In this document: in pieces, positions 1 to 64,000 of the stretch
Numbering within the stretch: position 1 is the first letter of the stretch
How the letters are laid out: the number at the start of each line of letters is the position of its first letter
Assembly (NCBI GenBank): GCA_043824495.1
Contig: JBDRSV010000024.1
Coordinates: forward strand, 107,816-171,815
Reading direction: 5' to 3'
DNA: 64,000 bases
Origin: Candidatus Aenigmatarchaeota archaeon
GTDB taxonomy: Archaea > Aenigmatarchaeota > Aenigmatarchaeia > QMZP01
The notes under the pieces: model-generated
Database searches by the model: none
Told to the model about the DNA's origin: nothing
Seen by the model: only the letters and a program-made list of their open reading frames with translations
Translations under genes and position numbers: made by a program

Positions 1-236
1 TCAAAGAGAAGCATCGTAAAGATATCTCCCACGGGGTCGTTTTTGTCCTCTTCCCACCAATCCTCCATGACGAGTTCGTGGATAATCATGTCAATGAGAT
101 TCTGCCTGTTCTGCATTTTCTCGTGGTAGGCTATGAAACGAGTTGGTTGACGAATGTTGTGCCAGATGATCAATCCAATTGGCACCCAGATGACTGCTGT
201 AGTGACAAGCAGCCAGAGAACTACTCTAGTTTCCAT
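1..236 (-). CDS. Partial membrane-anchored hypothetical protein (runs off the left edge); start of another GC-richer island
   Basis: Manual translation METRVVLWLLVTTAVIWVPIGLIIWHNIRQPTRF... is open to the window edge; GGAGG lies 5 nt upstream of the ATG. Confidence 0.6.
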   Translation of the reverse strand, partial: METRVVLWLLVTTAVIWVPIGLIIWHNIRQPTRFIAYHEKMQNRQNLIDMIIHELVMEDWWEEDKNDPVGDIFTMLLF

Positions 237-489
237 GTCCCCTCCAGGATTGATTGTTAGAAAAAATACTAGTATAATCACTCTCGTTAATTGACATTTC
301 TGTCTTTCGTTGTCGTAGAGTATTGATTCCTAAATTACAGATGATGACTTTACCTCGAACAAGAATCTTGTGCCAGGTGCTAAAAGTTGTCAGCGATGAT
401 AAATGTGGAACATGATGCATAGAATTTAACCTAAAATTTTATAAACCTATACAAAACCTTTTTATACCTCTTAATTGACAATATATAGT

Positions 490-879
490 ATGAAGAAAAA
501 AGCAAAGAGGACCACAAAGAAAACAGTGAAAAAACCAGTCAAGAAAATAAAAATAGAAAAGAGAGTAACACCAAAACCAAAAAAAGAAGAGAAAATTAAA
601 TGTCCTTATTGTAAGAGTTCTAGAGTGGTTTGGAGAGGATATAGATACAACGAAAAGACTGACAAGCACTTAAGATTATGTAACAACTGTAAGAGAAAGT
701 TCACAAAAAGAGACGAGTTCTTCCGTATGAGATTCGGTGAAGAAGAGATAAAAAGAGCTGTGGAATTATACAAGAAAGGTTATTCTTCTGCAGAAGTAGT
801 TCAGAACCTGAAAAGAAATCATGGAATAAAGGTTTCAAGATGGACTGTGATCTGTTGGCATAAGAGATACACTAAGTAA
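490..879 (+). CDS. Zn-ribbon + HTH protein resembling the N-terminal DNA-binding part of IS1/IS6-type transposases (no catalytic DDE domain)
   Basis: CPYCKSSRVVWRG...LCNNCKRKF followed by an HTH (AVELYKKGYSSAEVVQNL...KVSRWTVICW); Lys-rich N-terminus; the ORF track starts at 475. Confidence 0.6.
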   Translation: MKKKAKRTTKKTVKKPVKKIKIEKRVTPKPKKEEKIKCPYCKSSRVVWRGYRYNEKTDKHLRLCNNCKRKFTKRDEFFRMRFGEEEIKRAVELYKKGYSSAEVVQNLKRNHGIKVSRWTVICWHKRYTK

Positions 880-900
880 TTATTTTTTTTATCAGTTATT

Positions 901-921
901 ATATCCCTTTAAATGGACAAT
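901..921 (+). repeat. Island-edge motif, copy A
   Basis: ATATCCCTTTAAATGGACAAT at the AT-rich/GC-rich transition. Confidence 0.9.
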
Positions 922-926
922 GCAAA

Positions 927-963
927 GGGAGAGGTGCAGTATTCCACATCTGCACACTCTCCC
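927..963 (-). terminator. Bulged hairpin next to motif A (terminator-like for the gene at 995-2869)
   Basis: GGGAGAGGTGCAG (927-939) pairs with CTGCAC-A-CTCTCCC (950-963); TTT follows on the minus strand. Confidence 0.65.
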
Positions 964-994
964 ACCACATCACCTTTTCAGGCTTTGCAGATTT

Positions 995-2869
995 TTACTT
1001 CAGAAGCGTCATCTTTTTGCTTTCCGTCAGGCTGGCCGTTTGCAACCGATAGAAGTACATACCGGACGCGACGGCCTTACCGTAGCGGTCGGTTCCGTCC
1101 CAGCTAACCTGATGTGTTCCTTCGGGCTGGGACCCGTTGACGAGAGTGGCAACGTTGCGGCCGAGGATATCAAAGACCTCTAGCTTTACGTCTCCTCCCT
1201 GAGTCAACTGATAGGAAATCACGGTTCCGGCGTTGAAGGGGTTCGGGTAGTTCTGGTTCAAGCTGAATGATGTAGGAACGGCTCCTGTTGTCTTGTACGC
1301 GATGTTCAGCGTACCTAATGGAATCCACCCAGCCGGAACTGTCCGGCTGTTGTTGATCTCGTCAGCTATCGTTTTGGCCAACTCGTGATCGCCGAATGGA
1401 TCGTCGATCAAGTTGTCGCAGTATGTTACCGCCTGTGACACAGTCGCGCCGTCATCGCTAATCACAGCGGTTTGTGCCAGTTTGCCGCTAGCGACATTGA
1501 GTAGCAAAGCCATGAGTTGCTGTCTGGCTCGATCAATCATGTCAACGCTGCCCTTGAGGTTCAGCAACGTCTTCGCGACTTCGAGCTTGTCTTCACAAAG
1601 ATCCGACACGGGTGGATCGTACACGACGACCTCGTTCACTGCGTTCGAGTTGAAGTGGCCCGCGATGAGGTCGAGATAGCTACACAGAGTTGAAGCATCG
1701 ATTTGCGCGCGGCCATTCCCACCAGTAGCGACGCCGACGTTGTGTTTCCAGAAGCCGATTGTTCGTTGTTCTCCAGCGTCTGACGGGCATCCCAATTCAA
1801 AGTCGATTTGGGCTGTGCCTTCACAATCGAGATCGACGGACTGTTCGCTCGGAAATGCCGTATACCCGAGGGGGCCAACAAATGATACCATGTAGCTGGC
1901 CTCACCCGGGAGGTTCTCGAAATCGTAGTAACCGGCTTCATCAGTCACAGCCGATTCTACAAGTACACCGGTGGCATCGAAGACATCAATCGTGATACCA
2001 AGAACAGAGCAGTCAGCACTCAGTGTGCCCTCAATTGCGGCGAAGCATTCTTCCTCTCCACCTCCGCATGCACACGTTCCATCTTCCACCTCAATGGCGG
2101 TGATGGTGTTGTCGTAGGCGTCCTTTGACCAGACGACGGTCAACGGCGCGAAGTTGATGACGTCGCATTCGAGATCCTCATCCCGACCACCGATCGTCGC
2201 GAAGTCACTGAGATACACGCCCGTTGTCTTGTCAATGCGAACGATGTTGCCCAGACCATCGCGCCCGATGTAAAGGGTGTTCCCCGTCCCAACAATAACA
2301 CCACTTATTCGATCCAGTGTATTGCCGGCCGCGTCGGTCGGATACAACGTTCCCAGATAGGCTCCCGAGCCCGCATCGAAGTGGTCAATGCCCGTTGATA
2401 CATCATCGGAAACCCAGACACTGTTATCCGTCGCATCAAAGCCAATGCCGTCGATGAAACAGAAGCCCGGTGTTACCACAGAAAACTGGAAAGTGGCTAC
2501 GCCGGTGGTGGGATCGATGAGATACACGTTCGCCGGACATTCGTTGTCACTGCCTCCCCAGATCATGTTGCGCGTATTGTCCCATGCAATAGCGCCGATC
2601 GAAACTGGTGTGCCATCCGGTTTGAAAATGGAAACGAAGCCGAGATCGGTGCCGAATTTGTCTATCGAGTAGAGAGTTGGGTCGAAAGAGTTGGTGTAGA
2701 AAATCACACCATCACATCCAACTGCAACACCGATACCGACACCAGACGAGCTTGGAACAGGAACTGTGACGTTCGTGATGACATCACCGGGAGCTGCCAT
2801 TGACGTAGCGGTGATAGCGGTGAAGAGGCAGAACACAACAAGCGCAGTGAAAGCTGTGAGACGCTTCAT
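995..2869 (-). CDS. Secreted protein: beta-propeller-like region, SdrD-B/CarboxypepD-reg-like Ig domain, C-terminal FlgD-Ig/T9SS-type sorting domain
   Basis: Signal peptide; C-terminus FSLNQNYPNPFNAGTVISYQL...EVFDILGRNVATLV...WDGTD...VASGMYFYRL...KKMTLLK. Confidence 0.85.
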   Translation of the reverse strand: MKRLTAFTALVVFCLFTAITATSMAAPGDVITNVTVPVPSSSGVGIGVAVGCDGVIFYTNSFDPTLYSIDKFGTDLGFVSIFKPDGTPVSIGAIAWDNTRNMIWGGSDNECPANVYLIDPTTGVATFQFSVVTPGFCFIDGIGFDATDNSVWVSDDVSTGIDHFDAGSGAYLGTLYPTDAAGNTLDRISGVIVGTGNTLYIGRDGLGNIVRIDKTTGVYLSDFATIGGRDEDLECDVINFAPLTVVWSKDAYDNTITAIEVEDGTCACGGGEEECFAAIEGTLSADCSVLGITIDVFDATGVLVESAVTDEAGYYDFENLPGEASYMVSFVGPLGYTAFPSEQSVDLDCEGTAQIDFELGCPSDAGEQRTIGFWKHNVGVATGGNGRAQIDASTLCSYLDLIAGHFNSNAVNEVVVYDPPVSDLCEDKLEVAKTLLNLKGSVDMIDRARQQLMALLLNVASGKLAQTAVISDDGATVSQAVTYCDNLIDDPFGDHELAKTIADEINNSRTVPAGWIPLGTLNIAYKTTGAVPTSFSLNQNYPNPFNAGTVISYQLTQGGDVKLEVFDILGRNVATLVNGSQPEGTHQVSWDGTDRYGKAVASGMYFYRLQTASLTESKKMTLLK

Positions 2870-3415
2870 GGATTTTTATTCCTTAGGTTGTGAGGGAAAT
2901 ATGACCCTCCGGGTTTGTTTTTCGATTAGTTTCTGATTGTTTGTCGTTTACCACGTTTCCAAGTTAAGGTCCGCGAATCGCTATTTTCATTGGCATCCTC
3001 TCTTTGGGTTAATGTTGTCCGCACAAATTGCGGGATTAAAAGAAGGAAAGACACAAAAGATAGAGTATGTCTTATGTAGACTGAGAGTAAAATCATTCGA
3101 AGAATAAAGCTAATACTATTAAAACAAACATGCATGTTTGATGTGTTTCTTTTCATGTTTTTTGTGTTAGCCAATGTACCGTTTCTATGGTTAATTGGAT
3201 TGATTGAGTTGCAATCAATACAAATTTAAATGATGTTCGAATGAGTAGCATGATTTAAATTGTATACAAAAATTGACGTTGATTCATCGTCGTTTTTTTG
3301 TGTTTTGGTATTTTTTTTGATTCTAGCTTGTCGCTTTTGTCAAGTCTTTAACTCAAGTATATAGCTTACAGGTATTTAAATGTTTTCTAACACATTTTTT
3401 TTAATTTTCTTTCTT

Positions 3416-3437
3416 TTATCCCTTTAAATAGACATAT
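3416..3437 (+). repeat. Island-edge motif, copy B (variant)
   Basis: TTATCCCTTTAAATAGACATAT, followed by a bulged hairpin at 3443-3506. Confidence 0.85.
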
Positions 3438-4408
3438 AAAAAGGCAAACGGGCGAAGATTTGGAGCCAAACTCTTCTTGATGTCTCACCTCCGCCCGTTA
3501 AATGCCGTTGTCCGGCCTATCAATTTACCCGCCGGTTAGGTGAGCACATGTGCTCGTGTCCCAGAGGCGCATGTTTTCATGCCCTCCTTTGCCGGGTTCT
3601 TACGCGAACGTGCTGCTTGACCGAGATAATGTAGCTGCCAGATTCCCCACAACCTTGTTATTGGTGGAACCGCGACAGCGGTCGGTCCAGTCCGTATGCA
3701 TCGTAGCCTCACTTGGTGAAGGACTGCGAATCAAGAGACGGGGATTCAGAAGAATCCCCGTCTCACGAGTTGACGGTTGGTACGAGATATATCAAAGGAA
3801 GTCTTTATGCCATTGGGTGCATTCCGAAACCTTTAGCCTCGTCCGTCTCCGAGGGATCCTATCAAAGGTTTCATAAAGGAAATTTCATGGACCTCGTTAC
3901 GATAGGATCGGAGTGGCGTAAAGCCACGGCCAGAACCTCGAGGTCCCCCAGGATAAGATCACCGTTTGAATATGAGTCAGCGGTGAACGTAAGGGTGCTG
4001 GCGATTCTTCTTCGCATTCAAACCCTCCAGGGAACACTTCGTAATTTGTGTTGTCAGCGGCTGTTTACGAATCGGCGGTGATCGTTTCCACCACGGTACA
4101 TGTCGGCGTGGTGACAAACGATGAAGAAGCGACTTCAAAACGCGCGCGGCCATTGCTCGGCGGCGGCGAATGAGCCCAGGCATTGACGGCGGTCGCGGCG
4201 GTATTCATCCAGGAAGCGACCACTGGTGACCCGCGAAGGGTCGGTAATCGGTTCATAGAGCAAGCTCCATTTCTTCCGATAGGAAAATTCCAATCCACTT
4301 TACAAACTCTCGCCTAAACAGAAAGTATTGTCACATAACTTTCCGTCGCAAAAGAGAATGTGAAGAGGAAACAATTTCGTACACCTCGTCAAGAGATCGT
4401 CTCCATTT

Positions 4409-4774
4409 TCACCCTACATGGGCTAGGCGAGAGGATAGACCAGTTGCTGATAGAGATGTAGAGGGAACCGTTTTCATCCGAAGATCTCTCCCGTCCCTCA
4501 GGGAGTAAGTTGCTCGTCCACCAGGTTCCCATACCAAGGGAGCTGGCAACTCTGCCATTCTCTCTATCCGACTCTCTGTTGTCATCGCCACTACGGCAAC
4601 AACTCTTAGCCTATCCGGCGTAGGATTATGAGAGTGTAGAGCGAATTCCTCGTTCCATGTTTGTTCTGTATCGCTGCCTGTTATGATATCCAATCCTGAA
4701 AACGGGATTGGGTCAGCGGTATAAACAATACAGGAACCATATATGAGGTAGCAGAGTGTCATGATTCCCAGCAT
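4409..4774 (-). CDS. Hypothetical protein with a hydrophobic N-terminus (possibly truncated)
   Basis: AAGGAG lies upstream of the ATG; 121-aa ORF. Confidence 0.5.
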   Translation of the reverse strand: MLGIMTLCYLIYGSCIVYTADPIPFSGLDIITGSDTEQTWNEEFALHSHNPTPDRLRVVAVVAMTTESRIERMAELPAPLVWEPGGRATYSLRDGRDLRMKTVPSTSLSATGLSSRLAHVG

Positions 4775-4885
4775 GACAACTCCTTACAAGGGCACATGGT
4801 TATATGGTAAATGCTCTCTCCGTCAACAAATCGTGCCCTCTAAGACATGTTTAGGAGAGAAAGGCGACAACTCATGAAGTGTTCT

Positions 4886-5044
4886 TCAGGTGGACCCGTC
4901 ATCACTGTTATTGCGTTGACGGCCTTCTCCTTGACCCGGACTTAGACGTGTGGCTTTCGGTGTTTTCGCGGCGCGTTTCTGCTGTTTTGGACTACGCTTC
5001 TTGTTGCTCGGAAGCCCGTCTCGGGCACCACCGTGACACGTCAT
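4886..5044 (-). CDS. Possible small basic protein (52 aa)
   Basis: Manual translation MTCHGGARDGLPSNKKRSPKQQKRAAKTPK...; GAGG upstream. Confidence 0.25.
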   Translation of the reverse strand: MTCHGGARDGLPSNKKRSPKQQKRAAKTPKATRLSPGQGEGRQRNNSDDGST

Positions 5045-5674
5045 GAAAGACCTCGTTTGTGAGGAGTTCAGTTCAAGCTTGTGCTGGAACTGTTTGGAAC
5101 GAGGAATTGTTACTCTTTACGGCGAGCGATTGTGTGTCATCGTAACTCCTTGACAATGGTTTCCACAAGCTCCAAAATAAAAAAGAGCTGTTGTTTTCAA
5201 ATTCAGTTGGGAATCTCCTAGCCCGCCCCCAGAACTGACTAGAGGAGATCCCCAACTTTTGTACAGCGCACCCCGTGCATTGTTTTCAGGGTGGAGGGGC
5301 CCGGCGGTCAACTGAGCCCCTCACTGGACGAATCGGTCACAGATAACATGTTACGCATTACCGACTCGAAATCTATGCCACGGCAGTAGATGGAAGTGGT
5401 CGCATCTACCGCCGGGCTTCACGACGTTGTGCATTTTGTCGCCTTCAGCCTTACACAACGCCGTTATTTCCCCACCCACAGGGAATTTAATATCGCGGGG
5501 CCTCACTCAGGAGACCCCGCTTCCGTTGGGTTTACTACCGAATTGTTCGGTAGCGTTCTTCCACGACAGACATACGCACATGCGCACGTCTTCATTTCTT
5601 TGAGGACCTACTCATCTCCGATTTGAGTAGGTCCTCGGCTCCCCACAACCCCCCGATCAGCACCGGGAATTTTT

Positions 5675-6900
5675 TTGAGGGGAAATCTGAGCAGATATCT
5701 CAGACTCCCCTCCCGTCAGGTCTACCGACCAGCACTTCCGGTTGGACGCCGGAAATTCTTTATTAGAAGGGGTTTCCCCTCTCCAAGAAACCCCTTCCTC
5801 TTCGGCGTAGCGCGTCTCACGCGCTTTAGTGCATCGATCCCCACCGATCAGGTAAAACCCTTGGATGGTTCTCTCCCCGAACCCCCACTGAAATATTTTG
5901 GAACCCCTCATAGATCCCCGTAATCTCCGAGAGGTTCCGACAGCAGCACCATACAAATGGGACTACCGTGACAATCAAAAATACCGGAATCCACCGCGTC
6001 AGAAGAGGATTCCGGTATTCTACATCGCTGGTTGTGTTGAGAGCTTACCCCTTACTGGTCTTAACGAGTATGTTACGTCGGACTTCCTTTCACCAAATAT
6101 ACGGGTCACTACAGAATACCCGATCGATCCGCTTTGTTGTCTTAATCTCACCAGCGGATAGTGACGCGGTTACAGCCAGCGATTTCGCCTTTATACAACA
6201 GGCGTCTCCAAACCAAAATGGAAATTGGAGTTGTTGCTTCCACACTTCCGGATTTCCCCCTCCGGTAAACTCTAAGGTACTGATAGGTGACCGCTCGTGT
6301 TTCTTGTGTTCGCAATTGCCGATTGCATCAAGCTCTTCGTAGATCTAGATCTGGAAGTAATTAGCAAACGATCACAATAAACAGACAACTGGGAGAAGTC
6401 CATTTCTACCAGTACCTGGATTTTCTAACCCTCGGGAGGTGTGTACAAGCCTAAGCAGAGTTTGTCCTGTTGAATTGGCCCCGAGGGTAAGTGGCCTTCC
6501 GGAAGAGAATTGGTGAGGTCCTGTAACAGAACTCTATCTCATTCCGGGGTAAAGCTCAAGGCACAGCCAGAAGGAGACGTATTACCTTGAGAAGTTGGTC
6601 TCCCGAGTGAAGAAATTCGAGATGTCCCATCGATGAAGGACATCTCTTCTCCACTCGGGCTCATTCGTCAGCCTGGAAGGAGAAGTGCAAGAGTTTTCGC
6701 GCAATTACTCTCTCTCCTCCCGGGAAATTTATGACCTCCTGGTCCGAAACTTGTGCCGCGGTAAACCAGAAGGCGTAACTGCTAGGCTATGTGACGGCCA
6801 CAGCAGTAGGGATCGAATCCAATACACGAAAGACAGCTAAGACTAACTCTGTCTCGTGTGGTTTACGAGTAAAATTCAGAAATCGATAGTCTTCGGCCTC
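5675..6900 (+). pseudogene. Possible decayed gene of unknown family
   Basis: Protein-like stretches in successive + frames (FYIAGCVESLPLTGLNEY..., ETYYLEKLVSRVKKFEM*RTSLL...REIYDLLVRNLC) interrupted by stops and frame changes. Confidence 0.3.
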
Positions 6901-7189
6901 TTCGAGGGAAACTGCTTAAGCGCTTAATTGCAGCGCGTTATGTTTCCTGGTAAGTGACCTGTTCTCTAGGATGTACCGAAGGCTAACTTAGTTAGTCTCG
7001 GGAAATTCGCGTGTGATTGGTAGAAATGAAACATGAAATGTCCTTATATATAAATGTAATTTAATTACTTAAATAGGTTGATGGATAGCTTTAAAAAGGT
7101 ACTATTAAAATTATTTTTTTGTGAAGGGATCGATATACCAAGTGCTTCCAAAAATAAAGAGTAGAAAAAAATAAGAGTGAAAAAAGCAA

Positions 7190-9232
7190 TTAACCAATGA
7201 ATTCAACCTTTTCAAAACTGCCGTTTTCTTCAAATTTGTCTAATGTTGATACGAAAATTATTACTTTTTTCTTGTCTTCTTTACAGATTCTAGCTGCTTG
7301 TTGTATTACCATGTTCTTGATTCTGTCTGAAGCACATATGAAATGATTGCTTTGTTTCAAGTCCTGATAAATTAATTCTCTATCATCTGTGTCTTCAACC
7401 ATTATAGTTAATTCTTTTCCATCGTTCTGTAAATATATTCTGTTACCTTCTTGTTCACTCTTCCATCCGACTTCATTAAAGGTCTGCATGATACCTGTTA
7501 AGTTCAATTCTTTTTTCTGTGTTGAGTTACCAAATTTATTAGTGAAAACTTTCTCTCCTATATTTGTAAGAAAGTAATAACATAATCTATTCTTCTTAAC
7601 TTTAGCATCAGCTGAATCAACTAATCCGTTATAAGTTAAGTTCTCAACCTTTTTCTTGAAAGTTGCTCCTGACATTTTTACATTTGTGTATATCTGAGAT
7701 GTGTAAGCAGCACTACCATTACCAATGGTTTTCATCATAGCCCACTCTTGTTCTCCTAAATCCTCAATTGGAAGAGAGTTTATGAATTCTTCTTCCTTTA
7801 CTGGAGGAGGTGAGTAGCTATCTTCTTTAGCTATTCTGTCTTTCATGTGCTCTCTGATATCATCATCTACAATAGAGTTCTTAACCAGTTTAGCCTTGTC
7901 GAATTTTACAAGGAATGGTTCTGGGAAATTCATAGAGTGTCTCAAAAGCATGAAACCGTGACCTACTGGCAGTCTTCTTAGATACTTACCTTCTTCTCTA
8001 GAATCAAGACCAAGCATGTTTGAAGCGTCTTGAATATCTGAAGTATGTTTTGTATCCAAACCTAGATTCATGTATATATGAGTAGAAGTATTACCAATTG
8101 CTGGATATGAAACTAAAGATGGATGCTGATCTATGTATATCATTCCTAATCCTAATTCTCTAATTTCTCTAAATATTAATTCTACAACGGTTTCTGATCC
8201 TAATTTGGCAGATTTTTCTCTGTTAAGAACATGATGAGCTTCTTCCATCACTATACATCCTATGACTTCTTCTTTTCCGCCTTCTACGAGTAACCAATCT
8301 CTTATCCACTGTAGAATTATTTCTATGATAAAGCTCTTATCATTAACATCAAGAGCATCTAATTCTAGAATTGTTACCTTTCCTTTCTTGAAGAAATCAG
8401 ATGGTTTTATACCTTCTACACAGTCGAATATATGACCTGTGTCTTTGAAGCATAATGACTCTAATGGTCTTTCAGCTGTTGCTAACCAGTTTCTTTCTCT
8501 TGTTGGCAGCTTACCTTCTGCATATTCTGCTAAGTAATCTTTAAGGTCAAACAGTGTTGGATTTTTCTTTTCCTTGAAAACTCCATCTAAAGCTTTCAAG
8601 ATTACGTGTCTTCCACCACCGAGTAACCAGTAAGAATGATCGAATATTGAAGAGAACTCTTTCATCCACTGTGTTTGACTAATTCCTTTAGGACCTTTCA
8701 GTGGATTGAATTTGAAAGGAGCTACGCCTCTTCCGATTGTGTAAATATCTATTTTGTCTTTAATTTTAGTTGATAGTAAATCTTTATAATTTCTCTTAGA
8801 GAAATCAAATATCAAAACAGGAATATCCTTTTCTGCTAATTCTTCAATTAAGTTATATGAAATATTTGTTTTACCATAACCAGATGAACCAAATATTCCT
8901 ATATGTGTAAGTAAGTTTTTCTCTTCTAGCATGATTGGATATAAACCCTTTCTTCCGTATAAAACATCACCTAATCTAATTGTTCCTTTAGCTGCTGCTT
9001 CTTGGCTAGGAGGTTCCATTAGTACTGTATCTCTTAGATCTTCATCAGCAGAAACTGCGGCTTTTATAACATCAAGTAGTTCGAAGATTCTTTGTCTTAC
9101 ATCTTCGTTTCCAACTAAGTAAGCTTTACTTAATCTCAAAGCTTTGTCTTTACCCAAGATTGGAGTAAGCTTCTTAATTTCATCTGCAATTAGTTTTTCT
9201 TGAATATTAATCATTTGTACCACCCAAATCAT
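7190..9232 (-). CDS. HerA/VirB4/FtsK-like ATPase (DUF87-type) with C-terminal winged HTH
   Basis: Walker A GSSGYGKT, Walker B IVMEEAH, REIRELGLGMIYIDQHPS, RRLPVGHG; host-like composition. Confidence 0.85.
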   Translation of the reverse strand: MIWVVQMINIQEKLIADEIKKLTPILGKDKALRLSKAYLVGNEDVRQRIFELLDVIKAAVSADEDLRDTVLMEPPSQEAAAKGTIRLGDVLYGRKGLYPIMLEEKNLLTHIGIFGSSGYGKTNISYNLIEELAEKDIPVLIFDFSKRNYKDLLSTKIKDKIDIYTIGRGVAPFKFNPLKGPKGISQTQWMKEFSSIFDHSYWLLGGGRHVILKALDGVFKEKKNPTLFDLKDYLAEYAEGKLPTRERNWLATAERPLESLCFKDTGHIFDCVEGIKPSDFFKKGKVTILELDALDVNDKSFIIEIILQWIRDWLLVEGGKEEVIGCIVMEEAHHVLNREKSAKLGSETVVELIFREIRELGLGMIYIDQHPSLVSYPAIGNTSTHIYMNLGLDTKHTSDIQDASNMLGLDSREEGKYLRRLPVGHGFMLLRHSMNFPEPFLVKFDKAKLVKNSIVDDDIREHMKDRIAKEDSYSPPPVKEEEFINSLPIEDLGEQEWAMMKTIGNGSAAYTSQIYTNVKMSGATFKKKVENLTYNGLVDSADAKVKKNRLCYYFLTNIGEKVFTNKFGNSTQKKELNLTGIMQTFNEVGWKSEQEGNRIYLQNDGKELTIMVEDTDDRELIYQDLKQSNHFICASDRIKNMVIQQAARICKEDKKKVIIFVSTLDKFEENGSFEKVEFIG

Positions 9233-9755
9233 TAAAGATCTTTAAGATCTTATTTTCTGTTTGTAGTTGTTCCAGGAGCTCTCTTAGCTCTGTTTTTAAT
9301 TCTAATCCATCTCTCCAAAAAAGAATATTTTCTTGTCTTTTTTCTTTTCTGAGAATAGAAACATCAAGTTTGAAATTTCTCTTTTCATCGATGTCTGTGA
9401 TATGATTCATCATATCGTCTTTTTCTTCGATGTCTTCTTCAATTTCTTTTAAGAATGTTTTGTGGAGAACTTCTCTTTCTTTCATAGTGTTTTCAATTTC
9501 ACTAACTCTTATTTGCAAGAATTCTACTTTATCGAATAAGCTTCCAATAACTAGAGGATCATCTCTTTTTAGAGCAGTGAGTTTACTTTCTTCAAATCTT
9601 GGCATTGATCTTTTCTTAATAATTTGAACTTCTCTAACTTCGGGTTCATCTAGATCAATCTCATCATGTCTAATTAAAGACTCACGTCTTCTCTTTTTTG
9701 TAATGTCTTCATACTCGTCAAGAGTTTTATAATAGGGTTCCATTAATCTGTCCAT
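9207..9755 (-). CDS. Charged coiled-coil hypothetical protein, coupled to the ATPase
   Basis: 182-aa E/K-rich ORF overlapping the ATPase start. Confidence 0.75.
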   Translation of the reverse strand: MDRLMEPYYKTLDEYEDITKKRRRESLIRHDEIDLDEPEVREVQIIKKRSMPRFEESKLTALKRDDPLVIGSLFDKVEFLQIRVSEIENTMKEREVLHKTFLKEIEEDIEEKDDMMNHITDIDEKRNFKLDVSILRKEKRQENILFWRDGLELKTELRELLEQLQTENKILKIFNDLGGTND

Positions 9756-10617
9756 AATAATTACCTCGAGTGACCATTTGTCACTATCTGATAGTTAAAA
9801 TATGTATAAAGGGTTTATAAAGCTTTCGGTTAGCTTGCAGTGTGCTGTTTTTGAGCGTAAAAATCGTGTACGAAAGACAATTTTCTTGGGTTTCCATGAC
9901 TTTTGTGCCAACGAAAGACATATTCTGTCTTTAGTAAGAGAGTTAATAAAGATTTCTGTCTCGCGCCTTATAAAGGATCCGAATTGGATATTTTATATAG
10001 TAATTAATTACTATTGTAGAGATCTTTATTTACTTAAGTCTTTACATAAATAATTCTCAAATACTTTTTGTCTTTGCTAAAGTTTAATGCAGATTTTCCT
10101 CGAAACTTTTGTGGAAATTCTTGAAATCAAATGTCTTCTAGTTTTGCTAGAGCTTTTGAAGACATGGAAACTCTCATAAAACCCCAACCGAAAAGTATTT
10201 AAACCCTTTGACTATAATTTCACTATAGATTAGTGACAACAAATTAAGAAATGTCTGAGTTATGTGTGGTGTCAAATCCTACATAACTATCTTTACAATC
10301 TACGCAACTTTGAATAAAAAGAATTTCGGGTTAAACTCGCAATTCTAAACTCAGAGAAATTGAGTGCACAGGAATTTAGGCGCGGCCTAAAATCCCCATA
10401 AGAAATCCAAAAAAATGACACGCTTTGTGTCAAAAAATGTGATTTGAGGGGGTTTGATTTCCTTAGCTCTGAGTATCTACTTTTCGAAAACCACGAAGAC
10501 TCGCGTAACAATTCTAAGCAATAAATATAGTGAAATTCCAGACTTCTGTAGACTTTCGCTGTCTGACATAGAAATTAACAAGTTGACAATAAACGGAAAC
10601 TTCTGGGAGGGATTGTC

Positions 10618-10980
10618 ATGAGAAATATCATGAGCTGTGTTTTCCTGCTGCTCACATTATTCCTGGTGAGTTGTGCGAAAAGTGGTCCGGAGCTGGGGAG
10701 TGATATCCGGATCAGTGGAACAATCGTCGACATGAGCGAAGGAGGTAGTAGGGATTTCCTGATCCAGTCCGGAGGAAAACTCTACCATTTCGGTACTCGA
10801 CTGCAATTTAAATGGAGTAAACTTCGTGCGGGACATTACGTCACCGTGGATGGGAAGTTTGGGGGACCGTGCGAGGAAGCCTCAATGTTCAGACGCTACA
10901 TGTACGACGACGAAGGGAACTTCATCAAGTCCCTCGAGGTCTATGACATCATCCATGTTTCGAACGTGGAGAGGCAGTGA
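10618..10980 (+). CDS. Putative lipoprotein
   Basis: Lipobox FLVSC after a hydrophobic stretch; GGAGG SD. Confidence 0.7.
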   Translation: MRNIMSCVFLLLTLFLVSCAKSGPELGSDIRISGTIVDMSEGGSRDFLIQSGGKLYHFGTRLQFKWSKLRAGHYVTVDGKFGGPCEEASMFRRYMYDDEGNFIKSLEVYDIIHVSNVERQ

Positions 10981-11109
10981 TCCCACTGAGTTCATCCAAT
11001 TCATCGGGTGGACCCAGATGAGATTATTGTCTAAAGGCTAAATCAGCAGGCCTTGAATTGTTGGTAGGGATCATTGGAAGATTCCCAAAAACATGGCAAG
11101 GAGGGCAAC

Positions 11110-11262
11110 ATGTCGCAGGGAACCAAAAACACCAAAGACACAGGAACAAGAGCGTTTCTGGTTATCGACGGAACTACAGGAGACCTCATTCCTGTGAAAG
11201 CATCGTCTGGACGAAAAGCTGAGCAAATCGCCGGCAGCGTAACCAGACAATCCCGCAAATAA
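11110..11262 (+). CDS. Small hypothetical protein
   Basis: GGAGGGCAACATG start (MSQGTKNTK...); the ORF track starts at 11074. Confidence 0.45.
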   Translation: MSQGTKNTKDTGTRAFLVIDGTTGDLIPVKASSGRKAEQIAGSVTRQSRK

Positions 11263-11342
11263 AATTACCCACTGTGAATTCCCCAGGAGTATCATCCGCC
11301 CGGAAGATACTCTGTTCTCCCCCATACTACCATAGGCCACAC

Positions 11343-11480
11343 GGAGCTCATCAGGTTTTCACTTGGTGGGCTCCAGTGAGATCTTTGGTGGTTAACGTTC
11401 CATAACCGTTTCATTCACAACCTTTTGCCGACCTTGTCTGCATTGCAGCTCAAGGAAGTGTGTAAAGGAAGGAGAGTGTC
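11343..11480 (+). repeat. Intergenic module type 1, copy 1 (GAGCTCA...GGTGGGCTC hairpin + CCATAACC...CTTTTGYCGACC hairpin + AAAGGAAGGAGA)
   Basis: Aligns with 15853-15997. Confidence 0.8.
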
Positions 11481-12182
11481 ATGTTATTGCATGTAACAGT
11501 AATAAGCCGCGGAGACAGAACAACGATCGATGTTCCCAGAACAGAATTCAACTGGGATACCAATCAATGTCGCGTAGTTGAAGGTGCAGAGGAAGCTGAA
11601 AGAAATCTCGGGGTGGCGGAGAATCTCGAAATCCGTAAACCCGCGGCTTACCAGGGACCCTATTTATACTGTATTGTAGAGGTGGGGTTCGAGGAAATTT
11701 GTTTTCCCCCGACTTTCCTCAAGTGGATCGAGAATGTTCCCGAGGATGAGAAAAGAGCCATCCTTATCGTTCCCACCAAAACCATCCGAAAGGCCGATGA
11801 TAGTCACTATATGGGATCTATAGATCGTTATAGGTATTATCCTCATGGTGAAGTCTTCCTGATTGGTCGCAGAATCATCGTGAGGAACATCTACCTATCA
11901 CCTGATAACATCAAGATGGTGGTGGATAAAATCCTTGCCCGACTGAGTGACGGCCTGTTCCTCCGGTTGGCCTTTGAGTTTCTCCAGGCTACGCCGATCA
12001 GTGACAATCCTACGGTGACTGGAGAACATATCACCATGTTGGATAATCTCTTCACGGGGACGCGTTCCCTTCGGAGAGGAGATTCAACTCGTCGCGAACG
12101 GTTCAATCATGTTCGGGCCGTGATTGGACATATGGCCAAACACGGGATAGTTCTGTCTGGCAAGATCGAACCCGTGAAGTAA
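11481..12182 (+). CDS. Hypothetical protein
   Basis: 233-aa ORF with strong SD AAGGAG. Confidence 0.75.
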   Translation: MLLHVTVISRGDRTTIDVPRTEFNWDTNQCRVVEGAEEAERNLGVAENLEIRKPAAYQGPYLYCIVEVGFEEICFPPTFLKWIENVPEDEKRAILIVPTKTIRKADDSHYMGSIDRYRYYPHGEVFLIGRRIIVRNIYLSPDNIKMVVDKILARLSDGLFLRLAFEFLQATPISDNPTVTGEHITMLDNLFTGTRSLRRGDSTRRERFNHVRAVIGHMAKHGIVLSGKIEPVK

Positions 12183-12223
12183 TCAACGGCTTGGAAACCA
12201 AGTCAAATCAACGACAATGAAAG

Positions 12224-12556
12224 TTGAGGTGTAATATGAATAGGCGAATACAGAGTATGATTGTGATGACTGCGACTTTGATAGCTGTTGCAGTCTTTCT
12301 CCAAGTCTCACAGCTTCACGCGGCACATTTGATGGCAACCGCAATTGCAATTGCGGTTGTGGTGATGATCGTTGTTAACATGGGAAGAGTTCCCAACACT
12401 CGGCAGAAGTTTCGGAACTTCTCTGTCGGAGCCGTTTTCGGGAGCATCTTCCTGTGGGAGTTGTTCAAGGTTACGTTCTTGAATCACCCTGCGGCTCTTT
12501 GGAGTGTGGTTGTACTCGGAGCTGCGGCAGTCTCATTTCTGACGTTCCGCCGGTAG
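12224..12556 (+). CDS. Small 4-TM membrane protein
   Basis: Hydrophobic segments; the likely start is the ATG at 12236. Confidence 0.7.
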   Translation: MRCNMNRRIQSMIVMTATLIAVAVFLQVSQLHAAHLMATAIAIAVVVMIVVNMGRVPNTRQKFRNFSVGAVFGSIFLWELFKVTFLNHPAALWSVVVLGAAAVSFLTFRR

Positions 12557-12570
12557 TACTGAAGTTCACC

Positions 12571-12618
12571 GGGGATCCCGATCAATCTGGTTGGGATCCC
12601 CTCAACCTGACAATAAAC
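12571..12618 (+). repeat. Intergenic module type 2, copy 1 (GGGGATCC hairpin + CAAC(C/T)TGACAAT(A/T)AAC)
   Basis: Aligns with 13482-13529. Confidence 0.85.
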
Positions 12619-12627
12619 TGTTGTTAA

Positions 12628-13473
12628 ATGTTCCATTACACCAAGGAGGGCGCAATGCGTCACCAACGTTTCATCACCACAGTACTGGCACTCATGTTCT
12701 TGACTGTGCCGGCAATGTTCAGCAGTGCGGTTCTGGCCGATCCGATTTCATCCGGAGACGGTCAAATGTATGTGGTCCAACAGGGAGATTGGTTGACGCG
12801 GCCGATCATCCCGACACTCTACTCGGATGTGTTGAAGCCAGGCGACTTGAAGAGTGCTCTCTGGATCGCTGACATCTTCGATACACTCAACATTAACATC
12901 ACCCACCGCGACAAAATTCGGGCGTATGATACCATCATGGCGCCGTCATTCGCGGCGTTGAAGAAGTACAAACATCTCGCACCCGCCGACGTGGTCATCA
13001 ACCTGTTCGCCACGTATGATATCGCGTCCATGGAACTTGTGGACGCCGAGTTTGTAAGAAAGCGCATCGAGGACTTTGAGGGTACTTACTGGTACAAAAA
13101 TCGAGCCGCGTGGGCCCGAATTTTCGGAGTCGGTAATGGCACGTATGTCTGCGGTGACACCGTGATGCCGTTCTCATGGTTCATGAGCTGCAATACGGAC
13201 GGTAATACGGGAATGACTATCTCCATCTCCATGGACGAAGGAGATCTCACCGCAGTTCGCAAGGTTCCAGGTACACGTAACGGATTCTGGGGAGCCAGTC
13301 GTGACAATAAGTTCACATACGTGGGCTTCGGCAACGACTGGATCGATCGTTGCGACTGGAATGACGAGACCGAGAGCTGGGACATTCCACCAGTTCTGAA
13401 TGAGATCGTCGGAACTCTCAACAACTTTCCATTCGTCCAGTATATGACCGTCGTCGCGTACGAACTGGAATAG
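12628..13473 (+). CDS. Secreted protein with a LysM-like start; paralog of 13535-14899
   Basis: Signal peptide LALMFLTVPAM...LAD; YVVQQGDWL; shared NTDGN and C-terminal pattern; likely start 12655. Confidence 0.75.
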   Translation: MFHYTKEGAMRHQRFITTVLALMFLTVPAMFSSAVLADPISSGDGQMYVVQQGDWLTRPIIPTLYSDVLKPGDLKSALWIADIFDTLNINITHRDKIRAYDTIMAPSFAALKKYKHLAPADVVINLFATYDIASMELVDAEFVRKRIEDFEGTYWYKNRAAWARIFGVGNGTYVCGDTVMPFSWFMSCNTDGNTGMTISISMDEGDLTAVRKVPGTRNGFWGASRDNKFTYVGFGNDWIDRCDWNDETESWDIPPVLNEIVGTLNNFPFVQYMTVVAYELE

Positions 13474-13481
13474 TTGTTACA

Positions 13482-13529
13482 GGGGATCCTGACCAATTCG
13501 GTTGGGATCCCTTCAACTTGACAATTAAC
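13482..13529 (+). repeat. Intergenic module type 2, copy 2
   Basis: GGGGATCCTGACC-AATTC-GGTTGGGATCCCT...CAACTTGACAATTAAC. Confidence 0.85.
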
Positions 13530-13534
13530 GTAAC

Positions 13535-14899
13535 ATGTTAACAATGAATACCAACAGAGAAGGAGAAAGTCAAATGTGTAACATCATCATCCGTACCATC
13601 GTGGCACTGGCACTCATGGTTCTGATCGTGCCGGCCATCACCAACATCGCAATTGCGGACGGAACGCCGTGTGGTCTCACCGTAGGTAATGGCAACGACA
13701 TCGATCGCGACTTCGTTGCATTCCTCAACAAAGAAGGAATCAGATGGTTAACAATCGAGGAATTCGTTGAGTGCTACTCCCAACTGATCGGTCCAGGTAG
13801 TACCATGTTGAGCACCACTCGGGGATATGGCTGGGGATATATTGACGTTCCTTTCAAGTTTGGCGATTCGGTCGCGTCTATAGTGAACATGGAGATCATG
13901 CCAGGCGTCCGGATCAATATGGCTTGGGATCAAGCGGTCATCTTCTACAAATATGCGAATAATCATGGAATGCATATTCTGAAGAAGACGGAGAATGACC
14001 GTGAGGTTCCGGCCTGGAGCGGCTTGATTGATGAAGCTACGGTGCGTCAACATGTCAACGGCTTCGAAGTGTCCGCGCAGATTCCGAGTGATGTTCTGGA
14101 ATCGGATGTTGCGATTATCCGGATGCGAGATTTAAAGGACGCCTACTTGGCCGAGAACACCGACGTTATCGAGTCTTACCTCATCGAGAAGTTTGACCTC
14201 GACGACGATTCCGAGCCGTATTCTGACAATCGGCCAAATATATTTCATCGCAGTGGCGAAGTCTTACTGGACTCGGAGATGTTCTTCGTGTATGAAGGTC
14301 TGGAAATTCTCAATCTCATCATCAATGATCGGTGGATTGGTGTACGATTCCCCGGATCGACCTATATCCACTTCATCAACATCGGACCGAGAAAAGTCCA
14401 CGACTTGAATGCCAACTTCGTCGAGACGAAAACTCCGAACAACACCGGCGGTCAGATCAGTATCCCGCAGGATGTGATCGAAAAGATGACGTGGATCGAT
14501 TCCGTCTATTCGGATAGGATGTCCCCGAATCCGATGTTAGGTTTCGGAAACGGTGAGTACCTGGCGAGCTCTGGGATCGTTTCGTTCGCGTGGGTTGCCT
14601 GGACCAACACCGATGGCAACCTCCAGTTCTATCTCAATGTTCTCCTTAACATTGATCATCAGGTGACGATCGAGACTGTGTCTCACTACGGTGGGCCTGA
14701 TGTTTGGAGGGCGTGGAGTCCGAATCAGACCTGCACAGAGGTGGAGACTGGAAACGGCTGGTGTTATATTCACTGTTCCCAGTCGGAAAGTGGACCTCGA
14801 ATCTGCGACTATAGACAAGCCTTGGACGATGCAGTCGCGGCGTTCAATGGCATCGATTTCTTCACGAACATGAAGGTGATCATGTACACGGTGAAGTAA
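13535..14899 (+). CDS. Secreted hypothetical protein; paralog of 12628-13473
   Basis: Signal peptide LALMVLIVPAI...IAD; NTDGN; likely start 13573. Confidence 0.75.
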   Translation: MLTMNTNREGESQMCNIIIRTIVALALMVLIVPAITNIAIADGTPCGLTVGNGNDIDRDFVAFLNKEGIRWLTIEEFVECYSQLIGPGSTMLSTTRGYGWGYIDVPFKFGDSVASIVNMEIMPGVRINMAWDQAVIFYKYANNHGMHILKKTENDREVPAWSGLIDEATVRQHVNGFEVSAQIPSDVLESDVAIIRMRDLKDAYLAENTDVIESYLIEKFDLDDDSEPYSDNRPNIFHRSGEVLLDSEMFFVYEGLEILNLIINDRWIGVRFPGSTYIHFINIGPRKVHDLNANFVETKTPNNTGGQISIPQDVIEKMTWIDSVYSDRMSPNPMLGFGNGEYLASSGIVSFAWVAWTNTDGNLQFYLNVLLNIDHQVTIETVSHYGGPDVWRAWSPNQTCTEVETGNGWCYIHCSQSESGPRICDYRQALDDAVAAFNGIDFFTNMKVIMYTVK

Positions 14900-15184
14900 A
14901 GCCGAACGCCACGAATTACTAATCCGCTCTTCTTCCCAAAGAAGTGTGGCTAGTGTGAAAGGAGTATGGGAAGGTTCCACAGTAGTAGCATCAACGGCAA
15001 AAAGTAAAAGACAAAAAAATGAAGGCCAAACCCGAGGAGGAACTCGAAGTGAAGACGAAACGAAGGTCATGCCAATATCCCATTTCGCCCATGATGGCGA
15101 CTCATATTCTCATAGTCTGACCGGCCGCCGGCGACGCCACGGGCCTCTTATATAGTTAGCGGGGCCCATCGCCAATGCAGTCAA

Positions 15185-15269
15185 AATCCCGGGTAGGCTT
15201 CAACCCCTACCCGGGGTTCCAAATGAGCTCATCTAGTTCAGATATTTTCTAGGTGGGCCCATTTGGAAT
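15185..15269 (+). repeat. Double-hairpin module (AATCCCGGG stem + TTCCAAATGAG...TTTGGAA stem), copy 1
   Basis: Aligns with 15817-15905. Confidence 0.85.
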
Positions 15270-15332
15270 TGTAAATGATTGTTGACTGTTCAATGAGCGT
15301 TCCGAAAGGAACATTGCAAGGAGATTTTTATC

Positions 15333-15797
15333 ATGACACAGCAGATGACATCAGTACCAGATGGTTGGGGCGGAGCAGGTGGCGACAGTCTCGGCACAGA
15401 TGCACTCGAGCTTCTGAAGAAAATGGGATTCGACAATGCAATGGGACAAGCGTTGCTCGGCAGCTTTAATCCACAGGGTTTCGTGGATGCGCTTCTCACG
15501 TTCCGACCGTTCCCGGTTGGCGGAGTCTCTCCCGAAGCTCGGAACGAGAGCAGAGAAGCTCAGTGGATTTATCTCACATGGATCTTCACCAGTCGGCAGA
15601 GAGCCTCCTTTCCCGTCGAAGGGGTGAGTGGCCTTGCTGACTTCGTGGATATTGTCCGGAAAGCACAGAGCGATGCGGACGCGAACGAACATGCAGTTCG
15701 AATCTTGTCCAGGTTTGGGTGTGTCGATCTCCTCGTTGGTGAAGGTCGGACCTTCTTGCACACGAAAGCCATCGATTTCGCTAATTCCCAAACGTAA
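15333..15797 (+). CDS. Hypothetical protein
   Basis: 154-aa ORF with an AGGAG SD, flanked by two copies of the double-hairpin module. Confidence 0.7.
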   Translation: MTQQMTSVPDGWGGAGGDSLGTDALELLKKMGFDNAMGQALLGSFNPQGFVDALLTFRPFPVGGVSPEARNESREAQWIYLTWIFTSRQRASFPVEGVSGLADFVDIVRKAQSDADANEHAVRILSRFGCVDLLVGEGRTFLHTKAIDFANSQT

Positions 15798-15816
15798 GTC
15801 CGCGACATCACCAACC

Positions 15817-15997
15817 AATCCCGGGAACAAGACAGTTCAATCTGTTCCCGGGTTCCAAATGAGTTCATGTGGTTTGATTTCTTGACTAGGTGGGCTCATT
15901 TGGAATTGAGTTGTAGTAGAACCATAACCCATTCACGACCTTTTGTCGACCCTGTCTGATATCAGTTCAGGGAAGAATCTAAAGGAAGGAGAATTCA
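15817..15997 (+). repeat. Double-hairpin module copy 2 fused to type-1 leader copy 2
   Basis: Matches both 15185-15269 and 11343-11480. Confidence 0.85.
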
Positions 15998-17989
15998 ATG
16001 CATTCACTCCAAGAAGTAAAAGAACACATCAAGACAACGATGTGCAAAGCGGTTCAAGTGAATCGCTGGATGATGTGGATCGCGCTCGTCGTCATATGTA
16101 TTGTGGCGATTGAGTTGTTCGTTTGGTTGCCTTCACTGCCAGAAGAGGCGCAAGACGTCCTTTCCCCATTCATAGAAGGTGGAAACAGGAATGCAGGCAC
16201 GTTATTACTCCACTTCTTCTGTTTCATGGGTGCATTGGTGTCTATCTTCTTCAAAATCTTCGGTCCGATCACAAGATCTTATGATAATACACTTTTCTGG
16301 GAACTCCATCTGGGTGGAACAAAAAGGATCGGATTCCGCCTGGGTGACTGGCCTACTGGTGTGTTCATTGAAGCGGCAGACGTTCTCAGTGATTTACCAG
16401 CGAATGTCAGGAAAAGAATTCCGTGCACCCAGTATGCTGTTTCTCGAATTAAAAGCGTAACGGAATTCGACGACAGCGGTAGAGCCATCGTCCCACGGGA
16501 TGAGAGTGTGTCTTCTGTGAGATTCGCCACAGTGGATGATGGTCGACCGGGAACGCTCGACTTGGATAGGGTGTTCTCCTGGGCGCATAAGTACATCCGA
16601 GGCTATTATATCTGCCTGGCCTTTACATGTCTGTTCCTGGCTTGGCCGGTGATAACCGGCTACTCGATCGCGAGCTTCATGCACGACCTCCCGGTCCAGA
16701 TCCACGACATCGCTGTTGACCCATCTCAGAATTCGACGAAAGTAATCGTCAGTTCTGATCGCAATGTCCGGTATGACTCAAGAATCGAGGTTGCAGATGA
16801 CTGTGTCTGCTCCCGATTCATTCTGAACATATACCCGGCAAAGTGTGATTTCCTGGAGGAGATCTTTGCCAGTGACTATGTAATGAGAGGGTATTATGGG
16901 GCTCGAACCAACACCGGGCAGCTCTCCGAAGCAACTGGATGGAATGGTGTCAGGCAAATCAACATCAGACAAGTTGGTGACACCATCAAGATTGTACTCG
17001 GCCTGAAAGATATGGTTGAGTACGCAATGAGTCGCTCGTCAGAGCACGGCACAAAGGATCTGGTCGTTGGTCTGGACACGCCAGTCGAGTCCAAACAGAC
17101 ATCGGGCGAATATTGGACCGCGAACAAGTTCGCAGATCAGTACGAAGTTCCTGACAACAATGCCCGTCGCGAGTCATCGTGTGGTGAATGGAAGTCGTTC
17201 GTCAGATTTGTATCTGCGGATAGTAACAACGTATACTTCTCTGCCAGATACGGTGGAGTGTACAGAGTGGATATGAATGGATGGATTGACACGATCGTCC
17301 CAAACAACGAGGTTGATTACTACCACACGCCAGTGAGTAGCGGTAATAAACTCGCTGGCATCCATGATGGGAATGATCTCTGTATTGTGGATATGGATAC
17401 CAGAAAGGTCAAGAACGTCACCCATGGACAAATATGGGACGTCGATTGGGTCTCGGACACCGGACTCGTGTTCTGGAGAGATCTTGATGGTGTCTGTTAC
17501 TACTCCCTCTCTGCGGACTCGTCTTGGTCTTTGAACAAAAAGGCCAAATTCCCATCTGTGTGTGGGGATAAGATATTCTACCTCACACACTTACGCACCC
17601 ATCGGGATGAGTGGGATTCCACACTAATCTGGGAGATGAGCCTTGACGGGTCTTCCAGAACCGTAGCTAGGTTGAAGGGAGGCTACTCACACCTGAGTAT
17701 GTCTTCGGACTGCTCAATTGCAGTTCTGAAAGAGCCGTATAGTTCTGACCGCACGTGGGTCAATAGAATCAAAACATTCTCCTTCAACGACTGCATTATG
17801 ACAACACTGACGGAGTGTGGTGAGTCTCCAAGGATCACTACAGACAATCGAATTGTTTATGTCAAGTTGTATCCTGTGGAGGGGCGTGGGGATTTCAACT
17901 CGAACTCAGAAGTCCGGATCATGGATCTGGACGGCAGAAACGACACCTTGATTGTCAACAGAGAGGAACTCCGGAAGTTTCCGATGTAA
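15998..17989 (+). CDS. Membrane-anchored protein with AMIN-like and TolB-like beta-propeller regions
   Basis: Three N-terminal TM segments; VNGVRQINIRQVGDTIKIVLGL-like segment (AMIN-like); repeated propeller-like blades in the C-terminal half. Confidence 0.65.
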   Translation: MHSLQEVKEHIKTTMCKAVQVNRWMMWIALVVICIVAIELFVWLPSLPEEAQDVLSPFIEGGNRNAGTLLLHFFCFMGALVSIFFKIFGPITRSYDNTLFWELHLGGTKRIGFRLGDWPTGVFIEAADVLSDLPANVRKRIPCTQYAVSRIKSVTEFDDSGRAIVPRDESVSSVRFATVDDGRPGTLDLDRVFSWAHKYIRGYYICLAFTCLFLAWPVITGYSIASFMHDLPVQIHDIAVDPSQNSTKVIVSSDRNVRYDSRIEVADDCVCSRFILNIYPAKCDFLEEIFASDYVMRGYYGARTNTGQLSEATGWNGVRQINIRQVGDTIKIVLGLKDMVEYAMSRSSEHGTKDLVVGLDTPVESKQTSGEYWTANKFADQYEVPDNNARRESSCGEWKSFVRFVSADSNNVYFSARYGGVYRVDMNGWIDTIVPNNEVDYYHTPVSSGNKLAGIHDGNDLCIVDMDTRKVKNVTHGQIWDVDWVSDTGLVFWRDLDGVCYYSLSADSSWSLNKKAKFPSVCGDKIFYLTHLRTHRDEWDSTLIWEMSLDGSSRTVARLKGGYSHLSMSSDCSIAVLKEPYSSDRTWVNRIKTFSFNDCIMTTLTECGESPRITTDNRIVYVKLYPVEGRGDFNSNSEVRIMDLDGRNDTLIVNREELRKFPM

Positions 17990-18008
17990 GCGTGTAGTTA
18001 TCATTCAC

Positions 18009-18038
18009 ACCCCGCCTGGATTCAATTCCAGGCGGGGT
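18009..18038 (+). terminator. Perfect GC hairpin (terminator-like)
   Basis: ACCCCGCCTGGA-TTCAAT-TCCAGGCGGGGT. Confidence 0.7.
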
Positions 18039-18070
18039 TGATCATGAAATAAAGAGAAGGGGAGTGTACC

Positions 18071-19075
18071 ATGATAAAAATGTTTGGTAAACTGCTCTGC
18101 GGAGTTGCCATGGTTGTAGGCGGGTTGATCGCAGTGCTAGCGACGATCACTTTCTTCGCAGTCATTGGGAACATGGTAATCGATACTTACAAAATTGGCA
18201 TGCATTTCTCTCCGTTGTTACCGACAGCCTTCATCAGCCTTTGGGTCGCCGCCGTCATGCTTTGGATTACCACCCTCGGCGCGAAAGGCCTCGGATGGTC
18301 GGTATCATGCCATTTGAAATTCAACATCGGTTACGGTTCCATGCTGCTGGGAATCGTCGGCGTAATTGTGATCCTGGGATACTACACATATCTCTTCACC
18401 TTTGCTGACATCCCAGGACAACTGGTTGTCCTCAGTATTGACGGTATGGAGACGTTCAGTCGGGTGGAAGTTCGTCTCATGAAAATCATGGATTTGGTGC
18501 CTCTACTATTCGCATCCATTTGCACCGGATTCACCGGACTGGCTCTCTGGTGGGGACGAATACAATCAATCCGGTTTCCGTTCTCCCGTTGGTTCGGAAT
18601 CGCTGTCGCGATGATTCTTGTTATTGTCATGGCAGTGCCTGTTCTTGGTCAGGCCGATTCCACAGGCTTCACTGAGGCCAAGACCCATCTTTGTGGGATG
18701 CAGATGAATTATGCTGAATATTTCGGTGAGTTGTTCGCGGCGCGTTTCGCATCCCGGGAACTTGATATCAATATCTTCGATGCCGATGAAGAGTGGATGT
18801 GGAGAATGGTTGATTCAACATTCTACCGAAGGGATACACTCTTTGCTGTCAGAGACGGGTTCTCGTCGGTATTTAATATGGCCGAAGAGAAGGCCGAGCT
18901 TGTGGCCGCGACTGATCTGGCGAGAATTGTCGGGAAAATCAGGGGAATCCCGGAAGGTGAACGCGTTCCTTTAAGGTATTGTTTCCGTGGGGGACAGTTC
19001 ATCAAGAAAGATACAAACAGAGGTTACCATGCGGTTGTAGTGCAGATTCTTCCGCTGTCTGAGAATCTGGAGTGA
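18071..19075 (+). CDS. Multi-TM membrane protein with a soluble C-terminal domain
   Basis: About five hydrophobic helices, then a soluble domain. Confidence 0.75.
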   Translation: MIKMFGKLLCGVAMVVGGLIAVLATITFFAVIGNMVIDTYKIGMHFSPLLPTAFISLWVAAVMLWITTLGAKGLGWSVSCHLKFNIGYGSMLLGIVGVIVILGYYTYLFTFADIPGQLVVLSIDGMETFSRVEVRLMKIMDLVPLLFASICTGFTGLALWWGRIQSIRFPFSRWFGIAVAMILVIVMAVPVLGQADSTGFTEAKTHLCGMQMNYAEYFGELFAARFASRELDINIFDADEEWMWRMVDSTFYRRDTLFAVRDGFSSVFNMAEEKAELVAATDLARIVGKIRGIPEGERVPLRYCFRGGQFIKKDTNRGYHAVVVQILPLSENLE

Positions 19076-19115
19076 AACCAACATTATCCTTTCAACATTT
19101 GATGGAGGACGGGTC

Positions 19116-19462
19116 ATGAAACTAGTCTTAAATCGTAGGCATCTTATAGATCCCGCCAGTGTCATTGGGCCACGCGTGAACTGGTTGTTCTCCTGAATGG
19201 CCAAGAGGTTCAGGTGCGTCCTATCGACCAGACGATAATTCTGATCGGACGCGATCCGGAATGTGACGTAATACTCGATAATCGCGCCGTCGACTTCTTC
19301 CATGCTCACATTGATTTCGGCGAGAATTTTGTAGTAATTGACAACGTGTCACTCAACGGCACGTTTGTCAACGGAGAAAAGGTCGAGAAAGCGGTTCTCC
19401 GTCCTGGTGATGTGATCACAATAGCCAGGTATGAGATTCACATCCGGTCCCTCCGGAAGTAG
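19116..19462 (+). pseudogene. FHA-domain gene with an apparent 2-bp frameshift near the 5' end
   Basis: IGRDPECDVIL...HAHI...SLNGTFVNG (FHA); the SD-linked ATG at 19116 is out of frame; removing 2 bp from CACGCGTGAA gives PRELVVLLNGQEV in frame. Confidence 0.6.
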
Positions 19463-19486
19463 ACGACGCGATGGTAGTCTTGTTCC

Positions 19487-19523
19487 AATTCCGTACAGGT
19501 GTTTACAAAATCTGTGCGGGATT
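19487..19523 (+). terminator. Hairpin next to motif C
   Basis: AATTCCGTACAGG pairs with TCTGTGCGGGATT (G-U pairs on the + strand). Confidence 0.55.
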
Positions 19524-19526
19524 TGT

Positions 19527-19547
19527 ATTGTCTAATTAAAGGGATAT
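19527..19547 (-). repeat. Island-edge motif, copy C
   Basis: ATTGTCTAATTAAAGGGATAT, the reverse complement of the consensus. Confidence 0.9.
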
Positions 19548-19630
19548 AAGAGTTAAGGCTTTGCACAAAAACTCTGTTTTACACAAAAACTGTGCTTAGC
19601 CTAAAAAATTCAAGAAAAAGGAGGTGAAGC

Positions 19631-19849
19631 GTGAAAAAGGTTAAAAGTTGGAAATCTAAAGATAATAATATGATGATTACTCCAAGATTAGTGTTAATGT
19701 TCATTTTTGGACTTATTGCTATTTATGGTCTTTTTGCTGCTCTTAGTCCAGAAAGGTATATAATTCCTCTAGTTTCAGGTGAATTTGCACAAATTATTGG
19801 GTTTATTATATTTATCATAGCAGGTTATTTTTTTGTTAGGTTTAGATAA
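19631..19849 (+). CDS. Small 2-TM membrane protein
   Basis: Hydrophobic ORF with a GGAGGTG SD. Confidence 0.6.
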   Translation: MKKVKSWKSKDNNMMITPRLVLMFIFGLIAIYGLFAALSPERYIIPLVSGEFAQIIGFIIFIIAGYFFVRFR

Positions 19850-20114
19850 TATGGACAAAATACAACTTAAAAAGAATAAGATAGATCTGGAAGCTAGATA
19901 TATAATGCAAGAAAGAAATGCTATTTTATTGGCCCTCCCTGCTTTACCATTAACTTCTTTTAACTTGGGTTTGTTTGTAGGTCAACTTGATCCATTAGTC
20001 TCTGCATTCATTGCTTTGGTTGTTTTTGAATATCTTTATTTTATTAAGCTTCATTTTGATCGAAAATTAAAGGATAAAATAAAAGAAATTGATGATCTGA
20101 TGAGAATTACCTAA
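19833..20114 (+). CDS. Small 2-TM membrane protein
   Basis: Hydrophobic ORF; likely start 19851 (MDKIQ). Confidence 0.6.
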   Translation: MLGLDNMDKIQLKKNKIDLEARYIMQERNAILLALPALPLTSFNLGLFVGQLDPLVSAFIALVVFEYLYFIKLHFDRKLKDKIKEIDDLMRIT

Positions 20115-20175
20115 GGCGAATTCTGACCAAAAACCCTTGCATTGATTTATATTCCTTTCCAACTAATTCTTTCCT

Positions 20176-20829
20176 ATGACAAAACCAATCGCACTATCGG
20201 CAAGTAGCATAAGACTTTTCCTAGAGTGCCCTCGATGCTTCTGGCTGCATATAAACAAGAAGGTAAGAAGGCCTTCGGGAGCTTTCCCATCGTTGCCAGC
20301 GGGTATGGACAAGATACTCAAGATACACTTTGATGAGTACAGGGAGAAAGGCAAGATACCAAAAGAGCTAGAAGGCAAATTCAGCGGCAAGCTTTTTGGT
20401 GATACAGAAATATTGGGTGTGTGGCGTAACAACAGAAAAGGGCTAAGACATACAGACAAAAAGAGTGGCATTATTCTCATGGGAGCGTTAGATGACCTCT
20501 TTGTCACCAATAATGGACAGTTTGCACCATTGGACTTCAAAACAAGAGGCTATCCCCTCAAGGAAGACACACATGAACACTATCAGCACCAGATGGACAT
20601 TTACTCATATCTTCTAGAAAAGAACAACATGAAGACTGCAGGCTATGCAATACTCATATTCTACCATCCGAAACGTGTTACAAGCACATGCAATGTTGAG
20701 TTTAATGCAGACCCTTTGAAGGTGAAGACCAGCATAAAGGACGGTGAGAAGATATTTTTGGATGCTGTAAAATGCCTTTCGGGGAAAGAGCCCAATCCTG
20801 GCAAGGACTGTGGGTTTTGTAGATGGTGA
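20176..20829 (+). CDS. PD-(D/E)XK nuclease (RecB/Cas4-like fold)
   Basis: LSASSI...ECPRCF; GALDDL...PLDFKT; HQMDIYSYLL; C-terminal CGFC. Confidence 0.85.
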   Translation: MTKPIALSASSIRLFLECPRCFWLHINKKVRRPSGAFPSLPAGMDKILKIHFDEYREKGKIPKELEGKFSGKLFGDTEILGVWRNNRKGLRHTDKKSGIILMGALDDLFVTNNGQFAPLDFKTRGYPLKEDTHEHYQHQMDIYSYLLEKNNMKTAGYAILIFYHPKRVTSTCNVEFNADPLKVKTSIKDGEKIFLDAVKCLSGKEPNPGKDCGFCRW

Positions 20830-20936
20830 TTCAAATCTATTTTCAGTGTCAAACAAACCTATTTAAATAAAACAGACCACTTTCTATTGGAACTAATTAA
20901 ATATATACCAACTGAAACCAATAATTAATAGTTCAT

Positions 20937-21569
20937 ATGCTTATGGACGAACGAAAACCAGAAATAAAAATTGTAGATAGGTCATTCTTACTTTACCTTC
21001 TATCGAAGGCCCAAGAAGCTAAAGCAGAATTAGGTAGAACCTTATTACAGAAATTTGTTTTCGCTACTGAGGTTACTACGAAAGGAAAGGGTGGTGGAGG
21101 GCTAAATTATTATATTTATAAATGGAAACATGGTCCATTTAGCAAAGAGCTTGCACAAGATAGAGAAGTTCTTCTAAAAAACAATTTAATAACAGATAGT
21201 AATGAACTTACAAAAGAAGGGCATAAAATATTATCATATATTAATCCCATTGTTGATAAAGATTCGGAATCTAAAGCCGTAATAAGTGTAATAACTAAAA
21301 CTCTTTCTGGGAGAAGCTTGTCTCATATATTAGAAATTATTTATAAGTCCGATTTTGATCTCCCAAATGGGAAAAGAATGAAAATAAAGACAATACCAGA
21401 GGGGACTCCAATGATTTTCAGATCGGAAGAACGAGATGTTAAAAACAGATCTCTCTTCACAGAATCTACGATAGAAACACTGGCCATAATGATGAATAAG
21501 GAAAAACATTCTTCTCTTAAGAAAGCCATGTCAATGCCGATGATAGGAGAATTCAAATATGATATATGA
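20937..21569 (+). CDS. Panacea/SocA-like (DUF4065) antitoxin
   Basis: GRTLLQKFVF...YKWKHGPFSKEL pattern. Confidence 0.65.
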   Translation: MLMDERKPEIKIVDRSFLLYLLSKAQEAKAELGRTLLQKFVFATEVTTKGKGGGGLNYYIYKWKHGPFSKELAQDREVLLKNNLITDSNELTKEGHKILSYINPIVDKDSESKAVISVITKTLSGRSLSHILEIIYKSDFDLPNGKRMKIKTIPEGTPMIFRSEERDVKNRSLFTESTIETLAIMMNKEKHSSLKKAMSMPMIGEFKYDI

Positions 21570-21964
21570 TAAAAAAAAGATTTCTTGAAACTAGCGGATT
21601 TCGTGAATTCTTCCAAAGTTTGAGCGATTTCGACAAAAAAAATGTTAAAAAAATTATAGAAAAAATAAGAGAACGTGTGGAGTATAATATACTTAAACCA
21701 GATAGTTTTCTTCGCTATGAGTTTGCAGGCACGCGGAAAGAAAGAAGAGAAAGACTTAGAGTATTCTATCGCGTGTGTGAGGAATGCCGAAGACTAGGTC
21801 ATGATAAAATCGAAGGCAGATGTCACGATTGCCCAAGAGAAGACGATATCATTTGTCTTATATGGGGAGACGATATTCGAGACGATGAAACATATAAAGA
21901 TAAAACAATGCTTGACAGACCAGGAGCTAAAATAGATAAGAGGTCAAATGAATTCTGTGAATGA
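21566..21964 (+). CDS. RelE/ParE-like toxin with a Cys-rich insertion
   Basis: FREFFQSL...RLRVFYRVCEECRRLGH...CHDC...ICLIW; overlaps the antitoxin stop by 4 bp. Confidence 0.55.
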   Translation: MIKKRFLETSGFREFFQSLSDFDKKNVKKIIEKIRERVEYNILKPDSFLRYEFAGTRKERRERLRVFYRVCEECRRLGHDKIEGRCHDCPREDDIICLIWGDDIRDDETYKDKTMLDRPGAKIDKRSNEFCE

Positions 21965-22001
21965 ATTAATTTTTTATTTTACGGCGATTTTGGCCTAAAA
22001 C

Positions 22002-22235
22002 CTATCTATCAACAGTCTCTACCCACGGCGCTTTTCTCTCAGGCAGTTTACTTCCTTTGATCACTATCTTGAATTTTAGTGGATTAGTAATATGCTTTCT
22101 GAATTCGTCTTTCCTCATTTCTGTCAAGTGTCTGACTATCTCAACAACATTGAGTCTGTATTCTTCGCTGAATCCTTCTTTTGGTGGTTTAGGGTCCTTT
22201 ATTCTAATGTCTTTTAGAATTATATCTACCATCAT
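22002..22235 (-). CDS. Small hypothetical protein
   Basis: 77-aa ORF co-oriented with the upstream genes. Confidence 0.5.
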   Translation of the reverse strand: MMVDIILKDIRIKDPKPPKEGFSEEYRLNVVEIVRHLTEMRKDEFRKHITNPLKFKIVIKGSKLPERKAPWVETVDR

Positions 22236-22258
22236 TATATTTGGAGCAAAGAAATAAA

Positions 22259-22564
22259 TTAGCTTTCAATTCGCGTGGGGAGCCCCGATTCTCTGAGGCG
22301 TTTTATACGTTCCTCATGAGTCATTTTACCTGTGCCTCTTTCTATAGAGTCCTTTATTTCTGTTTTAGATGCTTTGCATTCAGGACATTTGGTATGGACA
22401 TCGAGCTTTTCTGGATGATATTTTGGTATCAATTTACTTCTTCCTGCAGCATGAGCTCTCCCTTCGCTATACCAATCAAGTGTTTTGGTAATATCAATAT
22501 CCGCCTTTTTACAGAATGGGCACCTGATACTTTCTCTTGTAAATTCAGGTTTTGATCTTGTCAT
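22259..22564 (-). CDS. Zn-ribbon protein
   Basis: CPFC...CPEC. Confidence 0.65.
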   Translation of the reverse strand: MTRSKPEFTRESIRCPFCKKADIDITKTLDWYSEGRAHAAGRSKLIPKYHPEKLDVHTKCPECKASKTEIKDSIERGTGKMTHEERIKRLRESGLPTRIES

Positions 22565-22569
22565 ATATC

Positions 22570-25296
22570 TTATATTTTCTCTATTATTTTCTTCTCTTCT
22601 TCTGTTATCCCGTATATTCTATATATATATGAATCTATTTCTTTGTCAATTCTTTGTATCTCATTTTCTATATGTACTCTTCTATCCGTTTTTTTGTCAC
22701 CTATCTCATTTAAACTGTTATTCATAGAAATTATTTTATCAACTAAGTTAATGACATCTTTCTCTGTTTCTTTACTAACTAGTTTAATAGGAAATTTCTT
22801 CGTATTAGCAATTAGTATTTTTTGGAATAGCCTTTTTGAAGGATCTAAATATTTCTCTTTATGGTAAAAAGTCATTAGCTTTGAGTTTAAAATTGCTAGA
22901 ATATATTTAATTTGATCAGAACTACCGTTCTTGGGTATTATATTAAATCCTATTTGTGTGTTATATAACTCCTTTTCGGTATATCCAGCGTATATTTTTG
23001 GAGGTTTACCACTGATAATCTGTCTCACGACTATACGAGGTTTTAAGAAAAATCTCTGTTCTCTGGGAGCGCCTAGCCATTTCCCATAACTAATATATTC
23101 TGTTTGGTTCCATTTTATACCATATCTTATAATGCCTGCTCCAGATAAGAGGGGTTTGAAAGTTTCATTCTTTTTTGTTTCTGAATGAAAAACTTTATTT
23201 TTTATTTGATCTTGTGTATGACCTTTGTATTTATCATAAGGTGTTAATCCTAGCGAGAAATCGCACAAATCTATCAAAGGTTTTGTACCTTCTTCAATCT
23301 TTTTAATTATTTTACTTATAGTAGGATTTCGAGATATATTGATAATGTTATCACGACTCCAGTCTAGTTGATTAAATGTTGTGTATGTATTGCAATTTTC
23401 TTTGTCTATGAAACTTATCTTTTCTTCACTAGGATAAATCAAAAGTTCACATTTAGTACTTTTTGTTGGCTTCTTTTTTTGGTATATGAGTATTATGGTC
23501 TCTACTTTAGCCTTCTCAAAAACATTATCAGGAAGTCTCACAATCTTTTTAAGAGTCGCTTCGTTTAATAGTAATTTTCTTATTTTTGAATATGATTGAT
23601 TATATAGGATTGAATTCGGTATAATAAAACCGAAGTATCCTCCATTCTTTAGTAGACGGAAAGATTTTTCAACAAAAACTGAGTACAGATTCATTCTATT
23701 TTCTACTGTTTCATATGCCGAAAATAAATATTTAACAATTAGAGGATCTAGCTGTTTTATATCTACATACGGTGGATTACCAATTATAATATCAAAGGAA
23801 CCTCCTTCAAAATCGTCTATCCATTTAAAAGAGTCTAATCCAGCAACCTCTTCAGCATCTATTAAACTGTTTCCATGACATATATGAGTATCAATCTCTG
23901 TGGGTAGTTTTCTTCCCTTTTCTGCAGCCTTCAGTAATAAATTCAGTTTTGTTATTTCTACTGCTTTATTGTCTAAGTCCACACCGTAAAAGTTATTCTT
24001 AAGCATGTGTGTTTTAACTGAATAAATTCCCTGATAATCTAATCTCATTTGTTTTGCTTCTGGTTTTTGCATCATACTATTCAACAAATGATCAAAAGAC
24101 TTTATTAAGAATGAACCAGAACCACACGCAGGGTCTAATATTTTAATTTCTAATGGCTTCGTTTTTTTATCTGTTATTAACTCTCCTAAAGTGTTTCTAA
24201 TAATATAATCTACTACATAAGTCGGTGTGTAATAAATGCCTTGTTCCTTTCTATGTAGTCTCGAATCTCTTAATTGAGCTTTCCCTGATTTCTTTTGATC
24301 AAGAATTAGACCCAAGTATTGCTCATAAACTTGACCTAGAACATCAGCATCTATCCAGTCAAAATTATAAATGTATGTTTTGTCTTTCGATTCGTATAAA
24401 TAATAAATTAAATTTTTAATTATAGATCCGTTGATATTGATTGTATCACAATCATTATCTCTCGATATAGCAAACAAACCACTGTTATATACATCATCAT
24501 ATGTTTTGAATATTTCCTTCAGTTTTGTGTAAGCTTTACTATCATGTAGGTGTTTTATATCGCTAAGTATAACACCATCAGGATTTATGTTTATGTCTTC
24601 ACAGCGTCGAATAAATATAAGTCTGTCTAGAATTCTCTGGACTATATCATCCTTCTCATCAATAGAATACTTTTTTGCATAGGTTTTCTCAATGTCGCTA
24701 GCAATTAAACTTCTTATAAGCATCAAATCATTAAGCAGGGTTTTATCGATAGAAACCCTTTTCTTCAATCTACCTTCATCTTCAGCTTTTTTAAGGATAA
24801 TATTTTCTTCAAAACTGTTTTTTGATAAGAAAAGCAAATCTTCAAAGCTGTTGATATAATCTTCTGGGGTATTGAAAACTCGGAATTTATTTCTTATAGA
24901 ATTTTCTTCCTCTACACAAAATATTCTTGTTTCTTCAAAGTTGGTTGATACTGCAAAAGGTACTCTCTTTGATAGTGCATATGATATTACTTGTTTATCC
25001 GCTTCTCTATCTAAAGATACACCAACCTTTTTGACTTCAAGAAAGAAAACAGTTCTGCCATTAATCTTAAAGGCGTAATCTGCGCGTCCTCTTTGACTTC
25101 CTCTATGTGCTTGAGACTGTTTATCAAAATCATTTCGCTCCCAACCAAGCAACTGAAAAAGAGGTTCAATTAATCTAGTTTCTGTATCAGCTTCTGACAG
25201 TTTTTTATATGATTCTTTGTCAGCGTTGAATTCGTTAATTAATTTTTGAATTTCCTCCTTAATGATCTCTTTATCCATATAATTAGAATGAAACAA
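22570..25296 (-). CDS. Type IIG (Eco57I-like) fused restriction endonuclease/N6-adenine methyltransferase
   Basis: N-terminal HsdR_N-like ADY...LEVKK; ILDPACGSGSFL; IIGNPPY; TaqI_C-like TRD. Confidence 0.9.
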   Translation of the reverse strand: MFHSNYMDKEIIKEEIQKLINEFNADKESYKKLSEADTETRLIEPLFQLLGWERNDFDKQSQAHRGSQRGRADYAFKINGRTVFFLEVKKVGVSLDREADKQVISYALSKRVPFAVSTNFEETRIFCVEEENSIRNKFRVFNTPEDYINSFEDLLFLSKNSFEENIILKKAEDEGRLKKRVSIDKTLLNDLMLIRSLIASDIEKTYAKKYSIDEKDDIVQRILDRLIFIRRCEDININPDGVILSDIKHLHDSKAYTKLKEIFKTYDDVYNSGLFAISRDNDCDTININGSIIKNLIYYLYESKDKTYIYNFDWIDADVLGQVYEQYLGLILDQKKSGKAQLRDSRLHRKEQGIYYTPTYVVDYIIRNTLGELITDKKTKPLEIKILDPACGSGSFLIKSFDHLLNSMMQKPEAKQMRLDYQGIYSVKTHMLKNNFYGVDLDNKAVEITKLNLLLKAAEKGRKLPTEIDTHICHGNSLIDAEEVAGLDSFKWIDDFEGGSFDIIIGNPPYVDIKQLDPLIVKYLFSAYETVENRMNLYSVFVEKSFRLLKNGGYFGFIIPNSILYNQSYSKIRKLLLNEATLKKIVRLPDNVFEKAKVETIILIYQKKKPTKSTKCELLIYPSEEKISFIDKENCNTYTTFNQLDWSRDNIINISRNPTISKIIKKIEEGTKPLIDLCDFSLGLTPYDKYKGHTQDQIKNKVFHSETKKNETFKPLLSGAGIIRYGIKWNQTEYISYGKWLGAPREQRFFLKPRIVVRQIISGKPPKIYAGYTEKELYNTQIGFNIIPKNGSSDQIKYILAILNSKLMTFYHKEKYLDPSKRLFQKILIANTKKFPIKLVSKETEKDVINLVDKIISMNNSLNEIGDKKTDRRVHIENEIQRIDKEIDSYIYRIYGITEEEKKIIEKI

Positions 25297-25433
25297 ATTC
25301 TAATAAGCTTTATCTTCACCAATAATTTCTGTTTCTCCTTTTCTGCCGCTGTACAAGTTCTGGTTCAGTGCGGTTCAACTTAGTTCAACTGAACTGTAGA
25401 AAACTTTATAAGCCCTATAAACAAGGATAATGT

Positions 25434-26453
25434 ATGCAAAAAAAATATTCAGCAGATTGGCTTGAAAAAGCTGAGATTGTGAAAAGAAAAATAAAGGACC
25501 TACAACTGGATCCAGAAAATGTTAGGTTTAGCCATATACCACAAATTCATAAGAGCACAAAAAACATAGAAGAAATAATGAAGGAGGATGACGGCATCTT
25601 TGACCTTTATGATCAAATACTTTCTTCAAATGGTATTATAGAGCCTATTGTAATTGATTCAAATAATATGGTCATCGAGGGTAATCGAAGATTAACTTGT
25701 TTGAGGCTCTTGGATGACCAGGCAAAAAAAGGAGAATTAGATGATGAAGGCATATCTAGAACCCAGTTTGAAGAGGTGCAATGCAGACTCTTGCCTAAAA
25801 TAGATGACGAAACAAGGGATCTTTTCCTTGCAACAATACATGTGAAAGGCAAGAAGCCTTGGAAAAGATTTAATAAAGCCAAGCATATATACAGGCTTAA
25901 CAGAATGCACAAAATAAGTTATGACGAAATAGCAAGACTTCTTGGGATGGGAAAAGCCACCGTCCAGAGAAATGTTTCTGTTTATGTGGAGGTCAGTAAA
26001 TATCACACAAGATTCTCTGACGATAAAGAATGGTTTAAGAAATTCATGCTCTATGAGCAGTTTTTTATGAGAAAAGATTTAAGAGATTTTAGAGAAGATC
26101 AAGAAAACATAAACATTTTTGCTAAATGGGTTTATTCTGGAAAATTTCAAAATCATAAAGATATTAGAAGATTATATGAAGTCCTAAATGATGAGGACTC
26201 AAAAAATGAATTTGAAAAGACAAATATGGAGAACGCCATAAAAACATTGGAAACCAAGAATCCTGAGCTCGTAGACGCTGACTTTAAGAAAATAAACGAC
26301 ACTATAAGTGTTTTACAAGAAATTTCAAGAGCTAAGCTCAATGATATTGTCTCAAACCCAGAGAAAATAAAACTATTAAATTCGCTTGAGCATGAACTGA
26401 AAAACTTACTGATTGATATAGAAAGCAGAAAAGACAGCTTAAGGAAAAAATAA
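25434..26453 (+). CDS. ParB/Srx N-terminal domain protein
   Basis: IIEPIVID...VIEGNRRLTCL; HTH-like segment ISYDEIARLLGMGKATV. Confidence 0.75.
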   Translation: MQKKYSADWLEKAEIVKRKIKDLQLDPENVRFSHIPQIHKSTKNIEEIMKEDDGIFDLYDQILSSNGIIEPIVIDSNNMVIEGNRRLTCLRLLDDQAKKGELDDEGISRTQFEEVQCRLLPKIDDETRDLFLATIHVKGKKPWKRFNKAKHIYRLNRMHKISYDEIARLLGMGKATVQRNVSVYVEVSKYHTRFSDDKEWFKKFMLYEQFFMRKDLRDFREDQENINIFAKWVYSGKFQNHKDIRRLYEVLNDEDSKNEFEKTNMENAIKTLETKNPELVDADFKKINDTISVLQEISRAKLNDIVSNPEKIKLLNSLEHELKNLLIDIESRKDSLRKK

Positions 26454-26454
26454 T

Positions 26455-26541
26455 GACCAGGGTGGTGGAAGGGGCGACTGACGGGTGGCCCTCCATAACT
26501 TCCTTTGTCAGGAAGCGAACACGGTAAAACGTGCCCTGGTC
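26455..26541 (+). ncRNA. Candidate structured RNA (four-way junction)
   Basis: Closing stem GACCAGGG/CCCTGGTC enclosing three hairpins; GC-rich within AT-rich DNA. Confidence 0.35.
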
Positions 26542-26611
26542 TTCATAATCTTAATGTTTGATTAATATTTATATGTTATTTATATATTCTTTTTCTATCT
26601 TATTAACTAAT

Positions 26612-26830
26612 CTATAGTTTCCAATAAGTAACTCCACCTCTGGTTTTACCTCTAGATAAGTACCCGCGTTTAAATAATCTCTTAAGTGTTTTATCTGCAC
26701 TATGCCAACTCATTTTCGTTCTTTTCGCTATCTTATTTGTTGTTATGGGTCTCTGGGTTCTTCTAAGAAGATTAAGTATAGCAGATTCCTTTGGACTGAA
26801 TCTTGAATGTCCGTTTACCATTTTAATCAC
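26612..26830 (-). CDS. Small winged-HTH protein
   Basis: ITTNKIAKRTKMSWHSADKTLKRLFKRGYL. Confidence 0.7.
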   Translation of the reverse strand: MIKMVNGHSRFSPKESAILNLLRRTQRPITTNKIAKRTKMSWHSADKTLKRLFKRGYLSRGKTRGGVTYWKL

Positions 26831-27089
26831 GCCTTATCAACTTGAAGCTGACTTTAATATCTTTCTTGTCCTTAAGTGGAATTGGAGTTTCTACAGTATA
26901 CTCTAAAAGATCTTCTTCAGAGAATTTTATTGCATCCGATATCTCTCTTGGAAACCTCACGAAAAACAAGTCTCGTGAGTCCTTGCTTATTTTTGCTGAT
27001 TTTGTTATAATCTCTTTATCATATGGGAGCTCTTTTTCCAGTGATCTCTTTTTTTCAGGTTTTTCCCATTGTATGTTTTTTCTTCCCAT
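26823..27089 (-). CDS. AbrB/MazE-like DNA-binding protein
   Basis: FFVRFPREISDAIKFSEEDLLEY. Confidence 0.55.
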   Translation of the reverse strand: MGRKNIQWEKPEKKRSLEKELPYDKEIITKSAKISKDSRDLFFVRFPREISDAIKFSEEDLLEYTVETPIPLKDKKDIKVSFKLIRRD

Positions 27090-27267
27090 ACTTAATATAT
27101 TGCATGTGTTCTTTATAAAAGTTATGGTGTATTTTTAAAGCTTTGTATGCAAAATGCAAACCTTTATAAGGATAAACATTCTAAATTACATATGTAACTT
27201 ACAAACTCATAAAATATAAGGAGGTGATAACGAGACTGGCGATAAGGTATAACTTCGCCAGTCTCTC

Positions 27268-28278
27268 ATGCTTATGAAAACGAAACAACTTACTTTAGAT
27301 CGAGACTGGAGCCAATATAACTTGGCCCAAACACAGGAGAAACTTCTATTCATGAGAATACTGAGTGATGCCGTTAATTCCATGAATATAGAATATACAT
27401 ACAAAGGCAACGGAAGACCAAGCATAGGCATAGAGGACATGATAAAAGTCCTCGTGATAAAGGTTTTCAACGGCTTCTCGCAGAGGAGGACAATACCAGA
27501 TTTGTATATGGCTAAAGGTTTAGGCTACATACCTGAAGTCCCACACTTCAATTCCATAAGCAACTACTTCAACAGCACTGAATTGACTTATTATCTTGAG
27601 CAGCTCTACAGGATATTGGCTATGCCATTCATTCCTATAGAACAGTACTTTGCTATCGATTCTACTGGTTTTGGTAAATACAATACCAATTGGACTGCCA
27701 GCAAATATAAAAACGCAAGCATGAGAAGCTTCAACAAGCTGCATATAATATGCGGAGTGCGGACAAACATAATTGTGATAGCTAAAGTGACAGATGCACA
27801 CCAACACGATTCTCTTCAGTTTCCTAAGATGCTTAAGGAGACATGCAAAATATTCACAGTAAAAGAGATCTCTGCAGACAAAGGATATCTAGCACTCTAT
27901 AATGTGAATGCAGCTAAAGAATTAGGCGTAGTACCCTACATAATGCCCAAGAAGAACACAAAGTTATATTCCAAAAAGAGATGGGTGGATGGAGAGGCAT
28001 GGGATAGAATGGTACTCATGTGGAGACATAAAGAGGAAGAATTCAGAAAACACTACCATCTGAGATCGAATGTTGAGAGCAGCTTCTCAATGATGAAGAG
28101 GAAGTTTCTTCCTTTCATAAGGAGTAAGAACCCTATTGCACAGAAGAATGAAATTCTGGCTAAGGTTGCTTGTCACAATATATCCGTTCTTGTCCACTCA
28201 ATCTTTGAATTGGGTTTAAACATAGATTTTAAAAATATAGATTCAACAGATGAAAGGAGGGAATATTATGACGCCTGA
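27268..28278 (+). CDS. IS5-family DDE transposase
   Basis: FAIDSTGF; ISADKGY; YHLRSNVESSFSMMKR. Confidence 0.9.
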   Translation: MLMKTKQLTLDRDWSQYNLAQTQEKLLFMRILSDAVNSMNIEYTYKGNGRPSIGIEDMIKVLVIKVFNGFSQRRTIPDLYMAKGLGYIPEVPHFNSISNYFNSTELTYYLEQLYRILAMPFIPIEQYFAIDSTGFGKYNTNWTASKYKNASMRSFNKLHIICGVRTNIIVIAKVTDAHQHDSLQFPKMLKETCKIFTVKEISADKGYLALYNVNAAKELGVVPYIMPKKNTKLYSKKRWVDGEAWDRMVLMWRHKEEEFRKHYHLRSNVESSFSMMKRKFLPFIRSKNPIAQKNEILAKVACHNISVLVHSIFELGLNIDFKNIDSTDERREYYDA

Positions 28279-28684
28279 AGAAGGGATGAAAATATTAAAC
28301 CAGTATCTAAGTGATATGAATAAATTAAGGGAGAAAAGATATTATGAGGGTAAAGATGAATTAAACTTACTTGATAGAAAAATAAAAACTTTCATAAATA
28401 GAGTTTTCCCAGATTATGAAGAAAGGCAGAAAGACTATTATAGAACTGTACATGCTTGGTTTATTGCTACAATGCATGAAGAGACAGAAGAAGAAAAACA
28501 AACGGATTACATGAATCAAATAAGAAAAATGACACTATTTGTCAATACTTTGTTGGATGAATTACAAGTTTTTGGGTTGGCATCAGAAAAATTTGGACCA
28601 ACAAAAACTGAGACAGAAAAAGAAATAAGCGGTGGAATTCCAGGCATTCTAAAAGGTAAATACAAACGAACTAAAAGCGAATAG
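28250..28684 (+). CDS. Hypothetical protein (last passenger gene before the right TIR)
   Basis: 144-aa ORF; likely start 28268 (MTPEE). Confidence 0.65.
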   Translation: MKGGNIMTPEEGMKILNQYLSDMNKLREKRYYEGKDELNLLDRKIKTFINRVFPDYEERQKDYYRTVHAWFIATMHEETEEEKQTDYMNQIRKMTLFVNTLLDELQVFGLASEKFGPTKTETEKEISGGIPGILKGKYKRTKSE

Positions 28685-28753
28685 TAAAAGGTTTTTGTGC
28701 AAAGCCAAGAGTTAAACATAAACTATAAATAAAAGAAGATACAAGAAGTCCAC

Positions 28754-29521
28754 ATGGAACCAATTATATGTTTTGGGCAACAGCCTAATGGAATATTTCC
28801 TAAGAATTTCTTTGTGGCTAAGATAGATTCAGCTAGAAAGCTTCAGCGGGAAATTGGTGGAAAAATAATATGGTTCTGTCACGATTCAGATCATGATCAC
28901 AGAGAAACAAAAACAAGAATAGAATCTAATATGCATAAAGAAGGTTTTGTTGATCTTAACTTCTCGATTAAGAACAAAACCCAAAGGAAATATACTCCTT
29001 TATACCTAAAAGAAATAACTCCGGAATGGAAAGAAGAAACAAGAAAAATTCTAGAAAGAATTGTTTCACTAGAATTGCTTATAATATTCTATTCTGTGAA
29101 TGAAACAAGAGTAGCGGATTTCTGTATAGAGATGTATAAGAGAATGGGATTACTTGATGGTATAGATATTGTAAGAAGTAGTGATCCTAGGTTTAGAGAA
29201 GAAGCAGAGAAGCCAGAAGAAGAATTCATAGATGTGGAATATGATGGAGAAATAGTAAGAGCTAGGTGTATGAAAGATGGGTTATATTTACATGAAGGCG
29301 GAGATAGTTACAAGAAGATGGCGGATATGTGTGATTATTCAAAGAAACAAGTCTCCGCTGCTAGAGATTCTAGGTTTCCCTGGATGCAATCTGTAATTAA
29401 AGCAACTCATTATGTGTATGGAATGTCAGAGAAAGAATATATAAAGAAACAACAAATAGAGATGGTTCCTAGAGATGAAATAGATAAGAAAGATTTTGCA
29501 TTTATTCAATTACTTAAATAA
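28754..29521 (+). CDS. Short BshC-like protein (N-terminal domain similarity only)
   Basis: GQQP...KI...IIWFCHDSDHD resembles the BshC GQQ...VFW...EDHD pattern; only 255 aa. Confidence 0.45.
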   Translation: MEPIICFGQQPNGIFPKNFFVAKIDSARKLQREIGGKIIWFCHDSDHDHRETKTRIESNMHKEGFVDLNFSIKNKTQRKYTPLYLKEITPEWKEETRKILERIVSLELLIIFYSVNETRVADFCIEMYKRMGLLDGIDIVRSSDPRFREEAEKPEEEFIDVEYDGEIVRARCMKDGLYLHEGGDSYKKMADMCDYSKKQVSAARDSRFPWMQSVIKATHYVYGMSEKEYIKKQQIEMVPRDEIDKKDFAFIQLLK

Positions 29522-30184
29522 ATCTAAATTAAGTTCTAGTGGTCTATCAACTATGAAGGATTCTCCATATTTAGAACCAATTAGACTACCTACACTTTGT
29601 CTATAGAAGCTTAGTCTATCTACAACACCTTCTGTTTGTGATTTGTGACAATTTGCTAATTCTTTCCATTTCTCAAAATAGTCTGTTACATCACATACTA
29701 GATTAGGTTCTAGATGTCTTGGAATCATGTAATAAATTACATGTGGAACAAAATGATGATCATGGTCTAATTTGATATTCTTGAATTTAGCTAATCTCAG
29801 TGCATGTTTCACTATATTTCCTGTAGTGAAATGATCAGAGTGAGCTACTCCATCGTGATGCCCTGCATTGTTCTCATAATATGGAGCAAATACAATATCT
29901 GGTTTATGCTTTCTAATAACGGAAGCTATTTTTTCTCTACTTTTATAATTGTCTTCTATTTGACAATCTTTGAAACCGAGGAATTCGAAAGAAGCTCCTG
30001 CGAATTTAGCAGCTTCCTCAACCTCTTTTTCTCGTATTTCAGGAGAACCCTTTGTCCCTGCTTCACCCTTGGTTAGTACAGCTAAGCTAACCTTGAAACC
30101 CTGGTCTACTAGCTTGAGTAGGGTCCCACCCATAGCAAATTCTACATCGTCTGGATGAGCACCAAAAATTAGAACGCTTTTCAT
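29510..30184 (-). CDS. PIG-L family N-acetyl-hexosaminide deacetylase (BshB1/MshB-like)
   Basis: GAHPDDVEFAMGGTL; HSDH. Confidence 0.85.
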   Translation of the reverse strand: MKSVLIFGAHPDDVEFAMGGTLLKLVDQGFKVSLAVLTKGEAGTKGSPEIREKEVEEAAKFAGASFEFLGFKDCQIEDNYKSREKIASVIRKHKPDIVFAPYYENNAGHHDGVAHSDHFTTGNIVKHALRLAKFKNIKLDHDHHFVPHVIYYMIPRHLEPNLVCDVTDYFEKWKELANCHKSQTEGVVDRLSFYRQSVGSLIGSKYGESFIVDRPLELNLDLFK

Positions 30185-30274
30185 GTGTATTTGTTCTCGT
30201 CTGAGTTTATATGCGTTTTTGTATAGAATATAGTGGCATAGATAGATTCAATAACTTTTGTTACTAATGAAAAT

Positions 30275-32800
30275 TTATTTTATGATATGAATTGCAACTG
30301 ATTTTTCATATCCTTTTATGAAATCTTCTACCATGTCTCTTGCTGTAGTGTCTGAATGTTGTATTGGTGGATGCTTCATGAAATAAGCTGATGGACCTTC
30401 TAAGTAGCCTCCGATACCTCTATCTTTTGCTATTTTTGCACAGCGAATACCATCTATTACTACACCAGCAGAATTTGGAGAATCTTCTACAGAAAGTCTG
30501 AGTTCTAAATTAAGAGGAACATCTCCGAATTTTCTTCCTTCCATTCTAATGAAACAAATCTTGTTATCTTTCTGCCATGGAACATAATCACTTGGTCCAA
30601 TATGAATATTTTCTGGTTCTAGTGGTATTGGTAATTGAGACTGAACAGCTTCTGTCTTGCTGATTTTTTTGCTCTTGAGTCTTGATCTCTCAAGCATGTT
30701 TAGGAAATCTGTGTTATGAACTAATATGTTTGAACAAATAAACCGTTCAAATGGTTTTGTGCTTATGTCATAAACATACACATCTTTTAATTTTATTTTT
30801 CTAATGTTTTTTATCTTAAGGAAGCGAGTATCGCCTGTACATAATTGTTTAATTTTTTCTCTTTCAAACTCACTTTTAACTTTATCCAATTGAGAAAGAA
30901 CTATATGAGTTCTAATTGATCCGTGTTTGTACCACGTTGTTGATTTTATTTTCCATTTTTTCAAAAGTTTTATATTTGGTATTCGATGTGTTCCATAACG
31001 TTTTAATTTATTATTAGTATTGAGCATTGCCTTTTTCTTGTAATCTTGTAAAAATCCTACTTTATTTATGAACAATTCCATATCAATTTTTGATGATATT
31101 AATCCATGCCAAGCATACCCTAGTTTGCTGTTATATGCAGTTCTAGTGCTACTATATCTTTCCTTGAAAATTGTTGAATTTATTCCTAATCTCAAAAACA
31201 ATGTCTGTATATCATTCAAAAGGTCACGAGAAACAGATGTCCATCTTATCTGTTTTCCTGTAACACCACCATCACCACTTAAATAACCTCTTAAAACTAA
31301 TGATATTTGTCTATCTGATAAATTAAAAATCCATTCTGGTATCCGTTTTGTATAAGCATTTCCCCCTAAACCAATAGCTAACTTAAATATTTTAGACAAT
31401 ATTTTTGAATGAATCCTTACACTAATACCGTCATTTCTAACGCTATATCCAATATTAAATCTATCTGTTAAACTATCTATAAGGTACATACACTCAGGTT
31501 CAGCACCGCATGCAATTTCTATATTAGATGAACCTTCTCTATCATAATTACCATCTGCAATCCATAAACCAACCAACTGTAAAAGATCATCTGTAATTGG
31601 GAATTTAACAGGAATTTTTATTTCAGGATGACCACGGACATTTATATGACCGTCTGATACACCATCAACTAATAATTTATTACTATATGGACTTAGATCT
31701 ATACTTTCAATTTCTTCTGATTTAGCATGTGGTAACACTCTAGGAACAGCAATATACGTTTCATTTCCTTTTAGTATTTTTACAGGGATTTCATTTAATA
31801 TACCGTCATCGCTTAATGTAAAGACATTATGATCCCCTGTGATTTTTATTGTCCTACCTTCTTCGGTAGTTATTTCATAAATAGGTTCAGATACCTTATG
31901 TCGTATTAGTGCATTTATATCTGATAGGACAACGTTATAATTATCATTTATAGTAAAACATCGCATATTTTCATTAATTTCTTTCATAATTACAATGTCT
32001 TTTCCATCAGATCTTTTCTTACCATAAAGCTCCAAATAAGAGTCTATCAAATCTCCAATTTTAACCCGCTTTAATTGATTGTTTATAACTACAGGAACCT
32101 CCTGATCTCCTGTTACACTGTTCCCCCCAGTATTCAATTGATATGTCCTATCAATCTTTATTCCTCTATCAGAGAATAACTTTGTTAAAACTCTATGTGT
32201 AATTGTTGCACCTAATTGACTCTTAATATCATCACCAATAATAGGAATTCCTTTTTCCTTGAACTTATCACCCCATTCAGGATTTGATGCAATGAAAACA
32301 GGCATACAGTTAATGAATCCAACACCTGCATCTAAACAAGCTTGTGCATAGAACTTAGTTGCTTCTTCACTTCCAACAGGCATGTAATTAATTAGCACAT
32401 CAGCCTGACTATCCTTCAACACTTGAACAACATCCACATTTTTTTTCCCTGATTTTTTAAATCTATTATCTTCAGGATAATTATTCATATGATCTGCTAC
32501 ACCATCTAACACAGGTCCCATCTGAACTTCCACTCCAATGTGAGGAACATCCTTATAAAATATAGTAGTGTTGTTAGGCTTTGCGAATATTGCTTCCGAC
32601 AAATCTTTATCTACCTTTCTCTCATCAATATCAAAAGCAGCTACTGGTTTAATATCAGATATTTTATATTCACCTAGAATATTATGCATTAGACCTGATA
32701 CTGGTTTACTAGAATCTACATCTTTGTAATAGAATAATCCCTGAACAAGACTAGAACAACAATTACCAACTCCAGCAAATGCAACCTTTATTTCTGTCAT
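30275..32800 (-). CDS. ino1: Inositol-3-phosphate synthase containing an intein
   Basis: [16 protein letters not shown]; [15 protein letters not shown]; LNTGGN/TDFLNM split by the insertion; DSPNSAG. Confidence 0.92.
30713..32119 (-). mobile_element. 469-aa intein with a LAGLIDADG homing endonuclease
   Basis: Starts SVTGDQ and ends NILVHN before Thr; LVGLWIADG and LRGYLSGDG motifs; the extein is 372 aa. Confidence 0.92.
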
Positions 32801-32866
32801 GTTTTACACCTGTAAAATAGTTGGTCAAGAAAGTATATATACTTTACGTGTGTAAATTATTCAATA

Positions 32867-33178
32867 ATGAAACCTTTAGAGAGACTAGAGAAATTGAATA
32901 CAAGTGATTGTTTGTGGGTCTACATTCTTAGTATACTGAATAAGACTCCTATGCATGCATATGCGGTAAGAAAAGAAGTGGAAAAAAGGTTTGGTTTTAC
33001 ACCAGGAAATGTGACATCTTACAAGGTTTTATATTTACTCAAAAGAAATGGTTATGTAAGTAAGAGTAAATATGGTAGAACAATTGTATACGACATAACT
33101 ACAGATGGAAAGAAAGAACTGAAAAAAGCAGCAGGCTTCTACAGAAGTCTTGCTCAAAAGCTTGAGGCGAGAAAATGA
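32867..33178 (+). CDS. PadR-family transcriptional regulator
   Basis: PMHAYAVRKEV...YKVLYLLKRNGYV...YDITTDGKKEL. Confidence 0.85.
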   Translation: MKPLERLEKLNTSDCLWVYILSILNKTPMHAYAVRKEVEKRFGFTPGNVTSYKVLYLLKRNGYVSKSKYGRTIVYDITTDGKKELKKAAGFYRSLAQKLEARK

Positions 33179-33765
33179 CACTGTATAAGAAAAGAAAAAA
33201 ATTCGATTCACATTCAAAAAAACTAGGATCGTTTTTCTCTAAGTTTGGTCTATCTCCAAATCAGTGGACTATGGTTGGTTTTATTCCAGCCATAATAACT
33301 GCTTATTTTCTGTATGTAGGAAGCTTGTCTCTAGCTGCTTTATTCTTCATAATTACTATAGTAGTTGATGTGATAGATGGTTCTGTTGCAAGACATATGG
33401 GAAAATCAACTAAACTAGGAGCATATTTGGACACTGTGGTTGATAGATATGTAGAACTCATAATCATCATAGGATTGCTATTCGTATCAATGCCTGTTAT
33501 ACTTCTACCCATGTATGCATGGATCTTCTTGTTCTTATTCGGATCAATGATGACTACGTATGTAAAAGCAGCTGCAGTTGAAAAGGGTTTAACTACAAAG
33601 GAAATCAAAGGTGGACTGCTTGAAAGAACAGATAGAATGGTTATTCTGCTGATTGGACTTCTTTTGGGTATAGTTAATCCATTATATTTGAGTTATGTTA
33701 TTATCTTGTTAGCAATACTCACAAACATTTCTGCTTTACAAAGATTTTCTATTGCAACGAGTTAA
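33175..33765 (+). CDS. CDP-alcohol phosphatidyltransferase (probable archaetidylinositol phosphate synthase)
   Basis: DVIDGSVARHMGKSTKLGAYLDTVVDR; adjacent to ino1. Confidence 0.85.
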   Translation: MTLYKKRKKFDSHSKKLGSFFSKFGLSPNQWTMVGFIPAIITAYFLYVGSLSLAALFFIITIVVDVIDGSVARHMGKSTKLGAYLDTVVDRYVELIIIIGLLFVSMPVILLPMYAWIFLFLFGSMMTTYVKAAAVEKGLTTKEIKGGLLERTDRMVILLIGLLLGIVNPLYLSYVIILLAILTNISALQRFSIATS

Positions 33766-33803
33766 GGATAAATTATTTAAACAGGAACATACATCTTGTT
33801 CTC

Positions 33804-34067
33804 ATGACAGATTTAGATCTCAGTGATTATTTAGTAGCTAGAACATACTTAACGGAATTTCCTGAAGATCCTACACATGAGGATATAGGGACACTTATTC
33901 AGCTGGCAGATTCTCATGACCATTTCGTGATAAGAGAAAGAGCTTATGATATCTTAGGCAGACTTGGATATCCTACTGAGTTACATGTAGCTGCAGTTGA
34001 TCCTCATCTTGTTGTAAGAAAAACTGGAAATAGATGGTTGAATGAGTGGAAAGTGTTATATGTCTAG
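33804..34067 (+). CDS. Hypothetical protein
   Basis: 87-aa ORF downstream of a TATTTAAA box. Confidence 0.6.
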   Translation: MTDLDLSDYLVARTYLTEFPEDPTHEDIGTLIQLADSHDHFVIRERAYDILGRLGYPTELHVAAVDPHLVVRKTGNRWLNEWKVLYV

Positions 34068-34097
34068 ATATTTAAACCCCTTTTCTATAGTCCTACT

Positions 34098-35285
34098 ATG
34101 AGTCAATTCTCAAACATAGAAGATGCTATACATGATGTAAAACAAGGAAAACCTATCATAGTTGTAGATGATGAACACAGGGAAAATGAGGGAGATTTAA
34201 TTGTTGCTGCAGAAAAAGCCACTCCAGAAAATATTAATTTCATGGCTAAATTTGGAAGGGGTTTAATTTGTACTCCTATTACCAGAGAAAGAGCATCAGA
34301 ACTTGGTTTAGATTTAATGGCTAGAACAACAGATAGACATGGTACTGCTTTTACTGTTTCAATAGATCACAAAGATACAACAACAGGAATATCTGCCACT
34401 GAAAGATCACTTACAATACAAAAAATTATAGACGAGAATTCTAAAAAAGAAGATTTTTATCAACCTGGTCATGTGTTTCCTTTAATCAGCCTAAAAGGTG
34501 GAGTGCTACATAGAGCAGGTCATACAGAAGCTACTGTAGACTTAGCTGTTCTAGCTGGTTTGAAACCAGCTGGTGTTTGTTGTGAAATAATGAAAGAAGA
34601 TGGAGAAATGGCAAGACTCCCTGATTTATTAGAATTTGCTAAAACACATGAATTGAAAATCATAACAATAGCTGATTTAATTCAGTATAGAACAAAGAAA
34701 GACAAGCTCATAGAAAGAATCACAGAAATCAAGATGCCAATAAAATATGGAGAATTCAGAGCATTTGGTTACAAAGACAAAGTGTATGGTGAAGAATTTT
34801 TGGTTCTAGTAAAAGGTGAAATTAAAGATAATGTTCTAGTTAGAGTGCATTCAGGGTGTGTTACAGGTGATATTTTCGGTTCTAAAAGATGTGATTGTGG
34901 TCCTCAGTTAGATGCAGCTTTGAAACAAATTTCAGAAGCTGGCAATGGTGTTTTACTATACATACAACATCACGAAGGAAGAGGAATTGGTTTGCTAAAT
35001 AAACTAAAAGCTTACGAGCTTCAGGATCAAGGTCATGATACAGTGGAAGCAAATGAGAAATTAGGATTCAAACCAGATTTGAGAGATTATGGTTTAGGAG
35101 CTCAAGTTCTTGTTGATCTAGGACTGAAAAAGATACGATTACTTACAAATAATCCAACAAAAATAGTCGGTTTAGAAGGATATGGACTCGAGATAACAGA
35201 GAGAGTTCCTCTCAAAACAGTACCAAATGAATACAACCATAAATACCTAGAAACTAAGAAAGAGAAGATGGGTCACGAGTTATAG
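34098..35285 (+). CDS. ribBA: Bifunctional DHBP synthase/GTP cyclohydrolase II
   Basis: [10 protein letters not shown]; RAGHTEA; [20 protein letters not shown]; [10 protein letters not shown]. Confidence 0.95.
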
Positions 35286-35369
35286 CTACTTTTGAACGTA
35301 TTTAAGTCAAAAAGCTTATAAATCCTATATAAATAATACAAACCTAAGGGATGAAATCCCTCTTATGGG

Positions 35370-35756
35370 ATGGAGGTAAAAAATATGGCAAAACCAAGTT
35401 TTGTAACATTCGATGTTCCTGCAGATGTAGTAAATAAAATATATGAGGCACTTTCCCTAGCAAACACTACAGGTAAGATAAGAAGAGGAGTAAACGAAGC
35501 AACAAAAGCAATAGAAAGAGGAAGCGCAAAGTTTATTGTTATTGCAGAAGATGTAACTCCTGAAGAAGTAATCATGCACTTACCGTTGTTATGTAAGGAA
35601 AAGAAAATACCTTATGCATTTGTTCCTACAAAAGCAGAATTGGGAAAAGCATCAGGAATAGATGTTCCAACATCTTCATTAGCTGTGCTTGAAGAAGGCG
35701 ATTCTAAGAAAATCTTCGCAGAAGTTAAAGCTAAATTAGATGCTTTGATCAAGTGA
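35370..35756 (+). CDS. rpl7ae: Ribosomal protein L7Ae
   Basis: RRGVNEATKAIERG...AEDVTPEEVIMHLPLLC. Confidence 0.95.
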   Translation: MEVKNMAKPSFVTFDVPADVVNKIYEALSLANTTGKIRRGVNEATKAIERGSAKFIVIAEDVTPEEVIMHLPLLCKEKKIPYAFVPTKAELGKASGIDVPTSSLAVLEEGDSKKIFAEVKAKLDALIK

Positions 35757-35962
35757 TTGTTATGGTAGTATCAGCAGAAGTAGTTCAAGTCGCAGGTAAA
35801 TTGGGCGTCAAAGGCGTAAGCAGAGTTAGATGTAAGGTTCTTGACGGTCGTGATAAGGACAAAATAGTCACAAGAAACGTTTCAGGTCCTATCAGAAAAG
35901 GCGATATTATACTATTAAAAGACACCTCAATGGATAGCGTGTCTTCACTTCAGAAGAGATAG
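35753..35962 (+). CDS. rps28e: Ribosomal protein S28e
   Basis: AEVVQV...VRCKVLDGRDKDKIVTRNVSGPIRKGDI. Confidence 0.92.
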   Translation: MIVMVVSAEVVQVAGKLGVKGVSRVRCKVLDGRDKDKIVTRNVSGPIRKGDIILLKDTSMDSVSSLQKR

Positions 35963-35964
35963 AT

Positions 35965-36160
35965 TCTCTGACTTCTGATAATAAATTCCTTCTTATTAGA
36001 AAGAATATCTTTGGATGAGAGGGGGGACTAAACGCTCCTCGAGGGTTCATATGTCCTACCTATAGGCAAAATAGAGCATGTGGGGCACGTAAAAGACGCT
36101 CCTATAAGAGAAACCCTAGAAGAAACTGGTATAACTCCCTTATTTGAGCAAGTTTGGTAG
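35965..36160 (+). pseudogene. Nudix hydrolase remnant
   Basis: Frame fragment GHVKDAPIRETLEETGI, a shortened Nudix box surrounded by stops. Confidence 0.4.
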
Positions 36161-36606
36161 GGTCATTTCAGATATTCTTGAAAAGGATAAATATGAAATT
36201 ATGTAGTGCTTGTTTGCTTGGAGTTAAGTGTAGATACAATGGGAAAGATAAAGCAGACGAAAAAATACTAGAACTATCCAAGAAAGAAGAATTGATACCC
36301 GTTTGTCCAGAACAACTTGGTGGATTATCTACTCCTAGAGAGCCAGCTGAACGGAAGGGAGACAGAATGATAACAATATCAGGTAAAGATGTTACTGAAA
36401 ATTTTGAAAGGGGAGCTGAAGAGACACTCAGAATAGCCAAAATGATGGGAGTGAAAGAGGCCATATTAAAACAAAAAAGTCCTTCTTGTGGATGTGGAAA
36501 AGTTTATGATGGAACATTCACTGGAAAAATAATTAAAGAGGATGGTATAACGGCATCTTTATTGAAAAGGAATGGTATTAAAGTGATGTCTGAAGAGGAT
36601 TTATGA
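36154..36606 (+). CDS. DUF523 family (2-thiouracil desulfurase-like) protein
   Basis: SACLLGVKCRYNG; PVCPEQLGGLSTPR; LKQKSPSCG; likely start 36193. Confidence 0.9.
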   Translation: MVGSFQIFLKRINMKLCSACLLGVKCRYNGKDKADEKILELSKKEELIPVCPEQLGGLSTPREPAERKGDRMITISGKDVTENFERGAEETLRIAKMMGVKEAILKQKSPSCGCGKVYDGTFTGKIIKEDGITASLLKRNGIKVMSEEDL

Positions 36607-36667
36607 TAAGTCCCTTCATGTAAACTATATAAATACCCAGGACAAATAAAACCAGATAGGTGATCAC

Positions 36668-36835
36668 ATGAAGTGTAGTTTTTGTGGTGAAGCAATAAAA
36701 GAAGGAACTGGAAAGATGTTTGTTAGAACTGATGCTAGAGTTTTTCATTTCTGCGGTTCTAAGTGCCAGAAAAACCAGAGAATGGGTAGAGTAGGAAAGA
36801 ACCTAAAGTGGACTAGTAAGTTCGAGAAGGGTTAA
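36668..36835 (+). CDS. rpl24e: Ribosomal protein L24e (missed by the ORF track, 55 aa)
   Basis: MKCSFCGEAIKEGTGKMFVRTDARVFHFCGSKC...LKWT. Confidence 0.92.
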   Translation: MKCSFCGEAIKEGTGKMFVRTDARVFHFCGSKCQKNQRMGRVGKNLKWTSKFEKG

Positions 36836-36841
36836 TTTTGT

Positions 36842-37033
36842 ATGAGAAAATATACTCTTACTTTCAGAGATGATCCAACATTTCTACTAGAAGAATCCGG
36901 TGTTGATGTTCTAGCTAATATGACAAAACCACCTGTACGATTTTATCCATCAGGTGATATTAGAAATGACCTTCCTGACTCAAGAGATTTTCTGCTTCAG
37001 ATGCTTAGAGATCGTGGTTACGGGGACAGGTAA
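36842..37033 (+). CDS. Small hypothetical protein
   Basis: 63-aa ORF. Confidence 0.45.
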   Translation: MRKYTLTFRDDPTFLLEESGVDVLANMTKPPVRFYPSGDIRNDLPDSRDFLLQMLRDRGYGDR

Positions 37034-37783
37034 CTAAACAGATTCAATAAACTCTTTTTCTAAGAAGTGTAATTCACCAGGAATGAGTATTACTGATGGT
37101 GTTGTTTTGATATTTTTAGTTATCAATTCTTTTGCTTTACCTGAAACTATTTGTTGTTCTCCACCAATTTGATAAACACCTATAACAAGAGTTTCTTCTG
37201 TTATTACGTCTTGTTTCTTTTCTTTTTCCATGTCTATGAGAATTTCTAACCCTTCTTTGACTGTCATGTATCTGTTTTCTTCTGATTTTACATCAAGCAA
37301 AACAAGTGTGTGTAGGCCATTTTTCTTGTTTTTCTGAATTGTTTCATAACAACTTGTAGGTTTGTAATTATCTTGTGGATAAGCTATAGTTGTGGTGGCT
37401 CCGAATTTGTATGGTTGTAAACCACTTTCTCCTATAGCTGAGTAAATACTAGAACCATGAATTACTTGAGTTTCAATTCCTGCTTTCTTTGCATCAAGAA
37501 TAATAGATGTGTGTGTAGTTGCTACTAGAGCATCTCCACCTACTAGAATTCCTACGTTCTTTTCTTTTGCTTCCTTCAGAATTGTTTCAATACCCTCTTC
37601 TAAATCACTTCTTTTGATCTCTTTTACTGGTTTTCCTATTAGCTTATTTAGTTTCTTCTCGTCTATATTCATTCTGGTTGTGTATAGTTCCAAGTAAAGA
37701 ATGTCACATTTCTGAGCTGTTTCTAAAGCTCTGATACTCATATCTTTCTCATCATACAATCCAAGTGAAATTAAGTATAACAT
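37034..37783 (-). CDS. dph5: Diphthine synthase
   Basis: LYLISLGLYDEKDMS; GDALVATTH; YKFGATTTI; GLHTLVLLD. Confidence 0.95.
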   Translation of the reverse strand: MLYLISLGLYDEKDMSIRALETAQKCDILYLELYTTRMNIDEKKLNKLIGKPVKEIKRSDLEEGIETILKEAKEKNVGILVGGDALVATTHTSIILDAKKAGIETQVIHGSSIYSAIGESGLQPYKFGATTTIAYPQDNYKPTSCYETIQKNKKNGLHTLVLLDVKSEENRYMTVKEGLEILIDMEKEKKQDVITEETLVIGVYQIGGEQQIVSGKAKELITKNIKTTPSVILIPGELHFLEKEFIESV

Positions 37784-37882
37784 ATTTATCCCATCTGAGC
37801 AAGCAATCCCTTTCTTCTTACTCTCTTAAATGAATAGTAGTATAACGGTATTTAAAGAATAAGTTTTACCTGTTTAAATGTT

Positions 37883-38254
37883 TCATGTATAAAGTGGTTT
37901 TAGATCATCTACAGGATACACACCAAGAGTTTTAATGTAGGTTCTAGTTCCTTTTAGTGAATAAGCGTGTCTGATGTGGACACCCAATCTTCTTTTAAAT
38001 CCACCAAGTGTCGACTCTGCGCTAACTAGTTTATCAGAAAATTCATCTAGATCATATTCTGTTCCAAATGAAGCCAAATCGTCTCTTAATCTCCTACTTC
38101 TCTCTCTAGATGATATATTTATTTCTGCTGGATTTGTGTAATCTATTCCATGTTTTCCACAGAAATCGGATATCTGGGTAAGTGTAAGAAGATCATCCAG
38201 AAGAACTCCACTAGCTTCTCTTAGAAAAGCTGCTGTGTTATCGTTATTTGCCAT
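37883..38254 (-). CDS. Hypothetical protein
   Basis: The ORF track gives 37883-38368; the likely start is MANND. Confidence 0.55.
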   Translation of the reverse strand: MANNDNTAAFLREASGVLLDDLLTLTQISDFCGKHGIDYTNPAEINISSRERSRRLRDDLASFGTEYDLDEFSDKLVSAESTLGGFKRRLGVHIRHAYSLKGTRTYIKTLGVYPVDDLKPLYT

Positions 38255-38295
38255 ACGGAGTAATAATAAGAAATAATTTAAATAAGTTTTCCATG

Positions 38296-38577
38296 CTAAA
38301 CAGAACCTATAATGATTAGAGCTACTACGATAACCAAAGCTAGCATAAGCATAAATATCTGTTTCCATGAACTGAAAAAGAATTTTGCCATGAAGAATAA
38401 TATTATCAGTATTAGTACACCGGCTAGAATAGTTCCTTCTATACCTATGTTACTAACAGGGTTGAGAGAACCCATTAATTCTAGAAATAGACCAAAGATA
38501 CCACTCAGTGTACTCATAGTGTTCCCTATAACAAGTTGTATCATTTCAAGTATCACAATCAATGGAGCATCTGCCAT
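38296..38577 (-). CDS. Small membrane protein
   Basis: Hydrophobic 93-aa ORF. Confidence 0.65.
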   Translation of the reverse strand: MADAPLIVILEMIQLVIGNTMSTLSGIFGLFLELMGSLNPVSNIGIEGTILAGVLILIILFFMAKFFFSSWKQIFMLMLALVIVVALIIIGSV

Positions 38578-38602
38578 TGATTAATAATTAGTCTGAGTGC
38601 AT

Positions 38603-39787
38603 TTATTTCTTTGTGAGGATCTCAACTATGTCTCCATCCTTGAGCTCGTACTCTGCACCCACTTTCTTACGATCTGTCTTCATTCCACCTATGAATTTAT
38701 CTGCTAAATCTGTGTGGATTTTTCCAGCGAACTGTTTCAAATGAGTTCCTCTAGGAACTAAATGTACGTCTGGTAGAACATTTCCATCTTTATCTGTCAT
38801 TTTACCTATGTTTGTAACTGGATAAACAGCTATCATATCGAGTGTTTCAAAAACAGTATGATTCAATATATTTTGTATACCAGTAGATTCATATTTAACA
38901 AGAATTTTTTCTTTTATGAACTCTAAAGCTGAGATTTGTTTTGGTGTTAGTCTATGCGCAACAACTATCTCAAAGTCTTTATCTCCTGGATTATATTTGA
39001 TGAAACCATGCTCATTAGCTTCTCTTAAAGCTAGTTCACACTCGGCTGTACATGGAATTATATGTTTATGTTTATCATGTAAAAGTTTGAAATTCTTCTG
39101 ACCATCCTCTGTATCTATTTTATTTCCTGCTATCACAATAGGTTTGTTTCTTTTTCTTAGCTCACTTACTAAATGTATTAAATGATCTTCTTTTGTGTGC
39201 ACTTCTATGTCTAATTTCTTAACTTCGTCTCTAACAGTTTCATAATCTAATTGTAAACCTGACAATTGTTCGTAAATTAAATCTTCTAGTTTTGCATCAG
39301 TTGTTTCAGCTTTTTTAGAGAGTTGTTTCCAGTTGTTTTTTAATATTTGAAACATCCAATAATCTATTTCTCTAGGTAAGAAATGGATATCTTCTTCAGG
39401 ATCATGCGAACCTGCTTTTACAGGATTACCTTCCCCGTCTGTTCCTCCAGATAGATCAACTACATGAATTAGTCCTGATGCTGTCATAATGTCTGTTAGA
39501 AATTGATTACCTAAACCCTTTCCCTTATGTGCATCCGGAACAAGTCCTGCTATGTCTATAAGTCTGACTGGTATGTATCTAATTCCGTCAATACATTTAG
39601 AATTCTTAGGCTTGCAAGTAACTCCTTGTGTCTTACAAGGACATTCTGCTGTTACGTAAGCAACACCTTGGTTAGGTTTGATTGTTGTGAATATTCTGTT
39701 GCTTATTTCTATGTCTATCAGAGTAGCTGCTTTGAAGAATGTTGATTTACCTGTGTTTGATTTACCTACAACCCCTATTTGGATCAT
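38603..39787 (-). CDS. YchF-related Obg-family GTPase with TGS domain
   Basis: GKSNTGKSTFF; FTTIKPN; DIAGL; GNKID; C-terminal TGS. Confidence 0.92.
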   Translation of the reverse strand: MIQIGVVGKSNTGKSTFFKAATLIDIEISNRIFTTIKPNQGVAYVTAECPCKTQGVTCKPKNSKCIDGIRYIPVRLIDIAGLVPDAHKGKGLGNQFLTDIMTASGLIHVVDLSGGTDGEGNPVKAGSHDPEEDIHFLPREIDYWMFQILKNNWKQLSKKAETTDAKLEDLIYEQLSGLQLDYETVRDEVKKLDIEVHTKEDHLIHLVSELRKRNKPIVIAGNKIDTEDGQKNFKLLHDKHKHIIPCTAECELALREANEHGFIKYNPGDKDFEIVVAHRLTPKQISALEFIKEKILVKYESTGIQNILNHTVFETLDMIAVYPVTNIGKMTDKDGNVLPDVHLVPRGTHLKQFAGKIHTDLADKFIGGMKTDRKKVGAEYELKDGDIVEILTKK

Positions 39788-39822
39788 ATGATATATTTAT
39801 TTAGTAAATTTAAAAACGATTC

Positions 39823-40191
39823 ATGGGCTTCAATTCCGGTAACCAGTTCAGAATTGCAGGTATACTTTTGATATTGGAAACTATAGCTCTTCTATATTTC
39901 TCTATCGTTCCGTATGCATCTATAGACACTGGGATAGAAGCATTGCGCCTCGGAGACTTCGAACACTTGATGGCTTATCTCATCTATGCTCTTTTAGCTG
40001 AGCGAGTATTAAGTCAGACAAAATTCAAGAAGCATAGAGTTATACTAGCATTCTTAATTGCAGCAGCTTTTGGTGGAATAAATGAGGTTATACAATCTTT
40101 CATTCCTTTGAGAGAAGCAGATATGATTGATTTAGCCTTTGATACTGTTGGTTCTGTCATCGGTAGCTTTTTGCTTGGTCTTAAGAAATGA
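39823..40191 (+). CDS. VanZ-like membrane protein
   Basis: EHLMAYLIY; NEVIQSFIPLREADMIDL. Confidence 0.8.
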   Translation: MGFNSGNQFRIAGILLILETIALLYFSIVPYASIDTGIEALRLGDFEHLMAYLIYALLAERVLSQTKFKKHRVILAFLIAAAFGGINEVIQSFIPLREADMIDLAFDTVGSVIGSFLLGLKK

Positions 40192-40207
40192 TTTTTTATA
40201 ACCTTCT

Positions 40208-40228
40208 ATATCCCTTTAAATAGACAAT
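40208..40228 (+). repeat. Island-edge motif, copy D
   Basis: ATATCCCTTTAAATAGACAAT; bulged hairpin at 40232-40272. Confidence 0.9.
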
Positions 40229-40303
40229 ATAAAGGGGAAAGTGTGATTGGTGGTCACACTTTTTCTCCCCTTGTAGCACCCGGAGAAGCTGCTCGCGTTG
40301 CAG

Positions 40304-40768
40304 TTAATCGTCGAGGTCGAGATCCTGAATGGGACCGTCTGCGGGATCGATCGCCTTGTCGGTACATGTGAACTCATTGCCGTGACCCTCACCGAAGTTG
40401 GCTCGGGCCGTGATCTGGAACGTGCCGTCTGTTGACGCCGCGGGGACAATTGTGGTAGGCGAAGTAACCGCGAAGAACATTGTGTCCTTGGACCCACTGG
40501 CAGGAGCAGGTTTGAACTCGATCGTTGTGTCGCTGTCGCCATAGTCGAAGCGGGCAGCGGGAGCCAATGAGCGAGTTAAACTGCTACTGCGAAAGGCTTC
40601 AATGCCTCCGGACAAACCGAGGTCGATAGCCTTGTCCCTGGCGATCTTCTCGATTGTTGTGCTTCTTACGTCTACTTTTACATCATTCAGAACTGTGTCC
40701 CCGAACTTCAGGTTGATTTTAATGCTGTCGGCCACGATACCCCTCCGTTTCTGCGTGATCAATGTCAC
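40304..40768 (-). CDS. Hypothetical protein (Ig-like, acidic)
   Basis: 154-aa ORF. Confidence 0.6.
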   Translation of the reverse strand: MTLITQKRRGIVADSIKINLKFGDTVLNDVKVDVRSTTIEKIARDKAIDLGLSGGIEAFRSSSLTRSLAPAARFDYGDSDTTIEFKPAPASGSKDTMFFAVTSPTTIVPAASTDGTFQITARANFGEGHGNEFTCTDKAIDPADGPIQDLDLDD

Positions 40769-40776
40769 GTCTGTGA

Positions 40777-41322
40777 TTAGTCCTTCTCAGCCTTCTGAAG
40801 TTTCAGACAAATGGTCTCACCGTCAGTTGCGTGGTCGTAGTCAAATGTAGTCGCAAATTTGGCGCTCCCGATCTTGATTCGAGCGTGAATCTGACACTTC
40901 TTGGGAATACTCGGGAGAGTTATCTCCCCACGAATGATCGTAGAGCCGCCTTCAGTGTCCTCATCATCTATCTTGAAGTAGACGATGGTCCCATTCGGAG
41001 TTGCGATACAGTCATCGCCGTGGCATACTTCGGCTTTGACGGTGACTGAAGCACGAACAAAGTCGAGATCGAAATCGGTGTTCCCATCAGCCGTGTCATA
41101 ATCCAGACGTGCTTCGTACAACTCGCCGTCGATTGTTACGAATGCTTCAAGCGATCCAGCCGCGAGGACGCCCATTAAGACGATGATACCGTTTTCTTTC
41201 ACGGTGGCACGATTTTCTTCGCTTGCGTCGCCTGCGTCATTACCAAATAATACTGAGATGCCTTTTGGTATTAGCTCAGTATCTTCGTAATAGGCGGTCA
41301 GTTGAAGTGTCGTTTTATCCAT
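40777..41322 (-). CDS. Hypothetical beta-rich acidic protein with two internal repeats
   Basis: Repeated pattern (ARLDYDTADG / TTFDYDHATDG); GGAGG SD. Confidence 0.7.
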   Translation of the reverse strand: MDKTTLQLTAYYEDTELIPKGISVLFGNDAGDASEENRATVKENGIIVLMGVLAAGSLEAFVTIDGELYEARLDYDTADGNTDFDLDFVRASVTVKAEVCHGDDCIATPNGTIVYFKIDDEDTEGGSTIIRGEITLPSIPKKCQIHARIKIGSAKFATTFDYDHATDGETICLKLQKAEKD

Positions 41323-41367
41323 TTATCCTTTGCCCTCCTTGTATGGTTTGCCTGTTCCATATAGGCG

Positions 41368-42270
41368 TTATAAACTGACTGTCACAAGAATGTGGTGTGA
41401 CTTGTCCCCATATTCACTTTGGCGCATTGGCAAGAGCATTACTCTACCAATCTTGCCTCCTATATAGTACCAGGAGGATTTAACACCGAACTCGTATCCG
41501 CCTCCGAGAAGAAGGAGGTATTTCCCATGCTGCCAGGCAAACGCCTTGTCAGCACCGATTCCAACATTTCCGGATTTCGTATCACCGAAGGTCTCAAAGC
41601 CCAGGCCGTGGAAGAGGCCAACAGAACTAGAGAAGACCCATTTACCCTTTCTGAAGTTCTGGTAGGCATCGAATCGTGTAGCTTGAATTCTTGCAGATCT
41701 CAGAAAACCGAGAACTGATGATTCTTTGTGATTAAGTTTCCATTCAAACCTGGTTCCAAAGTCCAAGTCCCACATGTTCTGGGATGGTTCGGTGATCCAT
41801 ATGGGACCGCCAGGAATGTACTCGGTTCCGGGAGCAATGAAATTGACAGTTCTCGTTCTCACCCAGATTCTTCGAGCCCCGATAGCAAGTCGAAATTTTC
41901 CAGGAAGAACTCCGAGAGCAAACCGAATATTCGTCGTTGTGGCGATTTTTTGGAAGTCGGTCTGTGCAGGTGGTACGCCTTCTGATTGAGTGTAACCACC
42001 GAGACCCATTAGAGTAAAGCTAGTCTCGGTACCCAGTGGGCGGAGAAGGAACGGGAGCTTGTACGAGGCTCCAGATTCTATTACCCAGAAATCTGTCCGC
42101 GAACCATACATCCCGTCTGTTGGGGTCTTGAGAATGTAGGTGAAGACTGACGAGTTGTCGTAAATTGGTGGTGGTTTGGCATCCACTTTCACCGGAGACA
42201 CTACCACCACAAACAGTGTCACTGCTGCGATGATGTTACGCATCGAGACCCTCGCGATAACTTTATGCAT
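41368..42270 (-). CDS. Secreted protein resembling an outer-membrane beta-barrel
   Basis: Signal peptide; alternating aromatic/Gly strands; C-terminus HILVTVSL. Confidence 0.55.
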   Translation of the reverse strand: MHKVIARVSMRNIIAAVTLFVVVVSPVKVDAKPPPIYDNSSVFTYILKTPTDGMYGSRTDFWVIESGASYKLPFLLRPLGTETSFTLMGLGGYTQSEGVPPAQTDFQKIATTTNIRFALGVLPGKFRLAIGARRIWVRTRTVNFIAPGTEYIPGGPIWITEPSQNMWDLDFGTRFEWKLNHKESSVLGFLRSARIQATRFDAYQNFRKGKWVFSSSVGLFHGLGFETFGDTKSGNVGIGADKAFAWQHGKYLLLLGGGYEFGVKSSWYYIGGKIGRVMLLPMRQSEYGDKSHHILVTVSL

Positions 42271-42503
42271 CGAAACCCCCTTGGCTGAACGCCGTGACCG
42301 AGTCTATAGAAATCTCTCTACTTCTATCTCAACACGAAAGACGATTTACTTGACTTTCGTGATTAAGTGGTTACCTAAATACAAATACCAGCACTGAGAT
42401 GAGATTAATCTTCTCAGATAAATGCTGGGTTAAAGGTGTGTTTAGTTGAAAAACATGAATATAGAGGATTCTTGATAATAAACTTTTAAAAAGTAGGTGA
42501 ACC

Positions 42504-43331
42504 TTAAAATAGGCCGAATTTCTTCTTTTTGAACTGTTTATAGAATTCTGTCTGAGTTTTGATGGTAAATGTTTGTGTTATTGAGATTCCCAATAACATT
42601 ATTATTGCTCCTATTATTATGCTAACAGATCCTGATTGTAATGCTTTGAATAGTTCTGCTTCACTTCCGCCCATCATTGCGGCTGGTCCCAATGCTAGTG
42701 CAATTGCTCCTAATAATGGTAATGAGAATATGAATAATATTACCAACACAAGAAGTGTGATTATTATCCAAATTAAAATTACACGAAGAGGACTCTTTGT
42801 GACTATGTGGTAAGAGTCTTTTAGGGAATTGAGTATTCCATTCTTCTTAATGACTAATGACTGTAAGCTGAAGAAGAACAGTATTGAGATTATTACAGAT
42901 ACTATGGTTGATAGAACAGGACCAGCAAATGGTATTGCTCCGGCTATGGTACTGAAAATCATTGATATTATTGATATTAGTATAACCAAACCTAAACCTG
43001 GTAAGAATTTAGAGTAACCAACACTCCAGCTCTTACTCACTTCCTTTTCTTTATCGCTCTGATGTATAAGAGCTATTGTTAAGTATAGATTTAGTAATGT
43101 CCATACAGCAAACAAGAACACAAGTGAGACGATGAATCCACCTAAACTAAACAGAGCAAGTGGGTTTATAGCAGCTTCAGTTATCACAGATAATATTGAT
43201 TCTAAATTAGTTGCTGCGAGACCAAATGCTACTAAGAAGAATACTAAATGGAGTATGAAAAATGGTAACCATCTTCGAGGTGAAAACCCGAATTTGAATC
43301 CCTTCTCCAATGCATCTCCATAATTGAGCAT
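42504..43331 (-). CDS. Multi-TM membrane protein
   Basis: About six hydrophobic helices. Confidence 0.8.
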   Translation of the reverse strand: MLNYGDALEKGFKFGFSPRRWLPFFILHLVFFLVAFGLAATNLESILSVITEAAINPLALFSLGGFIVSLVFLFAVWTLLNLYLTIALIHQSDKEKEVSKSWSVGYSKFLPGLGLVILISIISMIFSTIAGAIPFAGPVLSTIVSVIISILFFFSLQSLVIKKNGILNSLKDSYHIVTKSPLRVILIWIIITLLVLVILFIFSLPLLGAIALALGPAAMMGGSEAELFKALQSGSVSIIIGAIIMLLGISITQTFTIKTQTEFYKQFKKKKFGLF

Positions 43332-43345
43332 AATTATACTTTACC

Positions 43346-43753
43346 TTACTTTCTTATAAACATTGATTTTCGCTTATCTATTATTATAATGTAACCTATT
43401 ATTGCAAAGAATAGCATAACCAATGTATATGGGAATAGTATTCCGGTTATGAAAAACAGATAACCTATAAATCCCCCAACAATAGCGAATATGACAACTG
43501 TCCACCCATAAAAATTCCCATCAGATGGCATTACAGCTTCAATTAAAACTAATAGACCGACAACGAAAACTATAGAACTTATGAATAAATCGAGAGCGCC
43601 AAATACACCTGAAAAAAGTAAAGCCCCAGCAACAAATCCCTTTGCTGCACTCTTGGGATGAAAAAATGGTTGTTCAATCATATACCTATCCATAAACCCC
43701 ATGTGAAGTTGGTGTGTCTGTCTTTTCAATAGCAAAATAATCTTTGATTCCAT
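43346..43753 (-). CDS. Small membrane protein
   Basis: Four hydrophobic helices; the start is probably MGFMD. Confidence 0.7.
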   Translation of the reverse strand: MESKIILLLKRQTHQLHMGFMDRYMIEQPFFHPKSAAKGFVAGALLFSGVFGALDLFISSIVFVVGLLVLIEAVMPSDGNFYGWTVVIFAIVGGFIGYLFFITGILFPYTLVMLFFAIIGYIIIIDKRKSMFIRK

Positions 43754-44201
43754 TTCTGTAATTGAGTATTAAATTTCTACACTTTGCTATGTAACCTTGT
43801 CTAACTCTATCGTAAAACAAATAGGAATACATGTACCATATAGGTTTTAAGATAATACTTTTGCCACCAAAACTTGTTCTAATAGCGCCTTGTAGTTGTA
43901 AACTAAAATCTCCAGATTTGTCTTTTTTTGATGTGTGCCCTTGAACTTTTATTTTTATGTAAGCATCAGAATGTCTACTGAGTTTTACTCTCACCCACCA
44001 TTTAGAGAAAAAAGAAGTTGGATCACTTGAAACGTCCCAATTAAGTTGTGTTTGAGCAGTACCTGAGGAACTCACGTGGAAAAATGGCTTTAGACTTCCC
44101 GATATTCTTTTAACAACATCAAATGAATTTGGACCTTGGTATTTAACATAGCTAAATCTGTCTGGTGCAAGACAGTCATCTTGAATTTGCAACTTTCCCA
44201 T
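43686..44201 (-). CDS. Hypothetical protein, probable paralog of 44209-44748
   Basis: KLQIQDDCL vs KLVMEDNCF; similar W/Y-rich C-terminal helix. Confidence 0.75.
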   Translation of the reverse strand: MGKLQIQDDCLAPDRFSYVKYQGPNSFDVVKRISGSLKPFFHVSSSGTAQTQLNWDVSSDPTSFFSKWWVRVKLSRHSDAYIKIKVQGHTSKKDKSGDFSLQLQGAIRTSFGGKSIILKPIWYMYSYLFYDRVRQGYIAKCRNLILNYRNGIKDYFAIEKTDTPTSHGVYG

Positions 44202-44208
44202 AATTACC

Positions 44209-44748
44209 TCAGCTCGTTTCTACTTTAACATCTTCTGAGTTCTTGTTTAATTCCTCGAAGAATTCTCTCATTTTTCTTTGTAAATAAACAGTCATGTGTC
44301 TACAGTCTTCTGCATACTCTTCTCTTTTTCCGTGATAGAATAATCTATGCCAAAGAGTTCTCATCATTTCGTAAAATAATGTTCTTTGCCATATTGTATC
44401 TTGTGGATATTCTGTTCTTAATAGGCCCCTGATATCTATTTTTGCATTCCCCGTCTTCTCATTTCCTTGTGCAGATAGGTCTATTCTAACAAAAAGATAT
44501 GTGTTCAAATCCATATCTTTGTGTATCCACCATCGTACCTTTATCTTATCTCCCTCTTTACCTTTTCCGTAAGAATAATCAGTTTCTTGTATATCGCTAT
44601 CAGCGACTTTGAATATATTTTTCATGCCTTCGTATAGGCCGTTATAGAGCTTGATTACGTTCGGACCAACAAACTTCATTGTTATTCCACCTGGCTCTTC
44701 CTCAAAGCAATTGTCCTCCATAACTAACTTTGTTCTTGCAAAAACCAT
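44209..44748 (-). CDS. Hypothetical protein, probable paralog of 43686-44201
   Basis: Shares the patterns noted for 43686-44201. Confidence 0.75.
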   Translation of the reverse strand: MVFARTKLVMEDNCFEEEPGGITMKFVGPNVIKLYNGLYEGMKNIFKVADSDIQETDYSYGKGKEGDKIKVRWWIHKDMDLNTYLFVRIDLSAQGNEKTGNAKIDIRGLLRTEYPQDTIWQRTLFYEMMRTLWHRLFYHGKREEYAEDCRHMTVYLQRKMREFFEELNKNSEDVKVETS

Positions 44749-44772
44749 TAAATCACCAACTTATGTATTTAT

Positions 44773-44982
44773 TTGTCTCTAGGAAATAAATATAAGTATA
44801 GGTGTTCTATGTTTGGATTGATAGGTATCATTGTAGGAATTCTAATGTTCCTTATTGGAGTATTTTTATTTTTCTTTTTTCCGTCGAATGCGTCTCATCA
44901 GTCAAGTAGTTTCGCTCTAACGGGTATTTTAATAGGACTCTTGTTAATGATTATAGGTGCAGTTTTAATATTTTTACCGTAG
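44773..44982 (+). CDS. Small 2-TM protein
   Basis: Hydrophobic ORF. Confidence 0.55.
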   Translation: MSLGNKYKYRCSMFGLIGIIVGILMFLIGVFLFFFFPSNASHQSSSFALTGILIGLLLMIIGAVLIFLP

Positions 44983-44989
44983 GTGAATT

Positions 44990-46540
44990 ATGGGATTAAT
45001 AATAGATGACTTTAGGGATTGGGCAATGGAGTCAGGACCTTTGACAGGCACAGCTGTATGTGGATCTCCTTTCGAAATGCAGATAATTTTAGATTATACA
45101 GGACTTAGGGGAAGCGGTTCTAACATATATTATTCTCTAATATACCAAGCACCTAAATGGAACTTCAAGGTCAAAAAAGTAGACGAATGGATAGAAGTTA
45201 CACCAGCTTTTGCTGATTATTATAATATAACTATTGCACAAAAGCAAAAGATAGAGGGTGCAATTAAATCTGGGTTAGCTTCTGCTTCCCAATCTGTTGC
45301 TGATTATGAACTACTTGCTCACGATGCAAGAAGATATAGAGAAATAATAGATTATTTCAAGGAGGGTCAAAAAGACGATCATGTTCTACGTTCTCTGTTC
45401 CTTGACAGAGTGGATGTGTATACAGGAGATAATTACTCTCTTGTTACAATGGCTAAGAGGTGGCCAACAATAATAACTGATTTCATAAGAATGGAGAGTG
45501 CTTGGACGAATCCAGACATAATTCCGGAGGATAAGCAAGTTAAGCTCATAATGAATAATCTTGATGTTTCTCAAGCTGAAGCTACTATTCTGAAAACAAA
45601 GAATCAGCTGTTCAGAAAGTGGAAAGTAATGTTTTTCCCTGTTGTTAAGGATAGATATGCAAGAATACAGGCCATGGTTGAAGCAAGAAGAAAATCAATT
45701 GACGAATACAAGAACTGGCTTAAACCGTATGTGGCTAAATACAGAATGATAAGAGAGAAAACCGAATTAAATCCAAAAGAATATGTTTCAAATGCTTATA
45801 TGACTCCTGGTTTTGGTCAATCCCAAGCATCTACAGGAGTAAGATTATGGTTCTTTAAAGTGTTCCCTCCAGAACAAATGGGTAAATCAGAATCAGTTAG
45901 AAGTGACGGAAAATTCATGATAAATCCTTATGATGACTTAGTCAAAGAGTGGAAAAAGAAAATAGAAGAAAAGTATGGCGTTGAAATAACAGATGACGAA
46001 GTAAAAAAACTCCTCAAAGAAAAATCATCAGGAGACAATCCTGAAATGGATCCTGGTGAGATATATTATATTCTAATAGACCTGAATATAGAACTTGCTC
46101 TAACCAAAACACCTCCTCCACAAGGGTCAGAACAAGACAATTTGATGTTTAAACCTGTGAGAGCATGGGTAATGTCTCAGAATGTTTTGTTAATTCATTT
46201 ACTTGAAATATATGCAATAGAGAAAAGTTTTGATAAATATGTAAATGAGATGGTTGGAGCTCCTAGTATAGAAAAAAATATTCTAGAAAATATAGAAAAG
46301 GAGTTTGAGGAGCCTAAAACAGAGAAAATGACAGGATTGAAAAACGCTGGAAGAAAGATCAATAGAGCTGGAAGAATATTTAGGAAGGGTGGAGAAAAGA
46401 TATTTTACGTGTTTGTAAAGAAAGGTCCATATGAAACCGTTTTCGAGGAAAGAGTATCAAAGATGTATATGCGTGGTGCTGGTGGACAGTATGGTAGGGT
46501 AATAGGCTTCATACAACAAAAAATGGGCGTTGGTAATTAG
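44990..46540 (+). CDS. Hypothetical protein (516 aa)
   Basis: Long ORF with host-like codon usage; GGTGA SD. Confidence 0.85.
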   Translation: MGLIIDDFRDWAMESGPLTGTAVCGSPFEMQIILDYTGLRGSGSNIYYSLIYQAPKWNFKVKKVDEWIEVTPAFADYYNITIAQKQKIEGAIKSGLASASQSVADYELLAHDARRYREIIDYFKEGQKDDHVLRSLFLDRVDVYTGDNYSLVTMAKRWPTIITDFIRMESAWTNPDIIPEDKQVKLIMNNLDVSQAEATILKTKNQLFRKWKVMFFPVVKDRYARIQAMVEARRKSIDEYKNWLKPYVAKYRMIREKTELNPKEYVSNAYMTPGFGQSQASTGVRLWFFKVFPPEQMGKSESVRSDGKFMINPYDDLVKEWKKKIEEKYGVEITDDEVKKLLKEKSSGDNPEMDPGEIYYILIDLNIELALTKTPPPQGSEQDNLMFKPVRAWVMSQNVLLIHLLEIYAIEKSFDKYVNEMVGAPSIEKNILENIEKEFEEPKTEKMTGLKNAGRKINRAGRIFRKGGEKIFYVFVKKGPYETVFEERVSKMYMRGAGGQYGRVIGFIQQKMGVGN

Positions 46541-46639
46541 TTTAGAATTTTCTTTTCGTAGTGGTTTATATAAACTGAAATCAATATACATTCAGCTATT
46601 GGTATAAACTTTATAAACTAATAATTTGTTTATCAAACA

Positions 46640-47893
46640 GTGATTTGGATGGCTAAAAATAAAAAAATAACTAAGAGAGCAGTTAAGAAATCGGTTAAGA
46701 AAACAGCTGAAAAGCCAGCTAAGACTGCCAAATCAAAATCTAAACCTACTCCTAAGACCAAGAAACTAACACCAGAACAAGAAGCAAAAGAGCTTGATGA
46801 TGAAAAGCTAGAAAGAATAGATCTTCTAAAGAAATTCACAAAGGATGTTTTGAAAGAGTATGGTCAGCTAATTAGAGCTATAGTATTATTTGGTTCTACT
46901 GCTAGAGGCGGGTTCAAGAAGCACTCTGATATTGATATTTTTGTTATAGTTGATGATACAAGAGAGAAAATCACTCCTATGCTTAGAGATAAACTAGAAG
47001 ACGATTTAGACAAAATAGCTAAGAGCTGCTCAAAGAAAATGTCTGTGCAGCAACCTTACATGCTCACTGAATTCTGGAGACTTGTGAGAGAAGGTCATCC
47101 AATTGTTTTCAATTTCATAAGAGAAGGAGTTCCCGTATTTGACAGAGACATGTTTTTACCTATCAAGAGATTACTTCAAATAGGAGAGATAAAGCCGTCT
47201 CAAGAAGCTGTTGAGAAATTTATTGAGAGAGGACCTAAGAGAATCAAAAGAGTAGAAAACGCAAAGATGTATATGGTAGTTGAAGACTGCTATTATGCTA
47301 TGCTTGAAAGCGCTCAGGCTGTTCTTATGTTTATGGGTAAAATACCTCCAAGACCTACTGATGCTCCAGAGAGTTTGAGAAAAGCTCTTGTAAAAATGAA
47401 ATTAATTGATGAGGAAAGTGTCAAATTCCTTGAAGATATCATAGATCTAAGAAAAAAGGTTGAACACAAAGAGGTTAATTCTGTTTCTGGTGCAGATCTT
47501 GATGTATGGATAGAGAAAACAAAGAAATTCGTAAAAAAGATGCAAGACACAATAATGGAAATAGAGTTGATAAAGAGAGAGAATATGGTTGAGAAATCAT
47601 ACACAATTATGAATGAGACTGCTATCACTCTTCTAAAATCAATAGAAAAAGCACCTAAAAAAGAAGATCCAATATCAAAAGCATTTGATACATATTTAGT
47701 AAAACCTGGTGTAGTTTCTGATAAATATTTGAGTGTATTAAATGAGCTTGAAGAGATGCATAGAATTGTGCATGAAGGAAAGATTACAACAATACCAAAG
47801 CAGGATATTCTTGTGAACAGAGAGTATGTTAGAAAGTTCATAACGGAAGCGGGCAAGATTCTACGAAAGAAGAACAAAGAGCCTGATGTTTAA
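46640..47893 (+). CDS. Nucleotidyltransferase (MNT)-HEPN fusion protein
   Basis: LFGSTARG...SDIDIFVIVDD; CYYAMLESAQAVL...RKKVEH. Confidence 0.8.
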   Translation: MIWMAKNKKITKRAVKKSVKKTAEKPAKTAKSKSKPTPKTKKLTPEQEAKELDDEKLERIDLLKKFTKDVLKEYGQLIRAIVLFGSTARGGFKKHSDIDIFVIVDDTREKITPMLRDKLEDDLDKIAKSCSKKMSVQQPYMLTEFWRLVREGHPIVFNFIREGVPVFDRDMFLPIKRLLQIGEIKPSQEAVEKFIERGPKRIKRVENAKMYMVVEDCYYAMLESAQAVLMFMGKIPPRPTDAPESLRKALVKMKLIDEESVKFLEDIIDLRKKVEHKEVNSVSGADLDVWIEKTKKFVKKMQDTIMEIELIKRENMVEKSYTIMNETAITLLKSIEKAPKKEDPISKAFDTYLVKPGVVSDKYLSVLNELEEMHRIVHEGKITTIPKQDILVNREYVRKFITEAGKILRKKNKEPDV

Positions 47894-47902
47894 ACATAGT
47901 GC

Positions 47903-48166
47903 TTAAATAGACAATAGTTTATTTTTTTTATTTTTTCTATGACCAATTTTTAGAACCAATATCAATAGATTATCTTTTTCTATAGCCAGAATTATTCTAT
48001 GGTCACCTACCCGAAGCCTGTATCCGGGAAATCCTACAAGTTTTTTAACAAACTTCTCAGGACGTATTTTTATTCTATCCAGAACTACAACAATGTGTTC
48101 TTGAGTTTTCTTATCTAATTTGTCAAACTGTTTTTTGGAGTGCAAAGAAAAAAGAATCTGATACAT
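47903..48166 (-). CDS. RelE/ParE-family toxin
   Basis: QFDKLDK...YRLRVGDHRII...KIGHRKN. Confidence 0.88.
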   Translation of the reverse strand: MYQILFSLHSKKQFDKLDKKTQEHIVVVLDRIKIRPEKFVKKLVGFPGYRLRVGDHRIILAIEKDNLLILVLKIGHRKNKKNKLLSI

Positions 48167-48384
48167 TAATTCTTCATCTCCTTCTTAATTTGCTCCATAG
48201 TATAAAATTTACCTTCTATTATCTCCTTTCGTGAAAGTTCTATTTCTTTCTTTGTCTCTTCACTTAGTTCCGCTGTGTCTTCTATCATGTCCCAAATAAC
48301 TTCTTCATAGCTTTCGCTGTTAGAAAATTTACGTTCTGTTAGAACCTTCTGAAGGTTTTCTGATACCTGAATTGTTGTTACCAT
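48166..48384 (-). CDS. Antitoxin (RHH-like)
   Basis: VTTIQVSENL...SYEEVIWDMIE; upstream of the RelE gene. Confidence 0.8.
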   Translation of the reverse strand: MVTTIQVSENLQKVLTERKFSNSESYEEVIWDMIEDTAELSEETKKEIELSRKEIIEGKFYTMEQIKKEMKN

Positions 48385-48434
48385 AGTAATCTATAGTGTG
48401 TTATAGTTTATAAAGGTTTCAGATTAAAACATGT

Positions 48435-48974
48435 TCAGTGTGTATTCTTTTCTATAAATTCTATAACTTTCTCAGCTACTTGTTCTGCTGTTATGTGAGA
48501 ACTGTCAACAATAATATCGTAATGTTTTTCTGCTAGATGATCTAGATTGTAATATTTTTTGTATCTGAATAAATCACTTTCTTCTCTTTCTTCTAGTGCT
48601 TTTTTTGTTTCTTCTAGATCTTTGAACTTTTCATCTATTCTTTCGTCTTGGAAAACTCTTTGAGCTCTTTTTTCTAGATTAGCTGTTATGAAAACCTTAA
48701 TTGATTGTGGTATGAAATAGAAACATAATCTACCATCAACAACTAGATTATCTTCTGTTTCTCCAAGCTTCTTTACGTAATCATCCACTTCTTTGTCAGT
48801 GAAATCTTCTTTCTCTCCGATCTTGTTGAATTCAGCTAGACTTATTCTTCTATCACTGGCCATTTTCCCTCTGAGATCACCTATAGAATAATGTTGATAT
48901 CCAAGTCTTTCTGCAACTATTTTACCAACACTCGATTTACCTGATCCAGCTTTACCAGAAATTGTTATAATCAT
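48435..48974 (-). CDS. cmk: Archaeal-type cytidylate kinase
   Basis: ITISGKAGSGKS; VVDGRL; IVDSS. Confidence 0.85.
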   Translation of the reverse strand: MIITISGKAGSGKSSVGKIVAERLGYQHYSIGDLRGKMASDRRISLAEFNKIGEKEDFTDKEVDDYVKKLGETEDNLVVDGRLCFYFIPQSIKVFITANLEKRAQRVFQDERIDEKFKDLEETKKALEEREESDLFRYKKYYNLDHLAEKHYDIIVDSSHITAEQVAEKVIEFIEKNTH

Positions 48975-49016
48975 AATTCTCTGTATATATTTAAGGATTT
49001 GTGATTAAAATAAATC

Positions 49017-49112
49017 ATGACCACAAAAAAGACATATTTCAGATACCTGCTTCTACTGGTTGTGATAATAATAATTATTTTAGCTGCTTCTGGCTTTTTC
49101 TTAGGTCTGTAA
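49017..49112 (+). CDS. Possible 31-aa single-TM peptide
   Basis: MTTKKTYFRYLLLLVVIIIIILAASGFFLGL; fills the gap exactly, downstream of a TATTTAAG box. Confidence 0.4.
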   Translation: MTTKKTYFRYLLLLVVIIIIILAASGFFLGL

Positions 49113-50003
49113 TTATCTGACCATGTCAGCTAATTTATCAAGAATGCCTAGTATGTATTTGTCTTTATCAGGATCATCTATAATTAAAGTTCCTTTGGTG
49201 TTCAATGACATAGATTCTCTTATCAAATACTCTAGGTTTAGGTCAGACTTTGATAGAGGAATTGTCCTAGTCATTCCAGAAGGGCCGTAAGATACCCCTG
49301 AGAAGAAGAAATAAGCACTGTTTAGCCATTGCTGACCAATAGATGCTCTCACCTCGTTGAGAATCTGTTTGAAATCGTTCTGTACCCTGAGAGCTCCTGC
49401 GCCTCTTGCATGAACATGAGCCCAGTTAATTACTGGTTCTGTTGATTGTGTTCTCTTTACTATGTCTATAACATCTTCTAAACTACCAACTTCGTTCGTT
49501 TTACCTGTTGTTTCTATTCCTATAGTTGTTGTTGTTCTTTCTCCTGTGATTATTTCATTTATTTTGTATACCACAAGCTTCTGTGCCTGATCTCTAGGCA
49601 TCATTGTGTAAAATGTGGGTGGTAGTATTAGAATTCTACAATCCATTATAGATGTGATTGTGACTAAAATCTTGAGCATTTCATCTAATTGTTCTGGGTT
49701 ATCTGGGAACTTAGTAACATGAATTGAGAGTTCAATGTTGAATTTATTTGCCAATTCTTTTATTTTTAATAAATTTCCGTAATGGACCTTGTATAAGTCA
49801 GTTGATGTTTTAACATTTTTGAATAGATCGTATGGAAGAACAAATGCTTTCAAACCAATTCTGTATAATTCCTTCAGAACTTCTAGAGCATCTTCAACTG
49901 TTTTTACAACAGGTATTTTTGATGTTCCATGTGCGATCCCTAGTCTCATGCCTAGCCTTTCTTGGATCTTCAATGTCTTCTTACGTATAATCATGTCTTG
50001 CAT
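49113..50003 (-). CDS. Endonuclease IV-like TIM barrel, degenerate
   Basis: SIH; GIETTGK; NWAHVHAR; FFSGVSYG. Confidence 0.75.
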   Translation of the reverse strand: MQDMIIRKKTLKIQERLGMRLGIAHGTSKIPVVKTVEDALEVLKELYRIGLKAFVLPYDLFKNVKTSTDLYKVHYGNLLKIKELANKFNIELSIHVTKFPDNPEQLDEMLKILVTITSIMDCRILILPPTFYTMMPRDQAQKLVVYKINEIITGERTTTTIGIETTGKTNEVGSLEDVIDIVKRTQSTEPVINWAHVHARGAGALRVQNDFKQILNEVRASIGQQWLNSAYFFFSGVSYGPSGMTRTIPLSKSDLNLEYLIRESMSLNTKGTLIIDDPDKDKYILGILDKLADMVR

Positions 50004-50151
50004 AATTTCTCTTGCTATATTATTGTTGAGCTGGTAGAAAAGCCTTATTTAGGCTTCAGCATCTACTTTTTAGTAGTATAACACTGTTATAATACTGGTC
50101 TAGCCCCTATAAATAGATAATACCCACTCTTAGAAAGAGAAAAAAAGGAAA

Positions 50152-50376
50152 TCAGAGTCCTGTGAGAGCTCCTTCAATATCGTCTAAATTAAGGTCTTGT
50201 ATGGCTTGTTCAAGCTCAATTTCAAGCGTGTTTTCTGCTGCCTGTTGTACTTGTGCATTAACTACGTTGCCTGTTGTCCCGTCTCCAGTGCCATCAATTG
50301 GTTCTGTGCTAGGAGTTGTACAACCACTGACCACAAGAACCGCGAACAAGAAAAGTAGAGGGAGAATTGCTTTCAT
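50152..50376 (-). CDS. Small lipoprotein-like protein
   Basis: VVSGC lipobox-like signal. Confidence 0.7.
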   Translation of the reverse strand: MKAILPLLFLFAVLVVSGCTTPSTEPIDGTGDGTTGNVVNAQVQQAAENTLEIELEQAIQDLNLDDIEGALTGL

Positions 50377-50378
50377 AT

Positions 50379-51845
50379 TTATCCCTCCGTTGTGTTTGTC
50401 TCTGTTGTATTACCGTCATTTCCAGGTTCTTCGTCAGATGCGCAATCCGCTGGGCATGTGCCTTCGTATTCTGCTCCTAGACATGTAGGATCAGAGTCGC
50501 TACATCCGGTTTCTACGTTTGCTTCGCCTTCTTCACATACGCCATTGCCGCAGGTTGTTGTAATTGTTGAATTACCGTCTGTGTCAGTTTCATTGCCGTT
50601 GTTGTCTGTTCCGCCTGCACCATCGTTTATGTCATCCACTTCATCTTCTGTTGTATCACATTTGTCTGGATGTTCTACACAGAATTTCTCACAGACGTCT
50701 GCGCTTGGATGATCTTCACAGTAATCTTCTAATCTGTCTTCAACGATTCTGCATGCAGTTGGATGATCTTTACAGAATTCAGCACATCTTTCATTATCTG
50801 CGTTACCTACACAATACTTTGCAAGTACTTCTGTGACCTTCTTACAAACAACTGGGTGCTCTTTGCAGTATTCTGCACATTTGTCATTATCTGGGTTTTC
50901 TTTACAGAAGTTTACGAGTCTCTCTGTGAATTTTTTGCATGCAGATGTATGTTCTTTACAATAATCTATGCACTTTGCATCGTCTGCATTGTTTACACAA
51001 TACTCTGCTAGACTCTTTACTACATTCAAACACTTGTTAGGGTTGTCTTTACAGAATTCTAAACAGCTTTCATCTTCTGGTGCTTCTGAACAGAATCTTT
51101 CTATTTTATCTCTTACGTAATCACAAACATCCGCATTTGGATGCTCTTCACAGTAGTTTTCTGTTCTTTCTTTTTCTAGAAGTCTACACACTTTTTCCTC
51201 CGGATGATCTACACAGTATGTTTTGTATGCTTCTCTACATCTTGAATCATCCAGATTATCTCTGCAGTAGTTCCTGAATAATGTTTTACATCTTTCATCT
51301 TCAGAATTGTCTGTACAGAATTCACTGATTCTTTCCCTACAGTTTGCGTCTTCATTCTTGTCACAGTAATCTTTTACTTTCTCTGCAATTTCAGGAGCTT
51401 TTGCTACTCTTGTTCCTTGTAATATGTACATGTGGTATGTTGTCCCGTCTAATACAAGAGTACCTGCCCAAACTTCTTGAGTTCCTTTTAGAACTGAAGA
51501 AACATCTATTGTTCCCTTATCTACGTCATCTAAATAGATATCTGCTGTTGCATGCCCATCGGCTATAACAACGTTCTTCATGCTGTATTTAACATCGTCA
51601 AGGTATAGTACACCAACTGTTGCGTCTACAGTTTCTCCTAATAGGTCAACAGAAACAGTTGCTATGCCGGCCTTCACCATCATGAAGTCCATGGCGTCGC
51701 TTGGTGATGTTGCTATTCCTTGTCCGAGGAATCCCAAGAATTTGATTTTGTGGTCGCTTGAACTTGTCTCTACCTCAGCAAATACAGTTGAGATAAAGAA
51801 CAAGCTTACTACCAGTATAACCAAATACATGAAACTAGATTTCAT
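50379..51845 (-). CDS. Secreted protein with 15 (Y/F)C-x5-7-C repeats
   Basis: Signal peptide; YCDKNEDANC ... FCVEHPDKC repeats; C-terminal CGNGVC. Confidence 0.85.
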   Translation of the reverse strand: MKSSFMYLVILVVSLFFISTVFAEVETSSSDHKIKFLGFLGQGIATSPSDAMDFMMVKAGIATVSVDLLGETVDATVGVLYLDDVKYSMKNVVIADGHATADIYLDDVDKGTIDVSSVLKGTQEVWAGTLVLDGTTYHMYILQGTRVAKAPEIAEKVKDYCDKNEDANCRERISEFCTDNSEDERCKTLFRNYCRDNLDDSRCREAYKTYCVDHPEEKVCRLLEKERTENYCEEHPNADVCDYVRDKIERFCSEAPEDESCLEFCKDNPNKCLNVVKSLAEYCVNNADDAKCIDYCKEHTSACKKFTERLVNFCKENPDNDKCAEYCKEHPVVCKKVTEVLAKYCVGNADNERCAEFCKDHPTACRIVEDRLEDYCEDHPSADVCEKFCVEHPDKCDTTEDEVDDINDGAGGTDNNGNETDTDGNSTITTTCGNGVCEEGEANVETGCSDSDPTCLGAEYEGTCPADCASDEEPGNDGNTTETNTTEG

Positions 51846-51942
51846 GTATTATATTATTGTTAAGATGATATTTATGTATTCTTCCATTGTAATTGACCTA
51901 TTAAAACCAACATTTATATTACCAAAAAATTATTAATCATGC

Positions 51943-52806
51943 ATGGCTTTAGATTTCTTTCAAACGTATTTTGTTAATTCAATATTACAGAATGGTTGGT
52001 TTAATCCTATAAACACTATCGTGTACTCCATTCTCCTAATTATAGCAGTAGTTCTTGTATACAAACTACTAAAGAAAATGAACATCAAGATAGACAAATA
52101 CTTCTTTTATGCAATTGTTCCATTTGTTTTCTGGGCTTCATCTACACGTGTTTTACATGATGCTGCGCGTGCGGGTAGATTATTACCAGAACTCAACACG
52201 TTTTATAGCTCTTTAGTATTCCCAACACCAGGAAGCTATTTCATAACATTTGCATTTGCTTTCGTAACATTGCTAGTAGGTCTAGGTCTACAAAAAACAA
52301 TTAAGACAGCCTACTGGAAAGTCATGTTTGTAGTAGGTACTGGAGCCACGCTATTAAATCTTTTCTGGCTTCCATATGACAATCTATACGGAGCAGGATT
52401 AATACTCGGCTTAACAGCTGTATGGATAGTGATATTCTTCTTAGCTTCCAAATCATTCCAATTTTCTAGCTTGAAGAAATTTGTAGAAAAACATAACATA
52501 GCAAATCTATTCAGTAAAGAGAATCAAGGTATATTAGCAGCTCATATGCTTGATGCATCTGCAACATTCATATCCATAGCATATTTCGGTTATTTCGAAC
52601 AACATGTTTTACCACGCGCAATTTTCCCATTCTTAGGACCAGGATCAATGTTCCTTCTAAAGCTGGTGGTATTAATCCCAGTTCTCTGGATAATAGACAA
52701 TTACGCAGAAAAAGATGAATTCAGAACTCTACTAAAGATAGTAGTCTTAATACTTGGCCTTGCACCAGGACTGAGAGATGTAATTAGATTAGGTGCTGGA
52801 GTTTAA
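51943..52806 (+). CDS. DUF63 family membrane protein
   Basis: YNPINT-like start (FNPINTIVY); AHMLDASATF; EQHVL; ILGLAPGLRD. Confidence 0.85.
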   Translation: MALDFFQTYFVNSILQNGWFNPINTIVYSILLIIAVVLVYKLLKKMNIKIDKYFFYAIVPFVFWASSTRVLHDAARAGRLLPELNTFYSSLVFPTPGSYFITFAFAFVTLLVGLGLQKTIKTAYWKVMFVVGTGATLLNLFWLPYDNLYGAGLILGLTAVWIVIFFLASKSFQFSSLKKFVEKHNIANLFSKENQGILAAHMLDASATFISIAYFGYFEQHVLPRAIFPFLGPGSMFLLKLVVLIPVLWIIDNYAEKDEFRTLLKIVVLILGLAPGLRDVIRLGAGV

Positions 52807-55800
52807 ACTGCTACTTGCCAATCAAATGCTTGATCATACCACTTATTTGATCCTTCTAGAGGCCAGTTAAACATTTTCACATCAAGATGCGCTGTTGGAC
52901 TACCGCTCTGAGTTGTAGTTCCTCTAACTGAACCCATTATTGTTCCTGTGCCCACGTAACTACCTACCTTTATGAATGGGTGAACATTTATGTGGCCATA
53001 TGATGTAACGAATCTCTTACCAAACAAGTTACTTTCTACCCACACAGCCTTACCACCATAGTCATCCCATGATTTAATGTCAACAACTCTTCCAGAATAA
53101 AGTGCTGGTATTTCCTTATCTCCTATTTGAGCAGGTGGGCTAGTTGCAAAATCATAACCTTTGTGTGTTTCTTGTAGGGTCCCTGATCTAGCTGCATCAT
53201 ATCCATCTGTTATCACTATAGTATTCAATCCAGTTGAATGTGCTAACAAATCATTTCTGAACATTTCCGGGGTCCATATATTATTAACAGATCTCATGCC
53301 TCTGTAGAAATCATAATAATCCATCACTTTAGATACGAATGTTCTAGTTTCTGATGGTATTGAAGAACAGTCTTTTACAGAAGACCATGAAGATGCTTGA
53401 CAAGTAACCAAAGCTGTAGTAAATGCTTGAGGTCCCATATTCCATGCAGCTAAAACACTCTCTGTGTCTGCATAAGGTCCTCTATTATCTAAGTAAGAGA
53501 AATAACATGACCCAGCTTTTATGTTCTTTTCTGGATCGAAAATTGTACTGCTATCGAAACTGATATCTGCTGATGTAATTTCATGTCCTAAATCTCTACA
53601 ATAATCATGACTAGGCCTTCCTTCTTCTGTTATGTCTTGTATAGTAATTGATCTGAGTTGCATCATTCCTTTTGCAGATGCACCTGAAGTTTCACCTTTT
53701 TGCCAATTACTTTCTTGTGTTATAATTGCTTTCAATATATCTTGGTTGACACTATACGCATTCGAGGCACTTGTTATATAAGGAGCATAATCACCAAACA
53801 TGACTTCGTCTGGTTCATTAACAGTTGCTGTTATATCTTCTCCACCACAGTTTCCACTTGTTTTTTGTCCTGAATTAATACAATTGTTTGGACATAAACA
53901 TTCTTCAGTTACAAATGAATCACATGTAAATTGGTCTACTACATCATTACATAGTGGTGTTGTAGGTCCATACGAATCACATAAAATACCACCAAATTCT
54001 ACTTTGGTGCTTGATACCTCAGATCTCTCGAAAATATAAGATGCATCAGCTTGTATAAGGAATGTTTCAGCTGAAGAAGTCATATCTTCTCTTTGGGAGA
54101 ATAAACAGAATATGAGGTATTGATCTTTTAAGTTGTCCCACCTGTAAGTTCTAACACCATCTACAGCATCTATGGCATAAGATTTTTCATCATTAGTGTC
54201 TACACCTTTTGGTAGGAAGTTACATTGATATGGTGTCCCCATTTTTTCAGGAACTTTTAATGTTATCTTAGCAGATTTTATTTTAGCATTCTTTTGTGTT
54301 TGATCTGGAAGAAGATCAAATTGTATGTGATATCTAGTACCTTCTCTTATTGGTTGTTCTAATGTGTCTATCCTAAGCATAGCAGGAGAGTTAGAAAGTT
54401 TAGATTGTTTCTTTGAAAATGTAATAAGACTTCCTTGTGAAACTCTTCTATCCCATTCATCTCTACTCATAAATTCAATTTCCAAACTTGAATTTATACT
54501 GTAACCATAATCTATTATTGTATTTAATGGAAGGAACTTCTCTCTTAATCCAGCTTTCTCCGCAGTTTCACAAGATATTCCTGTACTCTCAAAGAATAAT
54601 TGGCGCGTGTCCAATTTAGCTAAATCACCACCATCTCCTTCTATACATATCGTTGTATCTTTGAAACCTAGATCATCTATTGTCAAGTCATTCTGCGACA
54701 AACCGGGTATGCTTACTCCACCTCTTGTGCCATATATATTCCTATAAGACATATTGAACGATAGAGCTACGCATACGTCTCGCGCCTCAAACGCGCCTTT
54801 GTTTTTAATTCTTACTATCGCACTATACGGTTGGGCTACAAATATAGGAGTTGTCTTAAATTCTTCTATTTCCACACCGAAAGCTCCCGCTAATCCTGTT
54901 GTCGGATCTGTAGTATAACTTCCGTTAACCATGCCCTGCGCATAGCCAACCGGATTGCTTATCATATATAATCCTGTTCCTATACTTGCGCTCAACTGAG
55001 TAAACATCGTCGTAATCGGCTGCACTGTGGATTCAAATCCCGTGTAAACTGTAGGCCACCACGGACCTAAGAAGGCTGTACCAACTTCATTCGTACCAGG
55101 TCCTAGTGCAAACAGTATAACCGCCGCACCAAGCATGATAAATCCTGTAGTTGGTCGCGCCTGCGCGGGTGAAAAGAATCCTGCAACAGATGAAATTATC
55201 CAGAAATACAAAAACACTGAAGCTAGAGTGCCTTGAAGCTCCCATCCTGCTGTAGGAGCAATAGCGCTCCATCCAAATACCCCACCAAGGGCACCAGATA
55301 TTACCAGCACGATAATCATTATTATAAAGAATAATCCTTTATCTATCAATTGTCCTATGCCTCTAATTTCTTCTGTTTCTCCTGTTTCTTTTGACGGTTT
55401 AGGCGGTATTGCAAAGAATGCCACTGCAATCAGACCTAATAACATAGATTCAAATATACTGAAGAATATCCATGGTATAAGTAAGAATCCAAGAACACCA
55501 AATCTTAGAACAGACTCTACATATTCTGAACCAACTTCAGGGTCATAAGTTAATTTGAGTGAGAAGTATCCCACGAAAGCTGTAATAATCAATCCTATAT
55601 TTGCGAATGGGAAAGTGCTCGCCATGAAACCCAGTGCAAAACATGTTAGGGCTCCGATTTTCAGAATGCTTCTAGTAAAGCCCCATCCCAAGTGTTTGTC
55701 ATTAAATATTTTCTTGAAGATATATCTATCCCCTGAGTTTATGTTGATATTCACATTCTTAGGTGGCTTAAATTCTGATGCTGATGGAATAACAAAAAAT

Positions 55801-57365
55801 ACACCAAGCGTAGCAAAAGCTAGCCAGAACCAGAAACTTCCAAGAGTGTAAGAAGCAATGAAACCAAGTACAACCAGTGCAAATAATGGGAACACTTTCA
55901 TTATTCTGTTCCCTGCTTTACCTTCGATTCCACCCAATATCTTTTTGGATCGTGTAATATGTTTTTCCCTTGACCATTCTTGTCTTCTGTCTATCATAGC
56001 ATCGCCAAGTTCTGCCTTCTCTGCAGAGGAATTGAGGAATTTTTCCTTAGTTTTTTTTCTATCCTTGACAAGGAAACGCTCCAGTCTTTTTCTTTCCGTT
56101 ACGCTGAGGTCCTTAAGATTTTTGGTTTCAAGTAACGCCTTTCCATCTGCATCTCTGGCTATTGTTCCATCAGGATTCTTTATCCTTTTACTGAAGTATT
56201 TCTTCAAAGCCATATTCGTGCTTTTTTCCATAGAGTGGAAATATTTGTCCTGTCCTTCTTTGTAAAGTTTATACTCGTAAGGAGTTAGAGAAACAAACTT
56301 ACCTTCGTTCTTACACCAGAAAACAAATTTTATTGCCTGGCCTTTTTTGTTTTTGATTTCCTGAACAAGTTTAAGTACGGATTTTGCACAATTTGGGCAC
56401 CAAATGCGATCCTCAGTGATAACTGGTACAGGTTCCGGAGTAGGCGAAGGTGTTGGCGTTGGTTTGTATTCTATATCGAAAACAATATCAATTTCTGTCT
56501 TTTCTCCAGGCTTTATTTCAAAACTCCCGTCCTTTCTTTCACCTGAGTAGACAGCATAATAATTATATTTACCCGGCCTGCATTCGAGATCCATTATCGG
56601 TGTTACAAGCCTGTCTCTGGTCAAACGAGAGCACCAGAAACTTGCGCTTATTTCATTTCCGCCTTCTTTGTCTGCCCATGCTCTTACATACAAATATCCA
56701 GATTCGTGGTATTCCAGAAGTTTGGGGGGAATTGCTGGAAGTGTGTCTGATGTGGGTTTTTTATAATCAATTTGTTTTACACCAGGAACAAATGTTCTAC
56801 TACTGTTGCCCATTTCTTTGTACCAAACATCAAAAAATCCATCATTCCCGTTTTCTATATCTTGGCTAGTAAGTCCGTTTCTGAGTAGAAGTTTTGCGGA
56901 TTCTCCTCTCTTATCTTGAAAAAATAATTCTCGAGCTTCTAATATGATATGATTTAGAAGTTTAGGTGAAATTGCTGGAAGTGTGTCGGATGTGGGTTTT
57001 TTATATTCAATTTCTTTTATACCAGGAACAAATGTTTTGGGATTTATCTTTTCTACATATATATTCAGTTCCTTTTCCCAGTACTTGAAAAGTCTATCTA
57101 TTTGATGATCATCGTATCCACGTTTACCTTTTCTATTGTACCCTATGGTTTTCAGAAATTCCCTTGCTTTTTTCCTAAATCTTCCTTTACCGAATCCTCT
57201 CCAGAAAAGTCTTTTGGCATGCTCAAATCCAACTTCGTCTACTATTGGTATAAGACCGTGATTGTGACAATATAATATTGTTGGAGTCTCCTGATTAGGA
57301 AAAAACTCTTTACAATTTTCATTACAATAAGGACAGCGTTCTATATACTTAACCAAGATTATCAC
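52803..57365 (-). CDS. Giant membrane protein with C-terminal SLT (GH23-like) and M23 peptidase domains
   Basis: About nine TM helices; AIITQESNW...GMMQL...LAAWNMGP; HKGYDF...YGHI...AHLD. Confidence 0.85.
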   Translation of the reverse strand: MIILVKYIERCPYCNENCKEFFPNQETPTILYCHNHGLIPIVDEVGFEHAKRLFWRGFGKGRFRKKAREFLKTIGYNRKGKRGYDDHQIDRLFKYWEKELNIYVEKINPKTFVPGIKEIEYKKPTSDTLPAISPKLLNHIILEARELFFQDKRGESAKLLLRNGLTSQDIENGNDGFFDVWYKEMGNSSRTFVPGVKQIDYKKPTSDTLPAIPPKLLEYHESGYLYVRAWADKEGGNEISASFWCSRLTRDRLVTPIMDLECRPGKYNYYAVYSGERKDGSFEIKPGEKTEIDIVFDIEYKPTPTPSPTPEPVPVITEDRIWCPNCAKSVLKLVQEIKNKKGQAIKFVFWCKNEGKFVSLTPYEYKLYKEGQDKYFHSMEKSTNMALKKYFSKRIKNPDGTIARDADGKALLETKNLKDLSVTERKRLERFLVKDRKKTKEKFLNSSAEKAELGDAMIDRRQEWSREKHITRSKKILGGIEGKAGNRIMKVFPLFALVVLGFIASYTLGSFWFWLAFATLGVFFVIPSASEFKPPKNVNININSGDRYIFKKIFNDKHLGWGFTRSILKIGALTCFALGFMASTFPFANIGLIITAFVGYFSLKLTYDPEVGSEYVESVLRFGVLGFLLIPWIFFSIFESMLLGLIAVAFFAIPPKPSKETGETEEIRGIGQLIDKGLFFIIMIIVLVISGALGGVFGWSAIAPTAGWELQGTLASVFLYFWIISSVAGFFSPAQARPTTGFIMLGAAVILFALGPGTNEVGTAFLGPWWPTVYTGFESTVQPITTMFTQLSASIGTGLYMISNPVGYAQGMVNGSYTTDPTTGLAGAFGVEIEEFKTTPIFVAQPYSAIVRIKNKGAFEARDVCVALSFNMSYRNIYGTRGGVSIPGLSQNDLTIDDLGFKDTTICIEGDGGDLAKLDTRQLFFESTGISCETAEKAGLREKFLPLNTIIDYGYSINSSLEIEFMSRDEWDRRVSQGSLITFSKKQSKLSNSPAMLRIDTLEQPIREGTRYHIQFDLLPDQTQKNAKIKSAKITLKVPEKMGTPYQCNFLPKGVDTNDEKSYAIDAVDGVRTYRWDNLKDQYLIFCLFSQREDMTSSAETFLIQADASYIFERSEVSSTKVEFGGILCDSYGPTTPLCNDVVDQFTCDSFVTEECLCPNNCINSGQKTSGNCGGEDITATVNEPDEVMFGDYAPYITSASNAYSVNQDILKAIITQESNWQKGETSGASAKGMMQLRSITIQDITEEGRPSHDYCRDLGHEITSADISFDSSTIFDPEKNIKAGSCYFSYLDNRGPYADTESVLAAWNMGPQAFTTALVTCQASSWSSVKDCSSIPSETRTFVSKVMDYYDFYRGMRSVNNIWTPEMFRNDLLAHSTGLNTIVITDGYDAARSGTLQETHKGYDFATSPPAQIGDKEIPALYSGRVVDIKSWDDYGGKAVWVESNLFGKRFVTSYGHINVHPFIKVGSYVGTGTIMGSVRGTTTQSGSPTAHLDVKMFNWPLEGSNKWYDQAFDWQVAV
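56716..57036 (-). repeat. Internal direct repeat in the giant gene (81 bp x2, 240 bp apart)
   Basis: TFVPG(I/V)K(E/Q)I(E/D)YKKPTSDTLPAI(S/P)PKLL occurs twice (56716-56796; 56956-57036). Confidence 0.9.
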
Positions 57366-57413
57366 TCAATAAATAATTAGTTATCAACGTATAAATCTCT
57401 ATTAGAAAATAGC

Positions 57414-58541
57414 TTATTTTACTAGCTCAATCTTGACGTCTTCTATGTCCCAATTACCGGCACCTGAGAAGATGATTTGATTTTCACCTGCAGTTACTTG
57501 ATCTGCAGTGAAATCTACTGTGTTCCAGCCTTGGTCTGGGTGTTCTGTTGTCAATGTGTGTCCATTCTGCTTTATTGTGAGTAAACCGTCTCTCACAATC
57601 ACATTTACGTAGTACTTTACCTGAGCCTTCATTTGTCCATTTTCAATTAATTTGTATTTTTCTTCAGGCATATCGTATGATCTTGTTCTCACAACCTCAT
57701 TAGAAAGTAAGAATATCTTAAGTTCTGTCTCTTCTAGAGTAACTACACCGTCTCCTACAACTTCGAAAGATATTATGTTTTTTCCTGTTTTAAGAGGAAC
57801 GTCCCCAAATTGTAGTTCAGCTGTATCAAATCCTCTTGGAGTGTCAGTGTATATTTCTAATCCATTCACTTTTATTCTAAGTGTGGATCCACCTAGAGCA
57901 AAGAAGCTGATTTCAGCTTTACTGAATGTTTGTAATTCGCTTCCAAGTAAGTCGAATGAAACAATCTTTGCTGGTCCGTATTCTATTCCAACATCCATGT
58001 TTCTGATATTATAAGCATTGCTTGCCCAGAAGAATAAACCGGGTCCATCTGCATATATTTCCACATCATTTGATGCTCTTACAAAGTCCTTGTCTATCGT
58101 AACATCATATGTGTTTATTCCTGCTTTTCTACCAAAGAAATCCTTTCCGTTCCATTTGATGTGCAAATCACCGAGAACATTTGTATCTACAATCTCGAAT
58201 TTGATTCTAGCGCCTCTTCTAGACTCCATTAACCATTCAGGCACATTAATTGTGAATTCTTCTGTTGTTTCTCCAATATATCCATTTCTTATATCTGATC
58301 TGAATATTGATTTGATATTCTCTAATTGGGGCTCTCCAACACGCATGTATCCCAGAGATTCTGTTCTAGTAGCTGATTCTGTTACAAAACCAACTGTTCC
58401 TAGACTAAAATTAGCTATAACAGTCTCATTCTCAGGAACTACAACTGGTCCCAGAAATGGTGTTATTAAAAACATACCTATGAGTAAGATTATCGCTACA
58501 ATAAGCAAAATCATGAAGTCTTCGACGCCCTTTCTCATCAT
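57414..58541 (-). CDS. Membrane-anchored beta-rich (Ig/jelly-roll-like) protein
   Basis: N-terminal TM or class III-like signal; repeated beta domains. Confidence 0.75.
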   Translation of the reverse strand: MMRKGVEDFMILLIVAIILLIGMFLITPFLGPVVVPENETVIANFSLGTVGFVTESATRTESLGYMRVGEPQLENIKSIFRSDIRNGYIGETTEEFTINVPEWLMESRRGARIKFEIVDTNVLGDLHIKWNGKDFFGRKAGINTYDVTIDKDFVRASNDVEIYADGPGLFFWASNAYNIRNMDVGIEYGPAKIVSFDLLGSELQTFSKAEISFFALGGSTLRIKVNGLEIYTDTPRGFDTAELQFGDVPLKTGKNIISFEVVGDGVVTLEETELKIFLLSNEVVRTRSYDMPEEKYKLIENGQMKAQVKYYVNVIVRDGLLTIKQNGHTLTTEHPDQGWNTVDFTADQVTAGENQIIFSGAGNWDIEDVKIELVK

Positions 58542-58591
58542 ATTAATCTTGTTAAATTAAATATATAAGTATAAAAACAGGGAGATCAAGC

Positions 58592-59608
58592 ATGAGAATC
58601 ATATTCCAGGACCAAAAAGAAGGTGTGATTAAATTAGCTGCAGATTCTTTGGATGATCTATGGCATCTAAGTCACATACTCGAACCAGGAGATTTGGTTA
58701 CTGCTAGGACTCTAAGAAAAACAGCAATTAAACGCGGAACAGAGATAGAATTAGGAGAAAAAAGACCTATCACATTGACAATTAGAGTGGATAGAACGGA
58801 TTTCCATATGTATACACACAAGCTTAGAATAACAGGAAAAATTGTCTCAGGACCTGAAAATATACAAATCTCTTCTTTTCACACAATAGATGCAGATCCA
58901 GGAATAACACTAAAGATACAGAAAAAATGGAAAACGTATCAGCTAGAAAGACTCAAAAAGGCTAGAATAAAGAAACCATTCTTATTCATGTGTTTAATCG
59001 ATAGAGAGCAGGCTGATTTTGCAAGTATGAAAGAATCAGGATTGCAATGGTTAGGTTCAATTAACTTCAAGAAAATAAAAGGTAAAGAAGATAATAGGGA
59101 TGATTATTACAGAAAAGTGATGGAGAAATTAGAAAGCGAAGAAGAATATCAACATATAATAGTTGCGGGTCCAGGATTCGAAAAGGACAATGTTCTAAAA
59201 TTCATAAAAGAAGAAAATCCAGAATTGGCGGCCAAAATAAAAACAGAATATATTTCTTATATAGGAAAGAATGGAGCTCAAGAATTAATGAAAACTTCTA
59301 TTAATAGGATACTCAAGGATAGTAGAGTTACTGAAGAGACTTTGGTTGTAGAAGAATTACTTAAGAGAATAAAACAAGAAAAGCTAGTTGCATACAACAA
59401 ACTTGATGTAGAAAGAGCTATAGAAATGGGTGCAATAGAAACTTTGATTGTTTCACAAGAAAAACTAAAAGAGCTAGATGAACTTATGGAGAAAGCAGAG
59501 AAAGTCGCATCTCGAATTATAATTGTTTCATCTGATCATGAGAGCGGAGAAAAGTTCCTTGGTATCGGAGGAATTGGTGCTCTCTTGAGATATGAAATGA
59601 GAAGTTAG
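58592..59608 (+). CDS. pelA: Pelota (Dom34) mRNA surveillance protein
   Basis: DDLWHLSHILEPGD; AGPGF; GIGGIGALLRY. Confidence 0.95.
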   Translation: MRIIFQDQKEGVIKLAADSLDDLWHLSHILEPGDLVTARTLRKTAIKRGTEIELGEKRPITLTIRVDRTDFHMYTHKLRITGKIVSGPENIQISSFHTIDADPGITLKIQKKWKTYQLERLKKARIKKPFLFMCLIDREQADFASMKESGLQWLGSINFKKIKGKEDNRDDYYRKVMEKLESEEEYQHIIVAGPGFEKDNVLKFIKEENPELAAKIKTEYISYIGKNGAQELMKTSINRILKDSRVTEETLVVEELLKRIKQEKLVAYNKLDVERAIEMGAIETLIVSQEKLKELDELMEKAEKVASRIIIVSSDHESGEKFLGIGGIGALLRYEMRS

Positions 59609-59988
59609 TAGGTCTCAATTTTTAACTCTGGTATTTTTCTGAAATGTTTCACATTTCTTGCTAATATGGTTTCATTATTTTTCAATACAATTCCAGCAAT
59701 CATGCTATCCTCAGGTTCTATCATATCTCCTTTTTTTACAAGTTCTCTTTGGATATCACCTGCCAGTAATGCACTTTCAAGATCGAAAGATAGGATGCCT
59801 AATGAAGTCAAGAGATTTCGTATATTCCCCTTTTCACTTCCCGATTCTTTTAGTCCTTGCCATAACTCAAAAACAGAAACGGTAGTTGTTAAAGCAGGCT
59901 CAAACATTTTATCGAGTTCTTTGGCTTTTTCCACTGCTTCTTTATTGTTCCTCAGAAGATCTATGATAAAAGACGTATCAAGAATCAT
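59605..59988 (-). CDS. vapC: VapC PIN-domain toxin
   Basis: ILDTSFIID; EDSMIAGIVL; RNVKHF. Confidence 0.92.
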   Translation of the reverse strand: MILDTSFIIDLLRNNKEAVEKAKELDKMFEPALTTTVSVFELWQGLKESGSEKGNIRNLLTSLGILSFDLESALLAGDIQRELVKKGDMIEPEDSMIAGIVLKNNETILARNVKHFRKIPELKIETY

Positions 59989-60218
59989 GCCAGTTCCTCT
60001 TTAACTCTCTTTGTACGTAACTTACTAGACGATCTAATTTTCTTTATAGATGACTCAAGTTCCGTAGCTTCTTTTTCGGTTAAAATACCAGCAAAATCAG
60101 AAAGCTTCACCTTTCCCGCCATCCTGTTAATCACATCAGTAAAACTTTCCTTTTTACTCTTTAGAGACTTTAGTCTATCGTAGGCTTCTTTTGAAATGGA
60201 AATTGTTTTCGTTGACAT
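59985..60218 (-). CDS. vapB: VapB-type antitoxin (DUF217-like)
   Basis: MSTKTISISKEAYDRLKSLK...ESFTDVINRM; start revised from the ORF track. Confidence 0.85.
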   Translation of the reverse strand: MSTKTISISKEAYDRLKSLKSKKESFTDVINRMAGKVKLSDFAGILTEKEATELESSIKKIRSSSKLRTKRVKEELA

Positions 60219-60754
60219 ACATATATATGTGTATGTACTACTTATAAAGTTTTCGTGTTTAGGAGGAATTGGAGCTCTCCTGATATATGAGATGAGATGA
60301 TGCTGTTCTCCCAATAGTAAAGTATTTAAGCCCAAAAAGGATATATTTCTATATATGTCACCATTTGTAAGTGACAACTATTATAATCATCAAGTAACAA
60401 ATATCACCATTTCATGTTCCCCTTAAAACAAAAAGAAAATTCACAGAATTCAGTAAGAATTTACTAGATTCGAAGACTTCCATGAGTTTGCACAAGCATT
60501 CAGCCTTTCAAGACACACAAGAAAATTCTGCAAAATCGCAGAAATTTAGTCGTTTGGAAGGATCTGACAAGCATAGTGTAAGCTCTCTTGATAGCGATTT
60601 CTGAGAGTGAATTTTCTGATCAATATATGTCTTTTAACCCGACTTTTCTCTGTCTGGCGTGACTTTCGCTAAACAAAACAAAAACCCCAACTTGACTGTC
60701 TCAACGGAGGTGAAACAAAAAAGACAGTTGACAAATCACAGAAGTTTATCATCT

Positions 60755-60782
60755 AACCAGTCAAGTTCTTGGTTTTGTATGC
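60755..60782 (+). repeat. Direct repeat, left copy
   Basis: AACCAGTCAAGTTCTTGGTTTTGTATGC. Confidence 0.9.
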
Positions 60783-60822
60783 TTACAGAATCGAGGCTTG
60801 ACTCACAAAGAAGGAGGACGTC

Positions 60823-61551
60823 GTGGCAAATCATGGCGATCTCAACGGTGCTGCCATAAGTAAACTTAATGAAATTCGTAGGCAGCTCGATCAGGTTCAT
60901 GGATATCCATTCGACCCGGTAGGTCTCAACGAAGCACTCAGAGTCATCGCAGCAGGAGAATTCGATGCTCTTTCCACATCACATGAACTGATAGTTCATG
61001 TAGGAGACGCTGAAGCCGCTCTCAAACGCATCAGGGGCGCCACTCCAGAGACAGTGATAATGCACGTCCCAAATAACCATGAAGCTTCTCTCAGGGTGTG
61101 TGAACGTAGCTTCGAGGAGCTTTTGAGGGACTTCCCGCGGCACTTGACAACTTGGAGGTGTCGGAAAGTCACGGACGACGATCAATTGAGCGTCATGGTT
61201 CGTCTTGTGAAACTCTCACGTGACATGAGCTTTAGAGAGTTCGTGAGGTTCTTCCGTTCAATCGGCCTCAGACCCGCGAAGCTCCGCACACTTGGAGCAT
61301 TCATTGGTGCGTATCCAAAACTTTTGGGAAGCGCAGAAGATCCTTTCTGTACTCTCGCACCTGGGAATAACTTCGGAGCATTATCGCGACACTGTCCATT
61401 GAGTGGGTCGGAATACATTCCTTACACCTCGTGGTCATCCAAAGATGATCGTTTGTTGCTTCTAACATATTACCTCTTTCGCAAAGAGGAGAAGATGCGA
61501 GCGGATGATAGGGTTCTCATGGTGCCGACGAGTGCACCCGTGTGGATCTGA
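60823..61551 (+). CDS. Hypothetical protein resembling families common in Patescibacteria
   Basis: GGAGG SD; VRLVKLSRDMS...GLRPAKLRTLGAFIGAYPKLL pattern recognised from memory only. Confidence 0.65.
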   Translation: MANHGDLNGAAISKLNEIRRQLDQVHGYPFDPVGLNEALRVIAAGEFDALSTSHELIVHVGDAEAALKRIRGATPETVIMHVPNNHEASLRVCERSFEELLRDFPRHLTTWRCRKVTDDDQLSVMVRLVKLSRDMSFREFVRFFRSIGLRPAKLRTLGAFIGAYPKLLGSAEDPFCTLAPGNNFGALSRHCPLSGSEYIPYTSWSSKDDRLLLLTYYLFRKEEKMRADDRVLMVPTSAPVWI

Positions 61552-61581
61552 TCCAAAAACAGACCAACTAACCACGAATTC

Positions 61582-61610
61582 AACCAGTCAAGTTTCTTGG
61601 TTTTGTATGC
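61582..61610 (+). repeat. Direct repeat, right copy
   Basis: AACCAGTCAAGTTTCTTGGTTTTGTATGC (one extra T). Confidence 0.9.
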
Positions 61611-61683
61611 CGATGTTCACGCTAATAATCCTCCCGAATCATAGTCTCCAGGCAGAGGATTATTACATGTTGTAACGAATAAC

Positions 61684-61740
61684 AACCAGAGCAAGGTAAG
61701 TTCGCGTCTCGAAAGGATGCGGATCCTGCTCTGGTTTTTT
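61684..61740 (+). terminator. Bulged hairpin + T-tract next to motif E
   Basis: AACCAGAGCA-A-GG ... CCTGCTCTGGTT followed by TTTT. Confidence 0.7.
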
Positions 61741-61742
61741 AT

Positions 61743-61763
61743 ATTGTCTAATTAAAGGGATAT
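61743..61763 (-). repeat. Island-edge motif, copy E
   Basis: ATTGTCTAATTAAAGGGATAT, identical to copy C. Confidence 0.9.
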
Positions 61764-61782
61764 AGATGACTAAAAAAATGAA

Positions 61783-62466
61783 CTAATAAGCTCTCCTAGC
61801 CTTCCTGTACAACCTATCAACTTGTCTTTGTTTTGGAGTTTTATTTCCCATTCTACTAATCATAATCAAAACAACAATTACAACTATAATTGCTCCAAAA
61901 ATCACATAAACATAAAACCAATTATCTTGAGCAGTTGGCGGCTCTCGCTCTTCTTGACAGTCTTGAGGACAAGATGAAACAGTTTCAACTAGATCACACA
62001 CATCATTCCCACAAGCAACACCAGAAACATCAAATGACAACACTCTTATACCAATCTCGTCATAGATATTTATCTTCTCACCTGCTGGAGAGTATGGAAC
62101 GTTAAGAAACACTGTGGATTCTGTGTATGTTCGATGTGCTACGAAATCAGGACAGTTTTCATGTACAAATTCAAGAGTCTGTTCATCAAAGCATTCTGGA
62201 AAAGGATCGAAGAATATTTCAAGAGGAAAATTAAAATTATAAATGTATAATATCTCATTATCATTAGAAACCAATTCGATTGTATAATCTTTTTCGAGTA
62301 TGACATCATCAGAGGGATAGGACGTTTCCAAGATTACGTTATTCATAGTTATTAAACCGTTATTATATGACAGCTCAATATTATAAACAGTAGGCAAATA
62401 AGCCTGGACAGCCCCAACATTAATCAATACAGCCAACACAATGATTATTTTCCTCATTCGTTCCAC
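61783..62466 (-). CDS. Secreted protein with a C-terminal TM anchor and CGNxxC motif
   Basis: Signal peptide; CGNDVCDLVETVSSCPQDC; TM segment near the C-terminus. Confidence 0.8.
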   Translation of the reverse strand: MERMRKIIIVLAVLINVGAVQAYLPTVYNIELSYNNGLITMNNVILETSYPSDDVILEKDYTIELVSNDNEILYIYNFNFPLEIFFDPFPECFDEQTLEFVHENCPDFVAHRTYTESTVFLNVPYSPAGEKINIYDEIGIRVLSFDVSGVACGNDVCDLVETVSSCPQDCQEEREPPTAQDNWFYVYVIFGAIIVVIVVLIMISRMGNKTPKQRQVDRLYRKARRAY

Positions 62467-63769
62467 GACCCTATCTTATTAAGCCAAATATACCGTTCCA
62501 ATATTTTTCTTGCATGCCTCTCATTTACCGGACCGAATTCTAAAGTTAAACTATGATATCTCATAACAGAATTGTTAGTTGGACGGACATACTCTTTTGA
62601 AGAACCACAACCATAAAAATATCCTACTTTTAAATCACCCTCTCCTTGTCCTTCTAGATCTCCCCACCATTTTTGAGCTGTCATTTTATCAGGAGCACAG
62701 TTTGGCTGTCCACTAAAACCAAATCCGCCTTCTCTTAAATATTCATCCTTTAGATTGAAAAGCGCATGACCCATTTCCCCATTTCATGAACAACAACGTT
62801 TTCATATGGTTTTGAAGTTGAAATAATAATAAAACCGGGTGATGTGATAAATCCCAGAGTTCTTTTTGCGAAATTTGCATTGCCTATTACATCATCTCTG
62901 AAAAGAACAACAACAACATCTGTTGGACAATAATCATTTATAGTTTTTCTAAATTTTTCTCTTCTATTATAAACTCTTAGATGTTCGATAAAATCGTCAA
63001 TAACATTGTAATTAGGGAAAGCGAGATTAGAATATTCGTTATTTATTGGAGTTAGCATATGAAAATTAAATAGATCTCTTTGTTCATAAAATAATGAAGA
63101 AGACAGCAAACTGTTAATAGCTAAATTTGCATCGTTCTCCAAGTCCATGAGATTAGAATAATACACCCCCACAAAGGTAATATCAATTTTTTTATATGAA
63201 GGTCCGGTTTTCCAAATATCCTTGCAATCTATGTCTATTTCATGACCAATACGACAGATTGGTGCATTTTCTATGTGATTTTTTATGCCGGTAATCAATT
63301 TATCTACTAAATTACTAAAAGCTTCATCATAATTGCCTTCTGCGATCGTATCACTTACCTCGGGGCTCCTCTCTATTGACAATATAGTTTCTGATTCTAG
63401 ACTACATACAATAGAATGTGCAATTCTTAATGTATTTTCATCCTTAACATAGTAAATAAACATGTTTAAGGTTTTGTCTCCATAATTGTTAGTGCCCAGA
63501 TTATGGATGTATAAAAAACGATCTTTCGTCTCTTGATCAAAAGTTCTATAAGTAATGGAACGAGTATTTTCTACCTCTAGTATTACTACTACATTATAAT
63601 TCTTATAAAATTCAGATAATTTTGACTCAAGTTGATCCTTTACTTCTACCGAAAGAAGAGAATCGTTATCATGAATAAATGTAGAGGGACTATTTACCTG
63701 CGATGCTGCTGTTTGAACTATGAATAACGAGCATACAACTATTGAAACATAAAGTAAAGTATTATTCAT
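62454..63769 (-). pseudogene. TPM-domain + M64-like zinc metallopeptidase, frameshifted
   Basis: 8-bp tandem duplication (62770-62785); removing one copy gives VVHEMGHALFNLKDEY. Confidence 0.8.
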
Positions 63770-64000
63770 CTTATATCAACCAAGACCTCACCAAAATCTA
63801 ATGGTGGTCTTGAACCTCCTTGAGTGTTTCCTGTTCCTCCAGAACTTGGAGATCCGCTACCAGTTCCAAGAGTTCCATCAGGATTTAGAAGATTGTCTGT
63901 GTCGGGTAATTTCTGATTGTCCATCCAACCAAAGAATTTTGTTATTTCTGTTTGTATATTTTCTATTCCACCATAGAATGTCATTAATACGATAAAGGCT
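63766..64000 (-). CDS. 3' part of a gene extending beyond the window
   Basis: Frame open to the edge: AFIVLMTFYGGIENIQ... Confidence 0.55.
   Translation of the reverse strand, partial: AFIVLMTFYGGIENIQTEITKFFGWMDNQKLPDTDNLLNPDGTLGTGSGSPSSGGTGNTQGGSRPPLDFGEVLVDIR

Follow-up and report, generated by a model that had tools for sequence, protein, structure and literature searches.

A putative IS6-type transposon end closes GC-rich gene cassettes in an Aenigmatarchaeota genome

What does it mean that one short sequence, always in the same orientation, stands where an archaeal chromosome gives way to GC-rich islands? In the window (the whole stretch of 64,000 nucleotides analyzed here, from a Candidatus Aenigmatarchaeota archaeon), a 21-bp consensus is matched at 901-921 (+), 3416-3436 (+, with three mismatches), 19527-19547 (-), 40208-40228 (+), and 61743-61763 (-), against 0.04 matches expected in shuffled sequence. 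At each copy the DNA passes from ~33% to ~50% GC, and the GACAAT end points into the island; the copies, the switch, and the polarity had been claimed in a preliminary description of the locus, and consensus matching and GC content bear them out. The 21-bp consensus given there is real, but the conserved block is longer, ~27 nt, and reads TATAT-TGTCTAATTAAAGGGATA-TA in cargo orientation, with the motif as its core. The features of the window are the following.

459-488, plus strand: degenerate motif copy (21 bits), promoter-like and just ahead of the Zn-ribbon/HTH gene
490-879, plus strand: stand-alone Zn-ribbon plus HTH gene without a DDE domain (conserved part, 595-876)
897-927, plus strand: motif copy 1, predicted IS6 left-end repeat (consensus and position matrix); its outer tip faces cassette I14
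927-963, minus strand: I14 terminator-like hairpin, then T-tract
995-2869, minus strand: I14 cargo, a 624-aa surface protein of Zixibacteria type with a T9SS sorting tail (Pfam domains)
2870-3265, minus strand: I14 AT-rich leader and promoter (TATA box, TCATG-type start box)
3412-3442, plus strand: motif copy 2, variant (consensus and position matrix, 30.5 bits)
3443-7015, minus strand: I15, 3.6 kb of GC-rich DNA in which no ORF exceeds 124 aa; hairpin at 3447-3499
10197-10617, plus strand: I16 promoter (TATA box at 10197) and leader
10618-19075, plus strand: I16 cargo, eight co-directional ORFs, the first with a lipoprotein-type signal and one encoding a 663-aa protein
19487-19523, plus strand: I16 hairpin
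19521-19551, minus strand: motif copy 3 (consensus and position matrix)
40204-40234, plus strand: motif copy 4 (consensus and position matrix)
40232-40272, minus strand: I17 hairpin
40304-42270, minus strand: I17 cargo, three ORFs including a 300-aa protein
42271-42494, minus strand: I17 leader and promoter
60380-60822, plus strand: I18 promoter and leader (leader family B)
60823-61551, plus strand: I18 cargo, a 242-aa ORF matching no Pfam family
61685-61735, plus strand: I18 hairpin
61737-61767, minus strand: motif copy 5 (consensus and position matrix)

Is this coupling peculiar to the window? The genome is a metagenome-assembled genome of 1.0 Mb in 29 contigs, 80% complete, and a position matrix finds 19 strong copies in it (30-44 bits), together with the degenerate copy at 459-488 and two weak matches, of 15 and 17 bits, that have no GC switch nearby; shuffled DNA yields 3 matches at or above 12 bits. 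Every strong copy (19/19) borders one of 19 large GC-rich segments called by a two-state HMM, and no strong copy lies elsewhere, which is the genome-wide association that the preliminary description had named as support. The islands span 0.8-9 kb at ~50% GC, each with the motif at its 3' edge. The earlier statement that the far ends have no matching copy holds in a position-matrix scan for full copies, inverted or direct, but not for the degenerate one at 459-488. Long cargo ORFs had been said to run toward the motif, and genome-wide all 41 island ORFs of at least 160 aa do so. Five opposite-strand ORFs occur in the islands, all of them short (102-159 aa): one each in I8 and I16, overlapped by cassette-strand ORFs of similar length, two in the ORF-poor I15, which is either decayed or non-coding, and one, barely overlapped, in I2.

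The two edges of the islands have a common anatomy. A stable hairpin plus T-tract lies directly ahead of 19/19 motif copies, and the repeat joins the cargo by its outer tip, within the T-tract of this terminator hairpin. The hairpins vary in sequence, surpass control windows from the islands in stability (Mann-Whitney p = 3e-7), and, judging from a bacterial relative of the I14 cargo that also ends in a hairpin plus T-run, appear to belong to the cargo. At the far end stand an archaeal promoter and an AT-rich leader: a TATA box and/or TCATG-type start box and a leader of ~170-400 nt precede 16 of the 19 cassettes, with leaders reaching to tens of bases from the first start codon. These flanks are common to cassettes whose cargo, of up to ~8-10 genes, is unrelated; thus, a joining mechanism is needed. 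A cassette is a self-contained insert with five parts in this order: a TATA promoter of archaeal type, a structured leader rich in AT, a co-directional transcription unit rich in GC, a hairpin plus T-tract, and the repeat. On the other side of the repeat, at three window copies, the stop codon of a convergent gene lies 17-22 nt away, where ~20 bp had been reported. The hairpins with their T-tracts, the promoter-leader modules, and the transposase-derived character of the gene ending at 879 are features absent from the preliminary description.

Where does the cargo come from? The best relatives of the I14 protein are 45-62% identical, one of them in a bacterial gene context, and the 300-aa protein of I17 shares 49-51% identity with genes native to MAGs labelled Micrarchaeota; a search of the phylum's 370 other genomes found neither the I14 nor the I17 cargo genes. 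The 663-aa protein of I16, the largest island, has no relative among 1.8 billion representative proteins. By such comparisons the cargo is mixed, part bacterial-like, part like genes of MAGs labelled Micrarchaeota, and part without relatives. Islands of foreign composition are indeed coupled to the motif throughout the genome, as first proposed, but not all of the cargo is demonstrably foreign.

If cassettes are inserts, occupancy of their sites should vary among relatives, as the preliminary description expected, and it does. In a sister species (G321), the whole unit at ~40192-42503 (I17, with the motif at 40208) is absent, and two convergent genes overlap at the empty site, which has no motif; thus, the motif comes in with the cassette. 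The same species carries a different cassette at the I16 site (10197-19547). Cassettes form a tandem array at the conserved interval between the Zn-ribbon/HTH gene and HerA, and their content there differs among three genera. The edges of I17 show only a 6-bp repeat, in a comparison with the empty site at 68% identity. I11, elsewhere in the genome, lies between two direct copies of a tyrosine-integrase gene's 3' end (322 bp, 93.5% identical), which looks like a homologous, Campbell-type insertion.

What, then, is the motif? The matching 18-mer and its flanks form the left end of ~1-kb elements in Woesearchaeota, Pacearchaeota, Nanoarchaeota, Methanoperedens, and other archaea. Intact elements are ordered as left end, TATA box, orf1 (97 aa, Zn-ribbon plus HTH), and orf2, and in two of them (L126 and L133) orf2 scores 42-48 bits on PF13610 DDE_Tnp_IS240 (cut-off, 27); its best NCBIfam model is IS6, with a score under the cut-off of that model. 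The right end has only ~15 terminal nt in common with the left, the CTGTC core stands at both ends, and the tips are GA, not the usual GG of the IS6 family. At one locus (L126), direct repeats of 9 nt flank the element, which would fit an 8-bp duplication. Based on these matches, we identify the ~27-nt block as the probable left end, terminal inverted repeat and subterminal region together, of an IS6-family insertion sequence from the zinc-finger clade. The proposal that the motif is a recombination or insertion site is thereby supported to the extent that it would derive from a transposon end; it is not a preexisting attI-like target, as the motif-free empty site shows. The other original suggestion, an ori/nic-type end, finds no counterpart in the genome, which yields no Y2 transposase match and a sole Y1 transposase gene on an unrelated 5-kb contig (C23) with no motif.

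The gene ending at 879, taken at first for a host gene, leads to the same family. ORF 490-879 is 43% identical to orf1 of the intact elements (E = 1e-20), with 40-45% identity over 595-876 and both CxxC pairs invariant; the NCBIfam IS6 transposase profile is matched at positions 2-52, and matches to the IS1 and IS1/IS1595 zinc-binding domains in NCBIfam are weak and below cut-off. By homology it is the N-terminal DNA-binding module of an IS6-family transposase. The earlier remark that no recombinase is visible in the window thus stands for catalytic domains but had overlooked this DNA-binding domain. The gene is single-copy and chromosomal, at a conserved locus, and is kept across two archaeal families. 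In the Aenigmatarchaeota families f1 and f27, where gene usually adjoins motif, the two occur together in 19 and 7 genomes, motif alone in 6 and 3, gene alone in 2 and 4, and neither in 19 and 30, respectively (Fisher p = 6e-6 and p = 8e-4, with kinship overstating independence in both). By listed coordinates, the gene lies within 100 nt of the motif in 12 genomes, and in ~5 more if 2-3 mismatches are allowed; together these span three families. At least 7 genomes have a motif-like box, in the same orientation, ~20-50 nt ahead of the start of a Zn-ribbon/HTH homologue, and TTTAAAT peaks 26-30 nt ahead of start codons in the genome studied here. It would appear that the motif forms the core promoter of the Zn-ribbon/HTH gene.

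Taken together, a motif that closes 19/19 imported cassettes points to a transposon-derived way of holding foreign genes and probably of exchanging them. The overall best explanation, which we favor by a modest measure, is that a domesticated IS6 end and its DNA-binding module close accessory cassettes. In this model, an IS6 element was domesticated in this Aenigmatarchaeota lineage, its Zn-ribbon/HTH module would survive as a stand-alone gene, and single copies of its repeat would close each accessory cassette. Tnp26 binds IS26 ends, and by analogy we posit that the Zn-ribbon/HTH protein binds the repeat, which would serve as a cassette-end site for IS26-like, end-targeted joining and exchange. 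Because there is a single repeat, no second end, and a tip that faces cargo and not chromosome, simple two-ended transposition does not fit. Which enzyme would cut and join? A DDE transposase was not found in this 80%-complete assembly, and across the 46 family genomes matches occur in 4, all weak; there is thus no candidate enzyme for the catalytic step, and we speculate that a DDE partner, external or missing from the assembly, provides catalysis in trans. Since the repeat contains the canonical TATA box of the genome, it may double as a protein-controlled promoter/operator, pointing antisense into each cassette. Two further observations count against this explanation: the 322-bp homology flanking I11, and a one-contig genome (G300) that has four perfect motif copies and in which no Zn-ribbon/HTH gene was found. 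A bolder version, which we put forward tentatively, is a transposase-derived counterpart of the integron. Its platform would be a domesticated IS6 DNA-binding protein and a 27-bp single repeat, and there entire foreign transcription units, severed at their terminators, would be fused to archaeal promoter-leader modules and inserted, stacked, and swapped in DPANN chromosomes. If true, the repeat would also place each imported unit under an antisense promoter that the cell could switch.

Could the motif instead be purely regulatory? Hairpin, T-tract, and repeat would then be a 3' module, a terminator plus operator or antisense promoter, with which the domesticated Zn-ribbon/HTH protein insulates or silences foreign units, while cassettes move by homologous or illegitimate recombination only and the repeat plays no part in recombination today. 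The predicted role of the motif as core promoter of the regulator's own gene, the missing catalytic transposase, and the duplicated homology around I11 all agree with this, as does the general knowledge that IS1 InsA, a transposase N terminus, represses at the ends of its element. We nonetheless consider it rather unlikely, given that each newly acquired, species-specific cassette has a near-perfect repeat at the same T-tract position, that unrelated cargo has the same flanks, and that the convergent stops at three window cassettes lie as close to the repeat as a joint would give. An integron-like reading, in which hairpin plus conserved core is an attC-type site for one of the genome's tyrosine recombinases, seems improbable. 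It can draw on co-oriented cassettes that each end in a hairpin and a conserved core, on the tandem array at a conserved locus, and on the tyrosine recombinase genes, six of which pass the Pfam cut-off while a seventh match is weaker; one of them ends 54 nt from a motif, and none lies at the Zn-ribbon/HTH-HerA locus. Against it, the conserved block lies outside the hairpin, 3' of variable stems, and matches an IS6 end; no GTTRRRY/RYYYAAC attC cores were seen at the 19 sites, read by eye; cassettes have their own promoters and up to ~8-10 genes; and in most relatives homologues of the integrase beside I11 are on contigs other than those of the listed motif copies. The motif strings are also absent from the supplement of the archaeal integron paper (PMC9668308).

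The exactness with which cargo ends in a terminator T-tract could also suggest RNA-mediated capture, whereby foreign transcripts are reverse-transcribed in full, from close to the ribosome-binding site as far as the terminator, and joined between leader and repeat; whole co-directional units and leaders that stop just short of the first start codon would follow. We find this very improbable: the genome has only one reverse transcriptase gene, non-templated tails were not seen, and an IS6-type end that targets terminators accounts for the same polarity. More doubtful still is that dead insertion sequences left the copies behind as inert scars or that the islands are chimeric joins made in assembly, as an IS end in a 29-contig metagenome-assembled genome might lead one to think. 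The 19 copies are near-identical, all cut at one point, and kept across two families; the islands lie within a 171-kb contig, flanked by host genes on either side; the hairpin-motif architecture recurs in CP070801.1, a record labelled complete chromosome, and four copies lie in the one-contig genome; and no cargo protein has a database relative more than 62% identical.

How does a domesticated IS6 end compare with what is known? IS1 InsA, with its Zn-ribbon plus HTH, binds the ends of its element and represses the promoter there, and it resembles the present small stand-alone protein, whose predicted site overlaps its own promoter; here, however, the gene is single-copy and chromosomal, with ~19 sites at cassette ends and not inside a transposon. 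ISEcp1 and ISCR capture adjacent genes by one end, ISCR with an HUH enzyme. They resemble the present system in having one conserved end, with an outward promoter, beside captured DNA of variable length, but they contain a transposase gene, whereas neither the Y2/Y1 HUH transposase of IS91/ISCR or IS200/IS605 nor any other HUH enzyme was found linked to the motif in this genome. Mobile insertion cassettes (MICs) and transposase-less IS6-type cargo elements are likewise non-autonomous units tagged with an IS6-type end sequence, with two inverted ends and an 8-bp duplication in place of the single, cargo-facing end seen here. Archaea have been reported to harbor integron gene cassettes and also attC clusters lacking an integrase (PMC9668308). 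In both systems the cassettes are co-oriented, a 3' site that includes a hairpin closes each of them, the array varies next to a gene that is conserved, and there is cargo of another domain of life; in contrast to promoterless integron cassettes read from a common promoter, those here may hold many genes under their own promoters, the conserved site is an apparent IS6 end outside the hairpin, and none of the tyrosine recombinases was identified as IntI.

A further comparison is the zinc-finger clade of IS6/IS26, with the pseudo-compound transposons and translocatable units of the IS26 type (PMC7986276, PMC6807381). The intact motif-bearing elements have the DDE_Tnp_IS240 transposase, which was not found in this genome; their short inverted repeats carry CTGTC where the family has a cTGTt core, and the flanking repeat of L126 would fit the family's 8-bp duplication. 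ORF 490-879 has the HTH homology and CxxC...CxxC zinc ribbon of the N-terminal domain. Since both motif and protein would come from this known family, the word "undescribed," applied to the system at first, needs qualifying. Blocks of foreign genes, differing in length, abut the tip of the repeat, as they do with IS26. Unlike IS6/IS26 elements, the cassettes of the window keep ~27 bp of the element, without a transposase gene or a second, inverted end, and the cargo is of one polarity, ends in a terminator hairpin, and brings its own archaeal promoter and leader.

The cassettes of this genome (1.01 Mb, 35% GC, 29 contigs, 80% complete by marker genes) are closed by a single repeated site. The window holds five matches to the consensus, compared with 0.04 in shuffled sequence, and all five lie at a step from ~33% to ~50% GC, as the preliminary description had claimed. 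The genome-wide position-matrix scan proposed there couples the strong copies to all large GC-rich segments. A two-state GC model delimits 38 such segments, and each of the 19 large ones (0.8-9 kb each, 47-56% GC, ~55 kb summed) has one strong copy at one edge; beyond these 19, the matrix finds no strong copies in the genome, and its two weak matches are both remote from any GC switch. The matrix scan also agrees that the far ends of the cassettes bear no second end, inverted or direct, the sole exception being a degenerate copy at window 459-488. The reported polarity of the cargo holds genome-wide, in that all 41 island ORFs of at least 160 aa are transcribed toward the motif; the five opposite-strand ORFs are short and ambiguous. 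Accessory cassettes make up ~5% of the genome's DNA.

Every island has the same order at the 3' end of its cargo: a sequence-variable hairpin, a short T-run, and a conserved block of ~27 nt, the outer tip of which is joined to the T-run and the inner side of which faces the chromosome. Hairpin stability exceeds that of control windows drawn from the same islands (p = 3e-7), and the loop limit of a generic terminator scan leaves these hairpins out. Most islands carry, at the far end, the TATA box that is usual in this genome, a start box of the TCATG type, and a leader that is AT-rich and contains hairpins of its own. With a promoter and leader at one end and the hairpin, T-run, and motif at the other, each island is therefore a complete expression cassette. 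Two leader families were recognized; profiles of both found no leader without a cassette, and empty landing pads were not found. A stretch of leader family A complementary to the motif was considered as a possible weak inverted repeat and rejected, given that it is short, is missing from the remaining leaders, and is internal to the insert. Scanning the window for Rfam families and tRNAs gave zero matches, which rules out the islands as known structured RNAs. Two local observations deserve mention. Upstream of the promoter of cassette I16, window 9870-9925 contains two copies of CGAAAGACA, a word typical of leader family A, and this pair may be what is left of a cassette leader that once stood at the site. 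At another cassette end (L003, G000:C5:22630-22653), the T-run and repeat tip form TTTATAT, and since the start codon of the host gene that follows is exactly 28 nt downstream, this end may also supply that gene's promoter.

The identity of the motif is well supported. When one genome per species was scanned, the 18-mer with matching flanks was found as the left end of ~1-kb elements in Woesearchaeota, Pacearchaeota, Nanoarchaeota, Methanoperedens, and other archaea. In these elements the motif is followed directly by a TATA box, then by orf1 (97 aa, Zn-ribbon plus HTH) and orf2 (~207 aa), the latter with a DDE_Tnp_IS240 domain and with IS6 as its best NCBIfam model, at a score under that model's cut-off. 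Only the terminal ~15 nt are repeated at the right end, and a 9-nt direct repeat flanks one of the copies. These features agree with the IS6 family as reviewed (PMC7986276) and identify the motif as the left end of an IS6-type element. The left end with its motif and the start of orf1 is found at contig ends at least four times in a Methanoperedens MAG (L089, L090, L154, L161), which suggests a multicopy element that breaks the assembly. On a Nitrospirales chromosome (OY763007.1; L085, L091, L093, L098, L150-L152), a bacterial repeat is present in at least seven identical copies, each of which ends in the 18-mer followed by AATCCGA, and records of Dadabacteria and Thermodesulfobacteriota contain similar ends; this repeat may be the end of a bacterial mobile element related to the archaeal one. 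None of 12 viral-contig matches to the motif has the cassette-type hairpin and T-tract, and hence no viral vector was seen.

The gene that ends at 879, taken in the preliminary description for a host gene, is instead derived from an IS6 transposase. With orf1 as the query against the genomes of the family, window 595-876 is matched within ORF 475-879 (E = 1e-20, 43% identity), which stops 22 nt short of the motif at 901. The two CxxC pairs are kept in the alignment, as is the HTH region, and residues 43-93 of the protein align to positions 2-52 of the NCBIfam IS6 transposase profile. No DDE domain follows the Zn-ribbon/HTH, and none was found elsewhere in the genome with PF13610 and the IS orf2 query. 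The identity of the protein as an IS6 DNA-binding module is well supported. Of 46 genomes in the same family, 21 have a short stand-alone homologue, as do 11 of the 44 in another family, and its presence tracks that of the motif (Fisher p = 6e-6 and 8e-4, respectively, for relatives that are not independent). Among the listed coordinates, the gene is <100 nt from a motif in 12 genomes, with ~5 more if copies with two or three mismatches are counted, and it often sits between two motif copies. One single-contig genome of the family (G300) has no such gene by two different queries, despite four perfect motif copies.

TTTAAAT peaks sharply 26-30 nt upstream of start codons in this genome, which indicates that the majority of mRNAs have no leader or almost none. 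A box resembling the motif, oriented so as to contain TTTAAAT, precedes the start of the Zn-ribbon/HTH gene by ~20-50 nt in at least seven genomes, and in genome G290 the TATA box is at -29. Given this spacing and position, the motif is the core promoter of the gene. By analogy with InsA of IS1 and with Tnp26, it is probably the gene's operator as well. At cassette ends, the same promoter-like element is a putative promoter directed antisense into the cargo.

Comparison with a sister species (G321) supplies both an empty and an alternatively filled site. There, the genes that flank cassette I17 overlap at their 3' ends, with neither motif nor cassette between them. The insert at I17 is thus the whole unit from promoter to motif, and the motif arrived with the cassette, which goes against the earlier suggestion of a preexisting attI-like target. 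The I16 site of G321 is occupied by another cassette, the leader of which is also of another type. In three genera, synteny is kept between the Zn-ribbon/HTH gene and HerA, and the cassettes that separate the two differ. A search of the phylum's 370 other genomes did not recover the cargo genes of I14 and I17.

The cargo itself is mixed. The I14 protein has a T9SS sorting tail and its best relatives, 45-62% identical, are in Zixibacteria-type bacteria; one of these relatives has a plainly bacterial gene context, with a hairpin and T-run at its end. A 300-aa I17 protein is ~50% identical to genes native to MAGs labeled Micrarchaeota. The 663-aa I16 protein has no relative among 1.8 billion representative proteins, and word-indexed search, exhaustive HMMER, and Atlas returned no relatives of the I16 proteins. 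Foreign origin is thus shown for part of the cargo; for the remainder, base composition alone suggests it. I15 (window 3443-7015; 3.6 kb, ~50% GC) ends in the hairpin and motif, lacks ORFs of >124 aa on both strands, gave no Pfam match for any of ten fragments, and is either a decayed or a noncoding cassette. Outside the window, cargo includes a sigma-70 factor, thiolase, enoyl-CoA hydratase, acyl-CoA and 3-hydroxyacyl-CoA dehydrogenases, M20 and M32 peptidases, and an EamA transporter. The sigma-70 gene (L003:780-1610, G000:C5) is complete, bacterial in type (regions 2, 3, and 4), and the sole cargo of its cassette; it has no obvious use in this archaeon. Within the window, an intein with a LAGLIDADG domain interrupts a myo-inositol-1-phosphate synthase gene (30275-32800).

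Unlike the identity of the motif and the protein, the way in which cassettes are joined and moved is something that we can only infer. Three features fit IS26-like, end-targeted joining at the repeat, namely the cargo polarity, the position of the joint within the T-run of the terminator, and the stacking of cassettes next to the Zn-ribbon/HTH gene. We stop short of a firmer statement because searches found no DDE enzyme, the cassettes are single-ended, and the repeat around I11, a cassette elsewhere in the genome, looks homologous:

Direct repeat flanking I11 (locus L227, G000:C24:44622-48842), 322 bp, copies 93.5% identical, the 3' end of a 407-aa tyrosine integrase gene
C24:47029-47350, one copy
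C24:49252-49573, the other copy

This looks like the pattern expected from single-crossover insertion of a homology-carrying circle.

The main rival to end-targeted joining is a purely regulatory role, in which the repeat would take no part in recombination today. An integron reading is weaker: in most relatives, homologues of the I11-adjacent integrase are on contigs other than those of the listed motif copies, and the motif was not found in supplements of the archaeal integron paper. Also weaker are the readings of the cassettes as products of retro-capture, of the motif copies as scars, and of the islands as chimeras. As for the HUH proteins raised in the preliminary description, a search of this genome found no Y2 enzyme; it has a single IS200/IS605-type Y1 transposase gene (L244, G000:C23:4162-4518), on a 5-kb contig without the motif.

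How genes are gained across domains is a question of interest for DPANN archaea, whose genomes are tiny and which rely on other cells. Here, all cassettes, which differ between sister species, are tagged by one transposon-derived site, and its likely binding protein is conserved in two families. Protein and 27-bp site together offer a two-part handle for testing the way in which an archaeon fixes, expresses, or silences foreign genes, and the motif doubles as a simple tag by which such imports could be recognized in metagenomes. If the repeat is the joining site, it would represent a second, independently evolved route to cassette platforms beside integrons.

What the first reader, a model, noticed from the sequence alone, without database searches (positions are those of the whole stretch)
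927..61740. A hairpin of variable sequence but similar shape abuts each edge motif, with a bulge on the same arm in 4 of 5 copies
Seen in sequence: hairpins at 927-963, 3443-3506, 19487-19523, 40232-40272 and 61684-61736 share no sequence but all end 3-15 nt from the motif. Read in cargo-gene orientation, A, B, D and E carry an unpaired bulge on the 5' arm near the stem base (T; TTT; AGAA; A). Established: integron attC sites are recognised as folded ssDNA through extrahelical bases and vary in sequence. Intrinsic terminators give a simpler hairpin + U-tract explanation. Inference: these could be non-canonical attC-like substrates, or terminators that define where captured units end.
Basis: partly seen in the sequence, partly recalled or inferred. 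Interest (0 to 1): 0.7.

Follow-up and report, generated by a model that had tools for sequence, protein, structure and literature searches.

The report
Terminator hairpins closing imported gene cassettes
The hairpins are real, but they look like ordinary transcription-terminator stem-loops at the ends of foreign gene blocks in a tiny archaeon, each joined very precisely to a 27-base relic of a jumping-gene end, and they do not look like integron attC recombination sites.

Summary
All five hairpins exist where stated. On the cargo-sense strand they fold at -18.5 to -30.4 kcal/mol, with 0 of 200 shuffles as stable.

The pattern is general. In 89 of 120 non-redundant copies of the edge motif, an unrelated stem-loop sits directly before it. 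These copies come from this genome, related Aenigmatarchaeota-type MAGs and metagenomes. Typical geometry is a median 16-bp stem and a 6-nt loop, then 2-5 T, RTAT and TGTCTAWTTAAAGGGATATA.

The bulge regularity does not hold. The 5':3' arm count is 9:2 in this genome but 12:10 elsewhere. Half of the hairpins have no asymmetry, and bulge position varies from 3 to 18 bp from the stem base.

attC core sites (RYYYAAC/GTTRRRY) occur in 0 of 73 copies. The better-folding strand is the sense strand, partly through G.U pairs. The hairpins follow the last cargo stop codon, and host genes lack such structures.

The motif itself is the left inverted repeat of an archaeal IS6-type insertion sequence. Intact IS copies have no flanking hairpin.

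Best reading: these are intrinsic-terminator-type stem-loops that close each imported transcription unit. Why the IS end is joined 2-5 nt after the stem remains unexplained.

The scan had already reported this cassette system and its IS6-derived box from other pieces of the same genome.

The parts
927..963 (-). Hairpin A, closing the T9SS-tail protein gene 995-2869(-)
   Evidence: -27.2 kcal/mol in the 56-nt sense window, z -5.2. It has a 1-nt 5'-arm bulge and a 1-nt 3'-arm bulge. The stop codon lies 25 nt before the stem.
900..926 (-). Box A, 27 nt (TTTGCAT TGTCCATTTAAAGGGATATA on the - strand)
3443..3506 (-). Hairpin B, at the end of the ORF-poor GC-rich block about 3435-6900
   Evidence: -28.6 kcal/mol, z -3.7. 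In cargo orientation its 3-nt bulge is on the 3' arm.
3415..3441 (-). Box B, 27 nt
19487..19523 (+). Hairpin C, closing the 8.9-kb plus-strand block about 10600-19480
   Evidence: -18.5 kcal/mol sense against -7.1 antisense. The stem depends on G.U pairs and has no bulge.
19522..19548 (+). Box C, 27 nt (TTTGTAT TGTCTAATTAAAGGGATATA)
40232..40272 (-). Hairpin D, closing the three-gene block 40304-42270(-)
   Evidence: -18.9 kcal/mol, z -3.3. It has a 4-nt GAAA bulge on the 5' arm.
40207..40233 (-). Box D, 27 nt
40195..42500 (-). Cassette D as a presence/absence unit: AT-rich leader, three GC-rich genes, hairpin and box
   Evidence: The same-genus genome G058 (contig C89) has the two flanking host genes end to end, with no box, hairpin, cargo or leader.
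61684..61736 (+). Hairpin E, closing gene 60823-61551(+)
   Evidence: -30.4 kcal/mol, z -6.5. It has 1-nt and 3-nt bulges on the 5' arm.
61738..61764 (+). Box E, 27 nt
475..879 (+). Gene for a 134-aa Zn-ribbon + HTH protein (P0001), an IS6-transposase N-terminal module without a DDE domain. It is the candidate box-binding protein.
   Evidence: NCBIfam IS6 transposase positions 2-52, E 5e-5. It is 46% identical to the ORF that follows a box in L001 and 30% identical to a full IS6 transposase. It is single-copy in 24 of 47 genomes of the family and lies next to a box in four genera.
463..480 (-). Degenerate box copy just before the P0001 start codon, with no hairpin
   Evidence: Read directly (TATACCTCTTAATTGACA).

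Best explanation
Each hairpin is the Rho-independent-terminator-type stem-loop at the 3' end of an imported, GC-rich, bacterial-style transcription unit.

It sits just after the last cargo stop codon. It is followed at once by 2-5 T, which run into the T-rich outer end of a 27-nt box (TTTRTAT TGTCTAWTTAAAGGGATATA). That box is the left inverted repeat of an archaeal IS6-type insertion sequence without its terminal G.

The hairpin is a cargo-native RNA-level element: it ends or stabilises the transcript. It is not a folded-DNA recombination site.

Shown: the anatomy, the statistics, the IS6 origin of the box, and one empty site. Inferred: that transcripts end there, and that the small domesticated IS6 DNA-binding protein (P0001) binds the box. 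Not explained: the process that places the IS end 2-5 nt after the stem.
For: Hairpins are real and specific.
- Sense-strand z is -3.3 to -6.5 for the five window copies.
- Junction windows fold at -18.9 against -12.8 kcal/mol for GC-matched cargo windows, p 8e-14.
- 89 of 120 non-redundant box copies are of this type, with median MFE -18.6. The 14 intact-IS-type copies (GATAY|TGTC) have median -6.8, p 3e-7.

Terminator geometry.
- In 62 of 79 hairpins the stem touches the T-run. T-run length has mode 3 and range 0-6.
- Median stem is 16 bp and median loop 6 nt.
- The last sense stop codon lies -3 to +30 nt before the stem in 12 of 19 copies.
- In the five window cassettes, cargo ORFs where present run toward the box. 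All 19 boxes in the genome border GC-rich DNA on the hairpin side.

Sense-strand (RNA-like) signature.
- The sense strand is more stable than the antisense in 49 against 16 copies, and the excess over cargo controls has p 0.023.
- Hairpin C folds at -18.5 sense against -7.1 antisense.
- In the one orthologous pair (L046/L072) the stem is kept through a G.U change, while the bulged A is present in one copy and absent in the other.

Foreign-type feature.
- The 80 nt after host ORFs have mean z -0.24. After ORFs that have a box downstream the mean z is -2.89.
- GC-rich blocks also hold internal post-stop hairpins of the same build without any box.

Not attC.
- 0 of 73 copies have R''/R' cores, and there is no constant bulge arm or position.

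IS6 origin of the box.
- L111 carries a complete element: the inverted repeat GATATTGTCAACTTAAAGGGATA, a Zn/HTH ORF1, and a DDE_Tnp_IS240 ORF2 at E 1e-12.
Against: - No RNA 3'-end evidence: the two metatranscriptome runs of the source study hold none of this stretch.
- From established knowledge, archaeal RNA polymerase terminates at oligo-T without needing a hairpin. The stems may therefore have no termination role in this host and may simply not have decayed yet.
- A terminator alone does not explain why about 90 independent cassettes end within 0-6 nt of the stem, nor why three box copies abut tRNA 3' ends (chance P about 7e-7).
- Internal cargo hairpins mostly lack a T-run, so part of the T-tail may come from the box rather than the donor.
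- Stems (median 16 bp) are long for typical bacterial terminators.
- This genome's own copies show a 5'-arm bulge skew (9:2) that I cannot explain.
Confidence: 0.65

Rival explanations
1. Structure-directed joining. The stem-loop, whether a terminator or a tRNA acceptor stem, is what the capture machinery recognises. An IS6-type end is inserted or joined at a fixed short distance 3' of a stable stem. The hairpin is then a terminator by origin but also the target determinant that sets the cassette boundary.
For: - The junction is very tight: 62 of 79 stems touch the T-run, and the distance from stem to RTAT is 2-5 nt in 61 of 79.
- Three box copies lie 0-5 nt after tRNA genes: L074 tRNA-Met, L059 tRNA-Cys, and L028 tRNA-Gln. 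L028 is an intact-IS-type copy. Chance P is about 7e-7.
- A precedent exists for mobile elements sitting just after terminator stem-loops: group IIC introns (PMC1702495 abstract).
Against: - 13 of 14 intact-IS-type copies have AT-rich, unstructured flanks (median MFE -6.8), so the IS family as such does not target hairpins.
- No cognate DDE transposase is present in this genome.
- The four IS6 transposases found in the family showed no box-like ends, by a fuzzy box search of their four loci and by reading one end.
- DDE transposases act on duplex DNA, and no hairpin-reading IS6 is described. Archaeal IS6 elements have no experimental data at all (PMC6807381).
Confidence: 0.2
2. RNA-templated capture. 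Cassettes derive from terminated or 3'-trimmed transcripts (stem plus a few U) that were copied into DNA and joined to the IS end. This would explain units 'cut to the shape of a transcript'.
For: - The boundary lies 2-5 nt after the stem, where trimmed terminated RNAs end (the RNA-end position is own knowledge).
- tRNA-Met in L074 is followed directly by TTT, like a primary transcript.
Against: - Cassette D carries about 190 nt of AT-rich, archaeal-looking leader that is absent from the empty site, so the unit that moves among archaea is DNA with a promoter region.
- The 5' regions of E and A contain TTGACA-like boxes upstream of the Shine-Dalgarno sequence.
- There is no CCA after the tRNAs and there are no poly-A or template-switch marks.
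- No mechanism is known that joins cDNA to an IS end.
Confidence: 0.07
3. Non-canonical attC-like site. The hairpin folds as single-stranded DNA and is recombined by a tyrosine recombinase that reads extrahelical bases.
For: - Variable sequence with conserved shape at the 3' end of each cassette.
- Tandem same-orientation cassettes in the window (A, B and one just upstream).
- A 5'-arm bulge skew in this genome, 9:2.
- Archaeal integrons exist, including attCs in Aenigmatarchaeota (PMC9668308).
Against: - 0 of 73 copies have R''/R' cores, where shuffles give 4.6 GTTRRRY hits.
- The bulge arm is 12:10 outside this genome, 48% of hairpins have no asymmetry, and bulge position is not fixed.
- An orthologue loses the bulge.
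- The sense strand folds better.
- The adjoining conserved sequence is a transposon inverted repeat.
Confidence: 0.03

Closest known systems
Bacterial intrinsic (Rho-independent) terminators
   Same: A GC-rich stem-loop of variable sequence placed just after the stop codon of the last gene, followed at once by a T-rich tail. It folds better on the sense strand through G.U pairs.
   Different: The tail is only 2-5 native T and then continues into a conserved IS-derived sequence. Stems are long (median 16 bp). The host is an archaeon, whose polymerase is not known to need hairpins. No 3'-end mapping is available.
Integron attC sites, including archaeal attCs (Ghaly et al. 2022, PMC9668308)
   Same: An imperfect hairpin of variable sequence at the 3' end of each gene cassette. 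Cassettes can lie in tandem. The system is a platform for cross-domain gene gain.
   Different: There are no R''/R' core sites, no constant extrahelical bases, and the wrong strand folds better. No integrase lies beside the array. The conserved flank is a transposon end.
IS6/IS26-family elements, translocatable units and solo inverted repeats (Harmer and Hall 2019, PMC6807381)
   Same: The 27-nt box equals the left inverted repeat of a complete element with a DDE_Tnp_IS240 transposase (L111). The cargo lies on the outer side of the repeat, as DNA beside an IS would.
   Different: Only 27 nt of the IS remain and the terminal G is missing. No cognate transposase is in the genome. A stand-alone DNA-binding module is conserved instead. 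Archaeal 'IS6' elements are only distantly related to IS26 and have not been studied experimentally.
Group IIC introns inserted after terminator stem-loops (PMC1702495)
   Same: A mobile-element end lies immediately 3' of an inverted repeat followed by T's, whatever the stem sequence.
   Different: That system is a retroelement that reads the stem as single-stranded nucleic acid. Here the neighbouring sequence is a DDE-transposon repeat, and no intron or ribozyme is present (no Rfam hit in the window).

Membership tests
Integron attC site | Conserved inverse core sites R'' (RYYYAAC) and R' (GTTRRRY) at the base of the stem | tested here: not met
   0 of 73 copies have an R''...R' pair on either strand. 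GTTRRRY occurs 0 times within -25..+27, against 4.6 expected from shuffles.
Integron attC site | Extrahelical bases at fixed positions on one arm (bottom strand) in every site | tested here: not met
   Pure bulges 5':3' are 21:12 overall and 12:10 outside this genome. 38 of 79 hairpins have no net asymmetry. Asymmetric elements lie 3-18 bp from the base. One orthologue lacks the bulge.
Integron attC site | The bottom strand is the better-folding, recombined strand | tested here: not met
   The cargo-sense (top) strand is more stable in 49 of 65 copies. Hairpin C folds at -18.5 against -7.1.
Integron attC site | Detection by IntegronFinder/HattCI models, and an IntI integrase acting on the site | not testable with these tools
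   These programs are not available here. No integrase gene was seen among the window's ORFs that I scanned.
Intrinsic terminator | A stable GC-rich stem-loop followed at once by a T/U-rich tract | tested here: met
   62 of 79 stems touch the T-run. The tail reads T(2-5)RTATTGTCT. Energies are -18.5 to -30.4 kcal/mol for the five window copies.
Intrinsic terminator | Position just downstream of the last gene of a transcription unit, on its sense strand | tested here: met
   The stop codon lies -3 to +30 nt before the stem in 12 of 19 copies. Cargo ORFs, where present, run toward the box in the five window cassettes, and all 19 boxes in the genome border GC-rich DNA on the hairpin side.
Intrinsic terminator | Transcript 3' ends map to the T-tract | not testable with these tools
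   The RNA runs X3 and X4 of the source study hold none of the stretch.
IS6-type terminal inverted repeat (for the box beside the hairpin) | The sequence forms the end of an element that encodes a DDE_Tnp_IS240 transposase, with an inverted copy at the other end | tested here: met
   In L111 the box is at 8521, ORF1 (Zn/HTH) is 8590-8883, and ORF2 (PF13610, E 1e-12) is 8885-9496. The right end reads GATACTGTCAACTTAA in reverse complement.
IS6-type terminal inverted repeat (for the box beside the hairpin) | An 8-bp target duplication, or a cognate active transposase in the same genome | tested here: not met
   No PF13610 match in this genome. Only a 6-bp AACCTT repeat flanks cassette D, which chance could give.

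The most novel reading that the evidence does not exclude
The cassette boundary is set by a process that reads the stem-loop or termination site itself. An archaeal IS6-type end, perhaps guided by the domesticated Zn-ribbon/HTH protein, is joined 2-5 nt after any stable stem followed by T's, whether a bacterial terminator or a tRNA. Foreign operons would then be trimmed to exactly one transcription unit and equipped with a protein-binding box. That would be an undescribed, terminator-coupled route for taking bacterial genes into DPANN archaea.
Probability: 0.2. Interest if true: 0.85.

Novelty: new variant of a known kind. Interest (0 to 1): 0.5.

Why it matters
The hairpins themselves are ordinary. 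Showing that removes the attC/integron reading from this system.

What remains unusual is the junction. About 90 independent foreign gene blocks, in a family of tiny symbiotic archaea, all end within a few bases of their own terminator stem. There they are fused to the same relic of a jumping-gene end, and a transposase-derived DNA-binding protein is conserved alongside.

If that precision reflects a mechanism rather than selection, it would give a concrete and testable route for cross-domain gene capture in DPANN archaea. It would also be a natural example of terminator-defined gene cassettes.

Tried and rejected
- **RNA evidence.** No RNA holder was listed. Runs X3 and X4 (same study) laid nothing on 39500-43500.
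- **Donor DNA.** The nearest relatives of the island A protein are Zixibacteria T9SS proteins at no more than 62% identity. I therefore could not test whether the donor carries the same hairpin.
- **Conserved left-end motif.** CTTTTAAYCC fits the 5' edges of A, D and E but not most other islands. No 9-mer is shared by more than 4 of 18 edges.
- **IS6 transposase.** None in this genome. The four in the family showed no box-like ends, by a fuzzy box search of their loci and by reading one end.
- **Viral contigs.** No box found.
- **Consensus promoter/terminator scan.** It missed A, B and C, and its total was not above shuffles, so it was not used.
- **Empty site for cassette E.** The syntenic contig of the same-genus genome ends before the site.
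Not built. The hairpins are unalignable, so a model would hold only the box.
- **IntegronFinder and HattCI.** Not available here.
- **Sigma-70 promoter and archaeal TATA readings of the box.** Considered at the start. Not pursued once the box proved to be an IS inverted repeat.


Full report
**Setting**

The window is contig C24:107816-171815 of a 1.01-Mb, 36% GC, 80%-complete MAG. Record titles of matching contigs from the same genus name it Candidatus Aenigmatarchaeota (L019 and L035 correspond to G058 contigs). Earlier notes of this scan say the same.

It occurs 18-19 times in the genome, with none for the reversed control.

Anchoring all 19 copies shows a sharply bounded 27-nt box, TTTRTAT TGTCTAWTTAAAGGGATATA. 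Information content collapses at -8 and at +20.

Every copy has 43-56% GC DNA on the hairpin side. In 18 of the 19, about 33-36% GC host DNA lies on the other side; the exception, C5:137366, is GC-rich on both sides.

**The observation**

On the cargo-sense strand the five hairpins fold at -27.2, -28.6, -18.5, -18.9 and -30.4 kcal/mol. Their z-scores are -5.2, -3.7, -4.7, -3.3 and -6.5, and no shuffle out of 200 is as stable. All 19 copies in the genome have such a stem ending at the box.

The box is present in 22 of 91 genomes of the order, and 20 of those are among the 46 genomes of one family. It is also present on 58 metagenome contigs. After removing near-duplicates I had 120 copies.

The 60 nt before the box fold far better than GC-matched windows 200-400 nt inside the cargo: -18.9 against -12.8 kcal/mol, p 8e-14. 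The GC of the two sets is 0.46 and 0.49.

The hairpins are unrelated to one another. An all-against-all search of 73 upstream stretches found a single orthologous pair.

**The bulge claim**

Read consistently in cargo orientation, A, D and E have a 5'-arm bulge and C has none. B's 3-nt bulge is on the 3' arm.

I used one procedure for all T-run-type copies, counting only elements flanked by helices of at least 3 bp.

| Set | Pure bulges 5':3' | p | Net asymmetry 5':3' |
|---|---|---|---|
| This genome | 9:2 | 0.065 | 8:1 (9 with none) |
| 61 hairpins from other genomes and metagenomes | 12:10 | 0.83 | 16:16 (29 with none) |
| All 79 | 21:12 | 0.16 | 24:17 (38 with none) |

Asymmetric elements lie anywhere from 3 to 18 bp from the stem base. 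In the one orthologous pair, the bulged A on the 5' arm is present in L072 and absent in L046.

The skew within this genome is unexplained. It may reflect a shared donor lineage or chance.

**attC membership**

No copy has an R''(RYYYAAC)...R'(GTTRRRY) pair on either strand. GTTRRRY is absent from -25..+27 in all 73 copies, where shuffles give 4.6.

The better-folding strand is the sense strand in 49 copies against 16. The excess over the compositional baseline of cargo windows (117 against 68) has p 0.023. Hairpin C exists essentially only on the sense strand, at -18.5 against -7.1.

These results fail three defining features of attC sites. IntegronFinder and HattCI could not be run.

**Terminator anatomy**

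- In 62 of 79 hairpins the last stem base outside the T-run touches the T-run.
- The T-run before RTAT has mode 3 and range 0-6. Its length varies, so these T's are not simply a fixed part of the box.
- The median stem is 16 bp, counting G.U pairs and A-T extensions, and the median loop is 6 nt.
- The last sense reading frame of at least 80 codons stops -3 to +30 nt before the stem in 12 of 19 copies.

Host (AT-rich) ORFs have no excess structure in the 80 nt after their stop codon: mean z -0.24, with 7% at or below -2.5. ORFs with a box downstream have mean z -2.89, with 60% at or below -2.5. GC-rich ORFs without a box are intermediate, with 16% at or below -2.5.

Several of those internal cases are perfect 11-16-bp post-stop stems of the same build, mostly without a T-run. 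Hairpin-after-stop is thus a native habit of the imported DNA, not of the host.

**What the box is**

The copies fall into two classes by the bases just before TGTC.

| Class | n | Sequence before TGTC | Upstream flank | Median MFE (-64..-5) |
|---|---|---|---|---|
| Intact-IS type | 14 | GATAY | AT-rich, unrelated, unstructured | -6.8 |
| Cassette type | 89 | hairpin, T-run, RTAT | 48% GC | -18.6 |

The remaining 17 copies fit neither pattern. The difference between the two classes has p 3e-7.

The intact-IS-type copies are followed by a conserved interior. L111 holds a complete element. It has the left end GATATTGTCAACTTAAAGGGATA and a 97-aa Zn-ribbon/HTH ORF1. A 203-aa ORF2 follows directly, matches DDE_Tnp_IS240 at E 1e-12, and is followed by a right end that reads GATACTGTCAACTTAA in reverse complement.

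The cassette box is therefore an IS6-type left inverted repeat lacking its terminal G. This agrees with earlier reports of the scan on other pieces of this genome. I reached the same result independently from metagenome loci.

Archaeal 'IS6' elements are only distantly related to IS26 and have no experimental data (PMC6807381). IS26 mechanisms cannot be assumed for them.

This genome has no DDE_Tnp_IS240 gene.

**The unit**

The same-genus genome G058 is syntenic around cassette D. There the VanZ-like gene and the convergent host gene meet end to end, with no box, no hairpin, no cargo and no AT-rich leader. The hairpin and box therefore come and go together with the cargo and its leader.

None of the eight G058 cassette ends resembles any end in this genome, so turnover is fast.

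**What stays open**

A terminator explains the shape, the position and the strand. It does not explain why about 90 independent cassettes end 0-6 nt after the stem.

Three box copies abut tRNA genes. In L074 the box starts at the base after tRNA-Met. In L059 it starts 5 nt after tRNA-Cys. In L028 an intact-IS-type copy starts at the base after tRNA-Gln. The chance probability is about 7e-7.

This suggests a joining process that favours the 3' side of stable stems, or termination sites. Group IIC introns, which sit just after terminator stem-loops, are a precedent (PMC1702495).

Against that idea, 13 of 14 intact-IS-type copies have unstructured flanks.

An RNA-templated route would also give transcript-shaped units. 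It is disfavoured by the promoter-bearing AT-rich leader that travels with cassette D.

I give the plain terminator reading 0.65. Structure-directed joining gets 0.2; it is compatible with a terminator origin. RNA-templated capture gets 0.07, and an attC-like site gets 0.03.

**Limits**

- No RNA data were available.
- Related genomes are not independent samples.
- Hairpin calls rest on energy models and on one trimming rule for bulges.

Noticed in passing
window 475-879 (+), with box A at 900-926: A 134-aa Zn-ribbon + HTH protein with no DDE domain ends 22 nt before box A. Homologues of about 100 aa (45-65% identity) are single-copy in 24 of 47 genomes of the family. They lie next to a box in four genera: G000, G047:C10, G026:C45 and G066:C62. 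Co-occurrence of box and protein is both 16, box only 5, protein only 6, neither 20. It matches ORF1 of the two-ORF IS6 element in L111. Earlier notes of the scan had already called it a domesticated IS6 DNA-binding protein.
   Followed up: partly
window 19549-19572 and 28691-28715; G000 C5:1324 and C11:7182; L112: A 9.15-kb cargo transposon (DDE_Tnp_1 transposase at 27268-28278, TIR GGCTTTGCACAAAAAC, 9-bp duplication AAGAGTTAA) starts 8 nt after box C. All three left-type TIR copies in the genome, and one on a metagenome contig, lie 6-8 nt after a box. The box seems to be a preferred landing site for a second, unrelated transposon family.
   Followed up: partly
window 3435-6900: The 'cargo' of cassette B is 3.4 kb of about 50% GC DNA with no stop-free frame longer than 142 codons in any of six frames, and no Rfam hit. 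It is either a decayed cassette or a large non-coding block.
   Followed up: partly
L074:1420-1520, L059:1416-1520, L028:4646-4741: Box copies directly abut the 3' ends of tRNA-Met, tRNA-Cys and tRNA-Gln genes, at 0, 5 and 0 nt. The last one belongs to an intact multi-copy IS.
   Followed up: partly
L111:8521-9520: A complete IS6-type element with the transposase split into a 97-aa DNA-binding ORF1 and a 203-aa DDE ORF2 that starts 2 nt after the ORF1 stop. The layout suggests programmed frameshifting of the IS1/IS3 kind.
   Followed up: no
window 13473-13530, 15797-15850, 17989-18040; G000 C5:132611, 136185, 140655: Inside the GC-rich blocks, several genes are followed by perfect 11-16-bp GC-rich stem-loops without a box and mostly without a T-run. 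This looks like a donor-lineage habit of post-stop hairpins.
   Followed up: partly
G000, all 19 box-adjacent hairpins: Within this one genome, bulges favour the 5' arm (9:2) and are often A/U-rich 3-5-nt bulges 8-12 bp above the base. The skew is absent in other genomes and is unexplained.
   Followed up: yes
window 42476-43149: A groundwater metagenome from a different study (run X2, 2018) holds read-length contigs identical to the host genes just outside cassette D, at about 2x depth. None lies on the cassette, but coverage is too thin to say the cassette is absent there.
   Followed up: no

Follow-up and report, generated by a model that had tools for sequence, protein, structure and literature searches.

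Probable independent insertions of foreign DNA, each ending in a 27-nt box, in a small DPANN archaeon

Introduction

The locus described here raises the question of how bacterial-looking genes came to lie in an archaeal chromosome, and whether they form one import from one kind of donor or several. The host, a member of the Aenigmatarchaeota, is a tiny, symbiont-type DPANN archaeon; its genome was recovered as a MAG in 29 contigs and is 80% complete, with a contamination estimate of 0.2%. A first-pass annotation of the window, the whole 64-kb stretch of DNA that was analysed, had described the island cargo in 995-42270 as resembling envelope genes of diderm bacteria, recently acquired across domains and possibly from more than one donor. 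Bacterial-type and foreign archaeal genes are known in DPANN genomes (PMC8204110; PMC8407114 for Aenigmarchaeota), and many of the proteins specific to DPANN lineages sit in the membrane or outside the cell (PMC8204110; PMC8407114).

Results

Along the window, backbone of ~33% GC alternates with blocks of ~50% GC, the latter at ~930-2940, 3440-7000, 10600-19520, 40234-42350 and 60800-61740. The range 995-42270 is thus made up of four islands and not of one, with backbone between them at 7.0-10.5 kb and 19.5-40.2 kb. GC3 is 0.49-0.66 in island genes versus 0.19-0.35 in most backbone genes, the CpG observed/expected ratio is 1.0-1.2 versus 0.45-0.52, and dinucleotide distances between island and backbone are 128-214, compared with 33-60 within island C. 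Genome-wide, SD-like motifs stand upstream of 31% of high-GC3 ORFs versus 10% of other ORFs (p 3e-6), whereas TATA-like boxes stand upstream of 6% and 30%, respectively (p 2e-6), counts that bear out the distinction drawn earlier between SD sites in island genes and TATA-like boxes in host genes. The islands are supported as foreign and little ameliorated. All of them have nearly equal GC (~50%) and cannot be told apart by dinucleotide signature, so that a single intermediate vehicle may have carried them all.

Each cassette presents its cargo in one orientation, followed by a hairpin abutting a 27-nt box at the 3' end (consensus, read with the cargo, TTTrTATTGTCTAwTTAAAGGGATATA). There are ~20 copies of the box genome-wide, each on a GC step and with the island side constant, and five box-terminated cassettes (A-E) fall within the window. 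Within the family, 10 of 18 genomes have the box; beyond the family it is present in 1 of 12 genomes, and the controls have none. A degenerate copy with six mismatches to the consensus (461..487, + strand) overlaps the start of a gene of host-like GC for a Zn-ribbon/HTH protein of 134 aa (475..879, + strand), the last ~50 residues of which resemble IS6-family transposases at their N-terminus (NF033587, E 5e-5, profile positions 2-52 of 202, below cut-off). The catalytic transposase domain is absent from this product, which is the only IS6 match in the 80%-complete genome, and neither an intact IS6 transposase nor an integrase was found in the window. The gene thus appears to encode the N-terminal DNA-binding remnant of an IS6-type transposase, and the box is similar to an IS6-type element end.

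Cassette A (927-2940, - strand, ~50% GC) is closed by a box at 899..926 and an abutting terminator-like hairpin at 927..962 (GGGAGAG..CTCTCCC stem). Its cargo (995..2869, - strand) is a 624-aa secreted protein, as judged by a signal peptide and Pfam/TIGRFAM domains, in which the signal peptide is followed by an N-terminal beta-rich domain, an SdrD_B/CarboxypepD_reg sandwich, a helical middle domain and a T9SS type-A C-terminal domain (CTD). Pfam returned FlgD_ig, SdrD_B and Por_Secre_tail, and the CTD (residues 541-620) scored 51.5 bits with TIGR04183 (cut-off 23) and 30.4 with PF18962 (cut-off 27), in agreement with the FlgD-Ig/T9SS-type domain first proposed for this gene. The closest full-length relative, in a bacterial context, is 45% identical, and the C-terminal 55% (350 residues) shares 50-62% identity with proteins of Zixibacteria, to which every named relative belongs; these matches support a donor that would be Zixibacteria-like. 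Protein A was not found in G001, a genome of the same genus. The premise that the CTD is typical of FCB-group and related diderm bacteria is too strong, as in the host's archaeal order 15 of 91 genomes have Por_Secre_tail-type domains above the cut-off, including a syntenic native family in one genus (g23, 48-55% GC). T9SS-type CTDs are thus native in related Aenigmatarchaeota as well. In the search for a PorU sortase in the 80%-complete genome, NF033707 matched only the CTD itself, at 40 bits versus a cut-off of 420.

Cassette B (3440..7000, - strand) comprises 3.5 kb of hairpin-dense DNA of 50% GC without ORFs, closed by a box with five mismatches to the consensus (3413..3445, - strand) that its first hairpin (3447-3499) abuts. 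It holds no ORF of more than 142 codons, lacks a period-3 signal and has no Rfam match. The mean MFE z is -2.2 and -2.6, reaching -8, and at least 12 stems of 10-15 bp can be drawn. The sequence is unique within the genome and among 91 genomes of the order, and it was not found in G001.

Cassette C (10600-19520, + strand throughout, ~50% GC) ends in a hairpin (19491-19519) and a box (19522-19548). It opens with a 120-aa lipoprotein (10618..10980) preceded by GGGAGGG and forming a singleton cluster, and the lipobox noted earlier is readable in its sequence, as the signal peptide ends in ...LFLVSC (residues 14-19). No match to Lgt (PF01790) was found in the 80%-complete genome, with a profile that matches 10 of 14 control genomes. 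There follow a 233-aa protein of no family and cytoplasmic by sequence (gene 2, 11481..12182), a 110-aa protein with ~4 TM segments (gene 3, 12224..12556), a 281-aa secreted protein (gene 4, 12628..13473) with weak paralogues in gene 5 and in an ORF of the island at C5:128 kb, a 454-aa secreted orphan (gene 5, 13535..14899) with no match in 300 phylum genomes or in G001, and a 154-aa protein of no family (gene 6, 15333..15797). Gene 7 (15998..17989), otherwise an orphan, encodes a 663-aa membrane protein that begins with three TM segments and has a weak C-terminal propeller of PD40 type (~residues 400-660). For this product the AMIN/TolB-like label is borne out in part, by the propeller, which is suggested by a phmmer match to a PD40 protein (E 1.4e-4), by Atlas structure rows that point to TolB-family propellers and by an NCBIfam TolB match of E 0.048. 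TolB itself is not borne out, with 12.6 bits with TIGR02800 versus a cut-off of 343 and no TolB_N domain in Pfam; AMIN has no Pfam match at E 0.01 and appears in one Atlas feature row, as AMIN-like in 24% of a cluster. Gene 8 (18071..19075) encodes 334 aa with 5 or 6 TM segments and a C-terminal domain. The last gene (19139..19462) is an FHA-domain frame (PF00498, E 7e-18, 65 bits versus a cut-off of 20.7). The domain had been recognised correctly; the ATG at 19116 once taken as its start lies in a different frame and runs to a stop at 19196. The frame that encodes FHA opens at 19139, and its first ATG, GTG or TTG is the GTG at 19214, within the domain, from which a start would remove the first FHA strand; with no canonical start before that GTG, the 5' end of the gene is probably damaged. 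No relatives of cassette C were found among the proteins searched, and the cassette forms an operon in which orphan genes, for secreted and membrane proteins, are joined by the FHA gene.

Cassette D (40234-42350, - strand, ~50% GC) is closed by an exact consensus copy of the box (40207-40233) and a hairpin (40234-40270). Its genes 3 and 2 (40304..41322, - strand; 154 and 181 aa) encode acidic, beta-rich proteins of no family. Gene 1 (D1; 41368..42270, - strand) encodes a 300-aa secreted protein for which the AF2 model, built from four sequences with a pLDDT of 70.5, is all-beta and predicts a 14-strand barrel. By VIA-align, the model reaches Z 20.1 with CymA, 19.5 with OmpG and 17.6 with PorV, and the beta-barrel-like reading of this gene is upheld at the level of a predicted fold, a closed barrel of the transmembrane type. 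D1 has no Pfam family, lacks a C-terminal aromatic beta-signal (it ends in ...VTVSL), and shows no dyad hydrophobicity above that of shuffled sequences (face difference 1.38 versus 1.61 +/- 0.25); BamA (PF01103) was unmatched in the 80%-complete genome. The sequence relatives of D1 are three Micrarchaeota proteins only; nearest homologues in archaea are the outcome that the first-pass annotation itself had named as refuting its reading, and for this gene it applies. The family was found in 6 of 251 genomes of Micrarchaeota; it has housekeeping genes as neighbours there, at 43-52% GC, and is resident in that phylum. A search of five Micrarchaeota genomes did not find D gene 2, and cassette D as a whole is missing from the syntenic site of G001, which is an empty site.

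Cassette E (60823..61764, + strand) lies outside 995-42270 and consists of a gene for 242 aa, a hairpin and a box (61738-61764). In the Atlas, the clusters closest to its protein are those of CPR (Minisyncoccota), in line with the Patescibacteria-like character already ascribed to it. Other islands of the genome carry a thiolase, an acyl-CoA dehydrogenase, peptidases and a transporter. The cargo is thus heterogeneous, with A of Zixibacteria type, B without ORFs, C orphan, D of a Micrarchaeota family and E CPR-like.

Discussion

Taken together, these data make it probable that four independent insertions of foreign DNA, and a fifth further to the right, lie in the chromosome of this small DPANN archaeon. 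Sharp GC steps in a MAG of 29 contigs would also be expected if GC-rich reads of co-occurring organisms had been joined to an archaeal contig. However, ~20 borders obey one rule of box and orientation, the box is lineage-specific, and an independent assembly, from Logan, agrees without a difference over positions 334-12869 of the window, including the junctions checked, on a contig that carries genes to at least 28278. In addition, no identical copies of the island proteins were found in another context, and estimated contamination is 0.2%. Chimerism or contamination is thus scarcely credible, and the blocks are supported as real insertions. The view that diderm bacteria supplied a coherent set of outer-envelope genes (T9SS substrate, lipoprotein, TolB-like protein and outer-membrane barrel) could draw on the CTD with its Zixibacteria relatives, the lipobox in the 10618 product, the propeller hints in the 15998 product, the predicted OmpG/CymA/PorV-like barrel of D1 and the signal peptide or TM segments in 8 of the 14 island ORFs of the window. 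Monoderm bacteria also have lipoboxes, however, PD40 propellers are not limited to diderms and FHA is a cytoplasmic domain, so that only the T9SS-CTD gene is diderm-specific. With D1 relatives confined to Micrarchaeota and set among housekeeping genes, neither TolB_N nor AMIN found by Pfam, no relatives of cassette C among the proteins searched, metabolic enzymes in other islands and no significant genome-wide enrichment of membrane or secreted proteins (p 0.05 and 0.17), such an import is very unlikely, and the description of the cargo as diderm envelope genes is better abandoned. The 8 of 14 exported or membrane ORFs may nevertheless reflect selection for surface functions and not function-blind capture.

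It is also conceivable that transfer was mainly intra-archaeal, from higher-GC DPANN relatives (Aenigmatarchaeota of ~50% GC or Micrarchaeota), and that the bacterial look is second-hand. The GC common to all islands, the native D1 family of Micrarchaeota and the Por_Secre_tail domains of the host's order, with the native syntenic family of g23, are consistent with such a route. However, the named relatives of protein A are all Zixibacteria and in bacterial contexts, C gene 5 and D gene 2 were not found in the 300 phylum genomes and five Micrarchaeota genomes searched for them, respectively, and E is nearest to CPR clusters, which makes an origin of this kind quite unlikely. The reading of independent insertions accommodates donors of both domains, and the earlier suggestion of more than one donor is supported by the Zixibacteria-like A and the CPR-like E. 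Recent cross-domain acquisition is likewise favoured, as unameliorated GC3, CpG and SD signals and the empty site of D in a same-genus genome suggest that the transfers were recent. No known donor is closer than 45-62% identity, so that the case for a recent date is one of composition and of a single empty site.

Capture may have been guided by the box and by a transcript-like shape of the DNA, and not by gene function. As PorU, Lgt and BamA were not found in the 80%-complete genome, the T9SS CTD, the lipobox and barrel assembly could hardly function as in the donor, and the cargo proteins would be either inert passengers or reused ones. The former may be decaying, as the lost FHA start and the ORF-less cassette B suggest. 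The Sec signal peptide is universal, and exported cargo could still pass through this route and be reused as ordinary secreted or surface proteins. The cargo thus cautions against reading donor biology into it, since CTD, lipobox and porin-like barrel are present without the machinery that they need, and archaea have residents of the barrel family as well as of the sorting domain. Because one 64-kb stretch holds several fresh imports with the same border, from at least three phyla and two domains, the mechanism of transfer and the fate of imported genes become directly testable.

Two linked readings go further and are, in our estimate, unlikely, namely that D1 is a genuine DPANN membrane beta-barrel and that the cassettes are a platform for sampling the surface and secreted proteins of neighbours. 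Two membranes have been reported in some archaea, ARMAN included (PMC4243693), so the premise that archaea have no outer membrane is too strong. Were these readings true, the D1 family, resident in Micrarchaeota, among which ARMAN are reported to have two membranes, would have been handed to an Aenigmatarchaeote as a cassette, and no earlier barrel family of outer-membrane type would be native to archaea; the cassettes would let a symbiont sample neighbours of both domains, even for a large structured RNA such as cassette B may specify. The D1 barrel family and the ORF-less, structured cassette B are leads by themselves.

Among known systems, D1 is comparable to the 14-stranded outer-membrane barrels in its signal peptide and its Gly- and aromatic-rich mature part without Cys, and its model superposes on OmpG, CymA, FadL/TodX and PorV with Z 17-20 and an rmsd of 2.6-3.4 A over 215-246 residues, although there is no sequence similarity to these proteins (7-12% identity). 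Protein A shares with the T9SS type-A cargo of the FCB group, such as Zixibacteria surface proteins, the NYPNPF...GMYFYRL...KKMTLLK motifs and the modular build of variable passenger, SdrD_B sandwich and CTD; unlike that cargo, it is encoded in an archaeal chromosome in which neither PorU nor another T9SS part was found. As in IS6/IS26 elements and integron gene cassettes, a short conserved repeat stands at one end of each cargo unit and tandem units are possible, and the IS6-like N-terminal DNA-binding protein encoded beside a box copy adds to the likeness to IS6/IS26. In contrast to both systems, there is one box per unit with no inverted pairs, and box and hairpin are fused at the 3' end of the operon. 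Transfers described earlier in DPANN were inferred to be mostly old, diverged single genes (PMC8204110; PMC8407114), with ~42% identity to Firmicutes for transferred genes (PMC8407114). The present locus resembles them in placing bacterial-type and foreign archaeal genes inside a DPANN genome, and differs from them in that the genes arrive in blocks that are unameliorated in composition and share one border architecture.

Results

The host genome comprises 29 contigs (1.01 Mb, ~35% GC) and is 80% complete with an estimated contamination of 0.2%. Archaeal backbone genes in the window encode L7Ae, a YGR210/YchF-type GTPase, diphthine synthase, a CDP-alcohol phosphatidyltransferase and inositol-1-phosphate synthase (with an intein), and their orthologues in a genome of the same genus (G001) carry the NCBI name Candidatus Aenigmatarchaeota. 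The window backbone has a GC content of 30-35% and is interrupted by five blocks at ~50%, here termed cassettes A (~927-2940), B (3440-7000), C (10600-19520), D (40234-42350) and E (60800-61740). Because these blocks map separately, the range 995-42270 considered in the first-pass annotation resolves into four islands with 3.5 kb and 20 kb of normal chromosome between them. GC3 is 0.49-0.66 in island genes versus 0.19-0.35 in most backbone genes, the CpG observed/expected ratio is 1.0-1.2 versus ~0.5, and the dinucleotide distance between island and backbone is 128-214 versus 33-60 inside island C. Across the whole genome, 31% of high-GC3 ORFs have an SD-like motif upstream, compared with 10% of the others, and for TATA-like boxes the shares are 6% and 30%, respectively (p ~1e-6 for each), so that the earlier distinction between SD sites on island genes and other signals on host genes holds. 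Separation of donors by dinucleotide signature was abandoned, as the inter-island distances (69-116, leaving out B2) are hardly larger than those found inside C and the pieces are too short.

Several features of the intervening chromosome were recorded. The inositol-1-phosphate synthase gene (30275-32800) contains an intein bearing a LAGLIDADG domain, and an SLT lytic transglycosylase domain, here in an archaeon, is part of a 1520-aa protein of host composition (52803-57365). Between cassettes B and C (7190-9755) lie a HerA/VirB4-like ATPase, whose top NCBIfam row is the DNA-import ATPase CedD at 61 bits, far under the cut-off, and a 182-aa coiled-coil partner; this gene pair is kept in five related genomes. 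Directly right of cassette C is a Cas4-like PD-(D/E)XK nuclease gene (20176-20829) of intermediate GC3 (0.48) that lacks its own box; nearby are genes for a type IIG-like restriction-methylase (22570-25296) and an IS5-family transposase (27268-28278).

An assembly chimera is an unlikely source of the islands. The Logan assembly of SRR26275509 is 100% identical over 334-12869, spanning the A and B borders and the left-hand edge of C, and its 48-kb contig also bears the genes at 20176 and 27268. G001 keeps the order diphthine synthase, YchF, VanZ and next gene, with ~250 bp in place of the 2.3-kb island D; this empty-site comparison covers D, the corresponding G001 contig being too short for A, B and C. 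At 90% identity the proteins of the islands form singletons, and no copy was found in another context.

All five islands have, downstream of the cargo genes, a hairpin adjoining one 27-nt box, which closes A at 899-926, B at 3413-3445, C at 19522-19548, D at 40207-40233 and E at 61738-61764. Roughly 20 copies of the box occur genome-wide; all coincide with a step in GC and have the island on the same side. The box is present in 10 of 18 genomes searched within the family, compared with 1 of 12 from outside, and a reversed control gave 0 matches. A degenerate copy (461-487) overlaps the start of a gene for a 134-aa Zn-ribbon/HTH protein whose final portion matches the IS6 transposase N-terminus, and no intact IS6 transposase was found in the host genome. 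Short-word BLAST detected no 5' end common to the five cassettes.

The product of cassette A (995-2869) is a 624-aa secreted protein, encoded by an intact gene, that combines an SdrD_B-type sandwich with a T9SS type-A C-terminal domain (CTD) above the curated cut-off. Among its best 120 relatives five have names, all of them Zixibacteria, and a relative at 60% identity comes from a Zixibacteria bin, where it adjoins bacterial signalling genes on its contig. The best full-length relative (45% identity) neighbors ruvABC, uvrA and recJ, and the best 80 loci in species genomes belong nearly all to FCB-group phyla, with none archaeal. The CTD profile TIGR04183 is matched above its threshold in 15 of 91 genomes from the host's order, and in another genus of that order (g23) a 245-aa secreted CTD protein of native GC (L122 1003-1740; L121 1498-2226) lies in the conserved order PKD protein, CTD protein, KaiC-like ATPase, polyprenyl synthetase. 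Judged from sequence, the CTD domain type is thus not foreign to the host's lineage. In g23 a T9SS-type CTD is resident in archaea without a T9SS.

For the single gene of cassette E (E1, 242 aa), the nearest Atlas clusters are hypothetical proteins of Minisyncoccota (CPR/Patescibacteria), at a feature closeness of 0.93 (192-198 of 256 shared), and structure gives Minisyncoccota too. The suggestion that this gene is Patescibacteria-like fits these clusters and is retained as a lead only. A near-identical direct repeat of 26-27 nt (60757-60782 and 61584-61610) surrounds the gene within the GC-rich cargo.

Cassette C holds 9 or 10 genes in a single orientation, with repeated leaders and strong SD sites. 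They encode a lipobox lipoprotein as well as two paralogous secreted, three membrane and two cytoplasmic proteins; the FHA gene is among them, and its frame (19139-19462) has lost its usable start codon. No family except FHA was found for these proteins, NCBIfam and PHROGs giving no match, nor were relatives found in viral contigs or phages; for C5 (13535-14899), metagenome contigs, plasmids and 300 genomes of the phylum yielded none. A word search of 5.8 billion proteins found no relative of the 663-aa C7 (15998-17989), and full phmmer over 1.84 billion proteins returned a single weak match, a PD40 protein. Atlas structure rows for residues ~400-660 point to TolB-family propellers, and profile searches detected neither TolB_N nor AMIN; an AF2 model of residues 231-663 built without alignment (pLDDT 35) was set aside. 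Upstream of genes within the cassette, SD-bearing leaders and a GGGATCC-type hairpin recur (11446-11475/15963-15992 and 12568-12618/13479-13529); from their sequence, these look like regulatory repeats carried from the donor.

Cassette B extends over 3.5 kb, and its longest frame is at most 142 codons under every single-stop recoding. An alternative genetic code was rejected, as no recoding yields a gene-sized frame; decayed genes were rejected, as the period-3 GC signal is not above shuffles; and rRNA or a known RNA was rejected, as Rfam gave no match at the gathering score or E 1 and none useful at E 10. The folding energy is far under shuffles (mean z -2.2 and -2.6, individual windows to -8); the coding islands give +0.2/-0.6 (A) and -1.2 (C). 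At least 12 near-perfect stems of 10-15 bp are present, some nested, and the 3' end has the box and hairpin of the other cassettes. No homologue was found in the same genome or in 91 genomes of the order, nor by a hairpin-pattern search of JGI metagenomes. Given these folding predictions, cassette B may represent a large, structured RNA acquired from a foreign source.

The cassette D protein D1 (41368-42270) has 300 aa and a signal peptide, and its predicted fold (four-sequence alignment, pLDDT 70.5) is a barrel of long antiparallel strands. Its sequence relatives are Micrarchaeota MAGs only (39-51% identity); the family occurs in 6 of 251 Micrarchaeota genomes (36-54% identity), with a predicted 14-strand barrel at L084 6001-7065, L085 2131-3168 and L086 3004-4068. 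In two of these MAGs the homologue lies between purP and prs-rpe, with the PolD small subunit alongside in one, and has the GC of its surroundings. D1 branches inside Micrarchaeota diversity in a small, unrooted tree, and D2, the 181-aa gene of the same cassette, was not found in five Micrarchaeota genomes searched.

Discussion

The present data support a recent transfer from multiple donors, as first proposed. The accompanying theme of a diderm-envelope cargo fails: large cargo elsewhere in the genome includes a thiolase, an enoyl-CoA hydratase-like protein, an acyl-CoA dehydrogenase, an EamA transporter, M20 peptidases and an M32 carboxypeptidase, and neither TM segments (46% of island ORFs versus 34% of the rest; p 0.05) nor N-terminal hydrophobic segments (37% versus 28%; p 0.17) are significantly enriched genome-wide. 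We infer that capture proceeded without guidance by gene function. Searches of the 80%-complete host genome detected no PorU, Omp85/BamA or Lgt, although the controls matched, and therefore the bacterial targeting features cannot act as in the donors. The predicted Sec signal peptides on the cargo would still give export, and the cargo may either be in decay or have been put to new use as ordinary secreted proteins.

ARMAN cells have been described as possessing an inner and an outer membrane (review, PMC4243693), and no literature linking Micrarchaeota, beta-barrels and an outer membrane was found. D1 differs from a classical OMP in having no terminal aromatic residue, in a dyad hydrophobicity not above shuffles and in its setting, a genome in which BamA was not found. 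In predicted structure, its model aligns with CymA (Z 20.1, rmsd 2.8 A, 242 residues), OmpG (Z 19.5, 2.9 A, 223 residues), PorV (Z 17.6, 3.1 A, 229 residues) and FadL (Z about 17, 3.3 A, 246 residues).

Follow-up and report, generated by a model that had tools for sequence, protein, structure and literature searches.

Wall hydrolases of Gram-positive T4SS, such as PrgK of pCF10 and TraG of pIP501, are membrane-anchored, combine LytM/M23-type and SLT domains, and open murein locally. They have single-pass anchors, are encoded in T4SS operons, and act on the wall of the producer itself. To our knowledge, the hosts of DPANN archaea identified by cultivation to date are all archaea, and we know of no host of Aenigmatarchaeota. 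The idea that DPANN archaea act on bacterial walls has already been published for Woesearchaeota and Pacearchaeota (PMC8204110; Vigneron et al. 2022, PMC9723730), and fam00969, which contains large DPANN proteins with extracellular SLT domains, was reported to be specific to these two lineages (PMC8204110). The peptidoglycan hydrolases Woldo and Danwoldo of the haloarchaeon Halogranum salarium were shown experimentally to kill bacteria (Strock et al. 2025, PMC12352652). Aenigmatarchaeota and Woesearchaeota also have pilin-like SLT/M23 operons, in which both enzyme activities are displayed at the cell surface on separate 300-400 aa proteins with pilin-like anchors and canonical HxH M23 domains.

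The gene P0001 (52803..57365, minus strand, as are the coordinates of all its parts given below) lies in a 64,000-nucleotide window of DNA from the genome of a tiny archaeon of symbiont type (Aenigmatarchaeota) and encodes a membrane protein in a frame that is uninterrupted for 1520 aa from a GTG start. An identical protein is present in a public collection, where the start is placed three codons downstream, giving 1517 aa. Its cytoplasmic head, which contains Zn-ribbon motifs and an internal repeat, is followed by approximately nine transmembrane (TM) helices, a beta-sandwich ectodomain, a Cys-rich linker, an SLT/GH23 domain, and an M23 domain, in this order. In its description, P0001 resembles the members of fam00969: it is a DPANN protein of large size, its SLT domain is predicted to be extracellular, and the same role in binding or degrading bacterial walls is proposed for it. 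P0001 differs from fam00969 in its origin from Aenigmatarchaeota, in its 9-TM scaffold, which is usually without a hydrolase, and in the additional HxD-type M23 domain. New here are the scaffold family, the variation of its tips, the HxD subgroup, and the position of P0001 as the only carrier of SLT or M23 in its source genome (G000), which is 80% complete.

The N-terminal Zn-ribbon-like motif (residues 8-40; 57246..57344) reads CPYC...C...C followed by HNH, and the same CxxC opens the orthologues. The second Zn-ribbon-like motif (residues 320-356; 56298..56408), recognized in the sequence and in the alignment with P0003, the closest relative of P0001, consists of CPNC and one further Cys. The two CxxC motifs occupy residues 11-14 and 323-326. 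Two copies make up the internal repeat (residues 90-139 and 175-219; 56709..57098); they are 56% identical across 50 aa when one half is compared with the other by BLASTP (E 2e-17). The conserved part of the family begins at the second Zn-ribbon-like motif, and residue 307 is the first to be aligned with P0003.

The membrane domain of about nine helices (residues 487-757; 55095..55907) was delimited from hydropathy, loop charges, and an AlphaFold2 model calculated with 26 homologues, in which the helices have pLDDT mostly above 90. Hydropathy, the positive-inside pattern, and the model predict that the N-terminus is inside and the C-terminus outside. The membrane domain has no sequence match in Pfam, NCBIfam, or the PDB, and searches of PDB sequences and NCBIfam with the scaffold profile found nothing. 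According to the AlphaFold2 model, the ectodomain (residues 828-1128; 53982..54884) is formed of Ig-like/CARDB-like beta-sandwiches. Its fold matches are generic beta-sandwiches alone, with Z up to 11 over approximately 100 residues. A fold search with the scaffold model retrieved integrin legs, ClfB, the soluble domain of AglB/STT3, and transglutaminase, all of them generic and with low TM-scores, and gave no match for the membrane domain. The AglB/STT3 identity was rejected, since there is no PF02516 match and the WWDYG motif is absent. The ectodomain continues into the Cys-rich linker with eight Cys in residues 1129-1173 (53841..53981). The original prediction of a one-frame 1520-aa membrane protein with CxxC motifs, an internal repeat, about nine TMs, a cytoplasmic N-terminus, and extracellular Ig-like and Cys-rich parts was borne out by these analyses. 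Both hydrolase domains are predicted to be on the outer face of the membrane protein. The tail modelled by AlphaFold2 from a single sequence is poor (pLDDT 37).

The SLT/GH23 lytic transglycosylase domain (residues 1191-1360; 53286..53795) was identified by PF01464 and by structure alignment. The PF01464 match covers residues 1196-1316, with 55.3 bits in the whole protein and 62.1 bits in the piece scanned separately, compared to the cut-off of 21.3. The motifs are complete (QES with E1218, GMMQL at 1233-1237, and AWNMGP at 1307-1312) and align with those in the structures of MltC, Slt70, and EmtA. Judged from its sequence, the domain is a putative lytic transglycosylase, which would presumably cleave MurNAc-GlcNAc and yield 1,6-anhydro-MurNAc.

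The M23-type metallopeptidase domain (residues 1395-1500; 52866..53183) was assigned to the HxD subtype by PF01551 and a subgroup alignment. In a scan restricted to the last 155 aa, it scores 36.6 bits against the cut-off of 28.7, and it is unlisted in the full-length scan. The motifs are HKGYD (1401-1405), SYGH (1455-1458), and AHLD (1492-1495). The HxxxD zinc-ligand motif is present (H1401 and D1405), and H1458 is the catalytic His of the YxH block. However, the canonical HxH is replaced by H1493 and D1495, so that Asp stands in place of the second His, the third zinc ligand. The GH23-type motifs (E in QES, GMMQL, AWNMG) and the M23 motifs with HLD replacing HxH had been noticed earlier, and both were confirmed. 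At least eight other proteins share the conserved HxD along with HxGYD and SYGH, and the named ones among them are from DPANN MAGs. This conservation indicates that HLD is a signature of an M23 subgroup, a selected active-site variant and not the result of decay. Because D1495 replaces His and HxD is conserved in these relatives, the domain is placed in a divergent HxD subgroup of putative peptidases and not with canonical LytM/lysostaphin-type enzymes. The subgroup is a candidate new active-site variant in a well-studied antibacterial enzyme class.

The best explanation of P0001 is a surface-tethered cutter on a lineage-specific scaffold, which opens bacterial murein on contact; we estimate its probability at about 0.6. 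The cytoplasmic head of approximately 490 aa with its Zn-ribbon motifs would lead into the membrane helices, from which the beta-sandwich stalk would project outward. At the far end of the stalk, the lytic transglycosylase would cut the glycan strand (MurNAc-GlcNAc) and the M23-type endopeptidase the peptide cross-links. Because both enzymes would stay on the archaeal membrane, they would act only on murein touched by the archaeal cell, and the bacterial sacculus would be opened locally at the contact site. The opening may allow the archaeon to attach to the partner, to reach its contents, or to kill it. Such a mechanism would imply direct contact of this archaeon with bacterial cells. Several observations speak against a tethered cutter: the M23 domain is without the canonical second His of HxH, no recognized wall-binding domain (LysM, PG_binding, SH3, SPOR) was found in P0001 with Pfam, the single-sequence model of the tail is poor, and the DPANN hosts known from cultivation are archaea.

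P0001 is similar to Woldo and Danwoldo in that it is an archaeal M23-type hydrolase with bacterial murein as the presumed target, in an organism that apparently makes none. Whereas Woldo and Danwoldo are secreted, contain PG_binding_1 domains, and are patchily distributed with a bias to plasmids, P0001 is an integral membrane protein with the non-canonical HxD and with no known binding domain, and it is encoded by a syntenic core gene. The modular combination of a catalytic domain, a wall-binding domain, and a secretion signal described by Strock et al. 2025 is not found in it. It is improbable that the tail is released by cleavage and diffuses as a bacteriolysin directed at competitors, as it would if P0001 worked like the two haloarchaeal enzymes. 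Secreted archaeal M23 hydrolases kill bacteria (PMC12352652), and the Cys-rich linker could serve as a processing site; however, P0001 has neither a signal peptide nor a wall-binding module, and a conserved syntenic chromosomal gene is unlike the patchy, plasmid-biased hydrolases used as weapons.

The source genome provides further restraints on the function of P0001, with gene absences being provisional at 80% completeness. FtsW/RodA and PBPs were not found in it, which fits the earlier statement that archaea do not make peptidoglycan. The genome has a single Mur_ligase_M match, and such matches are also present in control archaea without murein. Own murein synthesis was rejected on these grounds. 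At its 80% completeness, the genome also yielded no AnmK, NagZ, LD-carboxypeptidase, amidase, or NlpC/P60. The absence of the first four argues against feeding, in which the tethered enzymes would digest murein of dead bacteria and the released amino sugars and amino acids would be taken up beside the cell, since the expected product is 1,6-anhydro-MurNAc. Tethering would hold the products close to the cell, and murein of dead bacteria has been proposed as a source of amino acids for Pacearchaeota (PMC11537232). Nevertheless, little insoluble substrate is within reach of an enzyme fixed on a 9-TM protein, and feeding is an unlikely purpose of P0001.

SLT domains are present in 17 and M23 domains in 19 of 41 relatives, mostly inside the pilin-like operon, which was not found in the 80%-complete genome of P0001. 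In P0001, both activities are fused to the 9-TM scaffold, with HxD in place of the canonical HxH of the operon proteins. The tip of the scaffold would be exchangeable, and the version in this genome would join in one chain two activities that sister genomes split between separate pilin-like proteins.

P0001 shares membrane anchoring and the pair of M23-type and SLT domains with PrgK and TraG, but differs from them in its approximately nine TMs and in the absence of T4SS genes alongside. The roughly 10 kb flanking P0001 on each side contain no T4SS genes, a search of the whole 80%-complete genome gave no VirB4-type ATPase (AAA_10) above the cut-off, and the pilus-type ATPases of the genome lie far from P0001. 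The suggested link to conjugation was therefore not borne out. Pairs of LytM and SLT domains occur in Gram-positive T4SS hydrolases, for example PrgK, and P0001 could similarly be a VirB1/PrgK-like hydrolase that opens the wall for a machinery transferring DNA or protein. However, together with the missing transfer genes, the position of P0001 in a conserved housekeeping neighbourhood makes such a helper role very hard to sustain.

The scaffold belongs to an unannotated and unnamed family that is present in 85 of the 90 genomes of the order. P0001 matches this family over the full length of the TM domain and ectodomain and scores 766 bits against the profile of alignment A1, in which P0001 itself is one of the 26 rows; independently of this profile, it is 28-42% identical to other scaffold members. 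The named relatives are Aenigmatarchaeota, and the synteny with pelota, the 375-aa gene, and the DUF63 gene holds in approximately 20 relatives. The scaffold is an ancient component of Aenigmatarchaeota that has been inherited vertically. The DUF63 membrane protein (51943..52806, plus strand; PF01889, 218 bits; also supported by synteny) is convergent with P0001, overlaps its stop codon by 4 nt, and serves as context only. The Pelota/eRF1-fold and DUF63 neighbours and the names of the relatives fit the archaeal (Aenigmatarchaeota) origin. The claim of host-like composition in the original prediction also held, as the GC content is 36.1% in the SLT and 39.6% in the M23 domain, compared to 36.2% in the genome. 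P0001 does not belong to the bacterial-looking islands; it is a syntenic backbone gene, and its nearest SLT and M23 relatives are archaeal. The closest named matches of the tail are from archaeal MAGs with at most 47% identity, and most of the close matches are unnamed. No homologues of the SLT-M23 piece were retrieved in a word-based search. Recent import of the tail from bacteria was rejected because of the genome-like composition and these archaeal matches.

Among 62 scaffold members, the C-terminal end is SLT in ten and GH73 in two, a Cys-rich module is present in 26, and M23 is found in P0001 only. About 50 of the 62 have no hydrolase, which counts against a tethered cutter; the basic function of the scaffold therefore lies elsewhere. 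Orthologous syntenic genes that end in SLT are present in other genera (G010, G033, G036, G015, G001, G323, and G321), and two others end in GH73 (G022 and G348). Three different murein-hydrolase families thus share one position, and since orthologues carry SLT or GH73 there independently, murein is likely to be the substrate of the P0001 tail. In the SLT tree, the SLT tips are not united in a single clade, which may point to repeated grafting or swapping; the tree is poorly resolved (46 of 102 forks are open) and supports this separation, but no particular history.

The convergence of three unrelated murein-hydrolase families on the tip also bears on the possibility that the domains act on another glycan or peptide, such as that of the cell's own envelope, an archaeal host wall, or chitin-like polymers, or that they are adhesion modules without catalysis. 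Some GH23 enzymes act on chitin, the M23 site is an HxD variant with a function deduced from sequence, and the wall-binding domain is missing. However, the catalytic motifs are intact, and pseudomurein, with its beta-1,3 links to talosaminuronic acid, resists lysozyme-type enzymes. A substrate other than murein, or no catalysis, thus has little probability.

The preferred reading, a contact-dependent murein cutter, makes P0001 a concrete, testable device for the published idea of DPANN archaea acting on bacterial cells: a conserved surface protein with an outer tip that is a predicted murein cutter in approximately a fifth of the members. The tail is amenable to expression and enzyme assays, the scaffold offers a tag for imaging or proteomics, and tip types can be compared with co-occurring organisms. 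Rather tentatively, the 9-TM scaffold may form, together with the 375-aa partner, a host-contact device of Aenigmatarchaeota in which the exchangeable tip (SLT, GH73, M23, or Cys-rich) is matched to the envelope of the partner cell, and the murein-cutting lineages, that of P0001 among them, would live or prey on bacteria. If true, this would be cross-domain episymbiosis, and tip typing would allow the type of host to be predicted from genome sequence alone. The partner gene, P0168 (57414..58541, minus strand), encodes a 375-aa protein in which a pilin-like anchor at the N-terminus is followed by a beta-rich body. It is located upstream of P0001 and is probably co-transcribed with it, as the gap is 48 nt. 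P0168 is a member of an unnamed DPANN-wide family, and 13 of the 20 relatives retrieved have a gene of this type on the upstream side of the membrane gene, mostly adjacent to it and in some cases with a gap of 2-5 kb.

The gene at 52803-57365 on the reverse strand is an open frame of 1520 codons, and an identical protein in the public collection, encoded on a 171,815-bp contig, starts three codons downstream of the 1520-aa version. The two peptidoglycan-hydrolase domains of the original prediction are confirmed by Pfam and by motifs read directly from the protein. The SLT domain (PF01464) occupies residues 1196-1316 with a score of 55-62 bits (cut-off 21.3). It can be aligned with MltC, EmtA, and Slt70, and retains the motifs E-S (E1218), GMMQL, and AWNMGP. 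Peptidase_M23 is not listed by Pfam when the whole protein is scanned, whereas the last 155 residues on their own reach 36.6 bits, above the cut-off of 28.7. The M23 motifs are HKGYD (H1401, D1405), SYGH (H1458), and AHLD (H1493, D1495). The other predicted features were each found: CxxC motifs, an internal repeat (56% identity over 50 aa, E 2e-17), approximately nine membrane helices in residues 487-757, with loop charges consistent with the N-terminus inside and the C-terminus outside, eight cysteines in residues 1129-1173, and a host-like GC content (SLT 36.1%, M23 39.6%, genome 36.2%).

The membrane domain and ectodomain form a scaffold that belongs to an old Aenigmatarchaeota family, newly described here, with a variable C-terminal tip. 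The full 1520-aa protein matches 38 of the 41 related genomes, with the matches limited to residues ~420-1140. A profile of 26 sequences covering the same residues has matches in 85 of the 90 genomes of the order and in 221 of the 371 of the phylum. Relatives that bear source names come from 'Candidatus Aenigmatarchaeota archaeon' and are annotated as 'hypothetical protein'; the family has no match in Pfam, NCBIfam, or PDB sequences. The AlphaFold2 model calculated with the 26-sequence alignment is confident (mean pLDDT 80); in it, a bundle of membrane helices leads into beta-sandwich domains. In fold searches the ectodomain matched only generic Ig-like or CARDB-like structures, and the membrane part matched nothing. 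Four scaffold genes (G001:C74, G012:C28, G014:C62, and G337:C19) contain a single in-frame stop (TGA, TAG, or TAA), which could reflect sequencing errors, pseudogenes, or recoding.

Most orthologues end shortly past the ectodomain. Among 62 unique members in which the ectodomain end was located, ten carry SLT tips: five SLT alone, four SLT plus a Cys-rich module, and one, the 1520-aa protein, SLT plus M23. In two members, L008:368-3448 (G022) and L083:2278-5763 (G348), a GH73 Glucosaminidase domain stands in place of SLT (Pfam 34.7 and 38.1 bits, cut-off 30.2). The Cys-rich module (C-x-G-x-GGC...CC type) is the sole tip of 22 members, 19 have short or absent tails, and nine have other tips. 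SLT tips are Pfam-confirmed in G010, G033, G036, and G323, and SLT and scaffold share one open frame in G015 and G001. The SLT tips are not one clade, and well-supported branches of the domain tree, which is weakly resolved overall, force at least two origins. The closest full-length relative (46% identity) stops after SLT, and the same-genus genome G001 has a different SLT type with the Cys-rich module and without M23. The fusion of both SLT and M23 onto the scaffold is new, and that of M23 is so far unique to the genome of the window. The Cys-rich module, with ~110-140 aa and the pattern C-x-G-x-GGC ... CC ... C-x2-A-x3-W, is the commonest tip (26/62); it is seen in the tails of L037, L038, L039, L049, L052, L053, and others, and has no database match.

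The 1520-aa protein is best read as a murein cutter that stays tethered to the membrane and acts on contact. A bacterial sacculus touching the archaeal cell would meet SLT and M23 on the tip of a beta-sandwich stalk formed by the scaffold, and the two domains could jointly breach its glycan and peptide network. The strongest argument for a tip that meets murein is the occurrence of three unrelated murein-hydrolase families, GH23, GH73, and M23, at the same position of a conserved protein. The earlier proposal of attack on or contact with bacteria is partly supported: both wall-cutting domains lie on the predicted outer side of a membrane protein; the contact itself, like the activity, substrate, and partner cell, is what we infer. 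Since most family members lack a hydrolase, the basic role of the scaffold is probably another one. Large extracellular SLT proteins of Woese- and Pacearchaeota have been published, and were proposed to bind or degrade bacterial walls (PMC8204110, PMC9723730, PMC10936187, PMC11537232). M23 hydrolases of a haloarchaeon were demonstrated to kill bacteria (PMC12352652); the survey in that study demanded a wall-binding domain, and the 1520-aa protein would fall outside it. PMC8407114, the principal comparative study of Aenigmarchaeota, says nothing of enzymes of this kind.

Pfam SLT is present in 17 and M23 in 19 of the 41 relatives. Most of these genes belong to a conserved five-gene operon (L055:7915-11989 in G003:C7; also L056-L060 and L063), all five products of which have pilin-like N-terminal anchors, with SLT on gene 2 and canonical HxH M23 on gene 4. 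Single-pass SLT-then-M23 proteins occur in class-level relatives. The operon was not found by tblastn and custom HMMs in the assembly of the window's genome (1.01 Mb, 29 contigs, 80% complete), in which the 1520-aa protein is the sole carrier of SLT or M23. The window is C24:107816-171815 of this assembly. FtsW/RodA and PBP were not found in this genome, and its single Mur_ligase_M match is of a kind that also appears in control archaea; it is therefore unlikely that the two domains serve the cell's own wall. The possibility that they serve feeding is weakened, because AnmK, NagZ, LD-carboxypeptidase, Amidase_2, GH73, and NlpC/P60 were not found in the 80%-complete genome.

The M23 domain of the 1520-aa protein belongs to a new HxD subgroup. 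In an alignment with its nearest relatives, HxGYD, SYGH, and H-[LV]-D-x-K are held in common, and most members have a W-P-L...W...AFDW tail. The operon M23s, unlike this subgroup, retain HLHFE. The conservation of HxD across the subgroup suggests a functional site, in which Asp may substitute for the third zinc ligand. The members with source names belong to DPANN MAGs (archaeon GW2011_AR6 and others labelled Nanoarchaeota, Pacearchaeota, and Nanoarchaeia). Several members lie beside or inside SLT proteins. In one (L062:7539-11224, G012:C37) the M23 shares a chain with a GDSL/SGNH esterase, which could strip O-acetyl groups that block lytic transglycosylases; this fusion is followed by a 631-aa protein that matches SLT weakly.

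The original prediction likened the SLT and M23 pair to those of conjugation systems and invoked bacterial-looking islands. Conjugation is argued against by the lack of T4SS genes near the 1520-aa gene, the lack of a VirB4-type ATPase above its cut-off in the genome, and the distant position of the pilus-type ATPases. The neighbouring genes are archaeal backbone: Pelota (eRF1 domains), DUF63, cytidylate kinase, an AP-endonuclease-like TIM barrel, and a YGR210-type GTPase. In all of the 20 fetched relatives except one short contig, DUF63 adjoins the membrane gene. Upstream, a 375-aa gene is present in 13 and pelota in 12, with gene order and orientation matching the window; in some, a gap of 2-5 kb separates the 375-aa gene from the membrane gene. 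This conserved synteny shows that the scaffold gene is a vertically inherited backbone gene outside the imported islands.

The 375-aa product (57414-58541, reverse strand) carries a pilin-like anchor (RKG/VEDFMILLIV...) at its N-terminus, and its body is rich in beta structure. Mostly no genes intervene between it and the membrane gene in the 13 relatives, and its unnamed family is found across DPANN archaea. A 488-aa secreted protein (50379-51845, reverse strand), with approximately 12 short Cys-rich helical repeats and an acidic Thr/Asn-rich tail, has no above-threshold Pfam match; a relative occurs in the same neighbourhood of G003. A pair of genes for a PIN-domain toxin and a VapB-type antitoxin (59605-60377, reverse strand) adjoins the pelota gene.
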